Assembly (NCBI GenBank): GCA_000091205.1
Contig: AP006493.2
From: Cyanidioschyzon merolae
Lineage: Eukaryota
Direction: 5' to 3' (one strand)
Length of the DNA stretch: 64,000 bases
Shown: positions 1-64,000 of the stretch, in pieces
Numbering within the stretch: position 1 is the first letter of the stretch
Layout of the letters: each line of letters opens with the position of its first letter
The notes under the pieces: generated by a model
The model's database searches: none
Seen by the model: the letters and a program-made list of their open reading frames with translations, nothing else
What the model was told of the DNA's origin: nothing
Position numbers and translations under genes: made by a program

Positions 1-8
1 AAGGAAAC

Positions 9-3000
9 TTGCAGCGTATTTCGAGAATAGCAAGCGCTCCGCGTCCGCAGGACATGGCTGGTCGTGCGGGAAGTAACTCGCGTTCAAACTTCAACGGGGA
101 ACCAGCTGAGCGGTCGCGCCGAACGTCGGCCCGAGGGTACCGCACCACGCTGGACTACGGCGGCGGTGACTGGACCGCACCCGGTCACGCGCCTGATCGC
201 GACACGAGCCAGAGCCAGGAACCCAGTGTTGAACAAGTTTCAGAGCACGAAGTACACGCCGACGTTATGGCTTCCAGCACTGCTTCCGAAGGTAGCTGCT
301 CTGCGGAGCAGCGAGAGTTTCTAACCGTAGAAAGTTACCGACAGCAGAAGAACGGGGAGCAAAAACCTGCTTCTGACTCTGGCTGGAATAGAAACGATGA
401 AACAACGGAGAGAGCATCCAGAGATACGCAATCCGGAGACGCATCTGGCATGAGCGTTACAGCGGGCGGCGCTGTGGCCTCCGTTTCGTCGTCACGGAGC
501 TCAACGGAGGCGTCGACGCCGAGGTGGCTGCATCTATCAAGGCCGCCTTCGTCTGCGGGTAAGAGTTCTGCGGAATTCTCGGAGCCAAGTGGAGCGGCTC
601 GGGAGCGTGCGCTCCGCCGTCGACGCGAGTGGAAGCGCCTGGCGTGGCGCCGAGAGGCCATGGAAATGAACCTTCTCGAAGAGCAGTTCAATAGATACTG
701 TGAGCGGATCCTGAGTGCCCGCGGCTTTTCTCGATCCGAAAGGGGCGCTGCAAGTATGCTCCCCGAATCCATAGCGCTCGCCGAACTGGCAAAGCGCTAC
801 CAGCGACGTGCCTCGACTGGGCAGCGCCTGCAGGGACTATCACCAGCCGAGATTCGAGAACGCCGCAATGCACAAAAGCGGGAAAGCAAGCAAAGGATCC
901 AACGATATCGAGAGGAGCGGGCTAGTTTGCTCCGCAGGTTCATCAGTGCATTCAAAATGGAGTTGGGTGAACTGGACGACGACAACGACAACGACAACGA
1001 CGAGATGCCTACCGAAACTGGCGAGCACGGGCGAAGTGCCGACTCCGCATACGGTGTGCATCGCGGCGATCTCTCCATAGCAAGTACCCAAGAGCGGCCA
1101 TTCTCGGAGTATGCCATCGCGGACGCAATGCGCTCGAACGCGAACCATGTCCGTCAGAAAACACGACTGCAGGCAGGTAGCCGATCCACGGCGGAGGCGC
1201 TTCAAGATATGTCAAGTTTTATTGCAGAATATCGGAAGGATGCTCTCGAGGATATGCTATTCGGTAGTCGGCCCCGGAGCGATGCTGCGAATATGGCGAT
1301 CGCAGAGCTTGATGGAAACCTGATGCTGAACCAGCAGCTCATTGGTGATGATGATACTGGCCAGCAGCTGCGAGAAGCGAATCAGATTGTCTCGGAATTA
1401 CTCGCAGAAATGGATGCAAACGGCCCACTGGTGTCGGCCTGGGATCTGAGCTTGTTGAAAACTTCGGGCATGAACACGATCATGGTTCAGAGCCCGAGCA
1501 TGGGTCGGCTTCTTGTCGGCATACAGGTGTTCCAGGGGCTCTTCACGAGCGAGCGAGCAGCCAGGGTTCTGGGGATATCGGCGACTGTCGCGCGCAACGC
1601 GCTCGAACGCCTGCACAACAATGGTTTGCTGTTGGCGATCCCGCGGACAGCGCAGCTGAGTAACGAATACGCCTATCTGGTGCCGGAGCACGTACGTCGC
1701 ATCCCGCCTCACGTTATCCTGCAACTGGCGACAGAACGCCCAACGCACAAGATGGTAACCCTAGTTGACCTGGATTCGCATTCGGTTGCTTCGGAATCCA
1801 TGATGATCGAGGCCAAACAGATCCTCTACCGCGTAGAACATAATTTTGTGCAAGAACTAAGAGAACGTCTCAGTCGCTTGCAGTTGGAGTCTCGCTCGGA
1901 TCAACCGGATGTCTGGGATCGGATTCGGATCTACTTCGACGAGCTCAAGGATGACTTTTTCTACGCCATAGAGGTTGCGCGCAACCATTACGGCATCGTT
2001 GGCGTTTCCGACTTTGTCGCCAGCTTCTCATACCCGATTCGGTACTTACTGAAAGCCGAAGCTCGTACCGGCATCTTCAGGGACATTTACGAGCGATTTG
2101 AGCCAGCGCTGCGCAGCTACTTGACATCACTGAACAGATTGGGACATAACTTGTCACTATGGACAAGAGATGTCGGCACGTCCGCTGGCGACGTCGTCGC
2201 GCTGCAGCGCCAGGTCGAGCACGGCCCGAGCGTGGCCGACTGGCATCGTCTCTACCCGACCTGTCTAGGGAATGAGCATGCAAGCGACGATGCGCTTAGC
2301 TCAGCGTTGCTCCTGGGCGGTACAGTAACGTCGGCGGCGATGCCTTCCCCGCTGGCGGAAGATGCACCCTGTGACTCGCTGACCTTGAGCTTTCCCGACG
2401 AAATCGAGCACGCTATCCTATCCGGTCTGTGTCTGTCTCGAGCTTGCATCGACTCACTCGATTACGAAGAAGCCGAGCGAATCCTGGAACAGTTACTGGA
2501 GGTATGCACGCGGCATTCTCCGATCATTATCCCGAAGAGTCAAAGCGCCAGCAGCAGCGCCCCGAGCAGTACGGCAGTGGCGCCGCTGGGCCCGCGCAGT
2601 TTCTTTCCACATCAAGAAGTCCACCTGTTGATGCATCCAACGATTCATGTGGCAATTCTGGAAAACCTGGGTCGTTCGCATGCGCTGCGGGGTCGAACGA
2701 AAGCCGCTTGTCGCTGCCTGGCGCAGACGCTGGCACTGCGTCGGCAACTGGGCCAAGAGCAATCCATCCCCTATGCGTTGACGCTGATCTCGTTCGGCGA
2801 CTCCTTGATCCGTGAACACCAACTCGAAACAGCGCGTACAGTCTTCGAAGAGGCGCTCTCTATCTTCGATCGCTTCGTACACCGATATGCAGAGCGTTTT
2901 GAGCTTTCCTCCAGAGCCGAAGCGCTCTACTACCTCGCGCTCCTGCACTTTGTGGCCGGCGATGAGCGCAAAGCCATTGAGTTGTTGAACGTGGCCCTAG

Positions 3001-3293
3001 AAGTGCTTGATGCTCGACATAGCAGTAACTTTATCTGCTGTAGTCCGCGCACCGTGCTCACACTCGAGACCATGATTTACAAACTGCTCGCCCAGATCTA
3101 CATCGCTGCCGGGCGACGCGATCGGGCGCTCGTGCTGCTGCAGAACGCACTGAACCTAATTGCTTCCACGTATGCCAGAGGCATCGAAACCGGTATTCAC
3201 GGAGGCAGCCAGTCGCAGGATGAGCGAGCGACCCGAGATCTCGTCGACGTCCTGAGTCAGCTGAGCGTCGACGCGGAATCGAATGCACGTTAA
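9..3293 (+). CDS. Large hypothetical protein (~1094 aa). The ORF is open to the window edge, so it may be 5'-truncated; the first in-frame ATG is at 54. Acidic/Ser-rich N-terminus with a DDDNDNDNDE tract, and alpha-helical TPR-like repeats in the C-terminal third.
   Basis: Uninterrupted 3.3 kb ORF ending in TAA at 3291-3293. GC-rich codon usage matches neighbouring genes. Repeated amphipathic helices of TPR type (e.g. ...EALYYLALLHFVAGDERKAIELLNVALEV...). No recognisable catalytic domain. Confidence 0.5.
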   Translation: MQRISRIASAPRPQDMAGRAGSNSRSNFNGEPAERSRRTSARGYRTTLDYGGGDWTAPGHAPDRDTSQSQEPSVEQVSEHEVHADVMASSTASEGSCSAEQREFLTVESYRQQKNGEQKPASDSGWNRNDETTERASRDTQSGDASGMSVTAGGAVASVSSSRSSTEASTPRWLHLSRPPSSAGKSSAEFSEPSGAARERALRRRREWKRLAWRREAMEMNLLEEQFNRYCERILSARGFSRSERGAASMLPESIALAELAKRYQRRASTGQRLQGLSPAEIRERRNAQKRESKQRIQRYREERASLLRRFISAFKMELGELDDDNDNDNDEMPTETGEHGRSADSAYGVHRGDLSIASTQERPFSEYAIADAMRSNANHVRQKTRLQAGSRSTAEALQDMSSFIAEYRKDALEDMLFGSRPRSDAANMAIAELDGNLMLNQQLIGDDDTGQQLREANQIVSELLAEMDANGPLVSAWDLSLLKTSGMNTIMVQSPSMGRLLVGIQVFQGLFTSERAARVLGISATVARNALERLHNNGLLLAIPRTAQLSNEYAYLVPEHVRRIPPHVILQLATERPTHKMVTLVDLDSHSVASESMMIEAKQILYRVEHNFVQELRERLSRLQLESRSDQPDVWDRIRIYFDELKDDFFYAIEVARNHYGIVGVSDFVASFSYPIRYLLKAEARTGIFRDIYERFEPALRSYLTSLNRLGHNLSLWTRDVGTSAGDVVALQRQVEHGPSVADWHRLYPTCLGNEHASDDALSSALLLGGTVTSAAMPSPLAEDAPCDSLTLSFPDEIEHAILSGLCLSRACIDSLDYEEAERILEQLLEVCTRHSPIIIPKSQSASSSAPSSTAVAPLGPRSFFPHQEVHLLMHPTIHVAILENLGRSHALRGRTKAACRCLAQTLALRRQLGQEQSIPYALTLISFGDSLIREHQLETARTVFEEALSIFDRFVHRYAERFELSSRAEALYYLALLHFVAGDERKAIELLNVALEVLDARHSSNFICCSPRTVLTLETMIYKLLAQIYIAAGRRDRALVLLQNALNLIASTYARGIETGIHGGSQSQDERATRDLVDVLSQLSVDAESNAR

Positions 3294-3541
3294 AGAGACC
3301 GCGCATCTGAGAAAAGCTTTGTAAACGACGCACTGTTTTGTGACCTGTATACTGGGCGTCTCTGTTGCATGGTCGCCTTGCCCCGTGCAGGCGCAATGCC
3401 CAGTGCTCCAGCGGGTGGTGGAGGTGGTGGTGATGATGGTGATGGAGCGCGCTTTGCAAGCGCCGCACCAGGCAGCATGCGCATTCTGCGCCTTGTAGCT
3501 GACTGGCAGCTAGCGTCTCGCAAAGCAGGCGTGCCGCTCAG

Positions 3542-4786
3542 TCAGCTCTCCTGGGTAGCAGACGAAACCGGCGAGACGCTGGTCGATGACGCGATCGCCT
3601 GGAGGTACGGTGGTATCCACCAGGCAAAGTACCAGTTCGCGATGCTGGCTGGACTTCGACCAGAGACCCGCAGCAAGCGCTGTGTTCCCGGAACGGCTGC
3701 ATGGAGGTCGGTGTCCGCTAACGGCACCAGTGCTGTTGCCAGGTTTGCGATAATCGTCCCGAGAGTGGCCACGCTCCGCTTCTGGGTTGCTGCTGATGCA
3801 ACCGGTTCAAGTTGCGGCCGCTCGACGGTATCGCTTTCGACCCTGAGCAGCTGCTGTTTCAGAGCGGGACCTGGCCATGCGAGCACCTCGCTTGGGAACA
3901 GGAGCGCCAGTTCGGGTGGCAACGTCGCGTCTGGAGGTCGCTGCAAAAAAGCGGCAGCCGCCTCGGCACGCTGTAGGGCGTCGGTTGCATCCGGAGACAG
4001 AATGCCTGCAACGGTGCGTTTGCGAATCACACCCGTGTAATGGGTGCGAGCGGTTAACTCTTGTCCGAGATAGCAGCCCTTGTCGAAAGCGATCGCTCCA
4101 AGCTGTTCAAAGTTACATTCGAGCGGTAACGACTGGCCCGGGACCACGTCCTGAATGCCCTGCGGAATCGCATGGAGCACGCGATGTGCCTCGGCAAGCC
4201 AGTATGAATGATAACAACGCTTGTGTTGGCCAGTTCCAGGCATCGTTGTGCAAGCTGGTGTCGACGACGTTAAGCACTGCCAGCGGCGCATACCCAGCAC
4301 GGGGGAGCGCGGGTCGATCGCATGCATCTCCTCGTGACCGGCAGCGGAAACACGAGTTTCAACCTGTTTCACTGTCCCAGAACGAGTATCCGTGTTTGAA
4401 CCGCTCCCCTGGTGTGCGAAAGCTTCCACATACAGCGTCGCAGGCAGGTGTTCCCATGCAACGCGCGCTCGCATTCGGTGCAACGTCAAGTGGCGGAGTG
4501 CGAGCCCCACGACTCGCCCGTCGATGTCCAAGTACACGCGCTCCGGGCCGTGAATCCATACCAGGGCTTCAAAAAGCATTCTGCCACGTCTATCAAGAAA
4601 GCAAGTGCTCGTACAAACCGGTCCCTGCTCGTTCGCATAGCGTGTCAAGTGCGCGGTGCAGAGACCGTGCAGAAACGGGGTTGTGTCGGGGCCACGGACC
4701 AGGACGAGCGCACGTCGCGGCCTTCGCGGTGTTGCTACCCGAGCGAATAAGTGTCGAATCCGCGGAAACCCCTCATTCGATTGCAT
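3542..4786 (-). CDS. IBA57: IBA57/CAF17 (YgfZ/GcvT-like) putative mitochondrial Fe-S cluster assembly factor, 414 aa.
   Basis: ATG at 4786-4784, stop at 3544-3542. Carries the family signature KGCYLGQELTARTHYTGVIRKR (K-G-C-Y-x-G-Q-E), near-identical to metazoan IBA57. Arg-rich presequence-like N-terminus. Confidence 0.8.
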   Translation of the reverse strand: MQSNEGFPRIRHLFARVATPRRPRRALVLVRGPDTTPFLHGLCTAHLTRYANEQGPVCTSTCFLDRRGRMLFEALVWIHGPERVYLDIDGRVVGLALRHLTLHRMRARVAWEHLPATLYVEAFAHQGSGSNTDTRSGTVKQVETRVSAAGHEEMHAIDPRSPVLGMRRWQCLTSSTPACTTMPGTGQHKRCYHSYWLAEAHRVLHAIPQGIQDVVPGQSLPLECNFEQLGAIAFDKGCYLGQELTARTHYTGVIRKRTVAGILSPDATDALQRAEAAAAFLQRPPDATLPPELALLFPSEVLAWPGPALKQQLLRVESDTVERPQLEPVASAATQKRSVATLGTIIANLATALVPLADTDLHAAVPGTQRLLRVSGRSPASIANWYFAWWIPPYLQAIASSTSVSPVSSATQES

Positions 4787-7700
4787 CGCACGAGTGTCAG
4801 ATCCAGTAGCTGCTTGCGTCGAGCGCTACCCAGCACGTTTGCAATAGACGCTGTTGTCGAGCGTTCGACAGCGTCGCCGCGGCTCGACGCTGCTGCAAGA
4901 CTCGAAGGACTCGCTTACCCAGAGCAGTGAACACTGAACCCCTGTGTACCAGCACAGTCTTTTGGTTCTCCTTCGTTGTTCTCGCAGGTACTCAATAACA
5001 GTTATGGGTTGCGTACCTGGGAGAGACCGGCCGCGCGATGCGTTTTTGACGACAATGCTGGCATGCGAGCATGCAGCTGGACTTGTTGTACGGTCAGCAG
5101 GAGGATACATGACCCTGTGTTTCGTCCTTATCCTGAACGTGGTGCACTGTCAGTGGAACTTGTAAATTCTCTATGTACTTGACTGTCTCATCGTCAATCC
5201 ATTCTGCTCGATACGGTCTCTGAGAAATTCGAAGAAAGCAGCCATAGGATATGAAGTTTCCGTACCTTTCATCTGAGCTGTGATGAAGCGACACAACTAG
5301 CCAAAGAAACAAATGCGATTCTATAGGAACATGTCGCTCGTTGAATAACGGATAATTGATGTCGTACTGAAACAGCAACGCTGATTCCAGTGGGTATGGA
5401 TGCTCGTCGCACCCGATGAGACTTTCTTCAGGAAATATGGTAGGGATGGATACGCGCTCCCAAACAAGAGCAAAACGCTGTCCTCAGAGAAGAGCACAGT
5501 GTGCATTCCGACCACACCAGTATCAGCCGCGATGCAATCGTGTCGTCACTTAGAAATCCCGAAACGAACAGGATCGCTCAAAAGCTCATCCTTCATCGAC
5601 GCAGGTCGTGACTTCTGTTTCCGTTCCTCTTGCCTTCTCTTCGTCGGAATCGCTTTTCTTCGCTCATTAGCGGTCAAAGAGTAGGCAGCCTCGAGAGGCG
5701 TCACTTTGCTCGTTGCCCCAGCATATTCCGTCCAGTTTAATCCCGTCGGAGGTGTCTTCGCTATTGTTAGATGCCACGGCTACGCTTGCGTACGCAATAG
5801 ATGACTCGTGCGCATACGTGAAAACGTCCGTCAACCAATGGTTCTCCAGCTTCACCAGCAGCGAAATACTGTGCTGCAGTCCGGCGTTTGCGTCGGAGCG
5901 AGGCGAAAGACCGCGCTCCTTTCTATGGGCGTGCTCGCGACACAAAAGGTGAACGAAGAGGAACTCGTGGCTTAGTCGACACGTACGTACTCTACGAAGG
6001 CGGACTTTTTTCCTACTGATTATCCAGTGCGTCTGAGTCGCGAGGCAGCAAATGGATACAGAGTACAGCGCTCGCATCCACGTCATCCCGCCATGTGAAT
6101 GTGAGCTGAAACAGCACCGGACGAAGTTGAGGCGATCCTCCCGAAAATGGGATGAGAAAGGACGGCAAGGGAAAACATTCGGAGCGGAAGCAACAATCTC
6201 ATACATTTATCCAGGCCACTTTATAAGAACACATCAACATGGAGAATCTTCCACAAAGTGTGGTTCAGGACGCCATCACGCATCGTGTAGCCTGTTGCTC
6301 CAGGAACGCTCGCACAGCTTCTCCAGTCTTGACGTATCTCGTCATGCAACTGTTTGGACGAGCTCCGGTCGCAGGGATGCCAGGTGTCAACATTCCTCTG
6401 GAATTTCTCGTTCAAATCTTCATACGAAAACTGATACTGGGCACAGAGGATGCAAAACGACCAGATCGTAGGATCAGGGATTCGTATAGATTCACTTACC
6501 AGAATACCTCGACGTTTCGCCGTGTCATCTCAGCAACTGAAATATGGTACACAGTTCAGGTGCCCAGAAGTATCAACCCAATCTCAAGGATCAAAACGAC
6601 ATGCGAGTCAATGTAGTGCGCTTCATGAAACGCACAATGCAGCGATGGTTTCCGTCGTACCCTCATTACATTCACCCAGAAAAGTCGGGACAAACCGAAG
6701 GCGCTGTCCAGCGGTGTGATAGAAGCAAATAGCAGACTGGTGATGGCGGAAGCGATCGATATGGTAGGGAAAGTCGCTTGAGATCGTCCAAGCTCATGGT
6801 GTCACCTCTGACTGCGAGTCGGCGAAGGTTGCCTCTAAATAACGAATGAAACGTGATGCCTCTCTTCCGTGCATCTCTCGCTACAACTCTTTTCTGGACG
6901 GAGCCCGCGAACCCGAAGCGAATTCCCTACCCCAAGTCGGGCGCTCTGGACTCCTCAGACACCTATACGACGTGATGCGCATGCCCTACATCATGAGGCA
7001 TCACATCACTGCAGACACTTTTGTGGAATACTGTACGATCTTTATTGTGAGCTGCGGCTGATCTAAGCATGAAACTAGGAAGCACTCACAAAAAGTTCGC
7101 ATGGAGCATAAGCGATACGATTTCAGTGTTTCTCGTTTCCAGGCACGATGCGGAAAAAGGTTTCCGGACAAGATGAAGCGCTGCGCACTAGCCATTTTCA
7201 TTCACTTTTCTGAAACTCGAGCCTGACCCCAGCAACAGAACTCGCTTTCAACCGATCCGGGGAGAGGAAGAGAAAGAATTCGTGGTAGGTATAGATCCGG
7301 GGGTTTCGGGTGGTCGTACGCGTTGCCCCAGGCCCGACATCACAGGCACGGCGCCAAAGACCTGAACAGAAAACAGATGAACCCCCTCAACTTTTCCAGG
7401 GCTCGGTATCATCCCACATCGGGCGTGACAGACGCCAATTTGCATACGTTCAAGTGGAATGACGGTGTCGGGAACCGTCTCGATGTTCTGCGCCCCGTAC
7501 CGATCGGAAGCAGATGTTATGTGCGCTTTCTTCGGAGCGTCGATGATCGTCCCAGAGGCTCACACGGACGCTCTCTGGCAGGAGCACATGAAACGCGCGG
7601 GGATCGTCGCCTGTTTCTGTCGCATGAATGCAAGCAGCCTGCAATCTCTAACTTGTCCAATGCATTGGAAAAAGGAAATGCCCCATAACTCGCGTCGGTT

Positions 7701-8640
7701 GATAGAAGCTTCCAGCGCTGGACTTGCTGGAATGTGCAGGGATTCCACACCCGATCCCTTGACGAGAGCGCAGAACAAGTGCAGGAATTGATGCTGCTCG
7801 ACTCCCATCGTTCGATTCATTGGGATGTATACGCAACACGGGCACAGCTGCAAAATGAAGCAGCATAGGAGAGCGCAAACAGATCTGGATGCTTCAAATG
7901 GCATCCGATAAGCTGATCGAGTCTCAGCTGGCGAGGCGGTAGACGGCAAGCCGCTCGCTACAGTATGCTTGGACGAGCAAGTGTCCACCCGAGCACTTTC
8001 CGCACCGGGCATTGAACACCTCGATCAACACCAGGACGTGTCTTGCTCGTCTGTAATGTGAACGGGTTTGTGCTGAACTGCACTCCAAGGTAATCAATTT
8101 TATCTCTCTATGCACGTATTGTGCGGAGACGCTACTGACTTTCGATTCAAAAATCAGTGCCATGCGAGAAAGAGCACTGGGTTCTCGTTTCGAGCACGCC
8201 ACCGGTACGGCACATTCCAGGATTTCAGCAAGCCTGGAACGCTGCACGCAAAAATGACGTGAACGATTTTGCCCGGTAATTGGAGAACAAAAATGGTGTT
8301 CCACCATTCGATATTACAAAGCATACTGGTGCAGTGGGTTGCGCTATCGATGCACCCTTTCGATGATGAGTGGGTTCCAGCGGGTCAGTTCGTCCGCGAT
8401 GCCGCCACGTAGCGCTCCTATGCAAGGGGTGCGAATGCTCCTGCGTACCCGCGGGCGCCAGATGACGGGCAGACAGGCAAAGTGACCGACCGATTGTCCG
8501 TCCGTCCCGCTGAATGGCTGAACGCGTGACTGTCCGTCCATCTGCCTGTTTGTCTTTTTCATGTTAGGATTGATAGCGCCAGCATCGGGGCGGCAACGTT
8601 GAGGTTTCGGGATCATCATGCACACACAGGGTGATAAACT

Positions 8641-9500
8641 TTACGCAGCCCCACTCTGGAGCGCTTTCATGCCAGCAGCCTCGGATATCTGCTCGTACGT
8701 CGGTACACCATACATCTCTCCGTACAGAACCACGGTCGGGCGTGAGCGCAACATCCTCGTTGCTACGCGGAAAATGTCCTTCTCTGTGACTTTTTCGATC
8801 GCAGCGTACAAAGTAGCTGGTTCTATGTACTGGCCCGCGGTGAGAATTTGCCGTCCGAGGTCCTCGCACACCACGGTGTTACTCTCGAGATTCATAAAAA
8901 CTGAAGCTTTGGTTTGATTCTTGGCTCGCACCAGTTCCGCACGCGTGACCTGCCCCATCTTGGCAATCTCTTCACAGATGATTTCCGCCAACTCCGGCAG
9001 GCGGCCAGACTCCGCACTCGCGTGGATCCCAAACAGACCCGAATCGGTATAGCAGTGATTGAAACCAGTGCATGACTGCACCCAGGGATGCCGATTCAGG
9101 ATACCCGTATAAAGTCGCGAGTACATGCCCTTACCAGGTCCGCCAGCTGAAAAGGACCCGCCGCCTCCCAAGAGGGTGTTCAGCACCGCCACCGGAATGA
9201 GGTCGGGATCCGACCACGAGACCGCCTCACAGGCAACGGCGATCTGGGCAAGTCCGTCGCCGTCAAGGCGCGCTTCACCCCCAGTGTAATGCGACGCCAT
9301 ATCCACCACGGCCTTGTCCGCGGGTGGACGTGGCAACCAGCCCAGGGCTCTCTCGGCAACGCGCAGCAGCTGCTCGTGGCCAATACCGACCGCTGCAACC
9401 ACAATATTGCCTGGATTCTGTAATCGCTCGCTGAGAAAACGTTTGACAACTTCTGGAGTCAATTTCTTTCGCCTTTTTTCGTTCATGAAAAGCGGTAGGC
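8641..9500 (-). CDS. Mitochondrial processing peptidase alpha-subunit-like, exon 2 (C-terminal M16 inactive domain).
   Basis: Peptidase_M16_C-type sequence with a Gly-rich loop (LLGGGGSFSAGGPGKGMYSRLY), characteristic of MPP-alpha/core-protein subunits. Stop at 8643-8641. Confidence 0.7.
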
Positions 9501-9871
9501 CTAGATAATGTCAAAAGATTGGTTAGTATCACGTTCTTGTTTCACGTAACGAAATGTGGGTGCGCTCCGACACAGTCAGAGCCTCGCGACCTTCGAAAAG
9601 GGTTCCACTCTGCCTGCTCTAGCGCGCATCCGATGGATTCTCCGTGAGCTGGCCGGCTCGATATCATCGAGCGACCACGAGGCGACACAGCACGTGCCGG
9701 CCGGTGGCAGCCGACTCACGCTTCTCATCCGAGCGAGAAGCAACATCTTATTCTCCGAAGCGGTACCAGCGGTGCAGGTGGCAAATGCGTGAAAGAAACG
9801 CACACCCCACCGCACTCTCTATGCCGAAGTTGCTTCGGTTGCCACCAGCGAAAATAAATTTCACAACTTAC
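9501..9871 (-). other. Spliceosomal intron (371 nt, not a multiple of 3) in the MPP-alpha-like gene.
   Basis: On the minus strand the donor is CTAG|GTAAGT (plus-strand acttac at 9866-9871). The branch point is TACTAAC (plus-strand ggttagta at ~9519-9527), about 30 nt upstream of a pyrimidine-rich tract ending in the tCTAG| acceptor at 9501-9502. Splicing joins the two halves of an M16 peptidase in frame (…NTLG|GLPLFMNEK…). Without it the gene is interrupted by TGA at 9863-9861. Confidence 0.6.
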
Positions 9872-10658
9872 CTAGTGTGTTGCCCTGATAGGCAGTCGCG
9901 TGGAGCGCTTCCACCAATTGTAATTGCGTGTCCTTGCCCATCGCGTGTTCCTGTTCGTATTCGATCACTTTGAGCGCGTCCTGCAACTCCGCTCGGATGC
10001 CATCATCGAGGGCGGCGGAAACCTCCCCGTACGCCATGAGCTGCGGACGCACTGCCGCCTCACAGACAAGGTTTATGAGCTCAGGAGCGGCGTCTCGTAA
10101 GCACTCCCCAGTAAAAGCAATAGACTCGCGTGCCGCTGCACAGCCAACAGAACCTCCGGTGCGTTCAATATCCTGCGCAAGTCGAAAACGGGAGCGCTCG
10201 AGCGTTGCCGAACGGAACGCCAGTGTCTCTAGTGCGTGCGTACTCCCAGCGGTGAAAAGATCCTCGTACCGAGATCCAGCATTAAAATAAACGCCGAACG
10301 ACGTCACCAGATCGTTTGCCGAGTGCGCCTTGGGCGAGGCGTTCACAGGCGTCACCACCCGCACGCCATTGTCCAGGAACGACACGCGACATCCGCTGGG
10401 TCGTGGAGTTGCTGTGGCGGCCTCGGGTGCCGGCACACCGGCCAGAGGGCTCGACAAAGGTACCTCAAACCCAAACCAGCCTTGCAACTTGCGCCAAACC
10501 CATGGCGGGCGCCCGCTCTCTGCCCCGCTTTCGCTACTCGGGGAGGTCGCTTTGAGCGTGGAGAAGCGGGCCCCGCGCAGACTTGCAGCAATGGAGTTGC
10601 GCAACCGACCCGACGGCCAGGCCGCTTCTGCGATCCCGCGAGATGCAAAGCTTAACAT
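9872..10658 (-). CDS. Mitochondrial processing peptidase alpha-subunit-like (inactive M16 peptidase), exon 1. The longest ORF runs to 10670 but begins with TTG; the first ATG is at 10658.
   Basis: Motifs LDNGVRV, AGSRYE and HALETLAFRSAT (HxxEx rather than HxxEH) with the GG..C..ARE..A.TGE spacing typical of MPP-alpha. The exon ends ...YQGNTLG immediately followed by GTAAGT. Confidence 0.7.
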
Positions 10659-10849
10659 AACCAAGCGCAAAGGTTACTACACGCACCCTCGTTCAGCACT
10701 CGAGGGGTACTTGCTTTTCGAACGCGCCGCTTCTGTAACGCGCTACGAACGCGGCTGCTCAAGCGCGGTGTATCGCCCAGTGCGGCGGCATCGAAGGGCG
10801 CCTCAGCGGCGTCATCGGCTACTGGAATGGTGAGCACATCACAGGGTCT

Positions 10850-10990
10850 CTTTCTTTTAGTCTTTCAACACAATTACGTTCCACGTCCAGGTGTGTATCA
10901 TTAGCTGCTTTTACCCGGGTTATAGCAGATGCGTTCAAAGTGCGTTCATTGGAAGAAATAAAAAGTCCAAGGGAATGGGACGGGTACATA
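10850..10990. other. Copy 1 of a conserved ~140-bp intergenic element; its paralogue lies at 16430-16570.
   Basis: Roughly 75% nucleotide identity over ~140 bp, e.g. cgtccaggtg.gt.tc...ctgctttt.cc....tta.tagca.atg.gtt.a..gtgcgttcatt.gaagaaata. It lies 170-320 bp upstream of the MPP-alpha start. Confidence 0.5.
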
Positions 10991-13000
10991 AGTCGAGGCT
11001 TTTGGAGGCATAGAGTCACGGCTGCTGGACAAAAAAACGAATAAAATCTTGTTGTCGCTTACTTTCTAACAGATACGAGCACGTGACGACGAAAGAGAAG
11101 AAGCAGATGCGAGATAGGTGAGAAAACGTGTACGCGCCCGACGGGACAATGACGAGACCGCAGTGGCCCGTCGGGCACGAGTTCGATGAACCCCTACAGA
11201 GGCGAGTTCCACCAGAGGCAATAAAAGCATGGCGTTCGTGAAGCGATACTTGAACGCTGCGCTCAGTATGAGACGATATGGTGTGCTGGAGACGATATGC
11301 GCGGAGCTGAACCGTTCTAACTATGCAGGGGCAGCTTCTGCTACTCGAATTGTACCTGGATGAGCTGAAACCGATACCAGCCGGCCGGGTCAAAAAGGCT
11401 GGCAGGCATCTGTGACTGTGTGTGTATCTAGAAACTCTATGGTCGCCGAACTTTTTCCGTCTTACTTCGAATCATATTACTCGGGCGTTAACGACTCCCG
11501 GAGAACCCGGGACGCTGCAGTATCCGATCGTCTACCTGTATGTCTATGACTCTATCCGAGATTGAGAGTGCGGGTAGGAGCTGAGGTCTACCCCGACGGT
11601 TATTGGCAGCACTCGTGTGTCGGGCGAACTCTGTACCGAGTCGTCGCTCACATGCCATGGGTGTGTGTGTGTGTGGGTGTGTGGAGTGAACGCTTTAACA
11701 TTCGGGACGCAGTTGGATCTCATAGCCTGCATTTGTATGTGGGTAGGATCTAAACCAAGTCTTCTCACAGTTTTCCTAGCAGTACTCGTGTTTCGGGCGG
11801 AGTCTAGATCGATTCGTCGCTCATATATCGTAGAGGGGTGCGACGGACGCTTCAGCGCTTGTCTCGCGAACTAGCAGAATACGAAGACCTGGCATGAGTG
11901 GAGAATCTCACCCAATAACGTTGCAAATGCCCACGGTGGCACACACTTACATAGAGTACTTGATAGGATCCCTTTTCCAGTATTTTTTTTTGTATCTTGG
12001 AACAGCAGCTCAAGTTCCATACAGGAGCGGCCTCTTCGTAAAAGCCGCACACGAAACAGCTTGCCCGAGGTCAGATCATGTCATCGGTCCTGCCGAGTTC
12101 ACTTGTGCGATATGTCGGAAAGGTGCTGCTGAGGAGACACTGCGAGCTCTGATCGCGCCCAGGAGAGAAGCGTGAAGGACGCTCTTCGAGGGCAGGCACG
12201 CGGCGACTTGTCAGAGCACTGGTCGATGCGCACTCGCATCAGCCATGCTGGAAGTTTTCTTTTCCGGATAAATTGCGCATAGTATGCAAGCTCGATTCGT
12301 TTCCGTCTATGAAGAGTCTTTCTTCTTCGATGCAAATGTGAGCGCGGCACCGGCAATGCTCAAATTGTCCTCGATCATGCGTACTCAAGGCGGTGTGCCT
12401 GAATTCCTGCTTTTTCGAGTGCATTCGGAGGTCCATCAGCGTTTCGTGTTTGTCGGTACAGACGCATGCCAGAGGTGCAATCGGAGCCGGCGCCGAATCC
12501 GTCGAGAAGCTGCACTTGACGGGCTTGCACTACTGAGTAGCTTTTTGACGCTGCAGCCTCAAGAAATCGATGCTACAGCCCACATACGTCGAGGGCCGCA
12601 TACGCGCTGTATTCTCGACGAGTCCGCGTTAAAAGCGCACACACCTTGGCGTTACGCTCAATAGCTGGTCAGCTGCCTCGCTCTGCGCAGTAGTGTACGT
12701 GAGCGGGGCTCTGGAATGGGCCGCATCTCTGCAACTGAGGCATTCAACACGAAAATGCACCCGTCGGCCGCTGGGGAGCATGACCGGGCGGCTTCAGACC
12801 TCGAATCGATCATTCGATTATCCCCTGAAAGGGTGCTTTCTTTACCCGTAAAGCTGCCTGCTTTCCCTATCCGTTTGGGAGGTTTTTCCCCGAATGCAAG
12901 TACCTCATCCTCAAATGCCACGTGAGAGGCCCAGGTCTCGCGGCATGCCACCGCGGAGTCGCTCGCTGCTGCACATTCTCCGTCGGCCAGGACGCGCCCT

Positions 13001-13618
13001 CTAGCGCTTCTCGAACTCCTGTCGTAAGACTTCGCTCTCCCGAGCCGCCTCGCGCGCCTCTTCCTTCAGCACTTTCGACTCCTTCTCTAATATTTCGTCC
13101 TCCTTCTTTTTATACTCTGGCTCACGTTCCACACGAGGGGTCCGGTACACTTCCTTCTCAGCAGGGTCCGGGTTTTCGTAGAGCTCCTCCTCGTACTTCA
13201 GGCCGCTGACGTACTTGTCGAGCTCCTTCTCGTCATCAATTTTCGGAGCTTCTTCTCCTTTGTCCGTAGGCTTCTCACGTATCTTTGCGATGCTTGGGGA
13301 CGTGCCTGGAATGACCGTCGCGAGCAGGCCTCCCAAAATGATGTGCGCCCCTGCACGGAGTAGCGAACGGCGGTCTGGATCCGGTACCCTAACTTGCATA
13401 CGAATAGGACACTTTGAGCCATTCCAGTGTTTAGGTGCACTCTTCACAATAGCTCCATGACTTACAAACATGATGTTACGTTCTCGCAGATAAAAAACGT
13501 GCAGGTTCCAGGCCCGTGTCCCACGCGAGTCCCCAAGGGTACAAGTGGATCTCGCGACGGCGTGCGCATCGCCCTCGCGCGCTCGCGGATCCACGCGCAG
13601 CGCCTCCGCGAAGGCCAT
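13001..13618 (-). CDS. Possible small hypothetical protein (205 aa) with one predicted transmembrane helix and a Lys/Glu-rich C-terminal tail.
   Basis: ATG-initiated ORF. Hydrophobic segment AHIILGGLLATVIPG followed by a highly charged tail (KIDDEKELDKYVSGLKYEEELYENPDPAEKEVY...). No homologue recognised, so it could be spurious. Confidence 0.25.
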   Translation of the reverse strand: MAFAEALRVDPRAREGDAHAVARSTCTLGDSRGTRAWNLHVFYLRERNIMFVSHGAIVKSAPKHWNGSKCPIRMQVRVPDPDRRSLLRAGAHIILGGLLATVIPGTSPSIAKIREKPTDKGEEAPKIDDEKELDKYVSGLKYEEELYENPDPAEKEVYRTPRVEREPEYKKKEDEILEKESKVLKEEAREAARESEVLRQEFEKR

Positions 13619-13854
13619 GGCCTGCAGCGCACCTCACGGTGTTCGTTGCTCCGTGCGAATTGCGGTGCACGCTTTGCTGGTATGGACTTGAGCCTGCAGA
13701 CACCGTGCACAGCTGACACTCGAACAGAAGGACCAACGGGTGCCCGGTGCGTCGTCTACACGAACGACAGCGCATTGCCTCGCGAGTGTCCGAGCAAATC
13801 GCAGCTTCTGCTTTGCGTGCGCGCTCGATGCATGCACGAACATCGACATCGAGG

Positions 13855-14100
13855 CCGATGAATCTATTGGGACTGTTCGCAGCATTTGCTGATTTGTCTT
13901 AAGGGTACAGGATCGATGAATCTACTGGAAAGGGTAACATCTGTTGCGAATTCGTTTCACGGATACAGAATTCATGGATCAATTGGGCATGCTACCAGCA
14001 TTTGCTCATTTTTTCAAGGATATTGGATTGGTGAATCTACTGGAATCGTTATCATCTGTTGCAGAGTTTTTTCAAGCGTACGATCTATGAATCTACTGGG
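13855..14100. repeat. Degenerate tandem repeat of ~60 bp in about 4.5 copies, as two alternating subtypes, in a relatively AT-rich stretch.
   Basis: Recurring GATGAATCTACTGG(G/A)A...CAGCATTTGCT.ATTT.T.(T)TCAAGG units read directly from the sequence. It lies ~330 bp upstream of the CpcT-like gene. Confidence 0.7.
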
Positions 14101-14433
14101 AATGCCCCGCGCGATCCCCAGTGGCGTTCTGCACGCGTTTTCGGCACCTCGGGGGCACGCCCCGCTGAGGCGCGCCCTCGCCAGCGATGCCGCCTCGCGC
14201 ACAGGCGTCGGTTGCACCTGGAGCGTGCGAACGCCCCGCCCGCAACACACGGAGCGTGCCGGGTCGAGTGGCGCTGCGAGCGTGTGTCAGCTCTGGTGCA
14301 CAGCCAAGCTCGGTATCTGAAGCTCATTGGACTGCACTGCACGAAAGCGGGCAGCGTGCAAGGCGGTTACTCTCTCAAACGGAGTGGTTCTATCGTATTA
14401 ACCTTGAGGGACTCGGCCTCGACCTGAATTTCC

Positions 14434-15225
14434 ATGGCATTTGTGAACGTTGCAAACACGCGCATCAACAGACTTGATTCGCTGGGGTACAGGCACCGCA
14501 GTTGGTCGCACGCGTTTCCGCAGCGCCGTGCGTGGAGTCGTGCCAGTACACGTCGTGCACAGTGCGAGGCGTCACTGGTTGCTCTGAAACCGTATACGTC
14601 ATACCACCTGGCGCGTTGGTTGGCCAAAGAGTGGGACAACTACGACCAGCACTTGGCAAATCCGCCGTTTTGGGCGCACATCAGGGTGAGTTACCGGCCC
14701 CTACCCTGGGAATTTTTGGAAGGCCACGCCTTTTACGTGGAATCGATTTACACCTATGCACCGAAGCTTCCGTATCGGGCGACTATTATCAAAATCACGC
14801 GAAATAGCGACGGTGCGTTGGAAACGGAGTCCTACAAAGTCGAAGGCGTTGAACAGTTCTACACGGCTGCTTTCGATCGCAGCAAGCTCGCAGAGCTCGT
14901 TCGACAGGCGCATCCCCGGCACACCAATCGATGCGTGAAATTGCCGGAAGCATGCAATGCCGTCTTCGAATGGGTCGAAGCCGAACAGCTGTACCGATGC
15001 AAAACTCGACCTGGATGCAAGTGCATGGTACGACGTGGTGATCGCGACAGCTATCTCGATGCACAAATGACGCTCTCGGAGTCGCGCTGCACGGCACTGG
15101 ATATCGGCCGTTGCCCACAAACGCATGAACAGCTCTGGGGGGCGGTGGCAGGGCCGTTCGATTTTGTGGTGCGAAAGTCGTGGAGCGACGAGGTGCCGCT
15201 GCCACCGGCTGCCATGGACTGGTGA
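14434..15225 (+). CDS. cpcT: T-type phycobilin lyase (CpcT/CpeT family, DUF1001) with a plastid-transit-peptide-like N-terminus, 263 aa.
   Basis: ATG at 14434, TGA at 15223-15225. Core motifs LARWLAKEWDNYDQHLANPPFWAHIRVSYRPLPWEF...YVESIYTYAP match the CpcT consensus W-L-A-G-E-F-x-N-x-x-Q...P-P-F-x-H-I. The first ~55 aa are Arg/Ser-rich and non-acidic. Confidence 0.7.
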   Translation: MAFVNVANTRINRLDSLGYRHRSWSHAFPQRRAWSRASTRRAQCEASLVALKPYTSYHLARWLAKEWDNYDQHLANPPFWAHIRVSYRPLPWEFLEGHAFYVESIYTYAPKLPYRATIIKITRNSDGALETESYKVEGVEQFYTAAFDRSKLAELVRQAHPRHTNRCVKLPEACNAVFEWVEAEQLYRCKTRPGCKCMVRRGDRDSYLDAQMTLSESRCTALDIGRCPQTHEQLWGAVAGPFDFVVRKSWSDEVPLPPAAMDW

Positions 15226-16429
15226 ATCGGTCACGAGTAAAGCAAGCTGCTTCGTAAAACATAACGTCCAAGGTTGTTGGATTGCATTGCAAAAGATGGA
15301 TCGTGGTTTCTGTTGAATTCGTGACGGGAATCGTGCCCGAGGATTTGGATGCGTGGGCGAGCATCAGTAGCGGCGAGTGTGCCGCTACCGCTCGAGGTAT
15401 TGATTTGCTGGCGTTCTCACGAACAGCATCAGAGGCTCGCCTCAAAGGGCGCTGCCGATGATAAAACGCTGGACGCCATTGTTCGCTCGGCGGGTCGCCA
15501 CGGCCAGTAGATAACGACGAGCGCAACGCGTACGCTAGTGACTGCATAAAGTCGCTCTCGCAGCACAGTTGCGCTCCTCCGGCAAATTGGCACGCTGTTC
15601 TCGTTGCTCTCATATCGCGTCAACCAGGACGGTAGAGGCGATTTGCTGCGCAAATAGCGGGTTTCAGTTCTCCATCGAAACCACCCGAACGGGAACCGGG
15701 TCACAACCGAATGGCCTGCAGAGTCAACTTCTGCTCCTTCCTGGACATGACATATCGGTTTGCACTGGACAGCAACGACTTGAGTTAGATTCGTGCCTCT
15801 TTGCGTTCTCAGCTGCCATCGCATACCAACAAACAGCGCACCACGATTCGTGCGCATCAAACCGGCATGTCGCTCGATGCTCGGGCGGAAAACCTCCCGC
15901 ATGGAGCGCAGCCGCATCCTCGTCAGGTATCAGCAGCATGAATGCGCGTAGTAAGCAACTTGAGGCGCTGCATGCACCCAGCTGTCCACAGTATGCACCA
16001 TGACATCGAATCGTGAACGGTGCCGGAGCGCTGCATCGGGCTAGCTATCCTGCGAGTACTCGATTGTCGCCATAGACCAGAGCGCCAGCCATGGTAACCC
16101 GGCGCATGCGCCTTCTTGCCTACAGCGCTAAACGATTCTTCTCTTCGATCACAGAGCTGGAGTCGCTCCTACCGCTTAGACTCCCCGGGTATCGAGCGTA
16201 TGAGTTGCGCCTGCCGCGTCGTCGACTACGCAAGTCCATACGCAGCACGCCAGGGAATTGGCCCTTGAAGGCTCGTATAAACGACACATGATTTTGAGAG
16301 AAGAAGCATGGATGATCGTGACTGGTGAAACCACGAAATCTGGTGCAGCACGCAACGCTACGAGACCACCACCACGATCACGACAATTATCGAGATGACC
16401 TGCAACCGACAGCGCGTTTCACGTATGGT

Positions 16430-16570
16430 CTTCCAACGCAATTGGATTCCGCGTCCAGGTGCGTGTCGTCAACTGCTTTTCCCCAGTTAATAGCAAATGT
16501 GTTGAGGGTGCGTTCATTTGAAGAAATAGAACCTAAGAGAAAGGTACAGGTATAAAAGTCAATAATCCTG
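16430..16570. other. Copy 2 of the same conserved ~140-bp intergenic element as 10850-10990.
   Basis: Same alignment as above. It lies ~450-600 bp upstream of the giant plus-strand gene. Confidence 0.5.
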
Positions 16571-17168
16571 GAGGGTCGGTGTCGGCGGGATCGACCAAAA
16601 AAGAAGAGAATGCTCTTTTTGCCGACCATCGAGCGAAGAACATCAAGAAACGACGACGACGACGATGACGAAGAAGAAGCAGCAGCAGCAGCAGCGCGGT
16701 GATAGATGAGAAACGGTGCTTAGCCGACGACAAAAGTCCGGAAGGCGTCTGTGGCCGGGTGTCTATTGATACACGATACCGCTGTGGTGCATTTTTGGGT
16801 TTTTTCGATCACTAGAAATTACTGAACAATATGGACAACGTTGCTGTCCAGATCGCCCAGCGACGACGTACGCAGCCGGCACACGAGCACTCGAGTCCCA
16901 GAATCCAGCGCGTCCGGGTACCAGCAAAACCTTTGGGGTTCGTTTTGCAAACGTGTGCTTCAAAAACGTTGTGACTGAGCGCTTGTCTCAACTTTATCAC
17001 TAGAAGGTACTGACAGAGGCTCTCAGAGTGGTGTCAGTCCCCGGAGTGCGCTGCCTCGTCGCCAACGCCGAAGACTGCTCACGACGGGTCATAAGCAGCG
17101 CACCGCCGGGGAGCACCCGTTGCTGCCACTACAGCGACAGCAGCTCTAGCCCTGACCAACGCATATCC

Positions 17169-20100
17169 ATGCAGCAGAGCGTCTTGGAAGCTTTTCATGA
17201 GACCTTAGAGTCTGGTGCAGATAGAGAGAGAATCCCGAGGCAAACGTCTGTTGAGGAGCTCGCGCTCCTGGACGAGTTGGATCGACTTGCGCGCCTGCGC
17301 TCGTCAACACCGCCGTGCGAGGACGACCAAGGCGGCAGCTCGCTACGAAGACCCGCGGATTGGCCAGATGGACAGCTACGCGAGCGTTCCCCGAGTCAGC
17401 ACGCGTCGCTGGATCCCCGCAGCGAGCGCTCAACCGATCACGGTCATAGCCAACGTCTCGCTACCGAGCCATTGTTCGAGAACGATGCACATGTGCGCTT
17501 CGTTCGAGACGGCAGGGCACATCGCTCGCGGAGGATGCGATTCATCGGCTCGTGCGGCTCACGTGGCCACTTACCTCTAACGCGCTCTACATCGACGCTC
17601 ACGGACCTGGGTCGCCAGTACGCCATCGAGGAGATCACATCGGTATCCGCCCAACAAAACGCTGGCTTCAACGCTTCACCGCGCATACAGCAGCCAGCAG
17701 TAGCAACGCCGCGGCGTCGCGGGTATCTGCGGAGTTTTGCGGCGACGACCAGTTCCGGAGAGCTGGAGCAACGTCAACAGCCCACACCGGATGTTCTCAA
17801 TACAGCGATTATTGGGCGAGTAGCGACCACCGTTGCGGCCGACTGGACTGATGATTTCTGCTTTCCTGATCGCATTCCTCAAGAACAGGTTATGGATCAG
17901 AGGCCCCAGTTGCCAGATCATGCAACCATGGGGCTGCACCCGCTGTTTCGAGTGCCCTCGGCACCGACACTCACTTCGAGCGCCAGCGGCGGTATAACGC
18001 GCGGATCGGGTGTACACCAGTCGAGCCCCAGTGCGAGCCTTCGATCCACATTTCGCAACCAGAGGAAGCCTGATGTCACTGTCAACGGATCTGAAGCACC
18101 CGCATCAAATGAAAAGCTCGTCTCAGGGTCAGTGCCTTTGGCCATGCGAGCGCACGCCGCCGGTCAGGTGCAGCCTTCACCGACAGTCGGTGTTGCGGGA
18201 AGCGCAGCGGGCGGTGAGCGCTCCCCCGCTACAGGCCGCAACCGGTCCAATATGAACACTCCCGAGACACTAGTCGCTGCGTCGCTTTCCCCGCGAACCC
18301 GAATGATCATGCGTACTGGTCGCCTCGCCGACAATCTGTGGCTCGGCGCCCGTGCTCCTGCTCCCAAAGTTGCCCGTGAACTGTCTGCAGTTTTTGATGG
18401 GCAACGCCAAGGAAGGCAGTCAGCGTTTCCTCCAGCGCACCGGAGCCGGTCGCCTGAGCGCAAAAGCCCCGCGTCAGGCGCCGGCTTCCGCGTGGAACCC
18501 GCCTCAGCACCGCCAGCGCTGCGTGGTACTGTGCCGCTTTCTCCGCTGCCTAGTGGGCCTGCAAAACAACCAAGTCCGACCCCATCTCTGGCGTCGACCC
18601 AGAGCACCTCTACGGAGGACTCAGAGTCCGCCTCTGACTCCGACTGGGACGCCGAACTCGGTCACCAGTATCAAACATCGACAGCTGGCGAGGCTGGCGC
18701 TCTCAGCGACTTCATACCCGCGACGTATACGTTTGACGGGAGCGCTGGTGCCCCCAGCACTTTCGAGGACGGTGTGATACCGGCGTTTTTTCGCATTGTT
18801 GATCGTGCTCGTGCGCTATATCGCGGACGAGTCATCATGCGGTATCCACGTCCATCATCGTTGGTGTTTTTACGTCTCCCCGAGACGCGAGCTTCGCAGC
18901 TTGCCGAGAAGGAGCTCGAATTGTGGCTGATCGGACTCGTAACGTCGAGCCTTGGCTCACCCTTTGAGCATCCCCTAATCCCGCCACCAGTGCGTCAGTG
19001 GGTCCAGAGTCCCGCCAATCTACAGAAACTGTCCGGACTCGGGGAGCACTCGAACGGAAAGCTGCTTCGAGCATGCAGTGACCTGCACAGTTACATGCCC
19101 TGGGTACCTCTGGTGGCGCTCAGTATCACACAAGTCAGCGAATGTGTTCGCAGCTGCCGAGCACGGCGGCGAGCCAAACTCGCCTTTGCGAACCTGCAGC
19201 GCTGCCTGCTGCTGGTAGACGCACTTGGCATGCAGCCGGACTGGCTCCCGGTACTCGAACCGTGGCTGGCGTCGTATCTGTTTCCGACGCTCGGCACGCT
19301 CCTATTCCGTGTATATACACAGGCCCGTATCGACCGAGGTGGAATACCGCATCTGGTGACGCTTCTGGACCGAACGCTGTCAAGTCTGAGCTCCCAGGCT
19401 AGTGCCTCGGTTCGGTGGCAGGCGCGTCTGATCATTGCCGAGCTCCTGCTACAGTTTGGCCCCGACTTGGATGCCCCGCTGAAGAAGACCTTCTGGGAGC
19501 GCGTTTGTCGGGACGCGTTGCATTGCCTCGGGCACTATGCTGACGTGCTTACCGCTGAACTCGAGAGCACGACAGCAGACCTGGCACCGGAAGCAGAGGA
19601 CGCGTCGAGTTTGTCAGCGCAGCAGCAGTCCATGGATTTGGTAGCGCCCGATGGACACGGTGTTCAGGCAGCAAGCTTCGGATCCATTCAAGTAATTGCC
19701 AGGGCAGCGTGTTTACTGTACTGGCTACTCCAGGGCGTATCTCCGTTCAACTTAGAGCCGTTGGATTATGACACCGCTGCGTTGTATGATGCATGGGCGA
19801 CGACCTTTTGGCAGCTTCCCCAGGAGCTCCGGCCCTATCTCCACAGCCCGGATGCTCTCTGCGAGTTTCTCATCCAGAAATGTTGTCCGCTGCTTCCGCG
19901 ACACTGTGAGTCTCGCTACCGCTGCTCGACAGTGCTCGGACACCGTGCGAGCCTCACTGGACACTATGGTGAGGCTGAGTCGCATTTCTTTGAAGCACTC
20001 GTGGTGATGCACGGGTGTCCGCCGTTGGTGGACGCTTCGCCCTGCGTTTCGGAGTTTGCACAGAGCGTACTCGAGCGTTACGCCGAGTGTCTACGACAGG

Positions 20101-23100
20101 GAGCCAAGTACCGATACGCTGTTGCAGCGCTAACCGCGGCAGCAGACGCTTTTCTTGAGCGCACGGGGCAGAGTCCGAACCTGCTCCTCCAACGAATCAG
20201 TGAACTGGCACTCTCCGAGCAGGACTACGTTCGAGCGATTCAGGCGAACATCGCGCTGCTCCGAGCAGTCTCCTTAGAAGGACAACTCCTGCAGGCGATT
20301 CACGTCACGCTCCGTCTGGGGTATGTGCTCGTAGAAGCCGGTTGGTTCATTCGTGCTGAACAACTCCTAACCGCTGTATGGCATGCGCTCGAAGATGCCG
20401 CAGCCTCTATAGCATCAGCGACACAGGGCACCAGCTCTGAGCCATTGCTCACCTCGTTGACACGCGAGGAAACACGCATGAACCTCAGTAGGTCAACAAC
20501 GGAAACGCCCTCTCGCACCAATTCAGAGCGCAGTGACTGGTTACCCTGGGACCCTGCGGAGAGACGGGTACCATCTCCGAGTGCTCGTACCGAGAGACGC
20601 ACGATAGAGTCGCATCTCTCGGATATCCTGCTGCTTTTAGCGGATGTTCGAATTCGAGCTGGTCGCTTAGCGTCAGCATTTCAACCGCTCATGCAGCTCC
20701 AGCAGTTACTGCCTCCAGCTCGACAAGCAATCATTCACCGCAAACTGGCTGATATCTGGTTGCGTCTGGGGAATCCGGTCGCCTGTCGACAAGCATATCT
20801 GCGCTATTTGGCCATGAGCTGTGCGGGCACCAGCACCAGCACCAGCAAAGGCGCTGCTGTGGCGACAAGCGCAGCGTCTGCAGGTGCTCCTGCGCCTTGT
20901 CAGGTTCTGATGTCGACTGCGCAAGCGCCGCAGGAGACCAGCAACTACACACCGAAGGACGTTGCATCCGCTACGGAAAGCCGTGCAAACGCGCGAGACT
21001 CACTGCACATGCAGTCCATTGAGGTAGAGCGTCTGCCTGGACATGATACATTTCCCGCTGCTGCTGCTGCTGCTGCTTCGACAGCTGCCTGCATCGACAA
21101 CCTCGATAGAGCGCGAATGTTCCAGTTGGTACGAGGTCGCGCCCCGCCAGAGGCAACGATTCTTGCGTTGCTGTACGAGGAACAGTTCCTCGATGCGCTC
21201 GCCGAAATCGACTGTGCGATGGAAATGACGAGCTTTCGACGGCTCCGTAACTTGGCTCGTCTGATGCACCTTCGTGGACAAGTTCTTCGCGAGATGGCGT
21301 ACCACCTGGACAGTGGGAGCGTTCTACAGGCAGCACTACCCGCGAGTGTGACCATTGAGGTGCTTCCGCAGCTACGTCTCAGTCGATTGCGTTTGGTACC
21401 TCCACTCAAACTTGTGCAGCAACTACCCGATGCAATGCAGCGCACGTGGAAACGATGGTTGGCGGAATCCATCCGGTGGGCTTCCCCAGAGCCGCCATCT
21501 CCAGTCGACGTGATCAAAGCAGCCCGTCTCTCGTTTGCTGCTGCTGCCTATCTCTATAGCGTTATGGCGGATGAAATCTACGCGGCACTATCCACGGTCG
21601 CCGCTCTTCGAATGGGCATAGAGTGGGCGCTTCGCCGCTTTGTGCGAGCTGAACCCGATAGCACGGCGCCTGCAGCTACATACCAGGAAGGTGGAGCGCT
21701 CACCAAGGCTCCCGCCAACGACAACGACAACGACGATGCGGAACAATGCGAAGAACGGCTGCTTGAAGCTGCGAGTATCTTCATGGAGACGAACATGGTG
21801 CAGGCTTCCATGGAAGTCAGCATAACAATGGCGCAACTGATGATCCTTCGCCAGCAGCCCGAGGCTGGCGTTGCATTCCTACGAGAAGCCTGGGCGACCT
21901 TCTCTTCGCTCTATGTTGACGCGCGGAACGGGCGGTTTGCATTTACGCGACTGGCTTCACCGCTGTTGCTGCGGGAGCTGCGTCAGCTGCTCAGTCGGAT
22001 GGTGCTGGTGCTGTATTGTTTGCCCTCAGCGGTCGTGCTGGAGTTGCACGCGATGCTCGATATCCATAACCAGCTGAGTTTGGAAACGGTACTGGCAGAG
22101 GCACGTTCCGCGACTCGCACCGGGTTACGTAGTATGCCGCCAGTGTTGGGGCAGTCATCCGCCCTGGCACGATACCGCAGCTCTACGGACGCGAGCGTAG
22201 AGCGCAGCACCAATGCAACCAACGGTCCAGGCGAGAGCGCTGCGAAAGCATCCGCTTCACGCCACTGCTCCGAAGCTCCCAAGACGACACCTGCTTCATC
22301 ATCATCTTCTTCTTCTAGTGTGACTGCAACGCGCCCAAGGCGTACAGCGCCACCAAGAGCTCGTATTGCAAATGGTCTCGGAAGCAGCGCTCCTAACTGG
22401 ACCGCGTCTGAACTGCCGGACGTAGCCAGCTCCAAGCATCCATGGAAACGTATTGGTGCTTTATGGCGTCAAACAAAGAGGGTATTGGGGCGGGGCATGC
22501 CGCGCTCTAGTCGCCCTGAGCGCCAACCCGAACCCGCAGTCGCACTGGGCACAAACGACGCGGTATCACGGCAGCCGTCGACCTACTCGCCAGTGCTGCA
22601 GCGTCAGCAGGCGCTGCATCCTCAAAGACCCACTGACCATGGACAACAAACTCCATTCTCAAGATCGATTAGAGCGTCGAAGTCGAAACAGACGGCTGCA
22701 GCGCCGGGCGCTCGCGGAGAAGCGGCACCCAGTACACCAGTATCACTTGCATCCAGTGCGCTGCAACGCACAGCGTCCCAGAGAGCGCCTCGGGTGCAAG
22801 TGTCCGACGACAGAGCACCACCACTGCAACAGCGCTCACGCGTGAAGACGCCAACAACACCAGCGCAGGTAGCAGTAGCCACCGAGGTCATGGGTGCATC
22901 GGCAAAGCGCAAGTCGCCCTGGCACCAGATCCTTCGCCAGCAACGCGATATACCCCAGGGTAAGCGTGACGATGCCATGCTTTCGAGTCGCTCGTTGTCG
23001 AGTGGAAACAAAGCTGCCGGCACCCGTGCTGCTTCATCGGAAACGCGTGATATGTTGTCGTCGTCGTCGTCGTCGTCGTCGACACCTGCGCGACTGGTCC

Positions 23101-25029
23101 ACCAAACTACCGCTGCACAAGCACGCCAGCATTGCACCAGCACTAGTACCAGGAGCACGCTGGCAGGCGCTCAACGCGCTGGCACGTCCACAGCAGGGCG
23201 TCTTTTGCTGGCCACGGCATCGAGTAGCCACGCAGGTAGCGTGCCGGGTATCCAGCACGCCGCTGTATCCGAAGCAACTGAACTCGGACCGCTCTTCTCT
23301 CAAGCTTGCAACCAGATCGTCCGCGACGTCCTCGACGATACCAAACGAAGCGAGACAGCACAGTTATACGCGCTGTTGCAGCAGCTCGACTGGTATGAAG
23401 CGCATTCTCCGACGATGTTGAACGCGCTTTTTGGCTCGGATGATCCGGTACAGGTCGCATGGGCCATGCAGCAGCGCTTCGAGATGCAAACCGAGCGCTA
23501 TCGACGAGGTGAGGTCTCCACAGCGGAACTCGCTCTCGCTAACGAGGAATCCCTGGAGATCTGGTTGCATGAAATGGGAAAGCTCTCGGAGGTGCATCCT
23601 GCGGCAGCAGCGCAGTCGATAAGCCCCACTGCACTCGACAATGTCGTTGCTCGGCAGGTCGACAAGGCGCATCGCCACGTGAATGCAGCAAACGCACCGG
23701 TTGCTACAACGAATACGACAAGTGCGCGTACTTCTTGTACTGCTTCTGCTTCTGCTTCTGCTATGCCTCATGATCAGCACGATGGCGAGCGGTCGGCAGG
23801 CGCGAACGTGCACCTTGCGAGTACGCACGGCACGGCAGCGTTTTCCGCTGCTGCTGCTGCTGCTGCCACCAGCGCTGCCGCACCTTCACCGTCGTCGCTA
23901 CCGGCGCTGACCAGTACAGCACCGGATCTGCTCTTCATATGCAATGTAGGAGGCCTCGTCTGTGTCTACAACCTACAGAACGGTTTCCGGTACCTGTTTA
24001 CATGGGAACCTTGTCAGTTTCGGGACGCCGCCAGCGACACCTGCCTCAACGGCTGGTTCCTGCTCCCGCACAGCGCAGCAAGGGATGAGCTTTCCGCGGG
24101 ACATGCGCTTCCGCCTTCGCCACCTGTAGATGCGCTATGTCCCTTGCAGACGCTGCATGCCGCGAGCGCACTCTTCGTGCCTATCACGACCATGGAGGCG
24201 TCTCCTTGGGTAGTTTGCCCGAAAAATCCACAGCCGATACCCTGCTCCACTGCTGATCATCAGCGTCGTGAGCATTCAGCAACGGTTGCTTCGTTATTGG
24301 GTATTCGACGGGAGCACTGGCTTCGAAGCGCATCAGCGCAAGACTTGTCCAATACCTCGACGCCGTCAAGCGGTCTCGGTCTGCTGGTCTGTGATCTGAC
24401 ACTTTCGCTGGTGCCGTGGGAGCTCCTGCTCGAAACACCTTTGATGCGCGCGTTTTCTCTGCGGGATCACTGCGATCGATGCACTTGTCTCGATCACGAT
24501 GCAGCTGACATTGCCCAGCTCGTGGTGTTTCAGTCGCCGCTTCCAGGTCCGATGCTCGCGACGCACCGCACCGAAGAAGCAGTTGGTGATCGTCTGGTAT
24601 TCGCACCGGATGATGTCGATGTCGATGACAAGACGCTGGAAACGCCTCGCATTTCGGCGACAGCAACTGCATCCACGTGCAGTCTCCGCGCTCGCAGCGT
24701 TGTAGCTGCACATCAAGCGGCCCTTACCGGGGATACCGAGATGCGTCCTGAGCGAGACGTTGCGTCCACGAGCGATCACAAGTGTTCAGGGCCTAACCGT
24801 GGCATCTGCTCGGGGTGGTGTTGGTCCGCGGATACGAATTGGGAAACGACGGGAAGCGGAAACCTCATCTGCGCAGCACCAGCAACACCAGCACTGGATG
24901 CAAAAGATCCAACATGGTTGCCATACCAGCTCAGCGACGGTGCAGAGCATCCAGAGCCGCTCCTGTGCATCGATGGTGTTTCGCTGGCGTCGGTTACCAG
25001 CCGTTCCTCAATACACGATGCTCGTGCTA

Positions 25030-25072
<43 letters not shown>

Positions 25073-25880
25073 GAATCGGGGCGTTGCTCTGGAGCCTCTG
25101 GTCCAAGTGCTCCCGCTGACGGCTCGTGAGGCGGCGTTACGAACGGATGATCACGAACGTCCAGGTCTCGGTATTCAAGCACGATCTAGTGCTGGTGCTA
25201 GCCAAGAAGCACATCTTGACCAGCTGACGTCTGTGCTTGCAGCCGGCAATGCTGCAGCGACCTGCGCGCCACCAGCGCCCGAAACAAGCTCGTGTTTGGT
25301 GACTGGTACGCAACAACAGCTACCGCACGTGACGCCAAGTGCTTCCATGTTGCCGCAGTTCTCCGGCCAGTCTCCAGCATGCTTGTCAGCAGCACCGACA
25401 GCTGGTACCACCGGGAAACATCGCCTGCTGCAGCAAACGACCGGTGCATCCGATGCGCCTTTCGGAGATGAGCGGGCACGCCCAGGAACACCACTGACTT
25501 GCAGCGGTGATACCGCACCACGCTCGAGCAGTTTTGGAACCCCGATGGCAACCACGACAACAATGTCAAGTTCGCTGCCTCATGGATCGAACCGGAGCAC
25601 CGCCAGTGACCTAATCGCTGCACTCGGGGTGTTCCCGTTCCACGAGTTGGCGTATCCAGGTCGGGTGCTTCGTGAGATACGCGCAGTCTGTCCGAGCTCG
25701 ATTACCGCTTTTGTGCCGCTGCCGTACTTGCCCTTGTTTGAGCGTGCGGTGCTTCAAGTGCTGCATATCCACGAAGGAAACCGACGGGTGCGTTCTGTTC
25801 AGCAGCTCGTGGAGACCCTGCTGCGTACTTTTCTTGAGCAACAGATTCCAGTGGCTTTTGTACATGGTCATTTCGACTGA
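17169..25880 (+). CDS. Giant hypothetical protein (~2900 aa from the first ATG; the ORF is open from 17028 with GTG). Extremely Ser/Ala/Thr/Pro-rich with poly-Ala, poly-Ser and poly-Thr runs, plus central and C-terminal alpha-helical Leu-rich blocks.
   Basis: Single uninterrupted 8.85 kb ORF ending in TGA at 25878-25880. Embedded coding microsatellites include (TCG)8 at ~23051 and (ACT)6(GCT)9 at ~25021-25075. No recognisable enzymatic domain. Confidence 0.55.
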
Positions 25881-26166
25881 AAAAGAACGAAGAGCGGCCG
25901 AGCCGATCGCGCTCAACTCGTGCTGCACTGCGCGCTATGTAGACTCGCGTGTGCTTGACAACTTGTCCATGCACTGGACGCTGTATAAACCAGAGTGTCC
26001 ATACTGGATTCCCTAGAGCGCTGTGCGCTGTAAACGCGCATATACGCGACGCCTTGTCCGTAGGTGAGTGCGTCTCCTCAACATAGGACGGTGCCCTGGC
26101 ACGAAAGTGCTGGAACAAGCACCCAACGAGCGCGCAAAGACGCGCTTCTTCGGTGCCAGCGCCACA

Positions 26167-26186
26167 AAACACACACACACACACAC
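26167..26186. repeat. (AC)10 dinucleotide microsatellite.
   Basis: acacacacacacacacacac read directly. A (TG)n counterpart lies at ~11651-11675. Confidence 0.9.
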
Positions 26187-26418
26187 AGATCCAGCAACTG
26201 GAACGTGCAGCCAGACTCGTGCAAAGAGCGGGACGCCCGCAGGCGTTGGCCGCTTCACGGAAAACATACACACCTCAGCGTCACCACGGTATTGGGTATC
26301 GATCGATTATCGCACTGCAGGATTCTCGTGACGTCCTGCTTCGGAATGCCGCCTATACTAGACGCTGTGTTCGTATCCTGTCCCCGGACAGGTAACCATG
26401 CATCCCAAATACATGCAG

Positions 26419-27204
26419 TCATTCGGACTTGCTGTTCAGAACAGAGGTGGCTTGCGAACTCGGAGGTCGCTCCGCTGGAATCGCTGCAGATGCGGATCCA
26501 GGAACAACGGGGCCCGCTTGATGGACAAGGAGTCCTCGTTCCGTGGATAGGCTGAGAGAGCTTTTGGTGCTACCATTTAAACCACCACCACCACCACCAC
26601 CACCACCACCACCCAAGGCCCGCATGATGCCCAGAATGAGCATCACCGCTGTGCCGGCAGCGCCAATGACCCACTTGATCACGCGGTTCTCGATTCGCTC
26701 CAACTCGGTGTAGATCTGAGCCATGAACGTTTCGACTTTCTTTTCCACGAGCTGGAGATCACTTCTCAATACAGCAAAGTCTGCTTTTTCAAGGATTTGC
26801 ATCTCGCTCTTGAGAGCTGAGAACTCGGCCTTGGTGGCAACCACCTCGGTGTTATAGGCCAGCGCATCTGCGATGATCTGTGAGAGCGCACTCGATAGCG
26901 CTTCTGCTTGTTTAGGTGTAAACTCTGATGCTTCAAATACTCTGACAAGCTTCAAGGTATCGAAAGCGATCCGTTGTCCAGCTGGAGCGCGCTGCTCGCC
27001 GCAAGCGCGGAACCTCCGCACGTCCACGGGCGCTCGTAAGCGCCCCGCAACAACAAGAGGCAGCAGGCCTGCGGCTGTTGGTAAAGTGCCTGGAACCCCT
27101 TTTCTACAGGTTTGCTGTTGCAGCAGCTGCAGCGAGAGCAGAGGTGAACCTGCCCGTCCGAGTGACCAGGCACTTGGCAAGAGCGTACGCCAGGTACCGC
27201 CCAT
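26419..27204 (-). CDS. DUF1640 family protein (yeast Fmp32 / human CCDC90B-MCUR1-like), probably mitochondrial, with a C-terminal transmembrane anchor and a (Gly)13 tail tract.
   Basis: FDTLKLVRVFEASEFTPKQAEALSSALSQIIADALAYNT...coiled coil...IKWVIGAAGTAVMLILGIM is the DUF1640 architecture. The ORF is open to 27432 but that codon is TTG; the first ATG is at 27204. The Gly run is encoded by (CCA)n at 26581-26613. Confidence 0.65.
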   Translation of the reverse strand: MGGTWRTLLPSAWSLGRAGSPLLSLQLLQQQTCRKGVPGTLPTAAGLLPLVVAGRLRAPVDVRRFRACGEQRAPAGQRIAFDTLKLVRVFEASEFTPKQAEALSSALSQIIADALAYNTEVVATKAEFSALKSEMQILEKADFAVLRSDLQLVEKKVETFMAQIYTELERIENRVIKWVIGAAGTAVMLILGIMRALGGGGGGGGGGGLNGSTKSSLSLSTERGLLVHQAGPVVPGSASAAIPAERPPSSQATSVLNSKSE

Positions 27205-27452
27205 GAGGACGACAAACCGGGACCGGGTGGAACGCAAACGTACCGGCGTTGGCGAAGCGCGGCTTCTGGTGCGCTTTCCACCACGCGTCCTGGATACACC
27301 TGTGTCGGCGGACAGAGTCGAGTGCACTGGATAGAAGCTGTGTCGGTATGTTTGGATTGTTGGTGATTGTGGTGAACGGCGGGCTTTGCGGGTAGTTCTA
27401 CGAGTTGTTGCTTTTTTATCGACGGTTTTCAATACGCCGCTATCTCCGTAGT

Positions 27453-28629
27453 CCCTTGTTCTGATGCCAGCAGTGGACAGGTACGAACGATGGCAGCGAT
27501 ACCCAAGTGCCGATTGCTCTGCTTCCGGTGCTTATCGACGACGCATTCAATGGACCGGCAAAAGATGCGACCCGTGCTGCACTTGCCGTTCCCCATGTCC
27601 TATGCATCAAGCCTTGACGTACCGTTCGCAGTGCCGGCACTTGACTGCTTGCAGGGATTTTCATGCGTCTAGTACATGTCTCATTCTCCGCCGAGGCCTA
27701 CCCTGCGGTGCTCCAAGCCTGGCTACAGAGCGCTCCACTCGATACCCGCGTTCGATTTTCGCACCCAGTGCAGTGTCCTAGGAGCACGCGCTTCTTCCAG
27801 GCGATGCTCTCAGCGAGTACGCGATCCGCTGCATACGCAAGCGCATACTCTGGTAATCGATCGGGGGTTTGCGGACTCCGATGCCGTCCCTGATGACGAA
27901 ACGATCACAGCAACGAAAACAATGCAGCAAGTTGAGAAGTATCGATGCATCGAGGCTCCCGCAGTGCAACGCGGTGACGTACGCTCCACTCGAGGCGATT
28001 GCTCCAACGACGCTCGTTCGAGTCCGGGTCCCTCGTCGATGCAAACCGCAGAGACTGGAGTCTCCCGGTGCGTATACCGATCGATATATCTCGCTGTTGC
28101 GGAATGCCGTCTCGTTAACCGTCACGAAGCACAGAGGATTCGTCTTTCAAACGGGACTTATGATTGTTCGTGACAAGTCCGGACCACTTTGGGGCAGGCG
28201 CTTGCGGCCAGGTTACCAAACGACGTCGTCGATACTGGTCTTCATGGTCAGTCCAGCGGCGCGACTGGTATTGAAACAGATACATCCATGAACGATAATG
28301 TGTGATGCTCATTTGCAACACGTCAGGAACTGAGAAGCATTGGAGGCTGCAACGTAAGCACTGGGCAGTGGTATCGGGTATTCCAGGATCACGCTTGGTG
28401 GCGGGCGTTGTAACTCATCGTGATTCCAGTGTCGTACCGAATACTTGCGACAAAGCATCGCAGGTCCCGGTCCTGAACCAAGACCCAGAATCCTGAAACG
28501 AGGTATGCATCCGGCATTGCATATGATTTCTCCTCGAGTATCGAGACTGAGCATCCGAGAAAACGGCTGGTAAGATTTGAAGCCAGAATCACAGCGAGCA
28601 TTCCAGAGCTTCACTCTAATCTGAGACGC
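27453..28629 (+). repeat. Dispersed repeat family, copy A (~1.18 kb, 5'-truncated by ~125 bp relative to copies B and C).
   Basis: Near-identical to 31327-32638 and 55970-57271, with a handful of SNPs. Same orientation. No TIRs, LTR-like ends or target-site duplications are evident, and there is no convincing ORF. It abuts the 5' end of the DUF1640 gene. Confidence 0.85.
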
Positions 28630-28991
28630 TTATAGAACGCATTCGTATGCGTTCTAGATGCCCTAACTCCGGTACCAATCTCTGGAGCAGCTCCCGCACT
28701 CGGCAGCATTCCGAACGACACCATGATATCATGAAGCGAACTGGTGCTCGCCCGTTCGCTGCACTGCAGATCGTAAAGAGGCCCTCTTCCCTTCACCATC
28801 ACTGCGCGAGCAAGCAGGCACGTTCGGGCGAGCTCACCATCCACAGATCAACCGAACCGTTGTGGAGTGTGCTCATACGCGGAGCGACTGCATCCGACGC
28901 TTCCCAGGCTTGCGCGCTCGTCTCGGTATCGATGCCTCCGGGGATACCGCCAGCATCTGCTCCCGTCACTCACACAGATGATAACCTGTTT

Positions 28992-30974
28992 CTATGCCAA
29001 GCCAACAACATAATCTTCCTGATTCTTGTCCAGTTGTTGTAGGATGCTTTGTGCAATGTAGTCCGCTGCACCAGCTTGACCCATCACGAGCGCGGCTTGT
29101 TCCCGCAAAAACGCACATATCGACGCTCGCTGGGCGGTATCACGTAGCGCGCTGCAAACTCGGAGCACCGCCTTGGAGACTGCGTCGCCATGCTCTCGCT
29201 GCGGATCCGCGAGGATAACACTCGGGCCAAGGAGACGTCCTTGGGCCTCCCAGAAACCTCTTGTGAACTGAGGTCCTCTCCCCGGTGACGTGATCACTGG
29301 TTTACCCAAACCTACCGCCTGCTCTGTCGCAGTACCGGCACATGCGAACACCAGGTCGGCTCGCTGAAGACAAAGTTTCAGCGGATTTCCTGTCACCAGA
29401 GAAGATTCGCTAGACGATTGCGAACTCCAGAATCGGAGACGATGGCCGCCACTTGCGTACAGCATTTCACCAGTAGATTCTTGGGTAACATCAGCGCTAT
29501 CTCTGGATGCATCTTCCGTCGAGTGGTTTGTCGGATGCCAGCCGAGCTTTTGAGCGAGCCCGCCTAGACAAGCACAGTCCAGTGTAGAGGCAACGGGAAC
29601 CTCCAGCGAGAGCCGGATATCGTCAGCGTTCGTGAGCGCCTGCTCCAGCTCGCTCAGCATCCGTTCCCAGTTTCGATACGCCTCGGGGGCTCGCGAGCCC
29701 GGCAGCACCGCAACCACTAGGAAAGGCTCTGCGTCGTGCACCCGATGCGACTCGATATCCGCGGTTTCCGTTAGATCATCGAGCATGGGATTGAGTGCAT
29801 AGGGCGCCACTCGTGGAACATCTAAGCGCGATAGGTTGCGAGCCGTCAGCTGATCCCGAACGTAAACACCCGCAGTACCGAGACGCCGCATGAGCCAACG
29901 CTCCCACGGCAAATAGACGCTGGATCCTGTTAGGAGCGCTTCGAAAAGCCTCGCAAGTCGCCAGAAGAACGGAGCGCGCCAAATCCTATACCGACGATAC
30001 ATGAAGACTGCATATTGGACATCCAGAAGCAGCAGGCGCAGAAAGCGCCAGCAACCTTGGAGTCTCGCGTGCCAGCCGGGCGCCCTAGCCGCTGCACCCA
30101 GGCAAAAGCGAGACGCTTCGCTTGTGTTCAGGCCGTACACCCAGCGATCGCTGGTCCACCGATGAGGATACGGTTGCATAAATAACCATTCGCCGGCGGG
30201 ACTCTGAAGATAGAGGTCTGATTTTGCCGTCCCAATGAAGACGCCGTGTTGGACGCCGCTCTGGACTGCCAGGAAGAGCGGCCATACATCGCCGACCGCC
30301 AAGACGACGAAGCGCACCGACCGCAACATGTAAGCCGGCACCTGGGTGCTCTTCTCATGCAGCCAATATCGACTGCGCCTCCATTGTCCAATGACGATAC
30401 GAAAAAGACCTGCGGCGATATCGCGGAGCAATGCCCATGGTCGAGCGTAGATGAAGCCTCCACTCGGCAACGTTGCGCGAGGTTGCAGGAGACACAGACT
30501 GGGGACCCTGTTCGGCATCGCTGAGGCGTTGCTTGTCGCGGGCTCTTGATGCAGCTCGAGCGCCAGCTCTTGAGCGAGCCGCATATAGGCACTGCCAATG
30601 CCGACCAGCGGCAGCACATCCACGTGCAACCAAGACGAGGTATGGTGGTAGAGAGCGCGAAGTACCTGGGCAGCAACGAGGTCCTCTCCGTGTCCGTTAC
30701 TCAAACACAGCGCCACCGTGCCTTCAGGAGCGACCGCTTTCCCGTCGACATGGGCACCTGTCTGGGCTCGCAGCAGGTTTCCAGCAGCAGGTCGGGCTCG
30801 TCGCTTTGCAACCCGTTTCTGTGGCGGGTACGTCAAGTTTACGAACCGTCGAGGGGCATGTTCCAGCGGCTTGACCGACACCACCCGCCTCGACTGGCGC
30901 TGGACGGGCACTAGCCAGCCCGTCCCGAGCGAAGCACCTCTTCGGTGGCCTTCGAGTGTCCGGTGTGGACTCAT
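28992..30974 (-). CDS. Lipid-A-disaccharide synthase (LpxB)-like glycosyltransferase family 19 protein, 660 aa, with a long central insertion and an Arg-rich N-terminal extension.
   Basis: ATG at 30974. LpxB-type motifs: N-terminal LSNGHGEDLVAAQVLRAL (cf. VAGEASGD..GA.LI.AL), VLPGSRAPEAYRNWERMLSE (cf. LPGSRGAEVEMLS) and FACAGTATEQAVGLGKPVI (cf. ASGTAALE....CPMVV). Confidence 0.55.
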   Translation of the reverse strand: MSPHRTLEGHRRGASLGTGWLVPVQRQSRRVVSVKPLEHAPRRFVNLTYPPQKRVAKRRARPAAGNLLRAQTGAHVDGKAVAPEGTVALCLSNGHGEDLVAAQVLRALYHHTSSWLHVDVLPLVGIGSAYMRLAQELALELHQEPATSNASAMPNRVPSLCLLQPRATLPSGGFIYARPWALLRDIAAGLFRIVIGQWRRSRYWLHEKSTQVPAYMLRSVRFVVLAVGDVWPLFLAVQSGVQHGVFIGTAKSDLYLQSPAGEWLFMQPYPHRWTSDRWVYGLNTSEASRFCLGAAARAPGWHARLQGCWRFLRLLLLDVQYAVFMYRRYRIWRAPFFWRLARLFEALLTGSSVYLPWERWLMRRLGTAGVYVRDQLTARNLSRLDVPRVAPYALNPMLDDLTETADIESHRVHDAEPFLVVAVLPGSRAPEAYRNWERMLSELEQALTNADDIRLSLEVPVASTLDCACLGGLAQKLGWHPTNHSTEDASRDSADVTQESTGEMLYASGGHRLRFWSSQSSSESSLVTGNPLKLCLQRADLVFACAGTATEQAVGLGKPVITSPGRGPQFTRGFWEAQGRLLGPSVILADPQREHGDAVSKAVLRVCSALRDTAQRASICAFLREQAALVMGQAGAADYIAQSILQQLDKNQEDYVVGLA

Positions 30975-31326
30975 GGGACGCTACGGGCGCTCGGAAAGCT
31001 TGTTCGAGAAACGCACCCAGTCCAAGAGAGCCGACAGAGGCTCGTACCCGCCCGCTACCAGCCCTACCGCCCGCAACGCTGAGCTTGTCGGAAAACTGCC
31101 AAAGACCGTCGACTGCATGACGCAGCGGTGTCATGGGAACGTGGACTGGATACGATTGCGGAGCTTCTGGTATTCGTTCGGGTCAACGGGGACGATGGAC
31201 TTGAGGATCTGTAGAGTAGATTGAAGGAAGCCCAACTCGAGCGACGGGAGAGTCCAGCATCCTTGCACCGTACTGGTCGCTGTCTCGCAGACTCTTTGAT
31301 AAACTCATGCGATATTAGCGCAGGAT

Positions 31327-32638
31327 AAAACGGGTGCACTTGGGTAACTCGGGTGTACAGACTCCAGTTTGGGCTCTCTTTGCTCTGTCATAGACAGAAG
31401 CTTATGCAGGACGTTGCTTCTCCGGTATCCTCGTCTTCAAATACGACGGTATCTGGGGTGCCTTCAGGTCCCTTGTCAGCAGTGGACAGGTACGAACGAT
31501 GGCAGCGATACCCAAGTGCCGATTGCTCTGCTTCCGGTGCTTATCGACGACGCATTCAATGGACCGGCAAAAGATGCGACCCGTGCTGCACTTGCCGTTC
31601 CCCATGTCCTATGCATCAAGCCTTGACGTACCGTTCGCAGTGCCGGCACTTGACTGCTTGCAGGGATTTTCATGCGTCTAGTACATGTCTCATTCTCCGC
31701 CGAGGCCTACCCTGCGGTGCTCCAAGCCTGGCTACAGAGCGCTCCACTCGATACCCGCGTTCGATTTTCGCACCCAGTGCAGTGTCCTAGGAGCACGCGC
31801 TTCTTCCAGGCGATTCTCTCAGCGAGTACGCGATCCGCTGCATACGCAAGCGCATACTCTGGTAATCGATCGGGGGTTTGCGGACTCCGATGCCGTCCCT
31901 GATGACGAAACGATCACAGCAACGAAAACAATGCAGCAAGTTGAGAAGTATCGATGCATCGAGGCTCCCGCAGTGCAACGCGGTGACGTACGCTCCACTC
32001 GAGGCGATTGCTCCAACGACGCTCGTTCGAGTCCGGGTCCCTCGTCGATGCAAACCGCAGAGACTGGAGTCTCCCGGTGCGTATACCGATCGATATATCT
32101 CGCTGTTGCGGAATGCCGTCTCGTTAACCGCCACGAAGCACAGAGGATTCGTCTTTCAAACGGGACTTATGATTGTTCGTGACAAGTCCGGACCACTTTG
32201 GGGCAGGCGCTTGCGGCCAGGTTACCAAACGACGTCGTCGATACAGGTCTTCATGGTCAGTCCAGCGGCGCGACTGGTATTGAAACAGATACATCCATGA
32301 ACGATAATGTGTGATGCTCATTTGCAACACGTCAGGAACTGAGAAGCATTGGAGGCTGCAACGTAAGCACCGGGCAGTGGTATCGGGTATTCCAGGATCA
32401 CGCTTGGTGGCGGGCGTTGTAACTCATCCTGATTCCAGTGTCGTACCGAATACTTGCGACAAAGCATCGCAGGTCCCGGTCCTGAACCAAGACCCAGAAT
32501 CCTGAAACGAGGTATGCATCCGGCATTGCGTATGATTTCTCCTCGAGTATCGAGACTGAGCATCCGAGAAAACGGCTGGTAAGATTTGAAGCCAGAATCA
32601 CAGCGAGCATTCCAGAGCTTCACTCTAATCTGAGACGC
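31327..32638 (+). repeat. Dispersed repeat family, copy B (full length, ~1.31 kb).
   Basis: Near-identical to copies A and C. It lies between the LpxB-like gene start (~350 bp away) and the 3' end of the DHQD-SDH gene. Confidence 0.85.
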
Positions 32639-33126
32639 ATCTAGATCCTGAGCACATCCTTTCTGGCTCAGTGGCATGCGCCCAATCTGCGAGGACTTTC
32701 TCGAAAGCATTCGCTTTACGCCGTACTTCTTCATCACGTACTGATTAGAAACGGAGGCTGCGTCAAAAAGCGAGCGAGGTAGGCGCTCCGGGGTCCACGG
32801 ATCACAAGCCAAGCACCATGCATCCCGCATGACGACGTTACCTGCATCCGAGCATACAGATGCGCTATTGCAGGGCATCATGTCGCAGAGACGCATACAA
32901 GCTGCAGCGCATACCTGCAAGCGCTGGACGTGCTCTCTCGGACACTGTCCAACGGCGCCCCGGTCAAGCACTGCGGAACCAGGAAAGCATCCAAAATGCG
33001 CTATCCATTATGAATCTAGAAGCAGATCTGCACGACCTCGTCGAGGGCATCTTCTGATGCGCGTCAACGAAGTTGTTTCCGCTTTACATCCGAACCGACC
33101 GCTCTCTGTGTGGAACACGCGTACAG

Positions 33127-34755
33127 TCAGCGTCGGGCCAGCTGCCCAAGTTCCTGGAGTACAATGTTGCGCATCTCCTGTGCCGGGGCCCTCAAGCCCG
33201 TCCAGATGGTAAACTGGGCTGCGGCCTGTCGGACGAACATCTCGACCCCGTCCACTGTGAGACAACCTCGTCGCTTTGCCAGACTCAGAAGCCGCGTTTC
33301 TATTGGATTATAGACGGCGTCGAACACGAGGCAGTGCGGCTCCAGAATCTCCTCTGGAACCGGAACGACATTCACATCTGGATGCATGCCAATGGAGGTG
33401 GAATTCATCAGAATATCGATTCGCTCTCGGGTAGCAGGGTTCCTCTGCTGTTGACAAAAGTCCTCTAGTGAGAGCGCAACTAGCTCTGTCTTCCCGAAAG
33501 GACTCAAATCATTTGCGAGCGATCTTGCTCTTTCCAGGGTACGATTCACGATAGTGAGTTTGCCGCAGCCGCAGTGTACGACCCCGAAGGCGATCGCCCG
33601 TGCCGCACCACCGGCTCCCAGGAGGACGACATGGCGTCGCTGGAGTGCCGTCAAGCGAGCCTGCCCCTGTTCGATTCCGGGCATCAAGGTCTCGGATACT
33701 GCATCTACCGCTGCCTGCCAATCGGTGTTATAGCCCTTGCGTCGGCCCGTGAGCGGATCCACCACGATCGTATTCACTGCCCCGATCTGCTTCGCCACAT
33801 CATCCAATTCGTCCAGGCACTCCATGATGCGCTGCTTATGGGGAATGGTCACACTGGCCCCGCGCAAGCCAAACTGCGTCATGGTATCGAGAAACTTTTG
33901 CAACTTAGAGCCGTCCTGAACGAGAAAGGGAAGGTAGACGTGGTTCAGACGGCAGAGTCCAAAGGCGTGGTTATGGATCCGCGGGCTCATTGAATGCCTG
34001 ACGGGTGCCCCGATAACCCCATAGACTGTGGTATCAGGGTTCAGGCTATGGAAACGATAATGATCGATGAGTTCTTCGATCCGGAATTGACCCGGTGCAG
34101 ACGCCCGTGCCTCGCTCAGCGTTGTGAACGTCAGCATTGCAGGTCCAAACTTGGCGGCAAGAACTCGGCTGATCTGCCCATACTCTCCCATTCCTATAGC
34201 AATCGTAGGTTTGCTGCCAGCAGTGCGCTTCAGTAAGGCAAATAGTCGCGCGTTGTCGCACAAGTCGTGGCACATCATGGCGATCTTGCAAATATCAGCT
34301 CCGGTTGCCACGATTGCCGTGTAGATTTCAGCGAGCTCCGCTTCAGTTAATGGTCGCGTGAAGCTATGATAGGAGACGATGAGTCGTGGACGAGTGGATG
34401 CATCTTGGAGCTGGACGCTCTCCGGCATCCGAAACAGGTCCATGTTCGCGAGTTCGACGTCCACGTACTCAACGCCGTGTTGAACAGCGCGCTGCAACAG
34501 CCTCACTCGCTCGTGATCGTTCATATCGGATAAACCTCCCTCACAAACAGGACGATATGTGAAAACCATAGGCAGAGGCCGTTGATCTACTACCCGCTCC
34601 CAGGACTCCCCCTCGGCGAGGTAGTCGGCACGGAACTCGACGAGGTCAGCGCCGGCCCTTCGTGCCTCGTACATGTCGGCTATCGCTTCTTCTGCAGAGT
34701 TCGCTGTTATAGATGTACATATTAGACAGCGAATTCCTGCACCTGAAACAGGCAT
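33127..34755 (-). CDS. Bifunctional 3-dehydroquinate dehydratase (type I) / shikimate 5-dehydrogenase (plant-type DHQD-SDH), 542 aa.
   Basis: ATG at 34755-34753. N-terminal DHQase-I domain; C-terminal SDH domain with GVIGAPVRHSMSPRIHNHAF and the NADP-binding LLGAGGAARAIAFG. No obvious transit peptide before the DHQase domain. Confidence 0.85.
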   Translation of the reverse strand: MPVSGAGIRCLICTSITANSAEEAIADMYEARRAGADLVEFRADYLAEGESWERVVDQRPLPMVFTYRPVCEGGLSDMNDHERVRLLQRAVQHGVEYVDVELANMDLFRMPESVQLQDASTRPRLIVSYHSFTRPLTEAELAEIYTAIVATGADICKIAMMCHDLCDNARLFALLKRTAGSKPTIAIGMGEYGQISRVLAAKFGPAMLTFTTLSEARASAPGQFRIEELIDHYRFHSLNPDTTVYGVIGAPVRHSMSPRIHNHAFGLCRLNHVYLPFLVQDGSKLQKFLDTMTQFGLRGASVTIPHKQRIMECLDELDDVAKQIGAVNTIVVDPLTGRRKGYNTDWQAAVDAVSETLMPGIEQGQARLTALQRRHVVLLGAGGAARAIAFGVVHCGCGKLTIVNRTLERARSLANDLSPFGKTELVALSLEDFCQQQRNPATRERIDILMNSTSIGMHPDVNVVPVPEEILEPHCLVFDAVYNPIETRLLSLAKRRGCLTVDGVEMFVRQAAAQFTIWTGLRAPAQEMRNIVLQELGQLARR

Positions 34756-34864
34756 TAAGCGTCGTTATACCGGTGAACACACCAAGGTGTTCTGGAACTC
34801 GCAGATGTCGCGAGAGAGGCACACCTGGCGTGTGCTCAGCGTAGGCGCTGCTGGCCCGCCTCGT

Positions 34865-36699
34865 ATCCCAATGTGGGATCAGCAGCGGTACGAATGCTGA
34901 ATGCTGCGGGTGTTGTTCGACGGACAGTTTCTGGCTATCGAAAGCGTTGACGCTTTTAAGGGCTACTGTTCCGCTGTCCCGCCTCGTATCCCAATGTGGG
35001 ATCAGCAGCGGTACGAATGCTGAATGCTGCGGGTGTTGTTCGACGGACAGTTTCTGGCTATCGAAAGCGTTGACGCTTTCAAGGGCTACTGTTCCGCTGT
35101 CCCGCCTCGTATCCCAATGTGGGATCAGCAGCGGTACGAATGCTGAATGCTGCGGGTGTTGTTCGACGGACAGTTTCTGGCTATCGAAAGCGTTGACGCT
35201 TTCAAGGGCTACTGTTCCGCTGTCCCGCCTCGTATCCCAATGTGGGATCAGCAGCGGTACGAATGCTGAATGCTGCGGGTGTTGTTCGACGGACAGTTTC
35301 TGGCTATCGAAAGCGTTGACGCTTTTAAGGGCTACTGTTCCGCTGTCCCGCCTCGTATCCCAATGTGGGATCAGCAGCGGTACGAATGCCGAATGCTGCG
35401 GGTGTTGTTCGACGGACAGTTTCTGGCTATCGAAAGCGTTGACGCTTTCAAGGGCTACTGTTCCGCTGTCCCGCCTCGTATCCCAATGTGGGATCAGCAG
35501 CGGTACGAATGCCGAATGCTGCGGGTGTTGTTCGACGGACAGTTTCTGGCTATCGAAAGCGTTGACGCTTTCAAGGGCTACTGTTCCGCTGTCCCGCCTC
35601 GTATCCCAATGTGGGATCAGCAGCGGTACGAATGCCGAATGCTGCGGGTGTTGTTCGACGGACAGTTTCTGGCTATCGAAAGCGTTGACGCTTTCAAGGG
35701 CTACTGTTCCGCTGTCCCGCCTCGTATCCCAATGTGGGATCAGCAGCGGTACGAATGCCGAATGCTGCGGGTGTTGTTCGACGGACAGTTTCTGGCTATC
35801 GAAAGCGTTGACGCTTTCAAGGGCTACTGTTCCGCTGTCCCGCCTCGTATCCCAATGTGGGATCAGCAGCGGTACGAATGCCGAATGCTGCGGGTGTTGT
35901 TCGACGGACAGTTTCTGGCTATCGAAAGCGTTGACGCTTTCAAGGGCTACTGTTCCGCTGTCCCGCCTCGTATCCCAATGTGGGATCAGCAGCGGTACGA
36001 ATGCTGAATGCTGCGGGTGTTGTTCGACGGACAGTTTCTGGCTATCGAAAGCGTTGACGCTTTCAAGGGCTACTGTTCCGCTGTCCCGCCTCGTATCCCA
36101 ATGTGGGATCAGCAGCGGTACGAATGCTGAATGCTGCGGGTGTTGTTCGACGGACAGTTTCTGGCTATCGAAAGCGTTGACGCTTTCAAGGGCTACTGTT
36201 CCGCTGTCCCGCCTCGTATCCCAATGTGGGATCAGCAGCGGTACGAATGCCGAATGCTGCGGGTGTTGTTCGACGGACAGTTTCTGGCTATCGAAAGCGT
36301 TGACGCTTTCAAGGGCTACTGTTCCGCTGTCCCGCCTCGTATCCCAATGTGGGATCAGCAGCGGTACGAATGCTGAATGCTGCGGGTGTTGTTCGACGGA
36401 CAGTTTCTGGCTATCGAAAGCGTTGACGCTTTCAAGGGCTACTGTTCCGCTGTCCCGCCTCGTATCCCAATGTGGGATCAGCAGCGGTACGAATGCCGAA
36501 TGCTGCGGGTGTTGTTCGACGGACAGTTTCTGGCTATCGAAAGCGTTGACGCTTTCAAGGGCTACTGTTCCGCTGTCCCGCCTCGTATCCCAATGTGGGA
36601 TCAGCAGCGGTACGAATGCTGAATGCTGCGGGTGTTGTTCGACGGACAGTTTCTGGCTATCGAAAGCGTTGACGCTTTCAAGGGCTACTGTTCCGCTGT
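34865..36699. repeat. Minisatellite: 123-bp unit in ~15 tandem copies, with two alternating SNP variants (gctgaatg/gccgaatg and ttttaag/tttcaag).
   Basis: Period 123 read directly (cccgcc starts at 34978, 35101, 35224, ...). Because 123 = 41 codons, all frames stay open, which produces the artefactual long ORFs 34947..36833, 35270..36007 and others. The array begins ~110 bp upstream of the DHQD-SDH ATG. Confidence 0.9.
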
Positions 36700-37613
36700 C
36701 CCGATCATATCAGGTGAGGACTATGATCGATACTGCGGGTTTGGAGCGCGTTTCCAGGGCCAAACAAGGGGCGTTCCGCACAAGCGGGACGAGTTGGACT
36801 TTTCTGGACGGTTGTCAAGGGCGTCGGCGTTGAGCGGTCGTACGAGTTTCTGCTTCGAGCTTGCAGAGGGAAAGCAGAATCGACATGCATATGTGACTGC
36901 GATGAGCAGATGCTTTTAGTGTTCAAAGCCGTTTGGCGAGTTGATGACGAGTTCAAGATCGTCGGTTGCAGCGTGCGCTGCTTCGTAGAGAGGAACAAGG
37001 ACACGAAAACCTCGAACTCGTTGTGGCGTGTCTGAAACCAATCGTGAAAGAAATCGCCAAGCATCGCTTCCAATGAGTAAATAATATATCGATACGAGAG
37101 GGTTCTGGTTAGCCTACGGATCGCTGTATGCTGTCTGCATGCGTGGGGCGCCTCTACAGCACCTATGAGAACGCGGCGATGCTCAGAAGCGAGTCCATGA
37201 CCTTGACATGACGCTGTGTACAGAGGACCTGAGGCTGTTCGTGAACAAGCTGCTGACTCTGGAATGCCCGTATCTCTTCAGTCTGGCGATAGATCGTTGA
37301 TCTGAACGTCCGAGTCCAAATCCTGTGTTCCAGGCACCGCAACTGGTTCAGTACCCGCAGTGCCCGCATCCCCGAGAGACATCATCGTATGTAGGACGTG
37401 GCGGGTGTCCCTGAACGCTTCTCGTTAACTAGACAACATGAGCGTTTGCGTTAGCCCCCCTACAAGAACATTTTAGCGAGTCTGGGTGGCGCCCAGAGCG
37501 CCCAGCTCGAATAATCTGCCTTTTGCGACAGCGTGGCAGCGGTGGATCCAACGCCCACTGGGTACCGGCTTCTGAAATCGCAAAACGTTTCCTCTGCGAG
37601 CGCGTTGCAATGG

Positions 37614-39175
37614 CTAGTCTTGTCCCCGGGGACATACATTCGCTTTCTCGTCGACGCTAGCGCGAGCGGCGCTTTCGCCGAGCGGCCACCCGGTACGCTG
37701 CGCAACCAGGTTCCAGACTCGTGTTCGAATGCGAGCGCTACATCCATCGGGACGCTCAACAAAACGGTAGACCAGACGCTTGATTTTGAACGACTGCTGA
37801 TAACGCCATTGTCGCGCCCATTCGCTGAATACCTCTCGAACTGATGACGCATCAGGTGGATCTCGAAATACTCCCTGTTGACCGACAGTTGGCCGCTGTG
37901 GCAAAGACCCCGCTGCTGGTATTCGTAAAGCGTCGCGATCATCAGCCAGACCGTCCGTTGCCGTATGACGACCCGGGTATGGATGCTGGACTCCATCCAC
38001 AGTGATATATTCGGCTTCTTGGATATGAAGTAGGCGCATGAGGCCCGCAAAGAATCGATCAACGGGGGTATGCGCTCGACCTGTTCGCAAGATGGCGTGC
38101 CGCAGCTCAGCAGCTGCGTTAATGAGCGTATCACCGAGCGTCCCGCAGCGGCGTGGCTCAAAGTCGGCGGCGACCCAGACAGCGAACAAGAGCTCGATTG
38201 TCGTTCCCAGATACGAGAGGAGATATTCGTCATCTGTCTGGGGATTCTGCTCAGAACTCCGTTTCAAACGCCGCCAGAAGTGTGCAAACAACTGCCACAG
38301 GCGACTAGCGAGGTGAGAAGGAAGCGGACCTTCGCGCGCCGCCACGGCTGCTGCCGTCACCGCTCCAGGCGCGATACCAACGAGCATTGCCAACGCCATG
38401 CGGATACAGGGACTCTTCAGCGGCTGGCGTCGAATACATCGCACGAGCACACCAATCACGATATCGACAAGTGTGCAACGGTCTGCATCGAGGCTGGTCT
38501 CGCGGTACCATGTAACGGGCTGCTCAAGGACGTGGCTCGCAAGCGCTCGAGACCAGCCCTCATCCTCAGTGAGCAGAAGAAGCGTTGCGAGTCGCAACTC
38601 CGTGACGTCTACCGAACTCTCTACGTAGAGCAAGCGCAGCAGCGTTAGCAGAAAGATCTCGGGATCCGTTCGGACGGCCAAGTAGCGCCGCCAATGCTCC
38701 GCGGAATCATACGTTAAAAAATAGAACAAGTACGAGCCTTCTGGATAATGGAGCCACCAAACGCATACATCATGCAGGTTGGATAGCGTCAGCGGCTGCA
38801 CTGAATGCAGCCCAGTCTGCACCGCATCGTTGCCAAAGTCCGCAGCAGCGCCAGCAGCAGCTGTTGTTGTTATTGTTGTTCGTTGATGCTCGCTGTTCGC
38901 ATCAACAACGGCTGGGAGCGTTTCGCAGGAGGTACGCGCAAGCACACCAGCGAGTGCCTGGCGAAATGGTTGACCGGCTCTCTGATTTGGAAACAGCGGC
39001 TGCGCTAGCTCGTCTGGATCGTCAGTCACGAGCGATAACAGGGTTAGCAAGAGCCCCATGCATACCACAGTTTTCCGAGCGATTGGATCCTCCGGTAGTG
39101 CACTCGATCGATGCATATGCAGCGTTCCAGCTGGTGCAATGGCTTCGGCTGCTCGAGAATGCATCCTCGAGGGGC

Positions 39176-39207
<32 letters not shown>

Positions 39208-40562
39208 ATCGAAACTACTGGTTCCTGTGAGGGTTCTGCGAGCTGGTCGGCCTCAGCCGCGTCTGCGAGTACCCGTTCAGCGTTGGCATGCTCGCTGACG
39301 AATGGCCAAAACTGGAACCAAGACCAGTTCGATCTCTTCGCTACGGCGGCATGCAGCGCAGCTGGACGTGCGCTTTGCGTTGCCAACGCTTCCTCGGTGG
39401 ACCTTTCTGCGAAATGTTTTCCGTCTAGTTCGAGAAAGTTGAGGCCCTGCCCTCTCGTTGCCATTTGTAGGAGCACGCTCTCCAAGGTCGTTGCGTCGTG
39501 AATTGTTCCGCTACCCAAGCCTGCCATCTTCCGAATTCTCGATAGCGTGTCGCGAACTAGGCACCCCAGCAAGAGCTCGATGCATCGATGGATTCTTGCG
39601 TCTAGGCGTCGAATGAGCGCATAGGTTTTCGTTGTATCCATCCAGTCAAGCAAATGGAGCAACAGGCAGCTGCTCCAGAAAAAAGTCTCCTGATCGCGGT
39701 CAGCAGACAGCATGAGGTACTCGACGCTCAGGATCAGCATGATATACTGGCAATGCTCAAGTGCTGTCTGGTCGGGGAGAAGAGATTCCCCGCGCTGAGC
39801 CCAGCTTCGCCTCACCGCTGGCCGCAAAAAGTTGCACAAGAACCAGAAGGCCCCATGCACAGCGGCGTGCCAATCACCGGTATTGGCGATACGTGGTTGC
39901 TGATCACCAGGATCCTGCAAAGCATAGACTGCTTTCAGCTGATCCAGGGCACCCAGCGTCGCCAGTAGAACAACAGGTGCTAGTGATTCAAACGCATGCA
40001 GTGATGTCACTAGCCGTTGCATGACAAGCCCGAGCAGAGATTCCTGCTGGTCGTCCAGTGCTGCTCTAGCTGCAGATGGTGTTCCTGGATCACGCGGGAG
40101 TGCATTCGCAGCTCTGGTGTGTACAGTACCGGGGTTCACGACTTCACGCTCGAGGAAGATCAGCGCTCGAAGCCAGAGGCGATCCCCAATGGGCGGCACC
40201 GAAATCCCCTGTTGATTCGTTGGGGTGACACCAGCACCGCCAGCTGCGCTTGTTGGAACTGTGCTCTGCGCTCGGCTGTCGGATGACCAGTGCGCAGTGG
40301 CGTGCGCGACTTGTCTGTGCCAGTAGTGGGCTCCCAGGAGCCGTAGACTTTGCGCAACGCTCTCTGGGTGCACGCTGCCGCTCGCTGCACCAGTGCCCGA
40401 CACGTTTGCGTCCGCTGCTGAAGCCGCAATAGCGCTCGCAGCGTCTTGGTCTTTTGAGCGCCATGACGGGCTCAGGAGGAGGTTTGGGGGCACTTGCTTC
40501 GACTCCGGAAACTCGTTACCGTCTGCGAGTGCCTCCGCTTGGGTGTTTAACGCGTTTCCCAT
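37614..40562 (-). CDS. Large hypothetical protein (982 aa), alpha-helical (possible ARM/HEAT-like), with a (Gln)11 tract and a poly-Ala tract.
   Basis: ATG at 40562-40560 (MGNALNT...). Uninterrupted ORF. The (CTG)9 tract at ~39178-39205 encodes the poly-Q on this strand. No recognisable domain. Confidence 0.5.
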
Positions 40563-41216
40563 ATGCCAGTAGCGTCAGGGGCCAGCATGTGGTACCGTTA
40601 GGTGCAGCACCTTGCAGGTTGGCTGCCTGCTGCTCCAGAATCGTCGACAGCCGCGAACAACTCCAGGATTCTCTGAGTGGCTCCGGATTCGAGAACGGGT
40701 CTATGCTCGTCCACTAGTTCTGCAGACAGGCCGGTTTGGGGACCAGAGAGACCCTGGGTGCTCCGCGGAAGCTCAACGTAAACGATAGCTCTGCGATCAC
40801 TGGCAACTGATGCTCCTGGTGAGCTATTCCCGCTTCAGTGATAGCAGAGTTTGAGGTAACAACTTCGAGACCTGGAGCCGTTGGAAAAGCGAGCTTCGGG
40901 AAGAAGCTCCCTTAGATCTCCGTGGAATAAAACGGTACTCGCTCGCCCTTCTATAACCGCGATATTCTCTCCTTGAGCTCTAACGAACGTGCCAGCACCC
41001 ACTAGCCCTTCCACAACGGCAGACTAACCTGGACTTGCGCTCGTGGAGTCTGTCAACACGCTGCAGCACTCGAGGAGACGGCAACCTTCTTCGGTGACCC
41101 TGAATTCGGATGCTGCAACTGTCCATGGAACGCTATTCGCTGTGCAGCTATCGCCGACGCGTTTTCAAACCGCTTTCGCCTTTCGTACGTTCTCATGCAG
41201 CACTTTCTACAGTTAT

Positions 41217-44200
41217 ATGAGCACGGACGTTCTTGTAACAGCAGACACCACACTAGCCGACCTTGCGTGGCCAATAGTATCAGCGGCAATACGCTCCGCA
41301 ACCTTCATTGCGTTTTCGCTTAGAACGACGGTGTCGGTGCAAGACTGCGAACGCCAGCTAGGGTCTCTTGCAACGGATACGTTGACTTTGGACGCTGTTC
41401 CAGATTCCTCCGAACCTAAGCATGCCGGGGAATCATTTTCTCCTGCCGACGAGTGTCACATTGCCGCTAGTGGCGCGGGACATCACCAGTCGCTACAGCG
41501 TCGGTACGCAGTCTATCGTGAGTGGATCACGCGTCAGTCCGTGATAGAGCTGGGTATGACGACGTTCAGGCGGAGGCCGATGGATCGCCCCTGGGTTTCA
41601 AAAGCGCGTGGAAAATTGAGCGGGGAGCGAGAGCCTTCGGTAGCTTCAGGTCCAGGGGCCGAGCAAAGCACGAAATCATCCGAAACAGCAGCTTTTGATG
41701 TACAGACTTTTCGTTTTATTTTCCTCCTCGACAACAAGGGTACCGGATCCGTCATTCCATGTTTCCTGGTGACACCGACAGCGCTGAGACAGCTCAGTGG
41801 ACGGCAATATAAGGAGTACAGTGGCCAACTTGAGGTTGATGCTGGGGCGGTCGTCGGGAGCCCGCTGTACAGCGACACCTCTGACGACGACGACAATGAT
41901 GAAGACGATTTTGACGATGTTGATGTTGACGACGACGTCGCGCATGCGTGTACAACAGTCACTGCGGCACTGAGCAAGAGTGAACCGTACGAGTCCGCAA
42001 CTCAGCAACGCGTTCCAGAGATAGCGGCTTCTACAGAGTCTCTGGGCTGGGATCGAACGGCAGAGAACGTGCTCGGCCTGGCGCTGCGACAAGGTATTCG
42101 GTATCTGCCGCCGCGAAGCCAGGTAACGATGGAGACGACGCCGAACTCCCTACCACAACCGGCGGTGCCCTTGTGTTCCGCTGCGTCCTTCGAGACGAAT
42201 GCTCAGCGAGAGTGCCCTTCGTTGAACAGCGTCGATGTAGCCGGAGGTACGCTGCAGGGCTTGGCGACCTCAACAGCTCACGCAGCATCGCTGAAAACTG
42301 CAGGATTAGGGGCTCGGTCCAGGGAGTGGGCGTCGCTGCCGCCGTCGACGGCCAAGGGCGAAGGTGCGCAACTTTTTCGGATGTTAGCAGAGTCGGGCGT
42401 CCCGCTCGTATTCTTTGATGGCCTCTTCGAGATTATGTCCATGTATGAGGCTTTTTATGCCCCGCTTCCGCCAGACCTTGATGCATTTATTGCCACGCTT
42501 GGCATCGTGACTCCGCGAGTTGTCGACGTTCGCTGTATGACTGCACTCATGAACTTGCACGGCAGCAGAAAGACGCGAGCACCTTGTCGAGCGAACGCGA
42601 ACGACCTCCGTCCGGGTGAGGCGTTGCTGGCGCTGATGGTACGCGTCGCCCTTCAAAGTGCAAGCGTGAAGCATCGCCATCTGCTGGAGTCTATTCGTGG
42701 TGGGAGGTGCTTCGTCAACCATCCTCACGCGCAAGCATTACGTCGACAGGCGCAAGCTTTCGCGCAACAGCATAACAACACATCAGCACGCCAACGCGAT
42801 GGCACCGGGTCGGATGCATCCCTGGACAACGCTGGCAAGCAAGTGGGCATCATCCTGGACGGGCAGCAGCCTCCGAACGAGAGCGCCGATTCGGGAGCAG
42901 CAGGGCTTGCCACCTGGGACCTAGAGCAAATGCTCACGGAGAATAGCGAGCCTGCGAATGCTGGCGAGTATGCGAGCATGCTTTTGGTGCCGCTGGCGAG
43001 AGCGCAAACGAATGCGCTCGAACGCTATGGACAAAGCAGCAGCGACGGCACTGCCGCAGGCTCTTGGCCGGCGCCTGGCGTACCGGCTGATGCTCTTGCC
43101 GATTGCACGCCTCTCAATGAAGCGGACGCATGTGAGCTCATTGCCGCGCTTGAAGACCAAGAATTGCCGGATGATGCACTAGCGGATTTCGATATGCCTC
43201 CGCAAAACGTGTCTGGAAACACAAGAGGAGCGGCGCTTCGTGCCTTTCATGTGGGCGCAGTTTTGGCGTACTTACTTGAGCGTCACGGCTGGTCTGCGAT
43301 CATGGATCGATTCCGCGGTTGCATCAGCTCCGGCTATGGAGACGACGCAATCCGCTTACGCGAGCCGGGAAGCGATGCGAATGCTGCGATGTACACGGGC
43401 AGCACTGGCTCCGGGCCAGACGTAATACAGGGCAAGCTGACGTTTCCGGTGACGTCGGCTGCGTCTTGGCGCTCGAGGGTCGGCGGGTTTGTATCCGCCA
43501 GCGACAGCAAGCGGATCACGAGCCCAGAATCCCAGGCGGATGCTGATCGTGTTCCCGCCGAAGCTCGTGACTGGGATCAGCGACACCAGGCGCGTTCGAC
43601 ACTCCACCAGGGCCAGCATGCCGAGGCATCTCCACCAGCGAATGCGTTTCTTTCCGAAACGCCTACCATAAGAACGACGGTGAGCGCAGCAGCAGTAGCA
43701 GCGCCAACGCCTACGTTGCATCAGCAGAGCAAAGCTGCGTCACTGACGCCGTCCAGCACCGTAGGGCATGCGCTGGCTGATGAATGGATTAGCCGACTTG
43801 TGAGTCTGCTCGCGCCGAACCGCCTAACCGAGATGCTCTACGAGCGAACACTCATGGCGGCAAGTAGCATCGCACAACGAGCATTAGGTGCACACTCGTT
43901 TGCAGTCGGATCTTATGCAGAGAAAACGTATCTATGGGAGAGCGGCCTCGACGTTGGCGTTTTCATTGCAGGCGCCACCAACAACAACAACAAGTGCACG
44001 CATACGCAGGGACACGTGTCCGGTGTCACGGGCTCGCCGCGGCGCGCCGCCACCCCCAACCCCAATGATGATGTTCATGATGATGCATCGTGCATCAGCG
44101 ATGCGTGGCCAACGCGCCTTGCCGCAGCGTTGTGTGCGCGCGCCACGCTGCTTGCGTTTCGGCGATCGACGGCGGTACCAGCGTCGATCGCTGATCACAG

Positions 44201-46160
44201 CAGCGAATCGTGCATGCCGGCGAACGCGCACCCTCAACTGCTGTCATCGTCGCAGTCGATGGAGTCTCCAGTACACGCATGGATGCGCGATGCGGACACG
44301 CATTCGCAGGCGGCGTGGCATGCTGCTGCGCGGCAACGTTCACGGCGACGACGGCGACGGCGACGGCAGCAGCAGCAGCAGCAGCAGCAGCAGGAACAGG
44401 AACATGTTGTTGCAGCGGCGATATCTGGGGCGGTAACGACGGGTGATCTGGGCACTGTTGAGGCGCGCTCGGGTCCTGCGACTGTGGACAGCGATGCATC
44501 GTCGTCGTCATGCTCGGGCGGCGAGCGCGCTACTACATGGCGTACGCAGGGAAACGATGGTACATTTCAGGGAGTCTCAGCTGGCAATGCCCAGTGCGCC
44601 ACGAGCTTGCATTCGCCCTGTATGGAGCAACTGGACTCTATATGTGTTGAGCGGACGCTTACCGACGACGACAACGCAGGCGACGGTGCCGTTGTTGTGC
44701 GATGTCGCACGAATGGGCTGACGACACAGTTCCTACTGAACCCGGCCGTAGCGCTTTGCAGGTCATGTTTTCTAGTCGAATGTGATGAATTGATCGGGCG
44801 GAGGCACTTGCTCATTCGCTGTCTAATTTTGCTGAAGGTTTGGTGGCGCCACAGCCTGGCCACTGCGCAGGCACGAGCTTTGTTGTCGCCGCTCTCCGGG
44901 TCGCTTGTCTCGCCGTTCCTAGCATTGTTGTTACTGAGCTATTTGAATTGCAGAGGCCTTCCTGGTGATGAACCAGCACATGTTTTACAAGGGCTCTTCT
45001 CTTTCTACGGATTCGATATGGACTGGTCTCGTTGCGGTATGAGCATCTATGGGCCGTTTGACATCCAAAGTGGCGCGCTGATGACGCATTTGACGACGCG
45101 CCAACCGCTTATCCCAGACGCGATGCTTCGCGCGCATCAGCTCGAGTACGCTACCTGTCGTCTGCGGTATCGGGGCAGTGGCGAAGGCAGTGCTCGCGAC
45201 CTAGGCGACACTGATGCCGGAACGCGCACTGGCTACTGCGACGAAAACGACGACAACGAGGGTGCTGGAGAGCTACGCGCCCGAACTGGTCGCCAGCGAG
45301 CGCACTTGGGTCATTTTCCCCTCAACGTATTGGATGCTCTGGACCCAGGCTGGAATATTGGGCTCCAGATGGCACCGAGCCCATCTCTAGCATTCGCACT
45401 TGTGGGGGCATTTCGCGCGACGGCACAAAAGCTGGGCGAGTTCCGGGATCGCCCCAGCCGTATGCACTTGGACTTCATCTGGGGCATCGACGGTGCGCTA
45501 AAGCCCATCTGGTCCCTAATCCATGAGCACTGTGGATCGGATGCGGTCTTGTTGCTGCAAAGAGCATTCGATGATACGCCTGCTGAGTACGCATCGGGTG
45601 AACGCGCTGCGGACGGGCTCGACCAACTGAGCAGCGGAGTCGTTCCCGCAATGCCGTCCACAACGGTACTGCGCTTTTGGGAGCTGCGGCATCTCTGTGG
45701 CCTTGCGCTCGCCCCAGAAGCCGTATCCACGTCGCCATGTTCCGACAAACGCACTGGATTACGGCAGGTGCACACATACGCATCCAGTGCTACGCGCGAA
45801 GAGCTTGGCGCTTTGCCCGATATCGGCGAGCTGAAGCAAATCCTAGCCTACGTGCGATTTCTCATTCTATTCGATACTTCCGAGGCTGGTATTTTGGCGT
45901 TCCTGCTGCAAACGCTCCGACGCAAGCGCTCGCTACTCGTTGGAGAACTTGGTCAGCTGCTGCGAAGCCGTATGAACAAGAGCGCATGGCAGACGCTCTT
46001 CAAAACACGCCACGGGGGCTTGAAGCGTTTCCTTGAACGGTATCCCGATCTTTTCCAAATCGAAAATGATCATCCGCTGAATCCGCACGTCTCACTGCGC
46101 ATTCGGGACCTCGGCCAGAACATGCACCGCAGACACCGTGGTGAAGCAACAGCTACCTGA
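41217..46160 (+). CDS. Large hypothetical protein (~1650 aa from the first ATG; ORF open from 41043 with GTG) with a possible degenerate CAF1/PARN-like deadenylase-fold segment, and poly-Q/poly-R and acidic tracts.
   Basis: The segment LVFFDGLFEIMSMYEAFYAPLPPDLDAFIATLGIVTPRVVDVRCM resembles the CAF1-family motif hNGhlDLhhhYqxFxxPLPxxxxxFxxxlxxxFPxlxDTK, but the upstream DxE position reads DNK. (CAG)10 at ~44361-44390. Confidence 0.45.
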   Translation: MSTDVLVTADTTLADLAWPIVSAAIRSATFIAFSLRTTVSVQDCERQLGSLATDTLTLDAVPDSSEPKHAGESFSPADECHIAASGAGHHQSLQRRYAVYREWITRQSVIELGMTTFRRRPMDRPWVSKARGKLSGEREPSVASGPGAEQSTKSSETAAFDVQTFRFIFLLDNKGTGSVIPCFLVTPTALRQLSGRQYKEYSGQLEVDAGAVVGSPLYSDTSDDDDNDEDDFDDVDVDDDVAHACTTVTAALSKSEPYESATQQRVPEIAASTESLGWDRTAENVLGLALRQGIRYLPPRSQVTMETTPNSLPQPAVPLCSAASFETNAQRECPSLNSVDVAGGTLQGLATSTAHAASLKTAGLGARSREWASLPPSTAKGEGAQLFRMLAESGVPLVFFDGLFEIMSMYEAFYAPLPPDLDAFIATLGIVTPRVVDVRCMTALMNLHGSRKTRAPCRANANDLRPGEALLALMVRVALQSASVKHRHLLESIRGGRCFVNHPHAQALRRQAQAFAQQHNNTSARQRDGTGSDASLDNAGKQVGIILDGQQPPNESADSGAAGLATWDLEQMLTENSEPANAGEYASMLLVPLARAQTNALERYGQSSSDGTAAGSWPAPGVPADALADCTPLNEADACELIAALEDQELPDDALADFDMPPQNVSGNTRGAALRAFHVGAVLAYLLERHGWSAIMDRFRGCISSGYGDDAIRLREPGSDANAAMYTGSTGSGPDVIQGKLTFPVTSAASWRSRVGGFVSASDSKRITSPESQADADRVPAEARDWDQRHQARSTLHQGQHAEASPPANAFLSETPTIRTTVSAAAVAAPTPTLHQQSKAASLTPSSTVGHALADEWISRLVSLLAPNRLTEMLYERTLMAASSIAQRALGAHSFAVGSYAEKTYLWESGLDVGVFIAGATNNNNKCTHTQGHVSGVTGSPRRAATPNPNDDVHDDASCISDAWPTRLAAALCARATLLAFRRSTAVPASIADHSSESCMPANAHPQLLSSSQSMESPVHAWMRDADTHSQAAWHAAARQRSRRRRRRRRQQQQQQQQQEQEHVVAAAISGAVTTGDLGTVEARSGPATVDSDASSSSCSGGERATTWRTQGNDGTFQGVSAGNAQCATSLHSPCMEQLDSICVERTLTDDDNAGDGAVVVRCRTNGLTTQFLLNPAVALCRSCFLVECDELIGRRHLLIRCLILLKVWWRHSLATAQARALLSPLSGSLVSPFLALLLLSYLNCRGLPGDEPAHVLQGLFSFYGFDMDWSRCGMSIYGPFDIQSGALMTHLTTRQPLIPDAMLRAHQLEYATCRLRYRGSGEGSARDLGDTDAGTRTGYCDENDDNEGAGELRARTGRQRAHLGHFPLNVLDALDPGWNIGLQMAPSPSLAFALVGAFRATAQKLGEFRDRPSRMHLDFIWGIDGALKPIWSLIHEHCGSDAVLLLQRAFDDTPAEYASGERAADGLDQLSSGVVPAMPSTTVLRFWELRHLCGLALAPEAVSTSPCSDKRTGLRQVHTYASSATREELGALPDIGELKQILAYVRFLILFDTSEAGILAFLLQTLRRKRSLLVGELGQLLRSRMNKSAWQTLFKTRHGGLKRFLERYPDLFQIENDHPLNPHVSLRIRDLGQNMHRRHRGEATAT

Positions 46161-48279
46161 CAAGTGGCGGCTTTCGAGCTGGACTCGAAATCCAGGTCCA
46201 TTCAAGAATCGTCCATATCCTGTTATGGAACGGAATCGTTTGCAAGTGGAAGTCGACTGCACTCGCCGTGTCTGAATGGGCCCCGGCGGCGAGCCGGCAC
46301 GTACATCGACAAAACGCGTGCCACAGGTTGGATCACTCGGACACGAGTTGTTCTGGGCACCTTTTCGTGGCTTTCGCTGAGATGCATCTTTCGGGAGTCG
46401 TTGGAGCGCTCGCACTCCACCGATTTACCGCAGCATCCACTACAGGGCAGCGCCGGGCGCTTTCGTATTCCAGCACTGGTTTGCGTGGCTGGTTCGGACA
46501 GGCAAGTAGAACGCGAATCTCGGCGACGTCTGCAAGTCAGCTCGAGGCGTATCGACAGCGTCCAGCGGGGAGGCAGTTGATGACGCGCGCGACTGGCACG
46601 CCCGGGCTACTACCCGGGCTCATCGTCATCGACCGTACACCACAGAGCGATCGATCTTCGAATCATTGATTGGAATTCTGGCCCGTATTCGTCGCCTGTT
46701 GACCGTAAGAAATGCGATCTCCAAAGAATTAGCAGGGAGCTGTGTTCATATGCATCGATTGGAGACCATACATCCATGTGTGAAGAAAATGGAACGGGTA
46801 TACGTTCCTAACTCGGACGTAAAAACCAGATATCGGGGTTTGCTTTCCACGACGATCAAGAGAAGCCTCTGCGAAATTTTTCTATGACTGCTTGCTTTTT
46901 TCCTCGTTATCTCCGGTTTCAGTGACGCGGGTCTCTCCGTTTTCCCGCAGTTCTGTTATCAGCAGTGCATGGATGGGTGATGAGGATGACGGTGATTACG
47001 GCAGCGTTCAAGTTCCAACTGTGCTGCGTCCGGCTATTATCAACGCGCGCACTGCATAGACGGTTGCTGTGATCGACGCTGTCCTTTACATTTTCATTCT
47101 CTACATTTCCATGCTCGGTGCGCGCTTCGTAGCAGTGACTCCGGAGTTTGGTCAGGTGTTATCGTATGCTCATTACTCCGTCTTCGCCGCCGAGAGCTGC
47201 CCAGTGGTGCATGAACGATTGCTACATGGCGCGGTACGTGGCCTTGACGAGTACCGCTGGCGGTCGTCGATGCCCTCCTCCGTTTCCCGCGCCTAGCACG
47301 ATACCTTAGGATCACGGGCTTCTTCCGGGTGTATTCCCTTGGCGAGTACGCTGCCCCATTCAATAGCAGGTTTCGGAACGATATGTTGTCTAGAAGAAAA
47401 TAAGCATCGGAATGAAAATCTGCGCTGAGGAACGCAATTTCAGAATTTCGAACGGTCGACGCTCCGTTCTTGCGAAACGGTGACGCACGCTTCTCTCGAA
47501 TCGATTTCGGTGATGCCTCAAGTCCGAATCCAGGTCTCGTTTCCACGCGAGCAGCAGAGACGGGAGCATCTGCGCGCAAATCCCAGGAGAGGTATCATGT
47601 GTGTTCGGAATGCTGTTTCGTCGATGACCGGAGAGAGAAGCGAATTTGTCTTTGAAACAGAGTGAATTATTTGATGGGATAAGATTTGTGAACATTCAGC
47701 GTGGGCCAGTGAACAAATCGACAAGCGATGCCAACGAGTTGCCTAGAAACCGAATGATCGACAACCAGAACATTGCATAACACGGGCATGATACACGTAT
47801 GGCAAGGAGAAGCATCCGGGTTTTCACGAACGAGTTGGATCATCATATCGCTTCCATGACCCAGCCTTTTGTTAAACAACGTCAGGAATTATCTTGATTC
47901 TGGTGACGCAACGAGCTTCAGTATCAAAGAGTGGAAGGACCCGCTCCGGATAGACGACCGAGAACCCGACCAATATCAATGCATCTGTAAGCCCATGTTA
48001 GCGCAGTCTGGATCCGCAGGCGGTGCATCAAAGGAAACGTGCTGCGTAAACAGGACGTAGAGGAACAGATCGCCCAGTTCAGCGTACCCGAATCATCTGT
48101 CCCGAATATACCTATTTAGCGTCTTAGCGAACCAAAAGGACTTGTAGGTATTTTACTGGAAAAACTAGCCATTCGCGCGGCGATGCTCGGCGATCGCGTC
48201 CTGCGCTGGCGCCGCCCCTGCCAATCCTACTACTTCGCCATCCAGCCTGCTTCTCTGCTTTCAGCCTATCGCTGCGCCC

Positions 48280-48720
48280 ATGCCCCGTATCAGGAAAGGC
48301 TTAGCCAAGACAAAGGCAGTGGCCAAGGTAGTTCGATCGGGATCCACTCCAAAAATCCTGGCCAAGGCCCACGAGAAAGTGCGTTTCAGAAAGCCGAAGA
48401 CGCGAAAACTCGCACGAGCGCCCAAGTACCCTCGCAAGTCTGCGCCTGCGACGCCGTGGATCGATGAGTTCGGCGTTATTAAACACCCACTGACGACGGA
48501 GAGCGCAATGAAACTAATGGAAGATCACAATACGCTGGTGTTTATTGTAGACGTTAGGTCTGACAAGCGGAAAATTCGTCAAGCGGTCGCGAAGCTCTAC
48601 GGTGTTCAAGCGAGCAAAGTGAACACGCTCATTCGTCCCGACGGGAAGAAGAAGGCGTTCGTTCGATTGGCTGCCAACTACGACGCACTTGATGTTGCGA
48701 ATAAGATCGGAATAATCTAA
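48280..48720 (+). CDS. RPL23A: 60S ribosomal protein L23a (uL23; yeast L25), 146 aa.
   Basis: ATG at 48280. Lys-rich N-terminus and a conserved C-terminus [22 protein letters not shown], typical of eukaryotic L23a. Confidence 0.85.
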
Positions 48721-49728
48721 AGGTACCTGGTTTCGCTTGGCACCAAAGGGAAAACCGTCGGTGAAGTGCACAGCGGAAACAGCATTTTCATGCATTGCAG
48801 GACGCACTCGGCGGCGGAAGCGGCGGCGAAGCGTTCAGCAGACGCAGTAAGCACTGCGGTGCCAGGTGATCCTCGAAATCGCTGTTCATCGTAGCAACGT
48901 GCTCCCTCGGGCGCCTGGATACTGGCATCACATTCTGCAGCAGAGTCATATGGGTCGCGGATCAGGTGTGTTCGCTGCGAACCCGGAACGGAGCATTCCG
49001 TCACAGTGGATGATGTTGCAGCACAGAGAGAGCCCTGTGGAGCATACAACCCCAACATGGATGCTTTCAGCGCGAAGAGCGCATACATGCCATCGTTTCC
49101 CGGAACAGATAATTCGCAGTTGCTGGTTTCGAGTGCTGCCGCCTGTCGTTTCAGAGGTTTCTCAGACCGGATTTGCGGAGCGTCGGCAAAACCGAGCTTG
49201 ATGCCCTCTGCCGCTACACTGTACGTATTATTCGCGAGCGATACTACCACCGGGATCTGGGCACTCTCTCCGGGGGTGTCTGTCATTTACCGTATCTGCG
49301 CTGCGTCGAAAGACCGTCTACAAGCTGGTACGTCGTTAAATGAGAGGCCAGCGATCCTTCTTGATTGTGCGTCGGCAACCGCCATATTTAGACCGCTCAG
49401 ATCGAGCGAATAAAGGCGAATGCGACGGAGCATCAGGCGGCGAACTCCCGCTACTGTCTAGACTCGCGAACAACGAACCTGGTAGAGCGTAGTCGTAAAC
49501 CCGTGCGTCGGTCGCGAACGAGAGCATCACCAGTTGCAAATGCGACACACCACGGTCGTGCGCTGGTCATCGTCGATTCAGAACCCGAACTCGTAAAATA
49601 CTCCGAAACGCCAGGTATCATCCTGTGGTCTGAATTGAGGCATTTGGCATTCGGTTTCTAACCACGAACGGCGTCCGTGACTGCTATTCCCGTTCCATGC
49701 CGCGAACGTCTAGCCGGCCACGAACGGA

Positions 49729-51156
49729 TCAAGGGCGCAGCAGCGCTGTCTGTAGCTTGCCCTCTATATAGGAGCTGAGGTCCACGACGCGATAGCCTCG
49801 AGACTTTGCGACATCCACGGGGTCATGTATCTGCTTGAGCGCCTCAAAAAGCGCCTTGAGGGCATTGATTCGGTTGCGAGATCCATGCAGCTTGGCGCCT
49901 GCGTCCTTCACTCCGATCACATCCAATGCGCACTGGTAAAAGTAATTCATGCGCAGCCCGGTGTTCGACTTGAGCGGCCACAAGTACACGAGACATCGCC
50001 CAAATCGTGCAGTTGATTCATGCGGTATCGTTCGTTGTTCATAGAGCGGCACGTAGATGAGGTTCCGCCGCGCCTCACGAGTTGCTCGCCTAATAGCGCC
50101 CTGCACCGTACGCGCCTTGCCATCCCCGTAGCCGCCAACGCCTTTCCCGTTTCCGATACAGACTGCAGCTCGGTAACTGAGCCTGGTGGAGCCTTCGGTC
50201 ACCTTTGCGACTCGTTTCATATCCAAAAGCACGGTATGAAAGCCCCGCAGCAGCGTGCGTGGATCAGACGAGTCCTCGTACCACTGGGCGTAGCCACCGC
50301 TGGGACACTCGTCGCTGTTCTCGTATTGGACGTTATCACGCGCATCTGCCACCGGTCCGTAGAGCTCGCGGTACCTGCGTTCCTGGAGCGCGGACTCCGC
50401 CTCCTGCTCCGCAAGGATCTTATCTCGCTTGGTCAGGCGGCGTTTCTCCTCGAGTTCTGGCTGCGGCACCATTCCCGGTGGGTAAGCTTCGATTGGCACC
50501 GCAACACGCAGACCAAAACTCAAGTCCAGAAGGGCCTCGCGGGTGCGATACACTTGTGCGAGCTGTTCGAAAGAGAGTAACGCATCACCAGAGGTTTGCA
50601 GATGCGCTTTCAGCGTCTCGACCAGCTTCTTGGCATCGTAGAGCGTGGCGGAAACTCGTTCGCGCATGATACCTACGAGCGCCTTCGACTCCTGTGGGTA
50701 GGCGCTCATCACTTCCTGTAGAAAAATGCTCAAACGTTGGACCTCCTGCTCATGCTCGGAACGTAAACCGGCTGTATCCAACTTGGCAACGCAGGACCAG
50801 GTCTCCGTGACGAGACCTCGTTTCAAGAACTGACGCGGTTCACAAGCAACCGTAATTTGCTTTCGGAAGGCTTCCTGACAGCCCCGCATTCGGGTGATAG
50901 CGATGGGGTTGGCGCCAGCGGACCTGCTCGCTCCCCACGGGAAAGCACGAAAACCGCGAACGAGGACAGAAAGGAGAGAATGCAACCCGTCCGCTCTAGG
51001 AATATGACCTCTGTCGCTGCCGTGCAGGCTGCTCCATTTGAGGCCTCCAAGCGCCGAAGCGGACCCTAGAATGCCACTGCGGTGGTGGCCTGCAGTCCCG
51101 GTGCGCGCACCGTGCAGTGCGCCTAACGCAGCAGCCAGCCGAGGTGCCAGACGCAT
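49729..51156 (-). CDS. Organellar (most likely mitochondrial) ribosomal protein S5 (bacterial-type uS5) with a long N-terminal extension, 475 aa.
   Basis: ATG at 51156-51154. The core RVAKVTEGSTRLSYRAAVCIGNGKGVGGYGDGKARTVQGAIRRATREARRNLIYVPL aligns with bacterial S5 (RVxKVxKGGRRFSFxALVVVGDxNGxVGxGxGKAxEVxxAIxKAxxxAKKNLIxVPL). Confidence 0.75.
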   Translation of the reverse strand: MRLAPRLAAALGALHGARTGTAGHHRSGILGSASALGGLKWSSLHGSDRGHIPRADGLHSLLSVLVRGFRAFPWGASRSAGANPIAITRMRGCQEAFRKQITVACEPRQFLKRGLVTETWSCVAKLDTAGLRSEHEQEVQRLSIFLQEVMSAYPQESKALVGIMRERVSATLYDAKKLVETLKAHLQTSGDALLSFEQLAQVYRTREALLDLSFGLRVAVPIEAYPPGMVPQPELEEKRRLTKRDKILAEQEAESALQERRYRELYGPVADARDNVQYENSDECPSGGYAQWYEDSSDPRTLLRGFHTVLLDMKRVAKVTEGSTRLSYRAAVCIGNGKGVGGYGDGKARTVQGAIRRATREARRNLIYVPLYEQRTIPHESTARFGRCLVYLWPLKSNTGLRMNYFYQCALDVIGVKDAGAKLHGSRNRINALKALFEALKQIHDPVDVAKSRGYRVVDLSSYIEGKLQTALLRP

Positions 51157-52283
51157 GGCGGGTCACGCTGCTGGCCTAGAGTGGTGCCTCTGCGAAACCG
51201 TTCTACACAAGTGCTCGTCTTCAATGCGCCGCACACGTGTGCGATGAACCCGAACGGGTACACGCAACGCGAAGAGCTCGAGCGCCCGTCGCCAGATCTA
51301 CACACGCGGGCAAGTAAAGATGCACACCCACCGGCTGCAGTGCCTTGAGGCAAAGGATTGCGCTATGCTCGTGGACACCGTACTGCCCGATCGTCTGCCA
51401 GTCAGTCCTAGTCCCAGAACTGCTCTGCCCTGACGACTAGGCTCGATACCGGTAAAGAGGCACAAGCGTCAGGGGGCGTCAGCACCTCGACAGTGCGCCT
51501 CATGGTCTGGGTTTCCAATGGGACAAATATTGAATTTTCTATATGTTTATGGACTCTTCTCGATGCACGCCAGACCCTGTGCCGCTTTTTATACCAACGC
51601 GTGGATCGTCGCTACGAGCCGCGGAAACGCCTTTCCCAACGAAGGACTCCGTCCACGTGTATCTACCTTTGGTTATGCGTCTATCGAAGGTTTGTGATGC
51701 GTTTCCAGGGGGTCAACCCTGGAAACGGCAGCAAGAGCGCCGGCTGCAACTGGCGCTCGAGTGGAGAGCTCGTCTATCGAGGAACGGTGTCCGCGCGGCA
51801 TCGCCTGGTACCCCGTGACGGCATCTGCGAGTTCGTTGCAAACATACCAACACTGCAGACCAGGAGGCGTCCAAAATGTCAGGATCATCTCATGCGCGGC
51901 CTGCCCGAAGCCGAACATTGACGCACATGATGCTACAGCTCCATGCCAAACTACAAGTTGTCAGGATACGGCACCCAGATTCGCCCGCGTGATCCACATG
52001 GGCGCTACGCAGTACCCGATTCCAGGGATGCAACGATGTCTTCCATTCCTCGATCAGCGATGCCGAGCTGGACATGCGGCACAATGCACGTCTGCGTACG
52101 CGACCTGCAGTCGTCACCTTGCACGCCACTTGCAGAGACAATGCTCTACAGACTGTTATTCCAGCGCTGGTTCTCGCCAAAGCTCTGCACCGGTCAATGA
52201 ACACCCGCTGTCCGTTCCGCAGCGAGACCCGCGAACCGCTGGTCATCTACGACGCTATCGCGTGCCGCAACATGTCCGCGCGC

Positions 52284-55200
52284 TCAGCGGCTGTGCGGGC
52301 GCCGCTGCGCATCCGGACCCGTCATCGACTCGTGGTACGCCTGCAACACGTGCTTGCCAAGTCCAGCGGGATCGCGTCGTAACAGGTCTTGAAAGGCAGC
52401 GGTTTCAATCACCTCCGCGAAATGGTGCGTGATGTACGCCAGGCAATACGCTTTGAGGCCGCCCATGCCGTCCTCACGTTGCGCGGCGATTTCCAAGACA
52501 AACGCAACATTTTCAGGACGTATGGCTCGTTCAACCAGCGCAACACAAAAATTCCGCAGCTCATCCAGACGCAGCATATCTGCCGTTCGCAAACATTCAA
52601 GCAGGAACCGACCATCACGCTCACTCGTCGATGCCACGGAAAGCATCGCACTAGCGTCCATCGCGTTATCGTGACAAGCGCGCCCACTAGCCCTGGCAGC
52701 GATGCGCGCATCGTGTACCGGCAACTCGCCCGTATACAAGTAGCGCAGCACTGCCTCAAATACCGGTGCCGATACATCCGGTAAATGGATCACGCGAGGC
52801 CATTCCCCGTGAAGCGACTCTCGTAGACCCGAGTGAAACATATCTGCAAAATACTCGGATCGAGCAGCCAGGATCACCCGGTGCGCGTAGAAAAGGCGGC
52901 ATCGTGAGGCGCGCTGCTGCCGCTGCCGCTGCTGCGTCGCCTCACGCGGGAACCCAGCGGCGCATTGCCCAGCGTTCATGGCGGCGGACACGTGGCGGGT
53001 GCGTGCGCTCGTCGCGCCTTGCACGCATGCATTGCTGGCGTCGATGCGATCGCATCGAGCGTCTACGGGCGACGCTGTGTGCGCTGTTGCCACAGCGGGC
53101 CCTGCGGGTTGATCCTCTTCGGGGAGCGCGTCCAGGGATTCGGGAACCTCGAAGATCACATCAGCAAGGGTCGGCTCGTGGAGTGCTTTTCCGAGCTCAG
53201 TGCAAAATCGACACGGTTGCAGGACGTCACCACGGTCGGTACCAAGACCATAAAATACGTACATATCTCCGAAGAAGCGATCTTTGGCTCTGTTTGTCCC
53301 GCCAAACAGATACATGGAACAGCGTAGCGGATCGCGGGGTGCCACCACAGCGGCGCTCGCCAGTTGCCTCGGATGCAGCTCGACGCGCACGCGCTCTGCC
53401 GAGGCCTGACCCAGAGACGCCTCCGTGAGCTCATCGAGTGCGATTCGCTGCCACATGTTCAGGTGAAAGTGGTATTTCCAAATATCTCGACTCAGGTCTG
53501 AGGAACGCAGCTCTGACGGGGTAGGTGACGTGTCTGCTGATACAGCGCTCGTCAATGCATGAGGCGGTAGCGAATGTTCGGGCCGCTCCGCAAGCACCGG
53601 CTGTGCGGCGCGCTGCGTGGCATCGAGGCGCACCTTGCCGCCGAAAACGTACATGGCACCGGCACCGGCGACCGCGCAGTGGCCGTGAACCGCCTGCGGT
53701 CCACCGCCGTGCATCAGCACCGGACAATGCCAGGACCAGGTGCATAAATTCAGCACAAAAAGATCAGAACATCCATAGTTGAGCTTGTTGCGATACTGAA
53801 AGCCCCCGAAAACATACATCGTATCGTCGTAGACAACTGCGGAATGCTTGCAGCGCCGATGTGGGTAATCGATCCCAGGGCGACCAGTTGCCATCGTCTC
53901 CTGTAGCGCACGTGGACAAAACCATTTGCCGGAACGCAGATCGCAGACAGCAGTGGTGTTGACCTTGCGACGTCCATCGTAACCACCAAAAACGATCATC
54001 AAATGGCCATAGGTCACTGCCGAGTGCTCAGCACGCCCCGAGGTCGGGCCACCTTCGGGCAATGGGATCATCTGTACAGAAGTGGCGTGCTCGGGGGTTG
54101 CGCTGAGCCCAGCACCTATCGACGGATGTGGAGCTCGGAAGCTTTCGCGCCGCCCTGACCTGGATTGGCCGCGTTCGACCGCCCTGAATCGTACTTCAGA
54201 TCCCCTGACATTGGACGTACCTGTTGTTGTTGTTGCAGCAGCTGCTGCTGTTGGAACGCGAGCTAATGAGATGGATGTCGCCGCGCCTAGTGCTGCGTCA
54301 GAGGCGGTCTCGGTCGCACGGTGCTCGGCATGCCCGACATTCTCCAACAGTGCGCCGGGTGCTCGCGCCCTGCCCTGGCACGATACCAGCACCCATCGTC
54401 GCTCTGAATGCAAATCGAAGCGCCAAAGATCTCCCAGCACATGATTCTCCGCATCAAAGCCTCCGTAAACGTACAGGGATCCATCGAAGCTCACCATGGT
54501 CGCATGGCGTCGTGGTGCCGGCTGCTCGTCAGCAGCATTGCTCATCAAGCGCCAAAGACGAGTTTCGCCATCAAGTTCTATTAGATCGCAAAAATGCACC
54601 GTATATCTTTTTTGTCCATCTGTTGTAACCCGATAGAGTCCTGGTGGAGGCAAGGTGTCTGGGTCTGGTGTTCCAGTCGCGCTCCGATGCCCGCCAAAGA
54701 TGTACACGCGGTTGTCAACCGAAGCCATAGCGTGGCCAGCCCGGCCCGCACTAAGATAACGAAGGTTCCCAGACACCGGAATCGACTGGAAGCGCATTCG
54801 GGTTGCGTATCTGCTTCCGGAGCCACTGGAATCCATCGAGTCCTTCCCGTTTTCGGCGCCGAACGTGTTTCCTTCACAGGTTCGGTCAACTGCGGTGCCC
54901 GCAGGTCCTTGCTGGGGCGCTGCCGCCGCGCGCTCGACCACCTGTCGGTGCTGCGGCTGGCTGCCAGCGGCGTCTGTGTGATCACCGACAGAAGCGGATC
55001 GCTGGACGTCCGCGTCTACTGACGCCAGCGGTACCGCACGCGGCTGTACGCGTCCCGGTGCCGCAAACGTCGGTTCCTCCGGGCACTCCGTCGTGTGTGT
55101 GCACCCGGCTGCGCTTTTTTCAGTTCGGTCTGGTGCGTCCAACGTTCCCACTGTTTGTGAAGAAAACCCGACGCCGACTCCGACGCCAATGTGCCGCGAG

Positions 55201-55454
55201 CGCTTCACCCAGCTCTCGGGAGAGTGCTCGCAGCCGCCAGCGTTCCAGGCCACGTTTCCGTGTCGTGACTCGTAAGCTACGGGATCATGGGACTGACCGA
55301 GGTTCAAACGGTTCAGTGTCCTCGCATCCGTCACTAGACACGACGACGCTCTTGAACTGGAGTCCTCAGAACCCGAAACGTTTCCCTCAGAGCTCCCGGC
55401 CGTCGACGGTGGTGATGGTGCGTTTGACCGGTGTGCGCCCTTAGCGCGCTGCAT
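52284..55454 (-). CDS. Kelch-repeat (x6) plus C-terminal BTB/POZ-BACK protein (LZTR1-like domain order), ~1056 aa from the first ATG. The ORF is open to 55571 with TTG.
   Basis: Six Kelch blades (RVYIFGG, SLYVYGG, LMIVFGG, TMYVFGG, AMYVFGG, MYLFGG), followed by a BTB domain (CRLFYAHRVILAARSEYFADMFHSGL...VFEAVLRYLYTGEL) and a helical BACK-like tail. Confidence 0.75.
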   Translation of the reverse strand: MQRAKGAHRSNAPSPPSTAGSSEGNVSGSEDSSSRASSCLVTDARTLNRLNLGQSHDPVAYESRHGNVAWNAGGCEHSPESWVKRSRHIGVGVGVGFSSQTVGTLDAPDRTEKSAAGCTHTTECPEEPTFAAPGRVQPRAVPLASVDADVQRSASVGDHTDAAGSQPQHRQVVERAAAAPQQGPAGTAVDRTCEGNTFGAENGKDSMDSSGSGSRYATRMRFQSIPVSGNLRYLSAGRAGHAMASVDNRVYIFGGHRSATGTPDPDTLPPPGLYRVTTDGQKRYTVHFCDLIELDGETRLWRLMSNAADEQPAPRRHATMVSFDGSLYVYGGFDAENHVLGDLWRFDLHSERRWVLVSCQGRARAPGALLENVGHAEHRATETASDAALGAATSISLARVPTAAAAATTTTGTSNVRGSEVRFRAVERGQSRSGRRESFRAPHPSIGAGLSATPEHATSVQMIPLPEGGPTSGRAEHSAVTYGHLMIVFGGYDGRRKVNTTAVCDLRSGKWFCPRALQETMATGRPGIDYPHRRCKHSAVVYDDTMYVFGGFQYRNKLNYGCSDLFVLNLCTWSWHCPVLMHGGGPQAVHGHCAVAGAGAMYVFGGKVRLDATQRAAQPVLAERPEHSLPPHALTSAVSADTSPTPSELRSSDLSRDIWKYHFHLNMWQRIALDELTEASLGQASAERVRVELHPRQLASAAVVAPRDPLRCSMYLFGGTNRAKDRFFGDMYVFYGLGTDRGDVLQPCRFCTELGKALHEPTLADVIFEVPESLDALPEEDQPAGPAVATAHTASPVDARCDRIDASNACVQGATSARTRHVSAAMNAGQCAAGFPREATQQRQRQQRASRCRLFYAHRVILAARSEYFADMFHSGLRESLHGEWPRVIHLPDVSAPVFEAVLRYLYTGELPVHDARIAARASGRACHDNAMDASAMLSVASTSERDGRFLLECLRTADMLRLDELRNFCVALVERAIRPENVAFVLEIAAQREDGMGGLKAYCLAYITHHFAEVIETAAFQDLLRRDPAGLGKHVLQAYHESMTGPDAQRRPHSR

Positions 55455-55969
55455 CCGTAGACTCGTACAACAAGTACACGTCACTCCAGGCGCCTTAGTT
55501 GCGCTCGGGCGTGTGAAGCCGATGTAAACGTGTGCAGGATCCAAGCAATCGACAGTGTCGTCCGCTTCCAAAACGCGTTAGCAGTGCAGTTGCAGCGTCT
55601 ACGCAGTGCCGTTGCGTTCTTTTCGGTTTTCGACACGACGTTTCGATGCGCCATGGATTCCATCCTGCTGGACGGATACTGGTATTCGTGGAAGCGTTCA
55701 TCACCATGTTGCACTCTACTTCCAGGTTCCATGGACCGTAGTTCGTTTCGGAGGAACTGTTATCTTGTTGCTAGTTACTGGATAGTTTATGTTCGTTTTC
55801 CGCACCGTTGCAGCTAGTAAATGGTTTGTTTCTGGGCTTTTTTTTCTCGCGCAGCGAATCGATGCTATCGTATGCTTTTTAGGGACCAGTAGCGTCGCTG
55901 ATGCTGGTGGCAACCCATATCCATCGATCGATAAGGTTGTACACGTCTCAGACAAGAATGGAACGGGTG

Positions 55970-57271
55970 CACTTGGGTAACTCGGGTGTACAGACTCCAG
56001 TTTGGGCTCTCTTTGCTCTGTCATAGACAGAAGCTTATGCAGGACGTTGCTTCTCCGGTATCCTCGTCTTCAAATACGACGGTATCTGGGGTGCCTTCAG
56101 GTCCCTTGTCAGCAGTGGACAGGTACGAACGATGGCAGCGATACCCAAGTGCCGATTGCTCTGCTTCCGGTGCTTATCGACGACGCATTCAATGGACCGG
56201 CAAAAGATGCGACCCGTGCTGCACTTGCCGTTCCCCATGTCCTATGCATCAAGCCTTGACGTACCGTTCGCAGTGCCGGCACTTGACTGCTTGCAGGGAT
56301 TTTCATGCGTCTAGTACATGTCTCATTCTCCGCCGAGGCCTACCCTGCGGTGCTCCAAGCCTGGCTACAGAGCGCTCCACTCGATACCCGCGTTCGATTT
56401 TCGCACCCAGTGCAGTGTCCTAGGAGCACGCGCTTCTTCCAGGCGATTCTCTCAGCGAGTACGCGATCCGCTGCATACGCAAGCGCATACTCTGGTAATC
56501 GATCGGGGGTTTGCGGACTCCGATGCCGTCCCTGATGACGAAACGATCACAGCAGCGAAAACAATGCAGCAAGTTGAGAAGTATCGATGCATCGAGGCTC
56601 CCGCAGTGCAACGCGGTGACGTACGCTCCACTCGAAGCGATTGCTCCAACGACGCTCGTTCGAGTCCGGGTCCCTCGTCGATGCAAACCGCAGAGACTGG
56701 AGTCTCCCGGTGCGTATACCGATCGATGTATCTCGCTGTTGCGGAATGCCGTCTCGTTAACCGTCACGAAGCACAGAGGATTCGTCTTTCAAACGGGACC
56801 GATGATTGTTCGTGACAAGTCCGGTACACTTTGGGGCAGGCGCTTGCGGCCAGGTTACCAAACGACGTCGTCGATACAGGTCTTCATGGTCAGTCCAGCG
56901 GCGCGACTGGTATTGAAACAGATACATCCATGAACGATAATGTGTGATGCTCATTTGCAACACGTCAGGAACTGAGAAGCATTGGAGGCTGCAACGTAAG
57001 CACCGGGCAGTGGTATCGGGTATTCCAGGATCACGCTTGGTGGCGGGCGTTGTAACTCATCGTGATTCCAGTGTCGTACCGAATACTTGCGACAAAGCAT
57101 CGCAGGTCCCGGTCCTGAACCAAGACCCAGAATCCTGAAACGAGGTATGCATCCGGCATTGCATATGATTTCTCCTCGAGTGTCGAGACTGAGCATCCGA
57201 GAAAACGGCTGGTAAGATTTGAAGCCAGAATCACAGCGAGCATTCCAGAGCTTCACTCTAATCTGAGACGC
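55970..57271 (+). repeat. Dispersed repeat family, copy C (full length, ~1.30 kb).
   Basis: Near-identical to copies A and B. It starts ~400-500 bp upstream of the Kelch-BTB gene start. Confidence 0.85.
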
Positions 57272-59882
57272 TTGCGGGTGCTATTCGCAGGCCGCGGCAC
57301 ACGGCGTCAGCAAGTCGACACACAAGTGACGCACGCATGTGTGCGACCTAGAGCTGACTGCCCCACTAGCAAAGAAATGTCGTCTTGTCTCCGCGTTGTG
57401 ATCGCAGGGGCGCATGTAGCTTCGCAACAAGCGCTCGCAGTCGCCGCCGCACGCTGCTTGTGCCAGGATCGATAGCGCACCCATATTTCTGGTGCGGGAT
57501 CTATGCTGGAGCTCTTGAACCGCAGGTGCTTCCAGACGACGACAGCCTTGTCTTCGCTTGTTGCCGAGAATGAAGGCATCGAAAGAAAACTCGGACCCGG
57601 TTCATCTTTTCATACCATGAAGCATCGGAGCCGGCGCTATCGTTGTCGATGTAGCATGGAAGCAGCAGTAACCGCTCGGTGCCTCCGCTCGAGTCAATCT
57701 TCGGCCAGAGGTCTCCGAGCAGGACAACGATCACGGGGGAACCTGTGGATGAGCTGGCGCAGATCCAACTGGAACAATCGTGTTTTATGTCCGCATCACC
57801 CTGTGGATCTGGATGCGCGAACAGCAGCTTACAATCCGCGAGCCTACATTTCGAAAAGAGGTCGAAGAGGTAGCTAGATTGTAACCTGACCGCATGTTCG
57901 TCGACTTGAATCTGCCGATCAAAGGGGTATTCGCTGGTGTTTGGGCAACATTTGCGTGGATACCCGATAGAAAGTCCTGCGTCCATAAATGTTGCATGCC
58001 TCGGGACGCAAATGCCTCCGCATCGCATAGCGTAGTCCACGACAGCCTCGAATCGCACGGCCTGGCTGGTTCTCCCGTATGCAGAACGCAGGCTCTGGAA
58101 TTCGTTTTCGGGACTGCGTCGACACACGCTGCAAGACGGGCTTCCTAGAGGTGCTCCTGAGGGTTTTCGGCAGCCGCTCCACGGGCTCCTGCATCTACAC
58201 CGGAGAATTTATCGTAGTACCAGCTTGCCGATTAGACACTGCTGATCGTGGTGTTCTTCGCCATGACGACGCACGCCGTTTCCGAAGCTCTGCATCACTC
58301 GCAACTTGGAATGTGCATGGATCGAATGCGACGCCTGCGGAGGAACGGGGCTTCTCACGAGAACCGCGCCTCTGCAAGCGCACGCTTCGGGCGTTATGCT
58401 GTGATCCACACAGTTCTCTGCAGCGACAGCACCTGAAAGCAATGCGCCTCGCTCCGGCGAGCGCGCTCCAGTGGTTGCATGGGATGAACGCCACTCCGAA
58501 CAGTCGTGGGCAGAAGCGATCTCCTCAAAGCTTCCGGATGCTGACGGAATTCAGGGTACAATGTCGATAAAACGAACATGGGAACCATGTGCATAGAAAC
58601 GGTGATACAAGACATCTGTTCGGAGCGTCTGGATGCTGGTACCATGGAAGCTGCATCGTCGCTGAAGGAATCCGCGTGTCTCTGAGCACAGAAACGAATA
58701 GCAAGCCTTCTGGGAAACGAAAGCGCATGCCGCGCTGCCAGCAGCGCGCGATTCCGAGAAGCTGGCCATAAATGGACTAAAAAGATTCTAATTCTACAAG
58801 CTTTCCGCGACGTAGCCCCCGGTTGCCGCAAACGTGCGCGCTGAAGTCGCTCTTGCGTTTGCGTTTCTCATGGTGTATCGAGAGCTTCAAGCTTCGATAT
58901 TTTGGTAGTTTCTGTTCTTTCTACCGTAACAGGTAGAAGCAGCTCATGGGATATTTTATATTCCAGGGAGCCTGCATCTCTTAACTAATTTTTCGTTCTC
59001 TTTTCCCTCGACCTCGAGTCTCACTGTTGTCCACGCGAGCGTCGTTGTTACAGGGTGCCAGTCCAGCACTGTTCGCGAAATCGCCTACAGATCGCAAACC
59101 CGGTGTCCGCTGCGGTTTCCTCGGGTTTTCGTTTTCGTCCGGGGTGACGGGTTTCACGGTTAGCCACAGTCAAAGTCCCGGGTGCGGTGGCAGTTGCTAT
59201 TCGCAACGATGGCTTCTCGGAAGAGTCGACCGCTCCCGGCACACGGACTCGAAGTCGGACGTGCGCTGCTTCTAAACCTGCGCGCGACTTGACAAGGCCT
59301 CAGTTCTGTCTCCTTCCAAGTTAAGCGTCCTGAGCACTAGTCCAAGAAACTTGTCCGCTAGACTAGGGTACAAGCTGCTCATCGCGACTGGGCGAAGCAG
59401 ACACCTCTGAAGGTGTCCGAGTGCTTCGCGTTTGACGCACACGTTTCCGACGGTCACCTGGCCTGCGCAGCTGTTCAAATGTAGTAGAAGGCCTAGAGAG
59501 CATCGCGCTGGAGAAGCCGCAGTGTGGAACCGTGCCCGGGAGCAGGCTTCCTGGCTATCGCTGGCAGTCCAGCGTCGTTCGCGTCGGGTACGGCGCCTCA
59601 GTACTTTAAGAGCGGGCTATTCGCATCAATAAGCTTCCGCCCAGGAGGCAGTTTTGCTCGTCACCATCACTCTAAGCGGAAAAGTTTGATCAGTGTTCTT
59701 CAATGCCGGCATAAGAAAAGCCTTCGCTTGACGCCTGTCCAATGGTTTGCTGGCGGGGGCCACGGCACGAGCGCTCCTCAATAGCATGGACTTGCTGCCT
59801 TCGTTTCTTTCTACGAATTAGTTTTCATGAACCGAAACGGATTTCCCCGGAAACGCGACGGCTGCTGGTGAATAGCGGCGCC

Positions 59883-59897
59883 GCCCCCCCCCCCCCC
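59883..59897. repeat. Poly(C) homopolymer of ~15-17 bases.
   Basis: gccgcccccccccccccccagtt in an intergenic region. Confidence 0.9.
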
Positions 59898-61679
59898 AGT
59901 TATCTGGATGCAGCTCTATGGTTGCACCAGACTCTGACTGTTGGCTCCTGAGCCTCAGAGACGTGATTCATGAACACAGCAGCTGTCAGGGTACCGCGCT
60001 CGTTGCGCCTCTATAGTTGCCATGCGGAGACGTAGCGGCTTTTCGTATTCATTGTGGGCGTGAGCCCGATGCAATCAATAGCGGAGTTCCCTGCAACACG
60101 CTCACGGACTGCATCAATACTCGCAAAGACCAACTTGAAGATGAGGATCATGAACGCTTTCAAATCGTTTCTAGGTCGATCACGAGGTGCTGTTGACGAT
60201 ACATCAGGCTCGCAGGAACGCCTGGGTGTACCGGAATGTCGCGGGCTCCGATGCTTCTGCGAGTCAAAGCGGACGCGGTGCACCTCTGACACCGCTCACT
60301 GCTTGTCCGCGTGACGTACCGTTGGCGACTCGTGTGCTATGTATTTCAAGTCGTTCACAGGTTTGCGGGTATGCGCGTGTGCAGACGGCGGATCCTCAAG
60401 CATGCGGCACCGCTTGAGCTCCCGTCCAAAGACTTAAACTACATCAAGTGTCCGACTCGTGGCAAACTCCCACTGCACTACGCGCGTATGCGCCGATCCG
60501 CGGCACCCCCAGCACGTGGCTGACATTCTGCAATGGATGACGTGCCTTGATTGCGTGTAAAGTTGCGCTATAGGATCTGGGATCCTCACTCTGTCAGGAA
60601 TATGGAGGGCAACGCAGTAGATACACGATGAATTTCAACGGACCGCGGGTAGCGAGCACCAATTTGATGGGGTGTTCTGTCCGACGCTTTCGGGGTTTGT
60701 GGAACGTGGCCGGCGCGTCCGTCTCCCATTCGCTGGATAGCGAGCGTCGCTGTATTCATGGACGCTGGCGTTGGACGCACCACGCGCCTTTACGTATTCG
60801 TGTCTCGCTCCCGATGATGGTGCCTGCGGCTTGCGTAAACAGACGCACGCCATCACAGAGTGTGTTAGACCAAAAGCCGCGGTAGCTTTGGTGCGGGTCT
60901 TGGAATCGCTCGACTCGTTCTTCTAAGAATACGAATCGAATCGCATTTCATTTCCCGGGGATGGGCGTTTATATGGATGGTACAGGTCTCACAATGCACC
61001 CATGCAAAGAAGTTGTAAAATTGGAAACATTCAATTGCGACAAGAGTCTACAGAAAACTCGCAACGCGAAAAGCGGCGAAACTTTTGGAGATTCTTGCAT
61101 CTACCATCCATGGCATCCGTTGCCATGGTCGCTGGCACCACCTCTGCGGAAGCTAACGCCCTGTATCGTCGAGCTAGAACCGCAGGGCGGCGTCAATGCA
61201 AACTTGTTCAGGGCGCTACTGGATTCTATCTTCCGGGCGCAAGGTGCGGCTTCTGGCGCTGACCACGGCACAAGCTGATCAGATGACGCTGCAGAGTCCT
61301 CGCGCCAAAATTTGCAAGTCGCACAGCTCTATAGCGATACCCGAGAAGCCACAAATACAATCAAAGATAGAATTCCAAACCACGGGTCGTATACCTTTTC
61401 ACGAAACCTGCAGCAAGCGCGCACACACGCTTCGACATGCGGATTCCGAATGCACTGGGTCGCACCTCTAAACACGCTGCGGCTGCAGCGTGCGAGTCGA
61501 GTGCGCATACACGTGCCTCGAAGGCGTAGGGCTTCCCACCAAAAACCCAGTAGGCGTGCTTAGCTGCCGTGAGCGTCGGCACCGCTGCTCATGGTGGTGT
61601 ACAGGCCGCCGCACCTATAGGTCCCGCACGCACGTTTCTACGGCAACCTAGGCGCGGGCGAATAAACGCATCAGTACGC

Positions 61680-62588
61680 TCACAGAAACTTGTCCCGTGC
61701 CGTCGGTGAGTAGACTCCCCCAGGTGCTGGTCTCGAGAGCGAGGTCTCTCGAAATTTCCCACGCTGACGTTTCCAATACGAAGGGCTCAAAAACGCGAGC
61801 GTCCACCAGAACTGCAAGGCCACCACTACGACAAAGGAGACCTTGGTGGACCAGGCGGCAGCTGGATGCGGGAGCACCTTATAAAATAGGATATAGGGGT
61901 ACCAAACGATGCGTATGCCGAGCCAGCTGGCATAAAAAAGAACCTCAAACACCCAACCGCCTCGAATGTTTCGGCGCAGTAGGAGAAACAGCGTATTCAA
62001 TTCAACAATAAGGATATCCGCGGTTATGGCGGTAAAAGCTAGCGCCAAGGACGCCAGATCCCCGATCTCGAAGCAGCGCGTGGTCACGCGTCGACACTCT
62101 CCAACAAGGTTGGCCAGTCGCAGAAGAGCCGTTGTCGGCTGCATGAGCAACACCATCGCCACAAGGTGATGCACCAGAATGGCCCACGGTTGTTTCACGA
62201 TGTAGGGCGCAAACAGAATCCACATTGTGTCGCTCAAAAAGTACAAGTCAGCGTAGACCACGAGCGTTGCATGCACCCACACACGGTCCGTAATCATGCT
62301 CGCAACAGATAACAGGAAAAGCATGGGGATTTGTGCCATGTTCACATAGTCGTGGATGCGCGCACCCAGCCCAGGCCGCCACACCTCTCGGGTCGCTATT
62401 CGATCCCCGGAGCCAGGTTCGGACGTAGCGTCGGCCCCGTCAGAAGTGATGCCTCTCAACCCCACCATACGAACATTCTCACTGTTCCTGGACTTGTCCA
62501 TGGTTCGCACGCTGTCTCCGGTATACAACGGAGACCTGCGCGTACGCCTCTTCGGTGCTTTTATCGCTGCCGTGCGGAGCGCGCGCAT
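61680..62588 (-). CDS. TLC (TRAM/LAG1/CLN8)-domain-like polytopic membrane protein. The ORF is open to 62687 with TTG; the first ATG is at 62588.
   Basis: Five to six hydrophobic helices (MAQIPMLFLLSVASMI..., ...WAILVHHLVAMVLLM..., ...FVVVVALQFWWTLAFL). The HH motif sits in a helix as in TLC proteins, but no Lag1 catalytic motif is present. Assignment is tentative. Confidence 0.45.
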   Translation of the reverse strand: MRALRTAAIKAPKRRTRRSPLYTGDSVRTMDKSRNSENVRMVGLRGITSDGADATSEPGSGDRIATREVWRPGLGARIHDYVNMAQIPMLFLLSVASMITDRVWVHATLVVYADLYFLSDTMWILFAPYIVKQPWAILVHHLVAMVLLMQPTTALLRLANLVGECRRVTTRCFEIGDLASLALAFTAITADILIVELNTLFLLLRRNIRGGWVFEVLFYASWLGIRIVWYPYILFYKVLPHPAAAWSTKVSFVVVVALQFWWTLAFLSPSYWKRQRGKFRETSLSRPAPGGVYSPTARDKFL

Positions 62589-63154
62589 CCGGGCTGCGCC
62601 TGTGGCACCGCAGCGGCGCACGCGCCACGTAAGCGAAGCGAAGCGTTGCGATGCGTCGCTTGCGCAGGCGGAGGCACGCGCATCCAACGTCCATGCGCGT
62701 ATGAATGAATCATCTTAGAACAAAAAGGGATCTATCTGATCGTTTGCGCCTCAACGCCGAAACGGCGTATGCGGGGATGGGCGCTCGCCCCGCAAGACGA
62801 CGGCCGGCATTGGATAGCGCCAGTGTTCTTGCGTTGGCGGCCCTGTCGTTTACCATTCGGCAAGCAGCTGTAGTGTGTCAGCGGTTTGGGCGGACAACGC
62901 GTCTGGTGTCGCCTGTTGGTAGAGATCTCTGTTGTGCGAACAACTTCTGTTAGCACTGTTTTGCGTGTGTGTGTGAGTGTGAGGCAGCCTGGTCGCGAAA
63001 CACTGGTACGGGCTCTAGCCACGAGCAGCATCGCCGTCCTGAGTAGTCGACAGCGCTCAGGTGTTTTACCTGATAGATTCGGCGCGCTCTGGTTTCAGGA
63101 AAAGTTGCATCCGAGCCAGACAAAATCAATCCTGGAGCGTGGTGTTCGACAACG

Positions 63155-63991
63155 ATGCGAGTTTCCGTGAGCGATCCGAAGGTGTTTCGAGGTCAGGGCT
63201 TGTCGAGTTCGTTACGGCCAGTGTACCGCAAGTCGTGCGCATTGTGGATCAAGTTTGCGGGCATTTTTCTTGCACTGAGCCTGTTTAGCGAATGCTCAAA
63301 CCTAGCGCTCGTCCTCGGCACCGATCATGAGCTGTCCAGGAACGACACGCTTCTGGAGCTCACCAGATACAGCTTTGATCGAAAAGTGAAAGAGTTGCTT
63401 TCAGACCACCCTGCAATGTTGTTACAGGTGTACGCGCCATGGTGTGGGCACTGTCGTCGCTTTGAACCTACTTTGCGCAGAATTTCACAGCAGTTAGCAG
63501 GGGGTTGCCGGGACCCGCCCACACACCCGTGTATCCCGGTCGCCAGAATCGACGGAGATCGCGAAATGGTCCTTGCGCTGCGCCTGGGGGTCTGGGGATT
63601 TCCCTCGTTTTACGGGCTCAGGGCGAATCCGGATAATCCGAATCGACCAGTCGTTCTGTTCTACAATGGCTCACATGATCAGGATGCACTCGTGGCTTTT
63701 GTGGATAGAGTAGCCAAACAGGTGCCCATTGACGCTATACCAGACGCGGTGCGTCTGGATGGGTGGCGTCATCCGTTTGGCGCCATCCTACGGCTGGCCT
63801 CTGCGGGTGTTTTGGCGCCGTATCAGGCGGCAGCGGGGCTCTCCTCACTGATGACGCGTTGGCAGTTCTGGGCTGTATTTGCGGTCGCTCTAACAGGTAG
63901 CCTGCTTTACTGGCGTCGTCGGCGACCATGGATGCCGCGACAATACACGCGGACAGCCACCATGAACGGACACGTGAAAAAACCCCAATGA
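63155..63991 (+). CDS. Membrane-anchored thioredoxin-domain protein (PDI/TMX-like), 278 aa.
   Basis: ATG at 63155. N-terminal signal/anchor IKFAGIFLALSLFSECSNLALVLG. Thioredoxin active site YAPWCGHCRRFEP (WCGHC). C-terminal transmembrane segment FWAVFAVALTGSLLYW followed by a basic tail. Confidence 0.65.
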   Translation: MRVSVSDPKVFRGQGLSSSLRPVYRKSCALWIKFAGIFLALSLFSECSNLALVLGTDHELSRNDTLLELTRYSFDRKVKELLSDHPAMLLQVYAPWCGHCRRFEPTLRRISQQLAGGCRDPPTHPCIPVARIDGDREMVLALRLGVWGFPSFYGLRANPDNPNRPVVLFYNGSHDQDALVAFVDRVAKQVPIDAIPDAVRLDGWRHPFGAILRLASAGVLAPYQAAAGLSSLMTRWQFWAVFAVALTGSLLYWRRRRPWMPRQYTRTATMNGHVKKPQ

Positions 63992-64000
63992 ACAGACGAT

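What the first reader, a model, noticed from the sequence alone, without database searches (positions are those of the whole stretch)
8641..10670. MPP-alpha gene split by a rare spliceosomal intron with yeast-like consensus signals
The two halves of an M16 inactive-peptidase (MPP-alpha-like) gene lie in different frames, 371 nt apart. The gap starts with AG|GTAAGT and contains TACTAAC ~30 nt before a CTAG| acceptor. Splicing restores a continuous M16 protein (…AYQGNTLG|GLPLFMNEK…). Every other gene in the window is a single ORF. This is therefore one of the presumably rare introns of an intron-poor genome, and it shows the strict donor/branch consensus typical of such genomes. An ORF-only annotation would call two fragments or a pseudogene.
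Basis: partly seen in the sequence, partly recalled or inferred. Interest (0 to 1): 0.5.

Follow-up and report, generated by a model that had tools for sequence, protein, structure and literature searches.

The report
Known red-alga intron hosting H/ACA snoRNA
This is the already annotated single intron of the mitochondrial processing peptidase alpha gene of the red alga Cyanidioschyzon merolae; its interior encodes a conserved RNA of about 290 nt that has the hallmarks of a box H/ACA snoRNA guiding the universally conserved pseudouridine in ribosomal helix 69, which would explain why this rare intron was kept.

Summary
On the minus strand, exon 1 (10658-9872) and exon 2 (9500-8641) are separated by a 371-nt GTAAGT...TACTAAC...TAG intron. 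The spliced 548-aa product is letter-for-letter GenBank BAM80606.1, "probable mitochondrial processing peptidase alpha subunit" of Cyanidioschyzon merolae 10D, chromosome 11. Two RNA-seq contigs join 9872 to 9500 exactly. So the intron is real, but already annotated. Its signals are the published consensus for this genome, which has 39 introns.

Intron nt 34-320 (window 9838-9552) are conserved in three related Cyanidiales. They fold with 25 compensatory base pairs into hairpin, AGAAUA, a variable three-way-junction domain, hairpin, ACA. Both guide pockets sit 14 nt upstream of their box. In all four species the first pocket pairs (11-14 bp) around one uridine of LSU helix 69, the equivalent of yeast Psi2260 / E. 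coli Psi1917. This is best read as an intron-encoded box H/ACA snoRNA, the functional counterpart of yeast snR191, which lies in the NOG2 intron.

By locus-tag position the gene is almost certainly CMK260C. A December 2025 preprint reports its stable intronic RNA ("K260 sieRNA") as part of an unclassified new class. The H/ACA reading is inferred, not shown biochemically.

The parts
9872..10658 (-). Exon 1 of the MPP-alpha gene (ATG at 10658; ends in the first base of a Gly codon, phase 1)
   Evidence: the spliced product equals BAM80606.1 exactly; transcript contigs L008/L009 cover it.
9501..9871 (-). Spliceosomal intron, 371 nt, GT-AG, phase 1
   Evidence: It is absent from RNA-seq contigs L008/L009. 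The same codon and phase are interrupted in L001, L003, L004 and in Galdieria L007 3808-3856.
9866..9871 (-). 5' splice site GTAAGT
   Evidence: identical in L001, L003 and L004; matches the published Cyanidiales consensus GUAAGU.
9522..9528 (-). Branch-site TACTAAC (intron nt 344-350)
   Evidence: L001 has TACTAAC and L003 has CACTAAC at the equivalent place. The published consensus is ACUAACC.
9501..9503 (-). 3' splice site TAG
   Evidence: the junction is confirmed by transcripts.
8641..9500 (-). Exon 2 of the MPP-alpha gene, including the TAA stop at 8641-8643
9552..9838 (-). Predicted intron-encoded box H/ACA snoRNA, about 287 nt (intron nt 34-320); probably the 'K260 sieRNA' of Geertz et al. 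2025
   Evidence: Conserved blocks in four species. In the consensus fold 86% of cells are paired against 36-41% in slid controls; 25 pairs have compensatory change against 3-7; 0 of 500 shuffles reach this. Intron identity is 66%/56% against about 50% for the 3' flank. The ends are predicted, not mapped.
9755..9838 (-). 5' guide hairpin: lower stem CCGAAGC/GCUUCGG; pocket strands ...AGAGAGU (9820-9814) and UGGUACC (9768-9762); upper stem closed by GCG/CGC
   Evidence: In all four species the pocket pairs with LSU helix 69, GUAACUA[U G]ACUCUCU (11-14 bp; the next-best rRNA site has 6-7). Shuffled guides reach this in 0-50 of 1000 trials.
9749..9754 (-). H box AGAAUA (ANANNA), starting 14 nt after the base of the upper stem
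   Evidence: It is AGAAUA in L001 and AGAGCA in L004; L003 has AGAUCG, which deviates at position 6.
9632..9748 (-). Hinge plus variable middle domain: a small hairpin and a three-way junction, with no box after it
   Evidence: Helices 5-9 covary. It matches the 'three-helix junction' reported for K260 by DMS-MaP.
9558..9631 (-). 3' guide hairpin: lower stem GG.UGCG/CGCA.CC; pocket strands CGCUAGA (9624-9618) and GUCGGAG (9571-9565); upper stem GCAGGCAGAG/CUCUGACUGU
   Evidence: Candidate targets are LSU GAAUCCGAC[U G]UCUAAUU (equivalent to yeast Psi2133) or ..CGAC[U A]UCUAGCG (equivalent to yeast U2347).
9555..9557 (-). ACA box, starting 14 nt after the base of the 3' upper stem; invariant in the window, L001 and L003

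Best explanation
The window is Cyanidioschyzon merolae 10D chromosome 11. The feature is the single, already annotated GT-AG intron of the nuclear gene for the mitochondrial processing peptidase alpha subunit (BAM80606.1; by tag order most likely CMK260C). It is removed by the reduced, U1-less spliceosome of this alga using the strict GUAAGU / UACUAAC / AG signals; this step is shown. The intron is not empty. Nucleotides 34-320 encode a box H/ACA snoRNA with two guide hairpins separated by a lineage-specific three-way-junction insertion. The inferred mechanism is as follows. After splicing and debranching, exonucleases trim the linear intron down to the RNA protected by the Cbf5/Nop10/Nhp2/Gar1 proteins. 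The 5' hairpin then pairs with 25S/28S rRNA on both sides of one uridine in the loop of helix 69 (equivalent to yeast U2260 / E. coli U1917) and directs its conversion to pseudouridine. The 3' hairpin guides a second site in LSU domain IV, most likely the equivalent of yeast Psi2133 in helix 65. Because the snoRNA has no promoter of its own and depends on splicing of the host transcript, the intron has been retained while about 2000 others were lost.
For: Identity and splicing. The spliced product is an exact match to BAM80606.1, and 12 neighbouring single-ORF proteins match C. merolae 10D exactly. RNA-seq contigs L008 and L009 carry the exact junction. The intron sits at the same codon and phase in three Cyanidiales relatives and in Galdieria.

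Conserved structured RNA. Sequence blocks are invariant across four species. The RNAalifold structure, computed before any target was considered, has 86 pairs, 25 of them with compensatory changes. Pair counts are 86.3% paired against 36-41% when partners are slid, and 25 against 3-7 compensatory pairs, with 0 of 500 shuffles reaching the observed values. Several pairs are G-U, so the RNA is on the gene's strand. The intron is far better conserved than the 3' flank. It is nearly invariant in 11 environmental C. merolae contigs.

H/ACA anatomy. AGAAUA immediately follows hairpin 1 and ACA immediately follows the last hairpin. In both cases the box starts exactly 14 nt after the base of the upper stem, and the spacing also works out to 14 nt when the stems of L001 and L003 are counted by hand from the folds. 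The invariant blocks coincide with the pocket strands and boxes, while the stems covary.

Target. A scan of a complete eukaryotic rDNA unit (L005) puts helix 69, GAGUAACUA[UG]ACUCUCUU, first for the 5' pocket of all four species. It gives 11-14 contiguous pairs, against 6-7 for the next site. Shuffled guides reach this in 0-50 of 1000 trials. That uridine is the equivalent of Psi2260 / E. coli Psi1917, which is guided in yeast by snR191 (PMC2794176 Table 1). snR191 is itself encoded in the NOG2 intron.

Independent experiments. Geertz et al. [quoted passage not shown] It is 200-400 nt long and has a three-helix junction. This matches the predicted size and the middle domain.
Against: No Rfam family, including SNORA74/U19 and snR191, matches the intron even at E<=10. 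The architecture is not the textbook hairpin-hinge-hairpin-tail, because a domain of about 110 nt lies between the H box and the ACA-proximal hairpin. The H box of the most distant relative (L003) is AGAUCG, not ANANNA. In the window itself the thermodynamically best upper stem of hairpin 1 (GUGC/GCAC + GGUGG/CCACC) would lengthen the pocket-to-box distance to 17 nt; the 14-nt register rests on the consensus of the four species. Only three and a half sequences support the covariation. The rRNA of C. merolae itself was not available, so targets were scored on another eukaryote's rDNA. The 3' pocket target is ambiguous. The authors of the preprint ran bioinformatic classification, found C/D snoRNAs and RNase MRP, and left this RNA unclassified. 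The equation MPP-alpha = CMK260C rests on tag order (CMK258C and CMK265C flank it), not on a printed table. No RNA ends, protein association or pseudouridine were tested here.
Confidence: 0.75

Rival explanations
1. The intron hosts a member of a genuinely new class of stable intron-encoded RNA ('sieRNA'), as proposed in the 2025 preprint. Its function would be unrelated to pseudouridylation, for example a heat-stress-linked regulatory RNA acting through its three-way junction. The H/ACA-like features would then be coincidental.
For: The preprint classifies the K260 RNA as uncharacterised after bioinformatic screening. It reports heat-induced polyadenylation with 50-200-nt tails and in-vivo protection of the junction bulge. 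There is no Rfam hit. The large middle domain has no counterpart in canonical H/ACA snoRNAs.
Against: Coincidence would have to explain several things together. An ANANNA box and an ACA box each start exactly 14 nt from a pocket in a structure predicted blind. The invariant blocks fall on the pocket strands. The best rRNA match of the 5' pocket in four species is the same, universally pseudouridylated uridine. The lack of a growth defect on intron deletion resembles snR191 deletion in yeast.
Confidence: 0.13
2. The conserved intron structure serves splicing itself, for example by bringing the 5' splice site and branch point together for a spliceosome that lacks U1. It would not yield a functional excised RNA.
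For: C. merolae lacks U1 and splices inefficiently. Intron secondary structure is known to assist splicing of long yeast introns (general knowledge).
Against: The helices do not pair the splice-site-proximal segments: the first 33 nt and last 51 nt are poorly conserved. The Galdieria intron at the same position is only 49 nt and splices without any such structure. If the tag assignment is right, a discrete stable RNA accumulates.
Confidence: 0.04
3. The RNA is an H/ACA-type RNA of another kind: a scaRNA guiding snRNA pseudouridylation, or the H/ACA-like 3' domain of a telomerase-type RNA.
For: The extra middle domain and the unusual length. The target of the 3' pocket is not settled.
Against: The strongest complementarity is to LSU rRNA helix 69. 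By eye I saw no sequence resembling a telomere template or a CAB box; no search was run. The snRNAs of this alga were not available for scanning.
Confidence: 0.05
4. There is no intron: two separate M16 half-genes, or a frameshifted pseudogene.
For: ORF-based gene callers report two proteins (P0197 and P0199).
Against: Spliced transcripts exist. The junction residues ..NTLG-LPL.. are colinear with Galdieria, Porphyridium and other alpha-MPPs. The signals are conserved in relatives. The reference annotation agrees.
Confidence: 0.01

Closest known systems
Yeast snR191 (vertebrate U19 / SNORA74), the box H/ACA snoRNA encoded in the NOG2 intron
   Same: It is intron-encoded in an intron-poor genome. 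It is a box H/ACA guide for the helix-69 loop pseudouridines, the most conserved Psi sites. It is dispensable for normal growth, as is the K260 intron. It is presumably processed by splicing, debranching and exonucleolytic trimming.
   Different: The host gene is different (MPP-alpha, not NOG2). There is no detectable sequence or covariance-model similarity. The predicted pairing fits only the U2260-equivalent register, not U2258. An extra domain with a three-way junction lies between the H box and the 3' hairpin. Orthology is therefore not claimed.
'K260 sieRNA' of Geertz et al., bioRxiv 10.1101/2025.12.01.691491
   Same: Almost certainly the same molecule. [quoted passage not shown]
   Different: The preprint treats it as part of a new, unclassified ncRNA class and does not mention H/ACA. 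Here it is assigned to the box H/ACA family with a specific rRNA target. The tag-to-gene link is inferred from the flanking tags CMK258C and CMK265C.
Annotated introns of C. merolae 10D (Matsuzaki 2004; Stark 2015; Slat et al. 2026 preprint)
   Same: [quoted passage not shown]
   Different: Nothing differs; this intron is one of that set.
Yeast snR3 (guides Psi2129, Psi2133, Psi2264)
   Same: The 3' pocket of the present RNA can pair around the equivalent of U2133 in helix 65.
   Different: The pairing is only 8-13 bp depending on species. An alternative site (the U2347 equivalent) scores as well if the alga carries a rare CGAC variant. This is unresolved.

Membership tests
Spliceosomal GT-AG intron | GU at the 5' end, a branch-site consensus upstream of a YAG 3' end | tested here: met
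   GTAAGT ... TACTAAC (22 nt from the branch A to the 3' splice site) ... TAG.
Spliceosomal GT-AG intron | Removed from mature transcripts at exactly these borders | tested here: met
   RNA-seq contigs L008 and L009 join window 9872 to 9500.
Spliceosomal GT-AG intron | Removal restores a reading frame colinear with orthologues | tested here: met
   The 548-aa product equals BAM80606.1. The junction NTLG-LPL matches Galdieria RTLGLPL and Agarophyton NTLGLPL.
Spliceosomal GT-AG intron | Position and phase shared with orthologous genes | tested here: met
   L001, L003 and L004; Galdieria partita L007 3808-3856, phase 1 in the same Gly codon.
Mitochondrial processing peptidase alpha subunit (M16B, non-catalytic) | Two M16 half-domains | tested here: met
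   PF00675 and PF05193.
Mitochondrial processing peptidase alpha subunit (M16B, non-catalytic) | Degenerate zinc motif (no HxxEH) and a Gly-rich substrate loop | tested here: met
   Read directly from the translation: HALET instead of HxxEH, and GGGGSFSAGGPGKGMYSRLY.
Mitochondrial processing peptidase alpha subunit (M16B, non-catalytic) | Closer to alpha than to beta / core subunits | tested here: met
   The top 7 PDB matches are alpha-MPP (5e-86 to 9e-66); the best beta is 5.7e-53.
Box H/ACA snoRNA | Hairpin - hinge - hairpin - tail architecture | tested here: inconclusive
   Two guide-type hairpins with the boxes in the right places, but an additional domain of about 110 nt lies between the H box and the 3' hairpin.
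Box H/ACA snoRNA | H box ANANNA in the hinge directly after the 5' hairpin | tested here: met
   AGAAUA (window, L001) and AGAGCA (L004). L003 has AGAUCG, one deviation.
Box H/ACA snoRNA | ACA box three nucleotides from the mature 3' end | tested here: inconclusive
   ACA is invariant directly after the last stem in the window, L001 and L003. The mature 3' end could not be mapped with these tools.
Box H/ACA snoRNA | Pseudouridylation pocket whose top lies 14-16 nt upstream of the H or ACA box | tested here: met
   Computed as 14 nt for both hairpins in the window. The same 14 nt is obtained for L001 and L003 by counting from the folds, not by a script. The structure was predicted before targets were sought.
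Box H/ACA snoRNA | Bipartite pocket complementarity flanking a target U in rRNA or snRNA | tested here: met
   The 5' pocket pairs with helix 69, GUAACUA[UG]ACUCUCU (11-14 bp), the top site in four species (controls). The 3' pocket has two candidate sites and is unresolved.
Box H/ACA snoRNA | Association with Cbf5/Nop10/Nhp2/Gar1 and guide-dependent Psi formation | not testable with these tools
   Needs immunoprecipitation and Psi mapping in wild type against the K260 intron-deletion strain.
snR191 / U19 (SNORA74) family | Sequence and structure homology to the family model | tested here: not met
   No Rfam match in 9400-9950 at E<=10. Only the predicted function is shared, so it is described as a functional counterpart, not a member.
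sieRNA (Geertz et al. 2025) | [quoted passage not shown] | tested here: inconclusive
   Position and size fit. Stability was not testable here. The criterion 'not assignable to a known class' is contradicted by the H/ACA features.

The most novel reading that the evidence does not exclude
The RNA could be more than a pseudouridylation guide. It may be an H/ACA scaffold that has acquired a Cyanidiales-specific three-way-junction domain with a separate function, for example the heat-stress-linked polyadenylation and protein binding reported for 'sieRNAs'. That would make it a founding member of a new functional class. A related, broader reading is that most or all of the 11 unclassified sieRNAs are unrecognised H/ACA snoRNAs. 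In that case all of the 23 (of 39) C. merolae introns reported to hold stable RNAs would host ribosome-biogenesis RNAs, which would account for why those introns were retained.
Probability: 0.15. Interest if true: 0.7.

Novelty: new member of a known kind. Interest (0 to 1): 0.45.

Why it matters
The intron itself adds nothing new; it is in GenBank and in the published C. merolae intron lists. The interest lies in its contents. A current preprint argues that C. merolae kept its 39 introns because many of them encode stable RNAs. Eleven of these, with K260 as the showcase example, are proposed to be a novel RNA class of unknown function.

If K260 is a box H/ACA snoRNA for the most conserved pseudouridine of the ribosome, at least part of that "new class" collapses into a known one. 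No H/ACA snoRNA of this alga turned up in the searched library, so this would fill that gap. The case that intron retention in extremely intron-poor genomes is driven by snoRNA hosting, as in yeast, would also become stronger.

The idea is directly testable with strains that already exist, by mapping Psi in the K260 intron-deletion strain.

Tried and rejected
Rfam with permissive thresholds on the intron and with gathering thresholds on the whole window gave no match.

Classes considered by eye on the conserved blocks and rejected:
- Box C/D snoRNA: the window has GATGA and CTGA, but neither is conserved in L001 or L003.
- RNase P/MRP: no CR-I or CR-V motifs, and the preprint assigns MRP to another intron.
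- SRP RNA.
- Telomerase RNA: no template-like sequence.
- A missing micro-exon: the protein junction is colinear with orthologues.

Attempts to obtain rRNA:
- A viral-contig scan for a eukaryotic helix-69 sequence found nothing.
It returned two LSU loci from unidentified eukaryotes and none from the Cyanidiales-rich samples. So it supplied a real rDNA for target scoring but did not settle the 3' pocket target. It also weakly argues against the U2347-type site.

Attempts to find a printed link between MPP-alpha and a CMK tag failed:
- The supplements of both preprints are not held.
- The PNAS 2015 paper is not held.
- Other papers do not list it.
- The link was instead inferred from flanking locus tags.
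- BAM80607 could not be placed.

A DSS1/SEM1 gene lies downstream of MPP-alpha in the relatives but was not found in the window. Environmental C. merolae introns were too similar to add covariation.
Full report
**1. The observation**

The gene lies on the minus strand. Reading the reverse complement, an ORF from the ATG at 10658 runs to ...GCA ACA CAC TAG|GTAAGT. The exon ends at 9872, after the first base of a Gly codon. The next 371 nt (9871-9501) begin with GTAAGT, contain TACTAAC at intron nt 344-350 and end in TAG. Exon 2 (9500-8641) continues GC CTA CCG CTT TTC ATG AAC... to a TAA stop.

Joining the exons gives 548 aa with Peptidase_M16 and Peptidase_M16_C domains. There are two slips:
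- The G at the junction is duplicated; the true sequence is ...AYQGNTLGLPLFMNEK....

Without splicing, translation stops three codons into the intron (...GKL*).

**2. Source of the sequence, and whether the intron is real**

An exact-sequence look-up shows that the spliced 548-aa protein is GenBank BAM80606.1 / XP_005536642.1, [quoted passage not shown], on an 852,849-bp chromosome. Twelve other window ORFs are exact matches to neighbouring C. merolae proteins:
- BAM80604 = CMK258C
- BAM80609 = CMK265C
- BAM80610 = CMK267C
- BAM80613 = CMK271C
- BAM80614 = CMK272C
- and others

A further ORF (61680-62588) falls in the same cluster as BAM80618 = CMK277C, whose annotated protein is shorter. The window is therefore chromosome 11 of C. 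merolae 10D, and the intron is already in the reference annotation.

The same protein cluster contains 457-aa products that read straight through the junction. Their contigs (L008 from SRR29605858, which still carries an Illumina adapter, and L009 from SRR29605850) align to the window at 99.5% identity. They cover 10739-9871 and then 9504-8519, so the 371 nt are missing and the junction is CACTAG|GCCTACC.

PDB sequence matches confirm the alpha identity: seven alpha-MPP chains score 5e-86 to 9e-66, ahead of any beta or core subunit. The protein has HALET instead of HxxEH, and it carries the alpha-type Gly-rich loop.

**3. Comparative evidence**

The closest relatives in the protein database are three gene fragments from hot-spring metagenomes (P0001, P0004, P0006). 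Their contigs are L001/L002, L003 and L004. L001 and L004 are about 55% GC and Cyanidiococcus-like. L003 is very GC-rich and Cyanidium-like. All are interrupted at the same codon:
- All three have GTAAGT. L001 and L003 also have a (U/C)ACUAAC branch site and an AG; L004 breaks off inside the intron.
- Intron lengths are 371 nt (L001) and 419 nt (L003).

Galdieria partita, the outgroup within Cyanidiophyceae, has a 49-nt intron in the same Gly codon and phase (L007 3808-3856). The intron position is therefore ancient.

Two Rader-lab preprints give the context:
- C. merolae has 39 introns, C. yangmingshanensis 40 and C. caldarium 54.
- The consensus signals are GUAAGU / ACUAACC / AG.
- 85% of introns have an early in-frame stop.

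**4.

The intron alignment is not uniformly diverged. Four blocks are nearly invariant, while the sequence between them changes freely:
- CCGAAGC..CUUCGGCA.AGAGAGUGCG
- CGCUGGU..CGCUUCGGAGAAUAAGAU
- UAGAGCAG
- GACUGUGUCG.A.CGCA.C.ACA

Overall intron identity is 66% (window against L001) and 56% (against L003). Exons score 74-76% and 67%. The 3' flank scores about 50%, which is the noise level. Eleven environmental C. merolae contigs carry the intron with at most one SNP.

RNAalifold on the three complete introns predicts 86 pairs in 12 helices, and 25 pairs keep pairing through changes on both sides. On that structure 86.3% of cells are paired, against 36-41% when the partners are slid by 1-3 columns. 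Compensatory pairs number 25 against 3-7 in the slid controls. None of 500 column shuffles reaches the observed values. There is a caveat: the structure was derived from the same three sequences. Conserved G-U pairs place the RNA on the gene's strand.

**5. Anatomy**

The fold has these parts, in intron coordinates:
- Hairpin 1, nt 34-117. A 7-bp lower stem CCGAAGC/GCUUCGG, a large internal loop, and an upper stem closed by GCG/CGC.
- The single-stranded hexamer AGAAUA, nt 118-123.
- A variable domain of a small hairpin plus a three-way junction.
- Hairpin 3, nt 241-314. Lower stem GG.UGCG/CGCA.CC, a 7+7-nt internal loop, and a 10-bp covarying upper stem.
- ACA, nt 315-317.

This is the hairpin / H box (ANANNA) / hairpin / ACA layout of box H/ACA snoRNAs, with an insertion in the hinge. 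In both guide hairpins the box starts exactly 14 nt after the base of the upper stem. The same 14 nt is obtained for L001 and L003 by counting from the folds. The established rule is 14-16 nt, and the structure was predicted before any target was considered. The invariant blocks are precisely the two strands of each internal loop plus the boxes, as expected for guide sequences, while the stems covary.

The weak points are:
- L003 has AGAUCG instead of ANANNA.
- The window's own minimum-energy upper stem would give 17 nt rather than 14.
- There is no Rfam hit.

**6. Target**

A metagenome scan yielded a complete eukaryotic rDNA unit (L005: SSU, 5.8S and LSU by Rfam). I scanned every U of it for bipartite pairing with the pocket strands.

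For the 5' pocket, the top site in all four species is LSU GAGUAACUA[U G]ACUCUCUU. It gives 4-7 bp on the 5' side and 6-7 bp on the 3' side, 11-14 bp in total. The next-best site has 6-7 bp. Composition-preserving shuffles of the guide strands reach the observed score anywhere in the rDNA in 0-50 of 1000 trials, depending on species.

This sequence is the loop of helix 69. Yeast modifications are Am2256, Psi2258, Psi2260, Psi2264 and Psi2266 (PMC2794176 Table 1). That pattern fits A-C-U-A-U-G-A-C-U-C-U uniquely, so the predicted target is the equivalent of U2260, which is E. coli Psi1917. It is one of the two pseudouridines conserved from bacteria to humans. In yeast it is guided by snR191, which is itself encoded in the NOG2 intron.

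The 3' pocket (CGCUAGA / GUCGGAG; invariant core UAGA / GUCG) has two candidate sites:
- GAAUCCGAC[U G]UCUAAUU. By alignment to my recollection of yeast 25S, this is Psi2133 in helix 65, an snR3 site. The numbering is memory-based.
- ..CGAC[U A]UCUAGCG, the equivalent of yeast U2347. This requires a rare CGAC variant.

That variant was found in only two of all JGI metagenome contigs, neither from a Cyanidiales-rich sample. I therefore favour the first site but cannot decide without the alga's own rDNA.

**7. Link to the literature**

Geertz et al. (bioRxiv 10.1101/2025.12.01.691491) report the following:
- Of these, 11 are box C/D snoRNAs, one is RNase MRP, and 11 are unclassified "sieRNAs" proposed as a new class. 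H/ACA is never mentioned.
- Their showcase is the CMK260C intron RNA. It is validated by Northern blot, is 200-400 nt long, has a three-helix junction with an in-vivo-protected bulge, and its deletion causes no growth defect.

In this window MPP-alpha is the second gene after CMK258C and lies before CMK265C. It is the only gene there with a coding-sequence intron. The predicted RNA is about 287 nt and its middle domain is a three-way junction. I therefore equate it with K260, at about 85% confidence. The tag itself was not seen in print next to the protein name.

No paper in the searched library describes an H/ACA snoRNA from this alga.

**8. Verdict**

The intron is real, spliced as described, ordinary for this genome and already annotated. 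Its interior most likely encodes a box H/ACA snoRNA directing pseudouridylation of the helix-69 loop. It would be a new member of a known family and a functional counterpart of yeast snR191. This gives a concrete reason for retaining the intron and reinterprets an RNA currently presented as a new class.

The steps that are shown:
- splicing
- conservation
- covariation
- box positions
- complementarity

The steps that are inferred:
- snoRNP assembly
- processing from the excised intron
- the actual pseudouridylation
- the second target
- the identity with K260

Confidence in the H/ACA reading is about 0.75.

Noticed in passing
window 34850-36703: A 123-bp tandem repeat, 15.1 copies at 99% identity, lies in the gap between the DHQ-SDH gene and CMK271C. 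Because 123 is a multiple of 3, it creates a spurious 628-aa ORF (34947-36833, no ATG until codon 592) and a meaningless DUF2802 Pfam hit.
   Followed up: yes
L007 3808-3856 (Galdieria partita MPP-alpha): A 49-nt intron (GTTAGC...TAG) interrupts exactly the same Gly codon in the same phase as the C. merolae intron, but it is far too short to hold an snoRNA. The intron position therefore predates the snoRNA, or Galdieria lost or moved the snoRNA.
   Followed up: partly
window 4810-8640 and L001 3395-3748 / L003 11051-11359: In both relatives a DSS1/SEM1 gene sits directly downstream of MPP-alpha. In the window the corresponding 3.8 kb has no long ORF, a slightly lower GC content (52%) and no tblastn match to DSS1. 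The region is unexplained.
   Followed up: partly
window 13001-13618 (-): A 205-aa ORF is conserved in L003 (blastn, 70% identity) and present on 23 metagenome contigs. This exact sequence is not among the NCBI C. merolae proteins. The annotated BAM80607 may use another start or be a different ORF.
   Followed up: partly
window 9838-9824 (intron nt 34-48): The 5' strand of the lower stem (CCGAAG) can alternatively pair with a CUUCGG inside the pocket, giving a CCGAAG-CAA-CUUCGG mini-hairpin. This is present in the window, L001 and L004 but not in L003. It is a possible competing or regulatory conformation of hairpin 1.
   Followed up: no
L005 (metagenome contig AP72_2010_repI_A100DRAFT_1000108) and L006: L005 is a complete rDNA unit and L006 a partial LSU, both from unidentified eukaryotes. 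They are the only JGI metagenome contigs carrying CGAC instead of CUAC just 5' of the conserved UAUCUAGCGAAACC in LSU domain IV.
   Followed up: partly
cluster of P0196; loci L010-L020: Prokaryote-style gene calling in hot-spring metagenomes splits this gene into two 'proteins' on dozens of contigs. One ends ...NTLGKL* and the other starts MNEKRRK. The intron in these environmental C. merolae populations differs from strain 10D by at most one SNP (positions 87 or 282, both in upper stems).
   Followed up: yes
L003 9640-10058: The Cyanidium-like orthologous intron is 419 nt long and appears much more GC-rich by eye. Its branch site is CACUAAC and its H-box-equivalent is AGAUCG, yet it keeps the pocket strands and the ACA box unchanged.
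   Followed up: partly

Follow-up and report, generated by a model that had tools for sequence, protein, structure and literature searches.

The 1.3 kb unit dispersed in the window, i.e., the whole stretch of 64,000 nucleotides of Cyanidioschyzon merolae contig AP006493.2 (assembly GCA_000091205.1) analysed here, is very probably the dead, non-coding relic of an IS630/Tc1-mariner (DDE) transposon, of which three copies (A, B and C) have been homogenised by ectopic gene conversion. The ancestral element would have been about 1.33 kb long, most of it taken up by a single transposase gene, with terminal inverted repeats (TIRs) of about 24 nt and, probably, TA target duplications. It would have colonised intergenic DNA of the C. 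merolae lineage long ago, and most copies would since have decayed, in a star-like manner, to about 55% pairwise identity. Ectopic (non-allelic) conversion would then recently have overwritten the interiors of A, B and C with one sequence (tracts 27465-28636 in A and 31329 to about 32640 in B; if the inferred direction holds, the donor was probably C or B), giving these copies their seeming youth.

Copies, ends and extent of the family

A blastn self-comparison of the window and a repeat search recovered three near-identical copies in the same orientation, far beyond chance and in agreement with the initial annotation, whose coordinates are off by 2-12 nt. Their pairwise identities span 98.97-99.23%: over 1310 nt, B (31329-32638) and C (55962-57271) are 99.16% identical, with 11 substitutions and no gaps, the figure for A (27465-28636) and B (31474-32645) is 99.23% over 1172 nt, and that for A and C is 98.97%. 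Copy A, which had been taken for a shorter copy, spans the whole element, its left arm being diverged, and the interval in which only three copies had been counted holds a diverged fourth one, D, about 55% identical to B and C and found by nhmmer with B as query (E 3.5e-59, hmm positions 1-1299). The complete elements and the best-preserved termini are as follows.

27297-28632, minus strand (strand of the transposase remnant): copy A, full element; the family HMM aligns 27309-28637
27295-27296 and 28633-28634: TA flanking copy A, with ends inferred from the TIR alignment and pattern matches at 27295 and 28620-28634
31315-32641, minus strand: copy B, full element with a degenerate left terminus; TA at 31313-31314 and 32642-32643
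46771-48108, minus strand: copy D, old full-length paralogue; TA at 46769-46770 and 48109-48110
55942-57274, minus strand: copy C, full element with the best-preserved TIRs among the copies; TA at 55940-55941
55942-55966, plus strand: left TIR of copy C, CACGTCTCAGACAAGAATGGAACGG, 15/17 to the reverse complement of the right end, from the family alignment
57250-57274, minus strand: right TIR of copy C, reverse complement CAAGCGTCTCAGATTAGAGTGAAGC

Further diverged copies (E, F, G and H) were found with nhmmer in same-species contigs, at most 7 kb beyond the window ends; F, G and H have the opposite orientation, and E is not among the reversed copies. Pairwise identity is 0.54-0.58 between all lineages, and the alignments show that A-D and E-H form one larger, old family of eight copies, with a density of at least eight in about 76 kb. 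If this region is at all typical, the family must exceed eight members.

Neither terminal inverted repeats nor target-site duplications had been recognised previously. At the family level, however, a TIR of about 24 nt with the pattern CACCCGTnTCAGAW....AYGGAAC is present at the left ends and, as its reverse complement, at the right ends of C, E, F, G and H, and is degenerate in B and D. In copy C, CGTCTCAGAcaAGAaTG agrees with CGTCTCAGAttAGAgTG at 15 of 17 positions, a score that 7 of 500 shuffles reach; single-copy statistics are modest, the observed score being reached by 45 of 500 shuffles for E and 43 of 500 for F, and the same test applied individually to A, B and D gave no significant result. 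TA directly abuts at least eight of 13 inferred ends, compared with about 0.05 expected per end, a figure that is our own estimate from base composition for termini that are themselves inferred; a TA target-site duplication is therefore probable. Beyond the left ends of C and D, at a distance of about 10-30 nt, lies the short motif CATATGCATCGAT, the exact termini being uncertain.

The ends read from the alignments lack LTR-like TG..CA termini, as had been noted, and LTR, Helitron and non-LTR/LINE-like elements were rejected on ends without TG..CA, without 5'-TC..CTRR-3' and a hairpin, and without a poly(A) tail. The apparent 5' truncation of copy A would reflect a conversion boundary and not the truncation of a retroelement.

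The transposase remnant

Profile searches with a consensus of the diverged copies (six lineages) show, at the family level, a ruined IS630-type DDE transposase on the minus strand, the frame used for these searches. The consensus reads DETAF, then IMDNIAFHK, then an SP..SP remnant, in DD34-35E spacing. Its uncorrected frame matches Pfam DDE_3 with an E-value of 1.6e-3 and NCBIfam transpos_IS630 with 7.4e-5; after a single frameshift correction, picked with the IS630 alignment in view, the matches become 31.3 bits (cut-off 28.6; E 2.1e-7) and E 3.3e-8 (profile positions 78-238 of 299), respectively, the second being the profile that the uncorrected frame had already reached. A tblastn search of 7.3 Gb of plasmids with the consensus returned 171 records (best E 4e-4), and among the matches listed all annotated features are IS630-family transposases or IS630-related proteins. 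The consensus is 34% identical to ISMno11 over 96 aa, and its second-D motif, GTCFIMDNIAFHKSS, matches GDIVIMDNLGSHKSA in the ISMno11 alignment. The eukaryotic mariner-like transposase PUl-1, which is Fanzor-associated, matches more poorly than the bacterial IS630 transposases (E 0.19), and closer kinship to it is unsupported.

The first catalytic D is present in the consensus and in copy D (DETAF) and replaced by N in copy B, and the second is present in both the consensus (IMDN) and copy B (IRDG). The SP..SP remnant aligns to LPPYSPDLNPIE at the right spacing, with a stop or S at the position of the catalytic E in the consensus and copy B, so this third residue is preserved in neither. The best remnant in a copy of the window has motifs matching both the consensus and the IS630 alignment:

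31787-32134, minus strand: best-preserved transposase remnant in a window copy, an ORF of copy B

It reads VAVNETAF (first D, here N), VIRDGIGVRK (second D) and YSLRESPGRS, followed by the stop at the catalytic-E position, with both D motifs in one frame, and alone it matches DDE_3 with E 0.21. The assignment rests on the six-lineage consensus, and no single extant copy matched the transposase models significantly: the individual minus-strand frames of D, E and F had no relevant match in NCBIfam, and the raw ORFs of copy B had no significant match in Pfam. A phmmer comparison of the consensus with PDB sequences gave spurious Kelch-repeat and VSG matches only.

Known IS630/Tc1-mariner (ITm) elements, e.g., the alphaproteobacterial ISMno11 and the Sinorhizobium IS630 copies, are likewise about 1.3 kb long with one transposase gene filling most of their length, and the IS630 family shares with the unit its DE[TS] first-D and (I/V)MDN..HK second-D motifs, the SP..(N)P(IE) third motif (a remnant in the unit) at a spacing of about 35 residues, short TIRs, TA (in the unit, at most of the inferred ends), and matches to Pfam DDE_3 and the NCBIfam IS630 model. 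In contrast to IS630, all copies seen here are dead, with 3-8 stops per frame and about 45% mutual divergence, and they reside in a eukaryotic nuclear genome; their best matches are bacterial IS630 transposases. The initial annotation had seen no consistent ORF and had excluded a typical transposon; a degenerate transposase frame can be recovered at the family level, and the TIRs, TA-flanked ends and DDE remnant place the unit in a known transposon family whose ends had been missed. The label of non-autonomous element fits loosely, the copies being relics of a dead transposon. Eight class II elements were described earlier in C. merolae, most like bacterial transposon transposases at weak E-values of 0.071 to 6e-7 (Nozaki 2007, PMC1955436), which is also how the unit behaves here.

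It is possible, if rather unlikely, that the family is an internally deleted IS630/mariner-Fanzor1 chimera and not a plain IS630 relic. The features looked for were a C-terminal zinc ribbon and a RuvC-III (RD.NAA.NI) motif, as in TnpB/Fanzor, and the last 400 nt or so in the transposase sense, next to the 3' TIR, look like such an end. The 3' part of the consensus reads KCHRCERR..LCMKCVDNSRKQRNRNLNAAVNI; the match to the TnpB/Fanzor zinc ribbon (Pfam PF07282) is weak (E 0.068), as is that to residues 617-681 of the CMe-1 Fanzor (31% identity, E 0.03 in a 13-kb database).

The C. merolae Fanzor1 element CMe-1A (about 3.2 kb, about 150-250 copies) was named by Bao & Jurka 2013 (PMC3627910) and described in Nozaki 2007 (PMC1955436) as a repeat with an ORF related to WSV486. 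It resembles the unit in its age and divergence and in being interspersed in intergenic DNA of the same genome, and nhmmer places five of its fragments in the window, all outside the unit and one only about 180 nt from copy C. It differs in length, in having no TIRs, in being unclassified and in carrying a Fanzor ORF and not a DDE remnant. An nhmmer comparison of the published 3169-bp CMe-1A consensus with the eight copies and the unit consensus gave no similarity inside the unit, and identity of the unit with the published 'WSV486'/CMe-1A repeat was rejected on this basis.

Probable gene conversion and the apparent youth of A, B and C

The high identity of A, B and C had been put down to recent spread or gene conversion. 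Judged from the identity boundaries within the copies and from the divergence between strains, it is the second that accounts for it: the near-identity is a product of ectopic conversion, not of youth. Copy A is divided into two parts.

27297-27464, minus strand: diverged left arm of copy A (168 nt), which would have escaped conversion; about 50% identical to B and about 50-60% to D; nhmmer with D alone reaches 27386
27465-28636, minus strand: putative conversion tract in copy A, 99.2% identical to B

Left of 27465, where 149 positions could be aligned, the identity of A and B is 0.50; to the right, across 1176 positions, it is 0.99, with the switch at alignment column 181. Between B and C, the 99% tract begins at AACGGG inside the left TIR (31329 in B), and the outermost left ends differ, i.e., the outer 14 nt of B and the outer 20 nt of C; conversion between these two copies can be inferred from just these terminal 14-20 nt. 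In strain L020, the stretch of copy A at 27844-28636 carries 25 differences from 10D in 793 nt (3.15%), compared with 0.37-0.56% in the flanks (adjacent spacers, CDS and the left end of B), and at 28158-28184 it is a mosaic carrying variants of copy C of 10D.

These boundaries and strain differences also bear on the proposal that A, B and C are young non-autonomous insertions, mobilised in trans by a transposase encoded elsewhere. Such a history would agree with copies that are 99% identical and all within 30 kb, with the well-matched TIRs of copy C, and with A/B/C variants that are mostly private and star-like. It is nonetheless improbable, since the high identity stops short of the termini, leaving the left 168 nt of A unlike B, B and C do not agree at their outer left ends, where a cut-and-paste copy would have identical TIRs, and the divergence of copy A in L020 is six times that of its flanks, too much for a shared insertion to account for. 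The near-identical copies are limited to A, B and C: when metagenome contigs were scanned with 20-mers, the seven loci returned all mapped to these three, and an 85-kb contig on the left and 46-51-kb contigs on the right assemble without further breaks. The right-end 20-mer was found at no other junction in the metagenomes scanned, a further point against recent transposition.

Cyanidioschyzon merolae recombines homologous DNA efficiently, and concerted evolution of dispersed repeats by ectopic gene conversion is known for yeast Ty elements and duplicated genes. The same traits are seen here: sharp identity boundaries inside homologous elements, stronger homogenisation of nearby copies (A and B are 4 kb apart, and C has more private changes), and an orthologous copy that is more diverged between strains than its flanks. 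Unlike in those systems, the converted sequences are ancient dead relics in a very compact haploid algal genome.

Genomic setting, function and significance

Two neighbouring genes define the setting of the copies.

28992-30974, minus strand: LpxB-like (TIGR03492-family) gene BAM80611, bracketed by A and B and not part of the element
48280-48720, plus strand: L23 ribosomal protein gene, by synteny with Ribosomal_L23 of L017; copy D lies about 170 nt upstream

The LpxB-like gene lies between copies A and B, which form direct repeats with a spacing of 4009 bp. BAM80611 and BAM80612 are window proteins that match C. merolae 10D exactly.

No homologue of the element was found in the syntenic loci of Cyanidiococcus yangmingshanensis (L015) and two related genomes (L016 and L017), where the same genes are present. 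The spacers there measure 778-984 nt and are thus about 0.8-1.4 kb shorter than those of C. merolae (2152 and 1787 nt), a difference of roughly the length of the element. This absence from the relatives' syntenic sites shows, by sequence comparison, a lineage-specific insertion.

The unit had been proposed to be a promoter-associated element or shared regulatory module, and a functional non-coding sequence (a shared promoter/enhancer or an lncRNA gene) kept identical by selection would be in keeping with copies that are all intergenic, with copy C ending about 105-140 nt upstream of the 5' end of the Kelch-BTB mRNA (RNA-seq contigs) and with the position of copy D upstream of the L23 gene. We consider it very unlikely. 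Association with the 5' side of genes is a trivial consequence of intergenic insertion in a compact genome: A, B and C do each lie 5' of a minus-strand gene, as had been claimed, and have the next gene's 3' end just as close by (356, 482 and about 230 nt). The claim does not extend to every copy, the family occurring in both orientations and copy E lying apparently in a spacer between two convergent 3' ends; nor are the copies divergent from the neighbouring genes, since their transposase sense is the minus strand and they are thus co-oriented with them. Such mixed orientation, the spacer of E and this co-orientation count against a regulatory module together with the transposon features and the absence from the syntenic spacers of three relatives that have the same genes, and the other copies are about 55% identical, with no conserved block longer than 10 nt.

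Nor do the copies behave as RNA genes or coding sequences. The Rfam search gave no match at the gathering score and, at E-values up to 10, chance-level matches only, and no signal of RNA structure was seen on either strand, the MFE z-scores of 200-nt windows of B and D being near 0 (averages of +0.1 to +0.6). No ORF of the unit occurs in a collection of 5.8 billion proteins that includes RNA-seq assemblies, against which the ORFs of copy B were searched in concatenated form. Scored by host codon usage, each of the six frames of the unit has negative log-odds, compared with +0.10 to +0.14 for real genes, mismatches between B and D have no 3-periodicity, and translated B-D similarity is spread over several frames; these three tests show neutral decay only and could not detect an ancestral ORF. 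Present function of the elements is probably absent, and an incidental promoter effect of copy C on Kelch-BTB, though conceivable, is supported by nothing. Among other candidates, a viral origin was rejected when the degenerate two-block pattern matched no viral contig, and telomerase RNA when no template complementary to the telomere repeat AATGGGGGG was seen in the unit (repeat taken from Nozaki 2007, PMC1955436).

An assembly artefact, i.e., a duplicated or collapsed reference sequence, has nothing for it beyond the high identity and is next to impossible given the unique flanks and private substitutions of the copies and the recurrence of the same six junctions in contigs of at least five metagenomes and RNA/DNA runs that are independent of each other. 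Contigs from independent hot-spring metagenomes, with 99.3-99.6% identity to the window, have these junctions and break inside the repeats; in the metagenome contig L009, of 4022 nt, the A/B repeat is collapsed and forms a loop with the LpxB-like gene.

If the chimera reading were true, the IS630-type transposase would be the missing mobilising enzyme of the abundant, unclassified Fanzor1 elements CMe-1A and TE-N2_CMe, which have no TIRs and no known transposase, and the DNA-transposon content of this 'simplest' eukaryotic genome would be substantially underestimated, at least eight copies in about 76 kb standing against the published eight class II elements.

With the preferred explanation of a dead IS630/Tc1-mariner relic homogenised by conversion, an odd gene-associated repeat becomes a set of ordinary relics plus gene conversion. 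C. merolae is textbook-cited for eight class II elements and 0.7% transposons; given an IS630-like family at such high local density, its old transposon content is probably under-annotated. The comparison of strains provides direct evidence that, in a haploid, recombination-proficient alga, dispersed repeats of 1.3 kb separated by as much as 28 kb are homogenised through ectopic conversion, a process that matters for gene-targeting design and for dating transposon activity by copy identity. Finally, the 99% identical direct repeats A and B around the LpxB-like gene predict recurrent deletion or duplication of this locus by unequal recombination.

The repeat family and its predicted ancestor

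The ~1.3-kb unit is represented in the window by three near-identical copies, A, B and C, whose presence and common orientation, as described in the initial annotation, were reproduced by self-comparison of the window (near-identical parts listed).

27465-28636, copy A, same orientation as B and C
31329-32645, copy B, same orientation as A and C
55962-57271, copy C, same orientation as A and B

These belong to a larger family. A search with copy B (nhmmer, E 3.5e-59) identified a fourth, full-length copy D (~46771-48108, same orientation as B, ~55% identity) within the previously annotated repeat interval, ~170 nt upstream of the gene for ribosomal protein L23. Four further copies were found in same-species contigs extending 10 kb rightward and 6.5 kb leftward of the window.

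Outside the window, copy E, same orientation
Outside the window, copy F, inverted
Outside the window, copy G, inverted, partial
Outside the window, copy H, inverted, sequence incomplete

The family thus reaches a density of at least 8 copies in ~76 kb, and identity between all lineages is 54-58% in a star-like pattern, as is typical of a family that expanded in an old burst and then decayed neutrally. Because the family is old and its copies diverged, periodicity and frame tests on these copies show only their neutral decay and are uninformative on the ancestor. Raw ORFs of the unit have no match in Pfam nor in a collection of 5.8 billion proteins, host-like codon usage is absent in every frame, Rfam searches matched no family, and folding energy in 200-nt windows on both strands does not differ from shuffled controls.

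A majority consensus built from B, D, E, F, G and H has two minus-strand frames with few stops, one of which matches Pfam DDE_3 (E 1.6e-3) and, over profile positions 78-212 of 299, NCBIfam transpos_IS630 (E 7.4e-5). A tblastn search of this transposase stretch against 7.3 Gb of plasmids returned 171 records (best E 4e-4); among the matches listed, all annotated features beneath are IS630-family transposases or IS630-related proteins. The consensus aligns to ISMno11 (34% identity across 96 aa) and a Sinorhizobium IS630 over NPLLFVAIDETAF...YARRGSRL...GTWTRT.VIAAI...GSVDGSKF; past one frameshift it reads GTCFIMDNIAFHKSS, the IS630 counterpart being GDIVIMDNLGSHKSA, and YSLRGSPRRSP*S faces WFLPPYSPDLNPIE at DD34-35E spacing. 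With this single frameshift correction, the IS630 match improves to E 3.3e-8 and DDE_3 to 31.3 bits, above the Pfam cut-off of 28.6 bits. In copy B, a single frame still contains both D motifs (minus-strand ORF 31787-32134). The ends of diverged copies have in common a ~24-nt terminal inverted repeat (TIR), CACCCGTnTCAGAW....AYGGAAC, with 15/17 matches between the two ends of copy C, and TA adjoins the inferred terminus at 8 or more of 13 ends. As size, single ORF, DDE motifs, TIRs and TA all fit the IS630/Tc1-mariner superfamily, the unit is very probably a relic of a DNA transposon of this type, on the evidence of the reconstructed consensus. In C. merolae, eight class II elements that weakly resemble bacterial transposases have been reported (Nozaki et al. 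2007, PMC1955436); the present family behaves alike in this weak similarity and represents a new or at least under-described example of a known transposon type.

The motif CATATGCATCGAT occurs at 11 window sites (up to 2 mismatches; 1.5 expected), e.g., 46747-46759, 55916-55928 and 39107-39119. It lies ~10-30 nt beyond the inferred left ends of C and D, with similar sequence near E and F, and may reflect a target-site preference, belong to the element itself, or simply be common and unrelated.

Ectopic gene conversion among A, B and C

Pairwise identity among A, B and C is 98.97-99.23% (9-12 substitutions per pair, ungapped), and all three share a sharply defined right end. The repeat is not an assembly artefact, an outcome that the initial annotation had named as refuting it: several hot-spring metagenomes and sequencing runs yielded contigs (99.3-99.6% identity to the window) with identical unique-to-repeat junctions. 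These contigs mostly end 80-270 nt within a copy, as expected because the repeat breaks short-read assemblies. When JGI metagenome contigs were scanned with the unit's final 20 nt, seven loci emerged, all assigned to A, B or C. One contig of 85 kb stops ~120 nt inside the converted part of A and contigs of 46-51 kb begin in C, and therefore no more near-identical copies are present within roughly 165 kb. A 4022-nt metagenome contig (JGI24721J44947_10043176), close in length to the A-to-B spacing (4009 bp, window 27465-32645), carries one repeat copy and the LpxB-like gene and is therefore an assembly-graph loop, expected from repeat collapse; a 4-kb excised circle or tandem duplication would look alike.

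The left end of A is at first sight 145 nt shorter in the self-comparison, but A, too, is a full-length copy. Over its left 168 nt (27297-27464) it matches B and D at no more than 50-60%: A-B identity steps from 0.50 to 0.99 at 27465, with homology continuous across the boundary. B-C identity starts at AACGGG within the left TIR and does not extend to the terminal 14-20 nt, which are unlike (TTAGCGCAGGATAA in B, CACGTCTCAGACAAGAATGG in C), a difference that a transposed copy would not show. In a metagenome contig from another C. merolae strain, the orthologous copy A differs from that of 10D at 25/793 positions (3.15%), as opposed to 0.37-0.56% in adjacent spacers, in the CDS of the LpxB-like gene and at B's left end, and carries at 28158-28184 the variants of 10D copy C; copy A has therefore been overwritten in at least one lineage since the strains split. 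These three observations speak for ectopic gene conversion, which produced the near-identity of the three copies, and against recent transposition. A and B, 4 kb apart, resemble each other more closely than they do C, where private changes are more numerous. A perfect palindrome with an 8-bp stem (GAACGCATtcgtATGCGTTC, 28637-28660) lies in the flank immediately beyond the right end of A.

Neighbouring genes

28992-30974, minus strand, BAM80611, LpxB-like TIGR03492-family protein, exact match to C. merolae 10D protein
33127-34755, minus strand, BAM80612, dehydroquinase/shikimate dehydrogenase (SDH) fusion, exact match to C. merolae 10D protein, encoded like BAM80611 on an 852,849-bp chromosome
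51530-55836, minus strand, Kelch-BTB mRNA, defined by adapter- and poly(A)-bearing Logan RNA-seq contigs

The proposal that the unit is a promoter-associated element or regulatory module is unsupported: copies occur in both orientations, copy E lies apparently between two convergent 3' ends, and the spacers of relatives lack the unit. All eight copies are intergenic, and since C. merolae spacers are ~1.5-2 kb (our estimate from published genome size and gene number), a 1.3-kb intergenic insertion necessarily abuts a gene end. The next gene's 3' end (356, 482 and ~230 nt from A, B and C, respectively) is as near as the previous gene's 5' end, and the transposase would be read from the same strand as the neighbouring genes. 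Cyanidiococcus yangmingshanensis and one JGI genome retain the gene order CAF1, Dymeclin, SDH, LpxB-like, CCDC90-like, a third relative retains Kelch-BTB, S5, L23, and the syntenic spacers of these three contain no homologue of the unit, measuring 778-984 nt versus 2152 and 1787 nt in C. merolae.

The Kelch-BTB mRNA has its 5' end at ~55803-55836, start codon at 55457, stop at 52284 (1057 aa), and poly(A) site at ~51530 after a ~750-nt 3' UTR, as read from contigs only 99.1-99.2% identical to 10D and therefore from another strain. Given this 5' end, copy C lies outside the mRNA, ~105-140 nt upstream; an incidental promoter effect is conceivable, though with nothing in its favour.

A U2 snRNA-like gene lies at ~58873-58955 (plus strand), its 5' part resembling Rfam U2 positions 33-84 (20.8 bits, E 0.037, below gathering score); a stretch of 76 nt shows 97% identity with a relative, against only 67-78% in that relative's coding genes. 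A tandem array (34850-36703) made of 15 repeats of 123 bp, 99% alike, lies immediately upstream of the shikimate dehydrogenase gene and reads as a predicted 628-aa ORF (34947-36833, plus strand). It shrinks to 1-3 units in metagenome contigs, and its spacer is 2859 nt in the window versus 971 nt in the Cyanidiococcus orthologue.

Fanzor1 elements and significance

A 3.2-kb repeat with 253 copies and an ORF related to WSV486 (Nozaki 2007, PMC1955436) can be inferred to be CMe-1A, a 3169-bp Fanzor1 element with ~150 copies (Bao & Jurka 2013, PMC3627910, whose Fanzor1 list also includes one of white spot syndrome virus). The unit is not CMe-1A, whose published consensus matches no part of it, yet matches five other, diverged window fragments.

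6263-8042, plus strand, CMe-1A fragment
10856-11163, plus strand, CMe-1A fragment
11165-11414, plus strand, CMe-1A fragment
16376-16658, plus strand, CMe-1A fragment
55632-55762, plus strand, CMe-1A fragment (positions 5-131), between the Kelch-BTB start and copy C

These explain several ORF-free gaps, and a much better-preserved CMe-1A 3' half (2221-3169, E ~1e-216) lies directly left of the window (15025-15973 of contig L026). Downstream of the transposase, the unit consensus (KCHRCERR...LCMKCVDNSRKQRNRNLNAAVNI) weakly resembles a TnpB/Fanzor zinc ribbon and RuvC-III motif (E 0.068 against Pfam PF07282; E 0.03 against CMe-1 Fanzor residues 617-681). The resemblance is too weak for a claim; an IS630-Fanzor chimera is a possibility, and the resemblance provides a weak lead to a link between this IS630-type family and the unclassified Fanzor1 elements of C. 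merolae.

The family hints that the old DNA-transposon content of C. merolae has been under-counted. A, B and C show that dispersed repeats of this alga evolve in concert.

Follow-up and report, generated by a model that had tools for sequence, protein, structure and literature searches.

The glycosyltransferase gene that lies between two near-identical direct repeats on chromosome 11 of Cyanidioschyzon merolae 10D is probably an ordinary nuclear gene of long residence, and the repeats on either side of it are best explained as dispersed copies of a decayed element that came to flank it by accident, and not as the two arms of a working composite transposon. In the 64-kb stretch of DNA that was analysed (64,000 nt, referred to below as the window), both repeats turned out to be members of a dispersed family, and the position of the gene between them is therefore probably an accident. 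This outcome is mostly deflating for the original prediction, which likened the gene to a composite element or a recombination-prone cassette; the flanked gene does not appear to be mobile.

A dispersed family of repeats around the gene

The description of two direct repeats with a single gene between them was confirmed by alignment. Copies A (27465-28636) and B (31474-32645) match over 1,172 nt each, in the same orientation, with nine mismatches and no gaps (99.2% identity), a match far above chance expectation. They are separated by 4,009 nt from start to start, and the interval between them contains exactly one long open reading frame (ORF), that of the glycosyltransferase on the minus strand (Table 1). 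The identity of the organism and of the gene follows from exact protein matches to C. merolae 10D. The repeats do not form a pair, as had been assumed, since the window holds a third copy (C) at 99% identity and a diverged fourth one (D), and two further copies (E and F) are placed just past its right end. Copy D, and copies E and F in a contig (L029) that overlaps the right end of the window, were detected with nhmmer profiles. The identity of D, E and F to A, B and C, and among themselves, is 54–59%, and conserved stretches in D, E and F do not exceed a few bases, whereas A, B and C are mutually 99% identical. Copy F is inverted relative to the other copies, and copy D occupies the spacer between a CAF1-like gene and a mitochondrial S5 gene. 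The family is ~1.35 kb long and non-coding, and covers about 8% of the 64-kb stretch.

Table 1. Coordinates of the repeat copies and neighbouring genes in the window
Feature	Position	Strand	Remarks
CCDC90-like gene	26419..27204	-	261 aa from first ATG; core of copy A starts 260 nt upstream of its start codon
Copy A	27348..28637	+	99% core at 27465-28636; left terminus missing
Glycosyltransferase gene	28992..30974	-	660 aa; BAM80611.1 / XP_005536647.1; TIGR03492, putative GT-B fold
Copy B	31304..32647	+	longest of A, B and C; core 31329-32645, 99-100% identical to C
115-aa ORF in copy B	31787..32134	-	also in A (27778-28125) and C (56420-56767)
Fused 3-dehydroquinate dehydratase / shikimate dehydrogenase gene	33127..34755	-	BAM80612.1; conserved neighbour beyond copy B
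Copy D	46764..48113	+	diverged, ~54% identical to A, B and C
Copy C	55934..57280	+	full length; 99% match at 55962-57273

Inspection of the left end of copy A revealed a chimeric structure, with a left segment that is 55% identical to B and C joined to a core that is 99% identical. The ~80–115 nt on this side (27348-27464) show ~55% identity to the family, which is the level of its old members; the homology extends over ~80 nt only (p ~0.04 in a shuffle test), starts at family-model position 68-82 and does not include the left inverted repeat. Outside the repeat ends, this marginal signal at the left of A was the only homology found in the flanks tested.

Terminal inverted repeats and possible remnants of coding sequence

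Terminal inverted repeats at defined ends are conserved among the copies, as is the case for class II TIR transposons. The motif ~ACCCGTNTCAGA and its reverse complement were found at both ends of C, E and F. When the copies are aligned at their termini, the inverted repeat of C is perfect over 9 nt and can be extended to 14/17 positions, while those of F and E match at 12/13 and 14/24 positions, respectively. In copy C they are placed at ~55941-55960 and 57254-57273 (CGTCTCAGA / TCTGAGACG); the left one of copy B is degenerate, with 8/17 matching positions. A TA dinucleotide is seen, at variable offsets, beside the left terminus in C, D and E and beside the right terminus in A, B, D and F; D alone has it on both sides. 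A search for target-site duplications at A, B and C (repeated flanking words of 5–12 nt) gave nothing above chance. The conserved terminal inverted repeats, together with the non-coding character of the ~1.35-kb sequence, make a decayed DNA transposon probable, and one of the cut-and-paste type is the most likely identity of the family.

An IS630/Tc1-like origin is hinted at by the 115-aa ORF that A, B and C have in common, whose motifs (VNETAF..YAPG..VVGAIASSGAYV..VIRDG..RK) resemble those of a DDE transposase at a level of homology below statistical support (best transposase match Pfam DDE_3, E=0.21, not significant). Motifs of this kind are visible in D, E and F as well, copies for which no Pfam match was obtained. 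None of the copies contains an intact ORF, all frames being interrupted, and a codon-usage scan of the repeat showed no coding signal. Searches with the repeat ORFs and whole-frame translations gave no match in NCBIfam or PHROGs and only the above DDE_3 match in Pfam; tblastn of the repeat translations against plasmids, a PDB sequence search and a PDB search with a four-sequence profile of the repeat gave no match either. The DDE-like peptide and the six-frame translation found no match in a set of 5.8 billion proteins, a search that is weak because the near-identical ORFs of metagenome contigs were also missed by it. Exact look-up in the protein collection found no record of the repeat ORFs, and the annotated proteins that flank the repeat carry consecutive accession numbers. 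No significant protein-family match to a transposase was obtained in the flanking elements or nearby, and a search of the repeat for RNA genes, with Rfam at gathering and permissive thresholds and with a tRNA search, gave nothing credible.

Origin of the near-identical copies

Recent gene conversion or duplication seems to have made A, B and C 99% identical. According to the explanation that we favour, a cut-and-paste DNA transposon would have settled in the intergenic spacers of the region and then decayed, and part of one copy would later have been copied over, or beside, older copies, probably through homologous recombination in the form of gene conversion or of a local duplication, a process in which copy A may have kept its old diverged left end joined to the young core. 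Gene conversion between copies that are only ~55% alike is mechanistically hard, which counts against this explanation.

An alternative, in which A, B and C belong to a young subfamily that was mobilised in trans and transposed recently, is unlikely. The family does have terminal inverted repeats and defined ends, the right terminus of the three copies is the same to within a few bases, and an old transposon family typically contains groups of near-identical copies that arose in bursts. Eight class II elements have been reported in the C. merolae genome (Nozaki et al. 2007, PMC1955436). However, A and B are without intact left termini, so that cut and paste is impossible in their present form, and the boundaries of the three copies are nested, B being the longest, A lacking the 145 nt that B and C share on the left and C being 7–9 nt shorter on the right. 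The junction of the diverged left end of A with a 99% identical core, the placement of all three copies within 30 kb in one orientation and the lack of target-site duplications at them also speak against transposition, as does the fact that a 24-mer of the repeat's right edge, searched in metagenome contigs, occurred only in the contexts of A, B and C.

Judging by the sequences from other samples, the duplication of A, B and C is older than the strain splits. In other samples the A copies have variants specific to A, and their differences from A of the window amount to 2–12 of 1,167 sites (2–7 in most cases), as compared with 8–12 differences among A, B and C of the window, and it is these variants and the small number of differences that place the duplication before the splits. 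Concerted evolution of the three copies as a general pattern was suspected from one contig (L001), in which the repeat part differs by 3.2% and the unique DNA by 0.5%; it was rejected on the A-specific variants retained by the A copies of other strains.

A role of the family as a functional non-coding module retained in several spacers, for instance a promoter or enhancer block or the gene of a long non-coding RNA, is improbable. Copies A, B and C are each placed 260 to ~500 nt upstream of a minus-strand start codon, and interspersed repeats of the C. merolae genome have been reported to be transcribed (Nozaki et al. 2007, PMC1955436). Nevertheless, nearly all genes in the stretch are on the minus strand, so that an insertion into any spacer falls upstream of one of them. 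The ~55% identity of D, E and F with no conserved block, the inverted orientation of F and the lack of an Rfam match are also at odds with a conserved module. On the reading of the repeats as decayed transposon copies, three recently homogenised or duplicated members of the family offer a handle on ectopic recombination in a genome that is used for gene targeting. C. merolae is cited among the most transposon-poor free-living eukaryotes.

Position and stability of the locus

Cyanidiococcus yangmingshanensis and one other cyanidiophyte share with C. merolae the gene order around the glycosyltransferase: genes for a Dymeclin-like protein, the dehydroquinase/shikimate dehydrogenase, the glycosyltransferase, a CCDC90-like protein and a ~2,650-aa protein follow one another. 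No copy of the repeat family was detected at the syntenic locus of these two cyanidiophytes, whose spacers measure 778–984 bp. The repeats therefore came to the gene, and not the gene with the repeats, and the glycosyltransferase gene has been at its present position since before the split of Cyanidioschyzon and Cyanidiococcus. In neither relative is it absent or at a variable site, as would be the case for the cargo of a mobile cassette.

The contigs from other samples that cover the glycosyltransferase gene (16 of 16) are collinear with the window, and one of them (L019) extends without gaps from the inside of A to the inside of B (window 27468-31506). The spacing of A and B, for which copy-number variants or excision products had been envisaged, is invariant as far as these short-read contigs allow; none of them spans A, the gene and all of B, and copy number can thus be read from them only in part. 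No deletion junction was seen among the contigs examined, and, within the reach of short-read contigs, the locus seems to be stable across natural populations.

It is highly improbable that A and B turn the gene into a composite element or recombination cassette that would be cut out, amplified or transferred as a whole. The proposal that they could serve as a substrate for pop-out or duplication is formally correct, direct repeats of 1.17 kb with 99.2% identity being a good substrate for homologous recombination, and C. merolae recombines homologous DNA efficiently. Furthermore, one contig (L005, 4,022 nt) runs from 30852 to 32645 and then from 28637 to 30864, that is, circularly permuted over exactly one repeat and the gene, with a hybrid repeat whose left part is B-like and whose right part is A-like; a circle or a tandem duplication would give precisely such a junction. 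However, the same contig would be produced by an assembler collapsing a direct repeat, and the other contigs are collinear. The cassette is further contradicted by the synteny of the gene in relatives where the repeats were undetected and by the repeats themselves: a composite transposon has two element copies with intact outer termini, but A lacks its outer terminus, the left terminus of B is degenerate and neither an intact ORF nor a transposase was found.

A misassembly of the reference genome as the source of the repeats, for which only the general risk that comes with repeats can be invoked, has a negligible probability, and it is ruled out for A and B by contigs of other metagenomes and sequencing runs that cross both junctions of A and both of B, as well as the right junction of C, the left one of C being that of the reference assembly alone.

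The glycosyltransferase and its protein family

The protein encoded between the repeats matches most of the NCBIfam model TIGR03492 ('lipid-A-disaccharide synthase-related'), with a score of 293.5 bits (curated cut-off 219.2; E=2e-87). The same model scored above its cut-off in all ten members of an alignment (A3) that includes Cyanidium, Riccia, Chlorokybus, Mesostigma and a homologue from a cluster that includes Prasinoderma, the green-lineage members among them, and no other NCBIfam model matched the members of the alignment at E<=0.001. The Pfam LpxB model (PF02684) fails to place BAM80611.1 (E=0.23; 10.7 bits, cut-off 22.6), so the initial designation as an LpxB-like GT19 enzyme was too strong. 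TIGR03492 is an uncharacterised family that is distantly related to LpxB (CAZy GT19), with which it appears to share the GT-B fold, an N-terminal glycine-rich loop, the LLPGSR..E motif where the C-terminal domain begins and the GTATxE motif; the Pfam LpxB model weakly matches 8 of the 10 members (best E=2.6e-6).

The bacterial origin proposed for the gene family can be narrowed to the cyanobacteria, which provide all the best non-algal matches of BAM80611.1 (31–41% identity); as far as sequence can tell, the protein is of cyanobacterial descent. Its eukaryotic homologues come from other Cyanidiophyceae, early-diverging green algae, streptophyte algae and one liverwort, and all of them have N-terminal extensions. 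The Arg-rich extension noticed earlier corresponds to this region and comprises 87 aa in BAM80611.1, with 13 Arg and a net charge of +13; it is probably an organelle-targeting peptide. A single central insertion of ~200 aa was not found, the extra length with respect to the cyanobacterial homologues being split into inserts of ~29, 14, 83 and 40 aa. The insert of ~83 aa (residues ~268-350) is specific to Cyanidiophyceae.

A PDB sequence profile search with the glycosyltransferase gave only weak matches to UDP-GlcNAc 2-epimerase. In three cyanobacterial genomes no lpx gene was present within 7 kb of the homologue, and the three neighbourhoods showed no conserved operon. A PF04029 gene is the convergent neighbour of the homologue in two of these three genomes. 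Literature searches on TIGR03492, on 'lipid-A-disaccharide synthase-related' and on neighbouring locus tags found nothing, and a search on Cyanidioschyzon and LpxB found nothing relevant; the question of what the enzyme glycosylates, raised at the outset, is a real one. It is conceivable, though quite unlikely, that TIGR03492 proteins supply the glycosyltransferase step in an undescribed pathway for an envelope glycolipid (possibly a lipid-A-like disaccharide lipid), a pathway that would have come down from the cyanobacterial ancestor of plastids and been kept in Cyanidiophyceae, early-diverging green algae, streptophyte algae and bryophytes, with the Arg- and aromatic-rich helical insert of ~83 aa as a membrane anchor gained by the red-algal enzyme. 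The family is common to cyanobacteria, red algae and early green-lineage plants, and C. merolae, which is easy to knock out, is a good place to learn the role of the enzyme.

Comparison with known elements

An interspersed family of the C. merolae genome averages 3.2 kb in length, with an ORF weakly similar to WSV486, and the eight class II elements of this genome were assumed to be ~3 kb long (Nozaki et al. 2007, PMC1955436). These elements (Nozaki et al. 2007, PMC1955436) resemble the family described here in being dispersed in the same genome, in having ORFs that are truncated or degenerate and in showing weak protein similarity at most; in a comparison by description only, their lengths of 3.2 kb and ~3 kb differ from the ~1.35 kb of the present repeats.

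With class II TIR elements of the IS630/Tc1/mariner group the family shares a length of ~1.3 kb, short conserved terminal inverted repeats and intergenic dispersal. A TA is placed next to several of its termini, and its minus-strand remnants resemble the motifs D-E..F, YAPRG and DN..H, in the spacing and position that a transposase of this group would show. The family differs from these elements in that the transposase homology is not significant (best E=0.21), no clean TA pair is present, no ORF is intact and two of the three young copies are without an intact left end.

Bacterial composite transposons such as Tn9 and Tn10 consist of two insertion-sequence copies that flank cargo genes. The A/B locus is similar in that two direct copies of one element flank a single gene of bacterial ancestry. 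Unlike in those transposons, copy A lacks its outer end, neither a transposase nor a duplication around the unit is present, and the would-be cargo gene occupies its ancestral syntenic position in relatives without a detected element.

Gene content and repeat copies

Repeat copies A and B are real and belong to a broader family of decayed elements bearing terminal inverted repeats; the glycosyltransferase gene that they flank is an unexceptional gene in conserved order, which goes back to the cyanobacterial ancestor of plastids. Four window proteins match proteins encoded on chromosome 11 of Cyanidioschyzon merolae strain 10D exactly. The glycosyltransferase corresponds to BAM80611.1 (XP_005536647.1), annotated as "hypothetical protein, conserved" and automatically named "Lipid-A-disaccharide synthase" in UniProt. 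Its neighbours are a fused dehydroquinase/shikimate dehydrogenase (BAM80612.1) and CMK271C (BAM80613.1); the accession numbers are consecutive and therefore no annotated protein lies within the repeats, nor was any of the repeat ORFs present in the protein collection.

The direct repeats around a single gene described in the original prediction were recovered by self-comparison of the window, with start points 4,009 nt apart. However, they are not a mere pair, as a third copy (C) and three diverged copies (D, E and F) were also found. The A and B junctions and the right junction of C are crossed by contigs from other metagenomes or sequencing runs (99.2–99.7% identity), which rules out an assembly artefact as the source of the A and B structure.

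Coordinates of the gene, the repeat family and other repeats (window positions unless a contig is named)
Feature	Position	Strand or orientation	Remarks
Glycosyltransferase ORF	28992-30974	minus	660 aa; sole long ORF between A and B
Copy A	27465-28636		1,172 nt; direct repeat of B, 9 mismatches, 0 gaps
Copy B	31474-32645		1,172 nt shared with A as direct repeat; 145 nt more to the left shared with C
Copy C	55962-57273		99% identical to both A and B; window self-comparison
Copy D	46764-48113	same strand as A/B/C	nhmmer with A+B+C profile, window
Copy E	L029 542-1937; ~0.2-1.6 kb past window right end	same orientation	nhmmer
Copy F	L029 4666-6063; ~4.3-5.7 kb past window right end	inverted	nhmmer
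Tandem array	34850-36703		123-nt unit repeated 15 times, 99% identity
ORF in tandem array	34947-36833		628 aa, 41-aa repeats
Direct match	10860-10960 vs 16428-16528	plus	101 nt, 79% identity
(CA)n microsatellite	26170-26190 (~26.18 kb)		spacer after 2,950-aa ORF
(CTG)n/(CAG)n microsatellites	25045-25078; 39177-39211; 44366-44393		inside long ORFs

Conservation of the locus

The composite element or recombination-prone mobile cassette originally proposed for A, the gene and B is not supported. The same gene order (CAF1-like, Dymeclin-like, dehydroquinase/shikimate dehydrogenase, glycosyltransferase, CCDC90-like and a ~2,650-aa protein) is seen in the window, in Cyanidiococcus yangmingshanensis and in a second cyanidiophyte, whose glycosyltransferases are 55% and 57% identical to that of the window, respectively. 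In these relatives the spacers around the gene measure 778–984 bp and no copy of the repeat family was detected at the locus; thus, the gene held this site ancestrally and the elements joined its spacers afterwards. As far as short-read contigs show, the A-B structure is invariant, which also speaks against a cassette: 16 gene-covering contigs of other samples are collinear with the window, and one contig (L019) aligns ungapped from 27468 to 31506.

The 4,022-nt contig L005 (JGI24721J44947_10043176) is a circular permutation containing one repeat and the glycosyltransferase gene, with 30852-32645 joined to 28637-30864. Its repeat is a hybrid whose left portion resembles B and whose right portion resembles A, and the contig ends overlap by 13 nt; such a junction would arise from assembly collapse of the repeat, but equally from an actual circle or a tandem duplication. 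Contig L020 (JGI 3300050378) carries the gene followed by 170 nt from the start of B, and at 31498 joins 375 nt (positions 1-375) found nowhere in the window or the other fetched loci. Either the assembly is chimeric here, or the left part of the element also occurs in a further genomic context.

Structure and origin of the repeat family

Copies E and F lie on a contig (L029, from SRR35626556) that is 99.5% identical to the window where the two overlap, at the window's right end. D, E and F share 54–59% identity with A, B and C and with one another over ~1.1–1.2 kb, and every family copy is ~1.35 kb long, ending at identical alignment columns. The terminal inverted repeat reads approximately ACCCGTNTCAGA on the left, with its reverse complement on the right, and is matched at 14/17 positions in C, 12/13 in F and 14/24 in E; the left end of B is degenerate (8/17) and A is devoid of the left inverted repeat. 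The dinucleotide TA adjoins several termini (on both sides in D only), and no longer target-site duplication was found at the element ends.

No coding signal was seen in a codon-usage scan of the repeat, no third-position bias among variants between copies and strains (own count), and no match in Rfam and tRNA searches. The sole protein-family match was Pfam DDE_3 (IS630/Tc1-type transposase; E=0.21), on a 115-aa minus-strand ORF. The homologous region reads VIDETAF in D, TMDETE...FITGNISCHK in E and IDDRAF..YAPR..VIAAIAGSGAYV..FITDNTAFHK in F, which keeps the longest transposase-like remnant of the family. To our eye these remnants correspond to the D-E, YAPRG and DN..H motifs of the IS630/Tc1 superfamily, and they lie as far from the end of the element as expected. 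All statistical tests of transposase homology on the family translations failed, and the IS630/Tc1 assignment is a lead only. A class II (TIR) transposon origin is likely, since the ends are defined and bear inverted repeats and the decayed copies are dispersed. The C. merolae genome was described as containing 8 class II elements, 26 non-LTR elements and a 3.2-kb interspersed element in 253 copies (Nozaki et al. 2007; PMC1955436).

Near-identity of copies A, B and C

The three copies have nested boundaries: B extends furthest, its first 145 nt are shared by C but missing from A, and C ends 7–9 nt before the right boundary of A and B. Directly abutting the 99% core of A on its left are ~80 nt that are ~55% identical to the family (the level of its old members; shuffle test, p ~0.04). 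This chimeric arrangement of A suggests that recombination placed B/C-type sequence over or beside an older copy already there. Clean transposition would not leave such a structure. A recent burst of copies is retained as an alternative.

Contigs L017, L018 and L025 each cover the whole of A. The A copies of other samples retain A-specific variants at 27467, 27806 and 28236, so the event relating A, B and C is older than the sampled strains; they differ from the window A mostly at 2–7 of 1,167 sites (12 in L004), and A, B and C differ mutually at 8–12 sites. A 24-mer from the right edge of the repeat retrieved three contexts from public metagenome contigs, all known. In contig L001 (JGI 3300050390; window 27844-28636) the repeat-A part departs from the window at 25 of 793 sites (3.2%), whereas the figure for the adjoining unique DNA is 0.5%; 18 differences are unique to the contig, eight of them C>A or G>T. 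Divergence of this type is absent from the A copies of other strains, and the excess may reflect a divergent strain or assembly noise.

Other repeats in the window

The tandem array occupies the spacer between the dehydroquinase/shikimate dehydrogenase and Dymeclin-like genes, whose Cyanidiococcus counterpart is just 757–970 bp. One frame is fully open, with no annotated protein there, and short-read contigs shrink the array to about two units.

The glycosyltransferase

The predicted placement in LpxB/GT19 was not recovered with Pfam, where no domain of BAM80611.1 scored above threshold (LpxB, E=0.23), but NCBIfam assigns the protein to TIGR03492 ("lipid-A-disaccharide synthase-related protein"), a family of hypothetical function on which a literature search found nothing. 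Its best matches beyond cyanidiophytes are all cyanobacterial (31–41% identity), in agreement with the bacterial, here cyanobacterial, ancestry proposed for the gene family. An exhaustive search yielded 707 cluster representatives (E<=0.001), including Cyanidium caldarium (46%), Riccia, Chlorokybus, Mesostigma, Prasinoderma, Closterium and Chara; all homologues tested against NCBIfam match TIGR03492 and none another model. No lpx genes were found within 7 kb of the homologues in three cyanobacterial genomes. A PF04029 (2-phosphosulpholactate phosphatase) gene is the convergent neighbour in two of three cyanobacterial genomes (L013 8352-9086, L016 8833-9618), which have no other common neighbours of the gene.

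The Arg-rich extension predicted for the protein is confirmed by alignments as 87 N-terminal residues, and an N-terminal extension is present in all eukaryotic members. The single ~200-aa central insertion, in contrast, resolves into several inserts, the largest (~83 aa, residues ~268-350) being rich in Arg, Trp and Phe, confined to Cyanidiophyceae and predicted, with low confidence, to be helical. Our best guess is a UDP-sugar-dependent transferase that would work in the plastid, its acceptor being associated with membranes. The AlphaFold model shows a GT-B fold (core pLDDT 80–90), and the structures closest to it are UDP-GlcNAc 2-epimerases, MGD1, MurG and many other glycosyltransferases, with an LpxB homologue ranked 23rd. 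In an hhalign comparison with E. coli LpxB, the alignment is confined to the LLPGSR region.

What the first reader, a model, noticed from the sequence alone, without database searches (positions are those of the whole stretch)
34865..36699. A 123-bp x ~15 minisatellite sits 110 bp upstream of the shikimate-pathway gene and generates phantom ORFs in every frame
This is a highly regular array with period 123, built from two alternating variants that differ at two positions, so it may be a 246-bp higher-order repeat. It starts ~110 bp 5' of the DHQD-SDH ATG, in its promoter or 5'-UTR region. Because 123 = 41 codons, it yields 600+ aa artefactual ORFs (34947..36833 and others) that automated annotation would miscall as repetitive proteins. 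Arrays like this can act as enhancer-like multimerised binding sites, as nucleosome-positioning or boundary elements, or as recombination hotspots. The downstream DHQD-SDH also lacks an obvious transit peptide, so the true 5' end of that gene deserves scrutiny.
Basis: seen in the sequence. Interest (0 to 1): 0.55.

Follow-up and report, generated by a model that had tools for sequence, protein, structure and literature searches.

The report
Ordinary intergenic minisatellite in a red alga

Summary
The array is real. It spans window 34850-36703 and is 15 x 123 bp plus 9 bp, with 99% identity between units. The window is Cyanidioschyzon merolae 10D, on the 852,849-bp chromosome record that carries CMK locus tags.

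The array lies in the 2,858-bp spacer between CMK271C (Dymeclin-like) and the DHQD-SDH gene, 94 bp upstream of the DHQD-SDH ATG.

Several details of the finding are wrong:
- The unit variants do not alternate, and there is no 246-bp higher-order repeat.
- Only 2 of 6 frames are open throughout, and a third is open in part. That is the chance expectation for 123-mers of this window.
- Neither fully open frame contains an ATG.

GenBank annotates no CDS in the array. The unit is absent elsewhere in the window, and every match in public metagenome contigs is at this same locus.

Contigs from closely related strains carry the same flanks. Four show one unit, two show two units, and 14 break inside the array, so copy number may vary; assembly collapse cannot be excluded.

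More distant relatives lack the unit. One of them has an unrelated 56-bp array in the same slot, and another has only 370 bp of spacer.

The DHQD-SDH N-terminus matches all red-algal homologues, so no 5' exon is hidden in the array.

Verdict: an ordinary, lineage-specific, non-coding minisatellite. A regulatory role is untested. Interest is low.

The parts
34850..36703 (.). Minisatellite array: 15 units of 123 bp plus a 9-bp partial unit (1854 bp), GC 55%
   Evidence: TRF reports period 123, 15.1 copies, 99% matches and no indels. The unit-by-unit table shows 0-2 differences per unit.
34850..34858 (.). Proximal boundary 9-mer GCTGGCCCG (G at unit position 5, only in the boundary unit)
   Evidence: The first unit of related-strain contigs also carries 5G.
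36695..36703 (.). Terminal partial unit GCTGTCCCG. Together with 34850-34858 it forms an 8/9 direct repeat bracketing the amplified segment, which I read as the microhomology footprint of the first duplication
   Evidence: Contigs with one unit show 9 + 114 + 9 = 132 bp between identical flanks.
35063..35080 (.). Perfect 8-2-8 palindrome GAAAGCGT-TG-ACGCTTTC. One per unit, at 34940 + 123n; weakened by the T108 variant in units 1 and 4
   Evidence: the repeat finder pairs I3 and I4. The palindrome is found only inside the array, 15 sites.
34756..34849 (-). 94-bp unique spacer between the array and the DHQD-SDH ATG. It is probably the 5'UTR and core promoter (inferred, no transcript data)
   Evidence: It is 97-99% identical in related strains.
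33127..34755 (-). DHQD-SDH gene, 542 aa, 100% identical to C. merolae 10D BAM80612.1 / XP_005536648.1
36704..37613 (-). 910-bp unique spacer between the stop codon of CMK271C and the array
37614..40562 (-). CMK271C, a 982-aa Dymeclin-like protein (BAM80613.1), the gene upstream of the array on the same strand
34845..36830 (+). Phantom open frame of 662 codons, stop to stop. The unit has no ATG in this frame; the listed 628-aa ORF starts at a TTG
34649..36709 (-). Phantom open frame of 687 codons, stop to stop. The unit has no ATG, GTG or TTG in this frame. A stop lies directly at the distal array edge, and the frame runs out of frame into the DHQD-SDH CDS
35270..36007 (+). Longest ATG-initiated phantom ORF (245 aa). 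It spans the five consecutive C49 units; in T49 units this frame has a TGA
   Evidence: The exact sequence is absent from the 15-billion-protein collection.

Best explanation
This is a locus-specific, non-coding minisatellite in the spacer between CMK271C and DHQD-SDH on the 852,849-bp chromosome of Cyanidioschyzon merolae 10D.

Origin (inferred). A 123-bp piece of ordinary spacer DNA, bracketed by an imperfect 9-bp direct repeat (GCTGGCCCG ... GCTGTCCCG), was duplicated. The likely route was slipped-strand mispairing or unequal exchange at that microhomology. Once two 123-bp copies existed, replication slippage or unequal sister-chromatid or homologue exchange expanded and homogenised the array to 15 near-identical units. 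The self-complementary unit (a perfect 8-2-8 palindrome plus two further hairpins) may favour slippage.

Effect (inferred). The array is most likely selectively neutral. The 94 bp next to the ATG and the first unit are the same as in strains whose contigs show one unit, so the proximal promoter is unchanged. The main physical effect is to move the distal 910 bp of spacer about 1.7 kb further from DHQD-SDH.

Shown: the structure, the boundaries, the absence of coding potential, the locus specificity, the presence of the unit between the same flanks in close relatives, and its absence in more distant relatives.

Inferred: the duplication mechanism, the neutrality, and true copy-number polymorphism.
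For: Structure: 15 x 123 + 9 bp, 99% identity, only three variable positions.

Organism and annotation:
- DHQD-SDH is 100% identical to BAM80612.1.
- The neighbouring genes are BAM80611 and BAM80613 (CMK271C), so no CDS is annotated between them.

No coding signal:
- No ATG in either fully open frame, and a stop at the array edge.
- The number of open frames equals the chance mode.
- Pfam hits are summed sub-threshold noise, with 0 stretches passing on their own.
- One database hit only, a contig-end automated gene call.
- 4 of 8 variable sites are synonymous in the open frames, which is not significant.

Locus specificity:
- No other copy in the window at up to 3 mismatches or by blastn at E <= 1.
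- The JGI metagenome scan found two contigs, both at this locus.
- No match in viral or prokaryotic collections.

Close relatives, with flanks 99.2-99.8% identical:
- Four contigs have 1.07 units and two have 2.07 units between identical flanks.
- 14 contigs end inside the array, coming from either side.
- Unit variants differ between samples.

Not conserved in more distant relatives:
- Cyanidiococcus (81% aa identity) has no homologue of the unit.
- A relative at 53% aa identity has only 370 bp in this slot.
- Galdieria has different neighbours.

No RNA family matches.
Against: - There are no transcript, chromatin or reporter data, so a regulatory effect is not excluded.
- The unit folds better than shuffles: z -2.9 as DNA for one unit and z -5.0 as RNA for two units. 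It also carries a perfect palindrome with a TGACG core and a CCAAT motif, which could be binding sites.
- An unrelated 56-bp x 6.8 array occupies the same spacer in Cyanidiococcus yangmingshanensis. This could hint at selection for repeats here, although I estimate the chance probability at about 0.1-0.25.
- Contigs with one or two units may be collapsed short-read assemblies. The 'single' unit of L004 combines variants of which L016's distal unit carries only some. Copy-number polymorphism is therefore not proven.
- The count of 15 in the reference could not be checked independently.
Confidence: 0.8

Rival explanations
1. The array is a functional, multimerised cis-regulatory or architectural element for DHQD-SDH, or an insulator between the co-directional genes CMK271C and DHQD-SDH. 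On this reading, 15 phased copies of a palindromic factor site (GAAAGCGT-TG-ACGCTTTC, TGACG core) and a CCAAT motif raise or buffer transcription.
For: - The array starts 94 bp from the ATG.
- There is one perfect 8-2-8 palindrome per unit, and it is kept in the divergent L004 unit.
- A CCAAT motif lies about 115 bp upstream of the ATG in the first unit.
- An independent tandem array occupies the same spacer in Cyanidiococcus.
Against: - The palindrome occurs nowhere else in the 64-kb window, so there is no sign of a shared regulatory motif.
- The CCAAT motif and its hairpin are destroyed, without compensation, in the L004 and L006 strains.
- Neither the unit nor any array is conserved in L003, L017 or Galdieria. 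A 370-bp spacer suffices in L017.
- The two arrays share no sequence: alignment score 16 against 14 +/- 2 for shuffles.
- Near-identity of the units shows recent amplification rather than long-term maintenance.
Confidence: 0.1
2. The array encodes a real repetitive protein of 41-residue repeats, in the plus frame 34845-36830 or the minus frame 34649-36709.
For: - Two frames are open for more than 660 codons.
- 123 is 41 codons.
- 4 of 8 variable sites are synonymous in those two frames.
Against: - The unit has no ATG in either frame, and stops lie at the array edges.
- C. merolae has very few introns (PMC1955436 abstract), so a spliced entry is unlikely.
- There is no GenBank model and no homologue among 5.8 billion clusters apart from a contig-end fragment.
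- There is no Pfam domain.
- The open-frame count equals the chance expectation.
- The minus frame runs out of frame into the DHQD-SDH CDS.
Confidence: 0.02
3. The array, or its 15 copies, is an assembly artefact of the reference genome.
For: - Near-identical 123-bp units spanning 1.85 kb exceed a Sanger read, so copy number is hard to finish.
- Six related-strain contigs show only 1-2 units.
Against: - 14 independent short-read contigs from many samples stop inside the array, from both the proximal and the distal side. This is what a real multi-copy repeat longer than the k-mer or read length produces.
- Contigs with two or more distinct unit variants exist: L005, L016, L024.
- The internal variant pattern in the window is irregular, not a simple stutter.
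- The reference was finished to 100% (PMC1955436).
Confidence: 0.05
4. The array is one site of a genome-wide satellite family, for example centromeric or subtelomeric.
For: None found.
Against: - There is no other copy in the 64-kb window.
- All metagenome contigs with the unit map to this locus.
- Genes flank it closely on both sides.
- Its GC content (55%) equals that of the surroundings.
Confidence: 0.01

Closest known systems
Minisatellites / VNTR loci in gene-flanking DNA, for example the INS VNTR upstream of human insulin (my own knowledge, not tested here)
   Same: Head-to-tail non-coding units at a single locus in the upstream region of a gene. The units are highly homogenised, internal variant units form irregular blocks, and copy number probably varies between strains.
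   Different: The 123-bp unit is at the long end of the minisatellite range. It is not G-rich or strand-asymmetric like classical human minisatellites. Polymorphism here is inferred only from short-read contigs, and no effect on expression is known.
Unstable tandem repeats in yeast promoters (Vinces et al. 2009, Science; my own knowledge)
   Same: A tandem repeat lies within a few hundred bp upstream of an ORF in a compact, intron-poor unicellular genome. Copy-number change could in principle tune expression.
   Different: The yeast promoter repeats are mostly short (1-10 bp), AT-rich and nucleosome-excluding. This unit is 123 bp with average GC content. No expression data exist for it.
The 56-bp x 6.8 tandem array upstream of DHQD-SDH in Cyanidiococcus yangmingshanensis (L002 9469-9847)
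   Same: It occupies the same Dymeclin-to-DHQD-SDH spacer, at a similar distance from the ATG (154 bp against 94 bp), in a sister genus.
   Different: The sequence is unrelated. GC content is 39% against 55%, unit identity is 87% against 99%, and the array is 0.38 kb against 1.85 kb. A second Cyanidiococcus-like contig, L003, has no array.
Genes for tandem-repeat proteins (intragenic minisatellites, for example the yeast FLO and mucin-like genes; my own knowledge)
   Same: The period is a multiple of three, and long frames are open.
   Different: There is no start codon, no flanking coding context, no homologues and no annotation.

Membership tests
Minisatellite / VNTR | Head-to-tail tandem units of roughly 10-100+ bp forming an array of 0.1-20 kb | tested here: met
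   123 bp x 15.07 = 1854 bp, 99% identity, no indels
Minisatellite / VNTR | Single locus, not dispersed through the genome | tested here: met
   No other copy in the window. All public contigs with the unit are at this locus. The full genome could not be scanned.
Minisatellite / VNTR | Copy number varies between individuals or strains | tested here: inconclusive
   Contigs with 1.07, 2.07 and at least 2.6 units, against 15 in the reference. Short-read assemblies can collapse arrays, and L004 looks like a possible chimera of two unit types.
Minisatellite / VNTR | Non-coding | tested here: met
   No ATG in the open frames, no annotation, no homologues, and an open-frame count at the chance level
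Higher-order repeat (246 bp) | Units are more similar at lag 2 than at lag 1, with regular alternation of variants | tested here: not met
   Mismatch rate is 0.58% at lag 123 and 0.56% at lag 246. The variant order is TTTTCCCCCTTCTCT.
Tandem-repeat protein gene | Complete ORF with a start codon, homologues or domains, and a signature of purifying selection | tested here: not met
Satellite / centromeric repeat | Large arrays at several loci, gene-poor surroundings, CENH3 binding | tested here: not met
   The array is 1.85 kb, sits between two genes, and is locus-specific in the available data. CENH3 binding is not testable here.
Multimerised enhancer / promoter element | The unit carries factor-binding sites that are conserved in orthologous promoters or recur at co-regulated genes | tested here: not met
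   The palindrome is absent elsewhere in the window. The unit is absent from the Cyanidiococcus, L017 and Galdieria promoters. The CCAAT motif is lost in L004 and L006.
Multimerised enhancer / promoter element | Copy number changes transcription of the adjacent gene | not testable with these tools
   Needs reporter or knock-in experiments, or RNA-seq from strains with known copy number
Structured non-coding RNA gene (amplified) | Match to a known RNA family, or covariation supporting a fold | tested here: not met
   No Rfam hit even at E <= 1. The fold z-scores are favourable, but the 19C>G change in L004 breaks a stem without compensation.

The most novel reading that the evidence does not exclude
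The spacer upstream of DHQD-SDH in the Cyanidioschyzon and Cyanidiococcus lineages is a site where tandem arrays are repeatedly generated and retained because they act on transcription. For example, 15 phased copies of a palindromic factor site might amplify or insulate DHQD-SDH expression. On this reading, copy number is an evolvable control on flux into aromatic amino-acid synthesis in hot-spring populations.
Probability: 0.06. Interest if true: 0.5.

Novelty: new member of a known kind. Interest (0 to 1): 0.17.

Why it matters
It matters little for biology at large. C. merolae is valued for its extremely simple, repeat-poor and fully finished genome, so a 1.85-kb near-perfect minisatellite next to a core metabolic gene is a minor curiosity.

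It has three practical uses:
- A possible VNTR marker for typing laboratory and hot-spring strains, and for detecting recombination now that a sexual cycle has been reported in this algal class.
- A known trouble spot where short-read assemblies break or collapse.
- A ready-made natural series (1, 2 and 15 units) for testing promoter-spacing effects in a genetically tractable alga.

It is also a cautionary case for gene callers that accept non-ATG starts on eukaryotic or metagenomic DNA.

Tried and rejected
- Coding repeat protein: rejected (no start codon, no homologues, no annotation).
- 246-bp higher-order repeat: rejected.
- Known RNA family or tRNA-derived unit: nothing found.
- Bacterial-type promoter and terminator scans: nothing found, and not appropriate for a eukaryote.
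- Unit derived from a virus, plasmid-like or prokaryotic sequence: no exact 23-mer match in the viral or prokaryotic genome collections.
- Homology between the C. merolae unit and the orthologous Cyanidiococcus spacer or its 56-bp repeat: none.
- Hidden upstream exon or transit peptide for DHQD-SDH: rejected.
- Literature: nothing on this array, on minisatellites in Cyanidioschyzon, or on CMK270C/CMK271C.
- The NCBI chromosome record itself could not be fetched through the look-up of encoding contigs, so I could not scan the whole genome for the unit or for other minisatellites.
- Read depth was not available, so copy number in the short-read samples could not be estimated.

Full report
**Observation.** Tandem Repeats Finder reports a single long array in the 64-kb window: 34850-36703, period 123, 15.1 copies, 99% matches, no indels, score 3638. 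Laid out in register, it is 15 complete units plus a 9-bp partial unit. Only three positions vary:
- Position 49 is T in eight units and C in seven, in the order TTTT CCCCC TT C T C T.
- Position 108 is T in units 1 and 4 only.
- Position 5 is G only in the boundary unit nearest DHQD-SDH.

The mismatch rate is the same at lag 123 (0.58%) and lag 246 (0.56%). The 'two alternating variants / 246-bp higher-order repeat' description is therefore wrong. The array starts 94 bp, not about 110 bp, from the ATG of the minus-strand DHQD-SDH ORF at 33127-34755.

**Where the window comes from.** The DHQD-SDH protein is 100% identical to BAM80612.1 / XP_005536648.1 of Cyanidioschyzon merolae 10D, on a record of 852,849 bp. 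The two flanking ORFs are exact matches to BAM80611.1 (660 aa) and BAM80613.1 (CMK271C, 982 aa, Dymeclin domain). These accessions are consecutive, so the reference annotation places no CDS in the 2,858-bp spacer. In gene orientation the layout is: CMK271C stop, 910 bp unique sequence, the 1,854-bp array, 94 bp unique sequence, DHQD-SDH ATG.

**Is it coding?** Evidence against a coding role:
- Two of the six frames are open across the whole array: plus strand 34845-36830 and minus strand 34649-36709. A third is open only through the C49 units, at most 245 aa. Three frames have a stop in every unit.
- Neither fully open frame has an ATG in the unit. The minus frame has no ATG, GTG or TTG at all, is closed by a stop at the distal edge of the array, and runs out of frame into DHQD-SDH.
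- Random 123-mers of this window, treated as periodic, most often have two (32%) or three (25%) open frames. The open frames carry no information.
- The Pfam 'hits' are sums of sub-threshold repeats, with no stretch passing on its own.
- A query joining two units of each of the three open-frame peptides found a single protein among 5.8 billion clusters. It is a 149-aa JGI 'hypothetical protein' called at the very end of a metagenome contig that stops inside the array.
- Among the eight variable sites seen within and between strains, four are synonymous in the two open frames. With an expectation of about 25-30% synonymous, this is not significant.

I conclude that the array is non-coding.

**Is it a dispersed family?** No other copy occurs in the window, either at up to 3 mismatches to a 23-mer or by blastn at E <= 1. 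An exact scan of the JGI metagenome contigs returned two contigs, both at this same locus. The viral and prokaryotic collections returned nothing. I could not scan the rest of the C. merolae genome.

**Related strains.** Twenty short-read contigs from metagenomes and SRA runs carry flanks 99.2-99.8% identical to the window.
- Four cross the site with 1.07 units (L004, L006, L007, L023).
- Two cross it with 2.07 units (L005, L014).
- Fourteen stop inside the array, coming either from the DHQD-SDH side (L001, L008-L012, L015) or from the CMK271C side (L016, L019/L025, L020-L022, L024, L026).

The 14 broken contigs are the behaviour expected of a real multi-copy repeat, which argues against a reference-only artefact. 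Unit variants differ among samples (16G, 19G, 55T, 78T, 112C). The internal junction is G-type in L005 but T-type in 10D.

True low-copy alleles are plausible but unproven. The single unit of L004 carries variants 19G and 55T as well as 78T and 112C, whereas the distal unit of L016 carries only 49C, 78T and 112C. L004 could therefore be a collapsed chimera of two unit types.

In contigs with one unit, the segment is 132 bp: 9 + 114 + 9, with the 8/9 direct repeat GCTGGCCCG ... GCTGTCCCG at its ends. I read this as the microhomology footprint of the first duplication.

**More distant relatives.** The gene order CAF1/Egalitarian-like, Dymeclin-like, DHQD-SDH is conserved in three relatives: Cyanidiococcus yangmingshanensis (L002), a related metagenome contig (L003), and a relative at 53% aa identity (L017). 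None has a homologue of the unit.
- The L017 spacer is only 370 bp.
- Galdieria has different neighbours and a 107-bp spacer.
- L002 carries an unrelated tandem array (56 bp x 6.8, 87% identity, GC 39%) ending 154 bp from its DHQD-SDH ATG.

The two units share no similarity: alignment score 16 against 14 +/- 2 for shuffles. Given the density of repeats in these loci, I estimate the chance of such a coincidence at roughly 0.1-0.25. I record it as unexplained rather than as evidence of function.

**Anatomy of the unit.** Each unit has a perfect 8-2-8 palindrome (GAAAGCGT TG ACGCTTTC, with a TGACG core). It also has a 6-3-6 hairpin that contains CCAAT, and further self-complementarity.
- The unit folds better than shuffles: z -2.9 as DNA for one unit and z -5.0 as RNA for two units.
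- No Rfam family matches, even at E <= 1.
- The 19C>G change in L004 and L006 breaks the CCAAT hairpin without compensation.
- The palindrome occurs nowhere else in the window.

These features fit a slippage-prone sequence at least as well as a factor-binding module.

**The 5' end of DHQD-SDH.** An in-frame stop lies three codons upstream of the ATG, and the DHquinase_I domain starts at residue 13. Six of the seven other red-algal homologues aligned (Cyanidiococcus, two Galdieria, Rhodosorus, Porphyra, Pyropia) and two planctomycete proteins begin at or within a few residues of the same point. The seventh (P0004, the 53%-identity relative) starts even later. Only the green alga Parachlorella has a short extension. 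The lack of a transit-peptide-like extension is therefore shared by the red algae sampled here and is not a mis-annotation caused by the array.

**Conclusion.** The best-supported reading (confidence about 0.8) is an ordinary, lineage-specific, non-coding minisatellite.
- Origin: microhomology-mediated duplication of 123 bp of spacer, then expansion and homogenisation by slippage or unequal exchange.
- Effect: probably neutral. It leaves the proximal 94 bp and the first unit as they are in alleles with few units.

Rival readings and my confidence in each: a regulatory or architectural role, about 0.1; an inflated copy number in the reference assembly, about 0.05; a repeat protein, about 0.02; a satellite family, about 0.01. 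I found no literature on this array. It is a new member of a known kind, of low general interest. Its practical value is as a strain marker, as a known assembly trouble spot, and as a natural copy-number series for promoter-spacing experiments.

Noticed in passing
L002 9469-9847 (Cyanidiococcus yangmingshanensis VWRR01000010.1): An unrelated tandem array (56 bp x 6.8, 87% identity, GC 39%) lies 154 bp upstream of the orthologous DHQD-SDH ATG. It occupies the same Dymeclin-to-DHQD-SDH spacer as the C. merolae array. This may be coincidence or a repeat-prone site.
   Followed up: partly
window 31329-32638, 55962-57271 and 27431-28636: A dispersed repeat of about 1.2-1.3 kb is present three times in the window at 98-99% identity. 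One copy lies just downstream of DHQD-SDH. It may belong to the interspersed element with 253 copies described for C. merolae in PMC1955436; I did not test this.
   Followed up: no
L007 1-3743 (JGI 3300057248, Ga0556024_00864), against window position about 36844: One related-strain contig matches the window through DHQD-SDH, one repeat unit and about 140 bp of distal flank. It then continues into different genes (a 413-aa ORF and a zf-AN1 protein) instead of CMK271C. This is either a rearrangement near the array or a chimeric assembly.
   Followed up: partly
window 33127-34755 (-): After the red-algal and plant homologues, the best matches to DHQD-SDH are Planctomycetota and Brocadiales proteins at 43-45% identity. 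None of the red-algal homologues aligned has an N-terminal extension, which suggests either a cytosolic enzyme or a non-canonical targeting signal in red algae.
   Followed up: partly
window 34791 and L001 (SRR6207159): The window has T where L001 and four related-strain metagenome contigs aligned there (L004-L007) have C, in the 94-bp spacer (GCGACATCTGCG against GCGACACCTGCG). L001 differs from the window at 4 of 2,276 positions although the protein is identical, so that run is not the reference clone.
   Followed up: no
window 36705-37277 (-); L004 9209-9775: JGI automated annotation calls a 188-aa ORF ending exactly at the distal edge of the array. In 10D the frame has only a late ATG (119 aa) and a low-complexity composition. 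That 119-aa sequence is absent from the protein collection, and no GenBank CDS lies between BAM80612 and BAM80613. It is probably another spurious call.
   Followed up: partly
window 39177-39207 and other 3-bp repeats (23057, 25045, 26581, 44366): Perfect trinucleotide runs of 8-11 copies lie inside long ORFs, for example the poly-Q tract in CMK271C.
   Followed up: no
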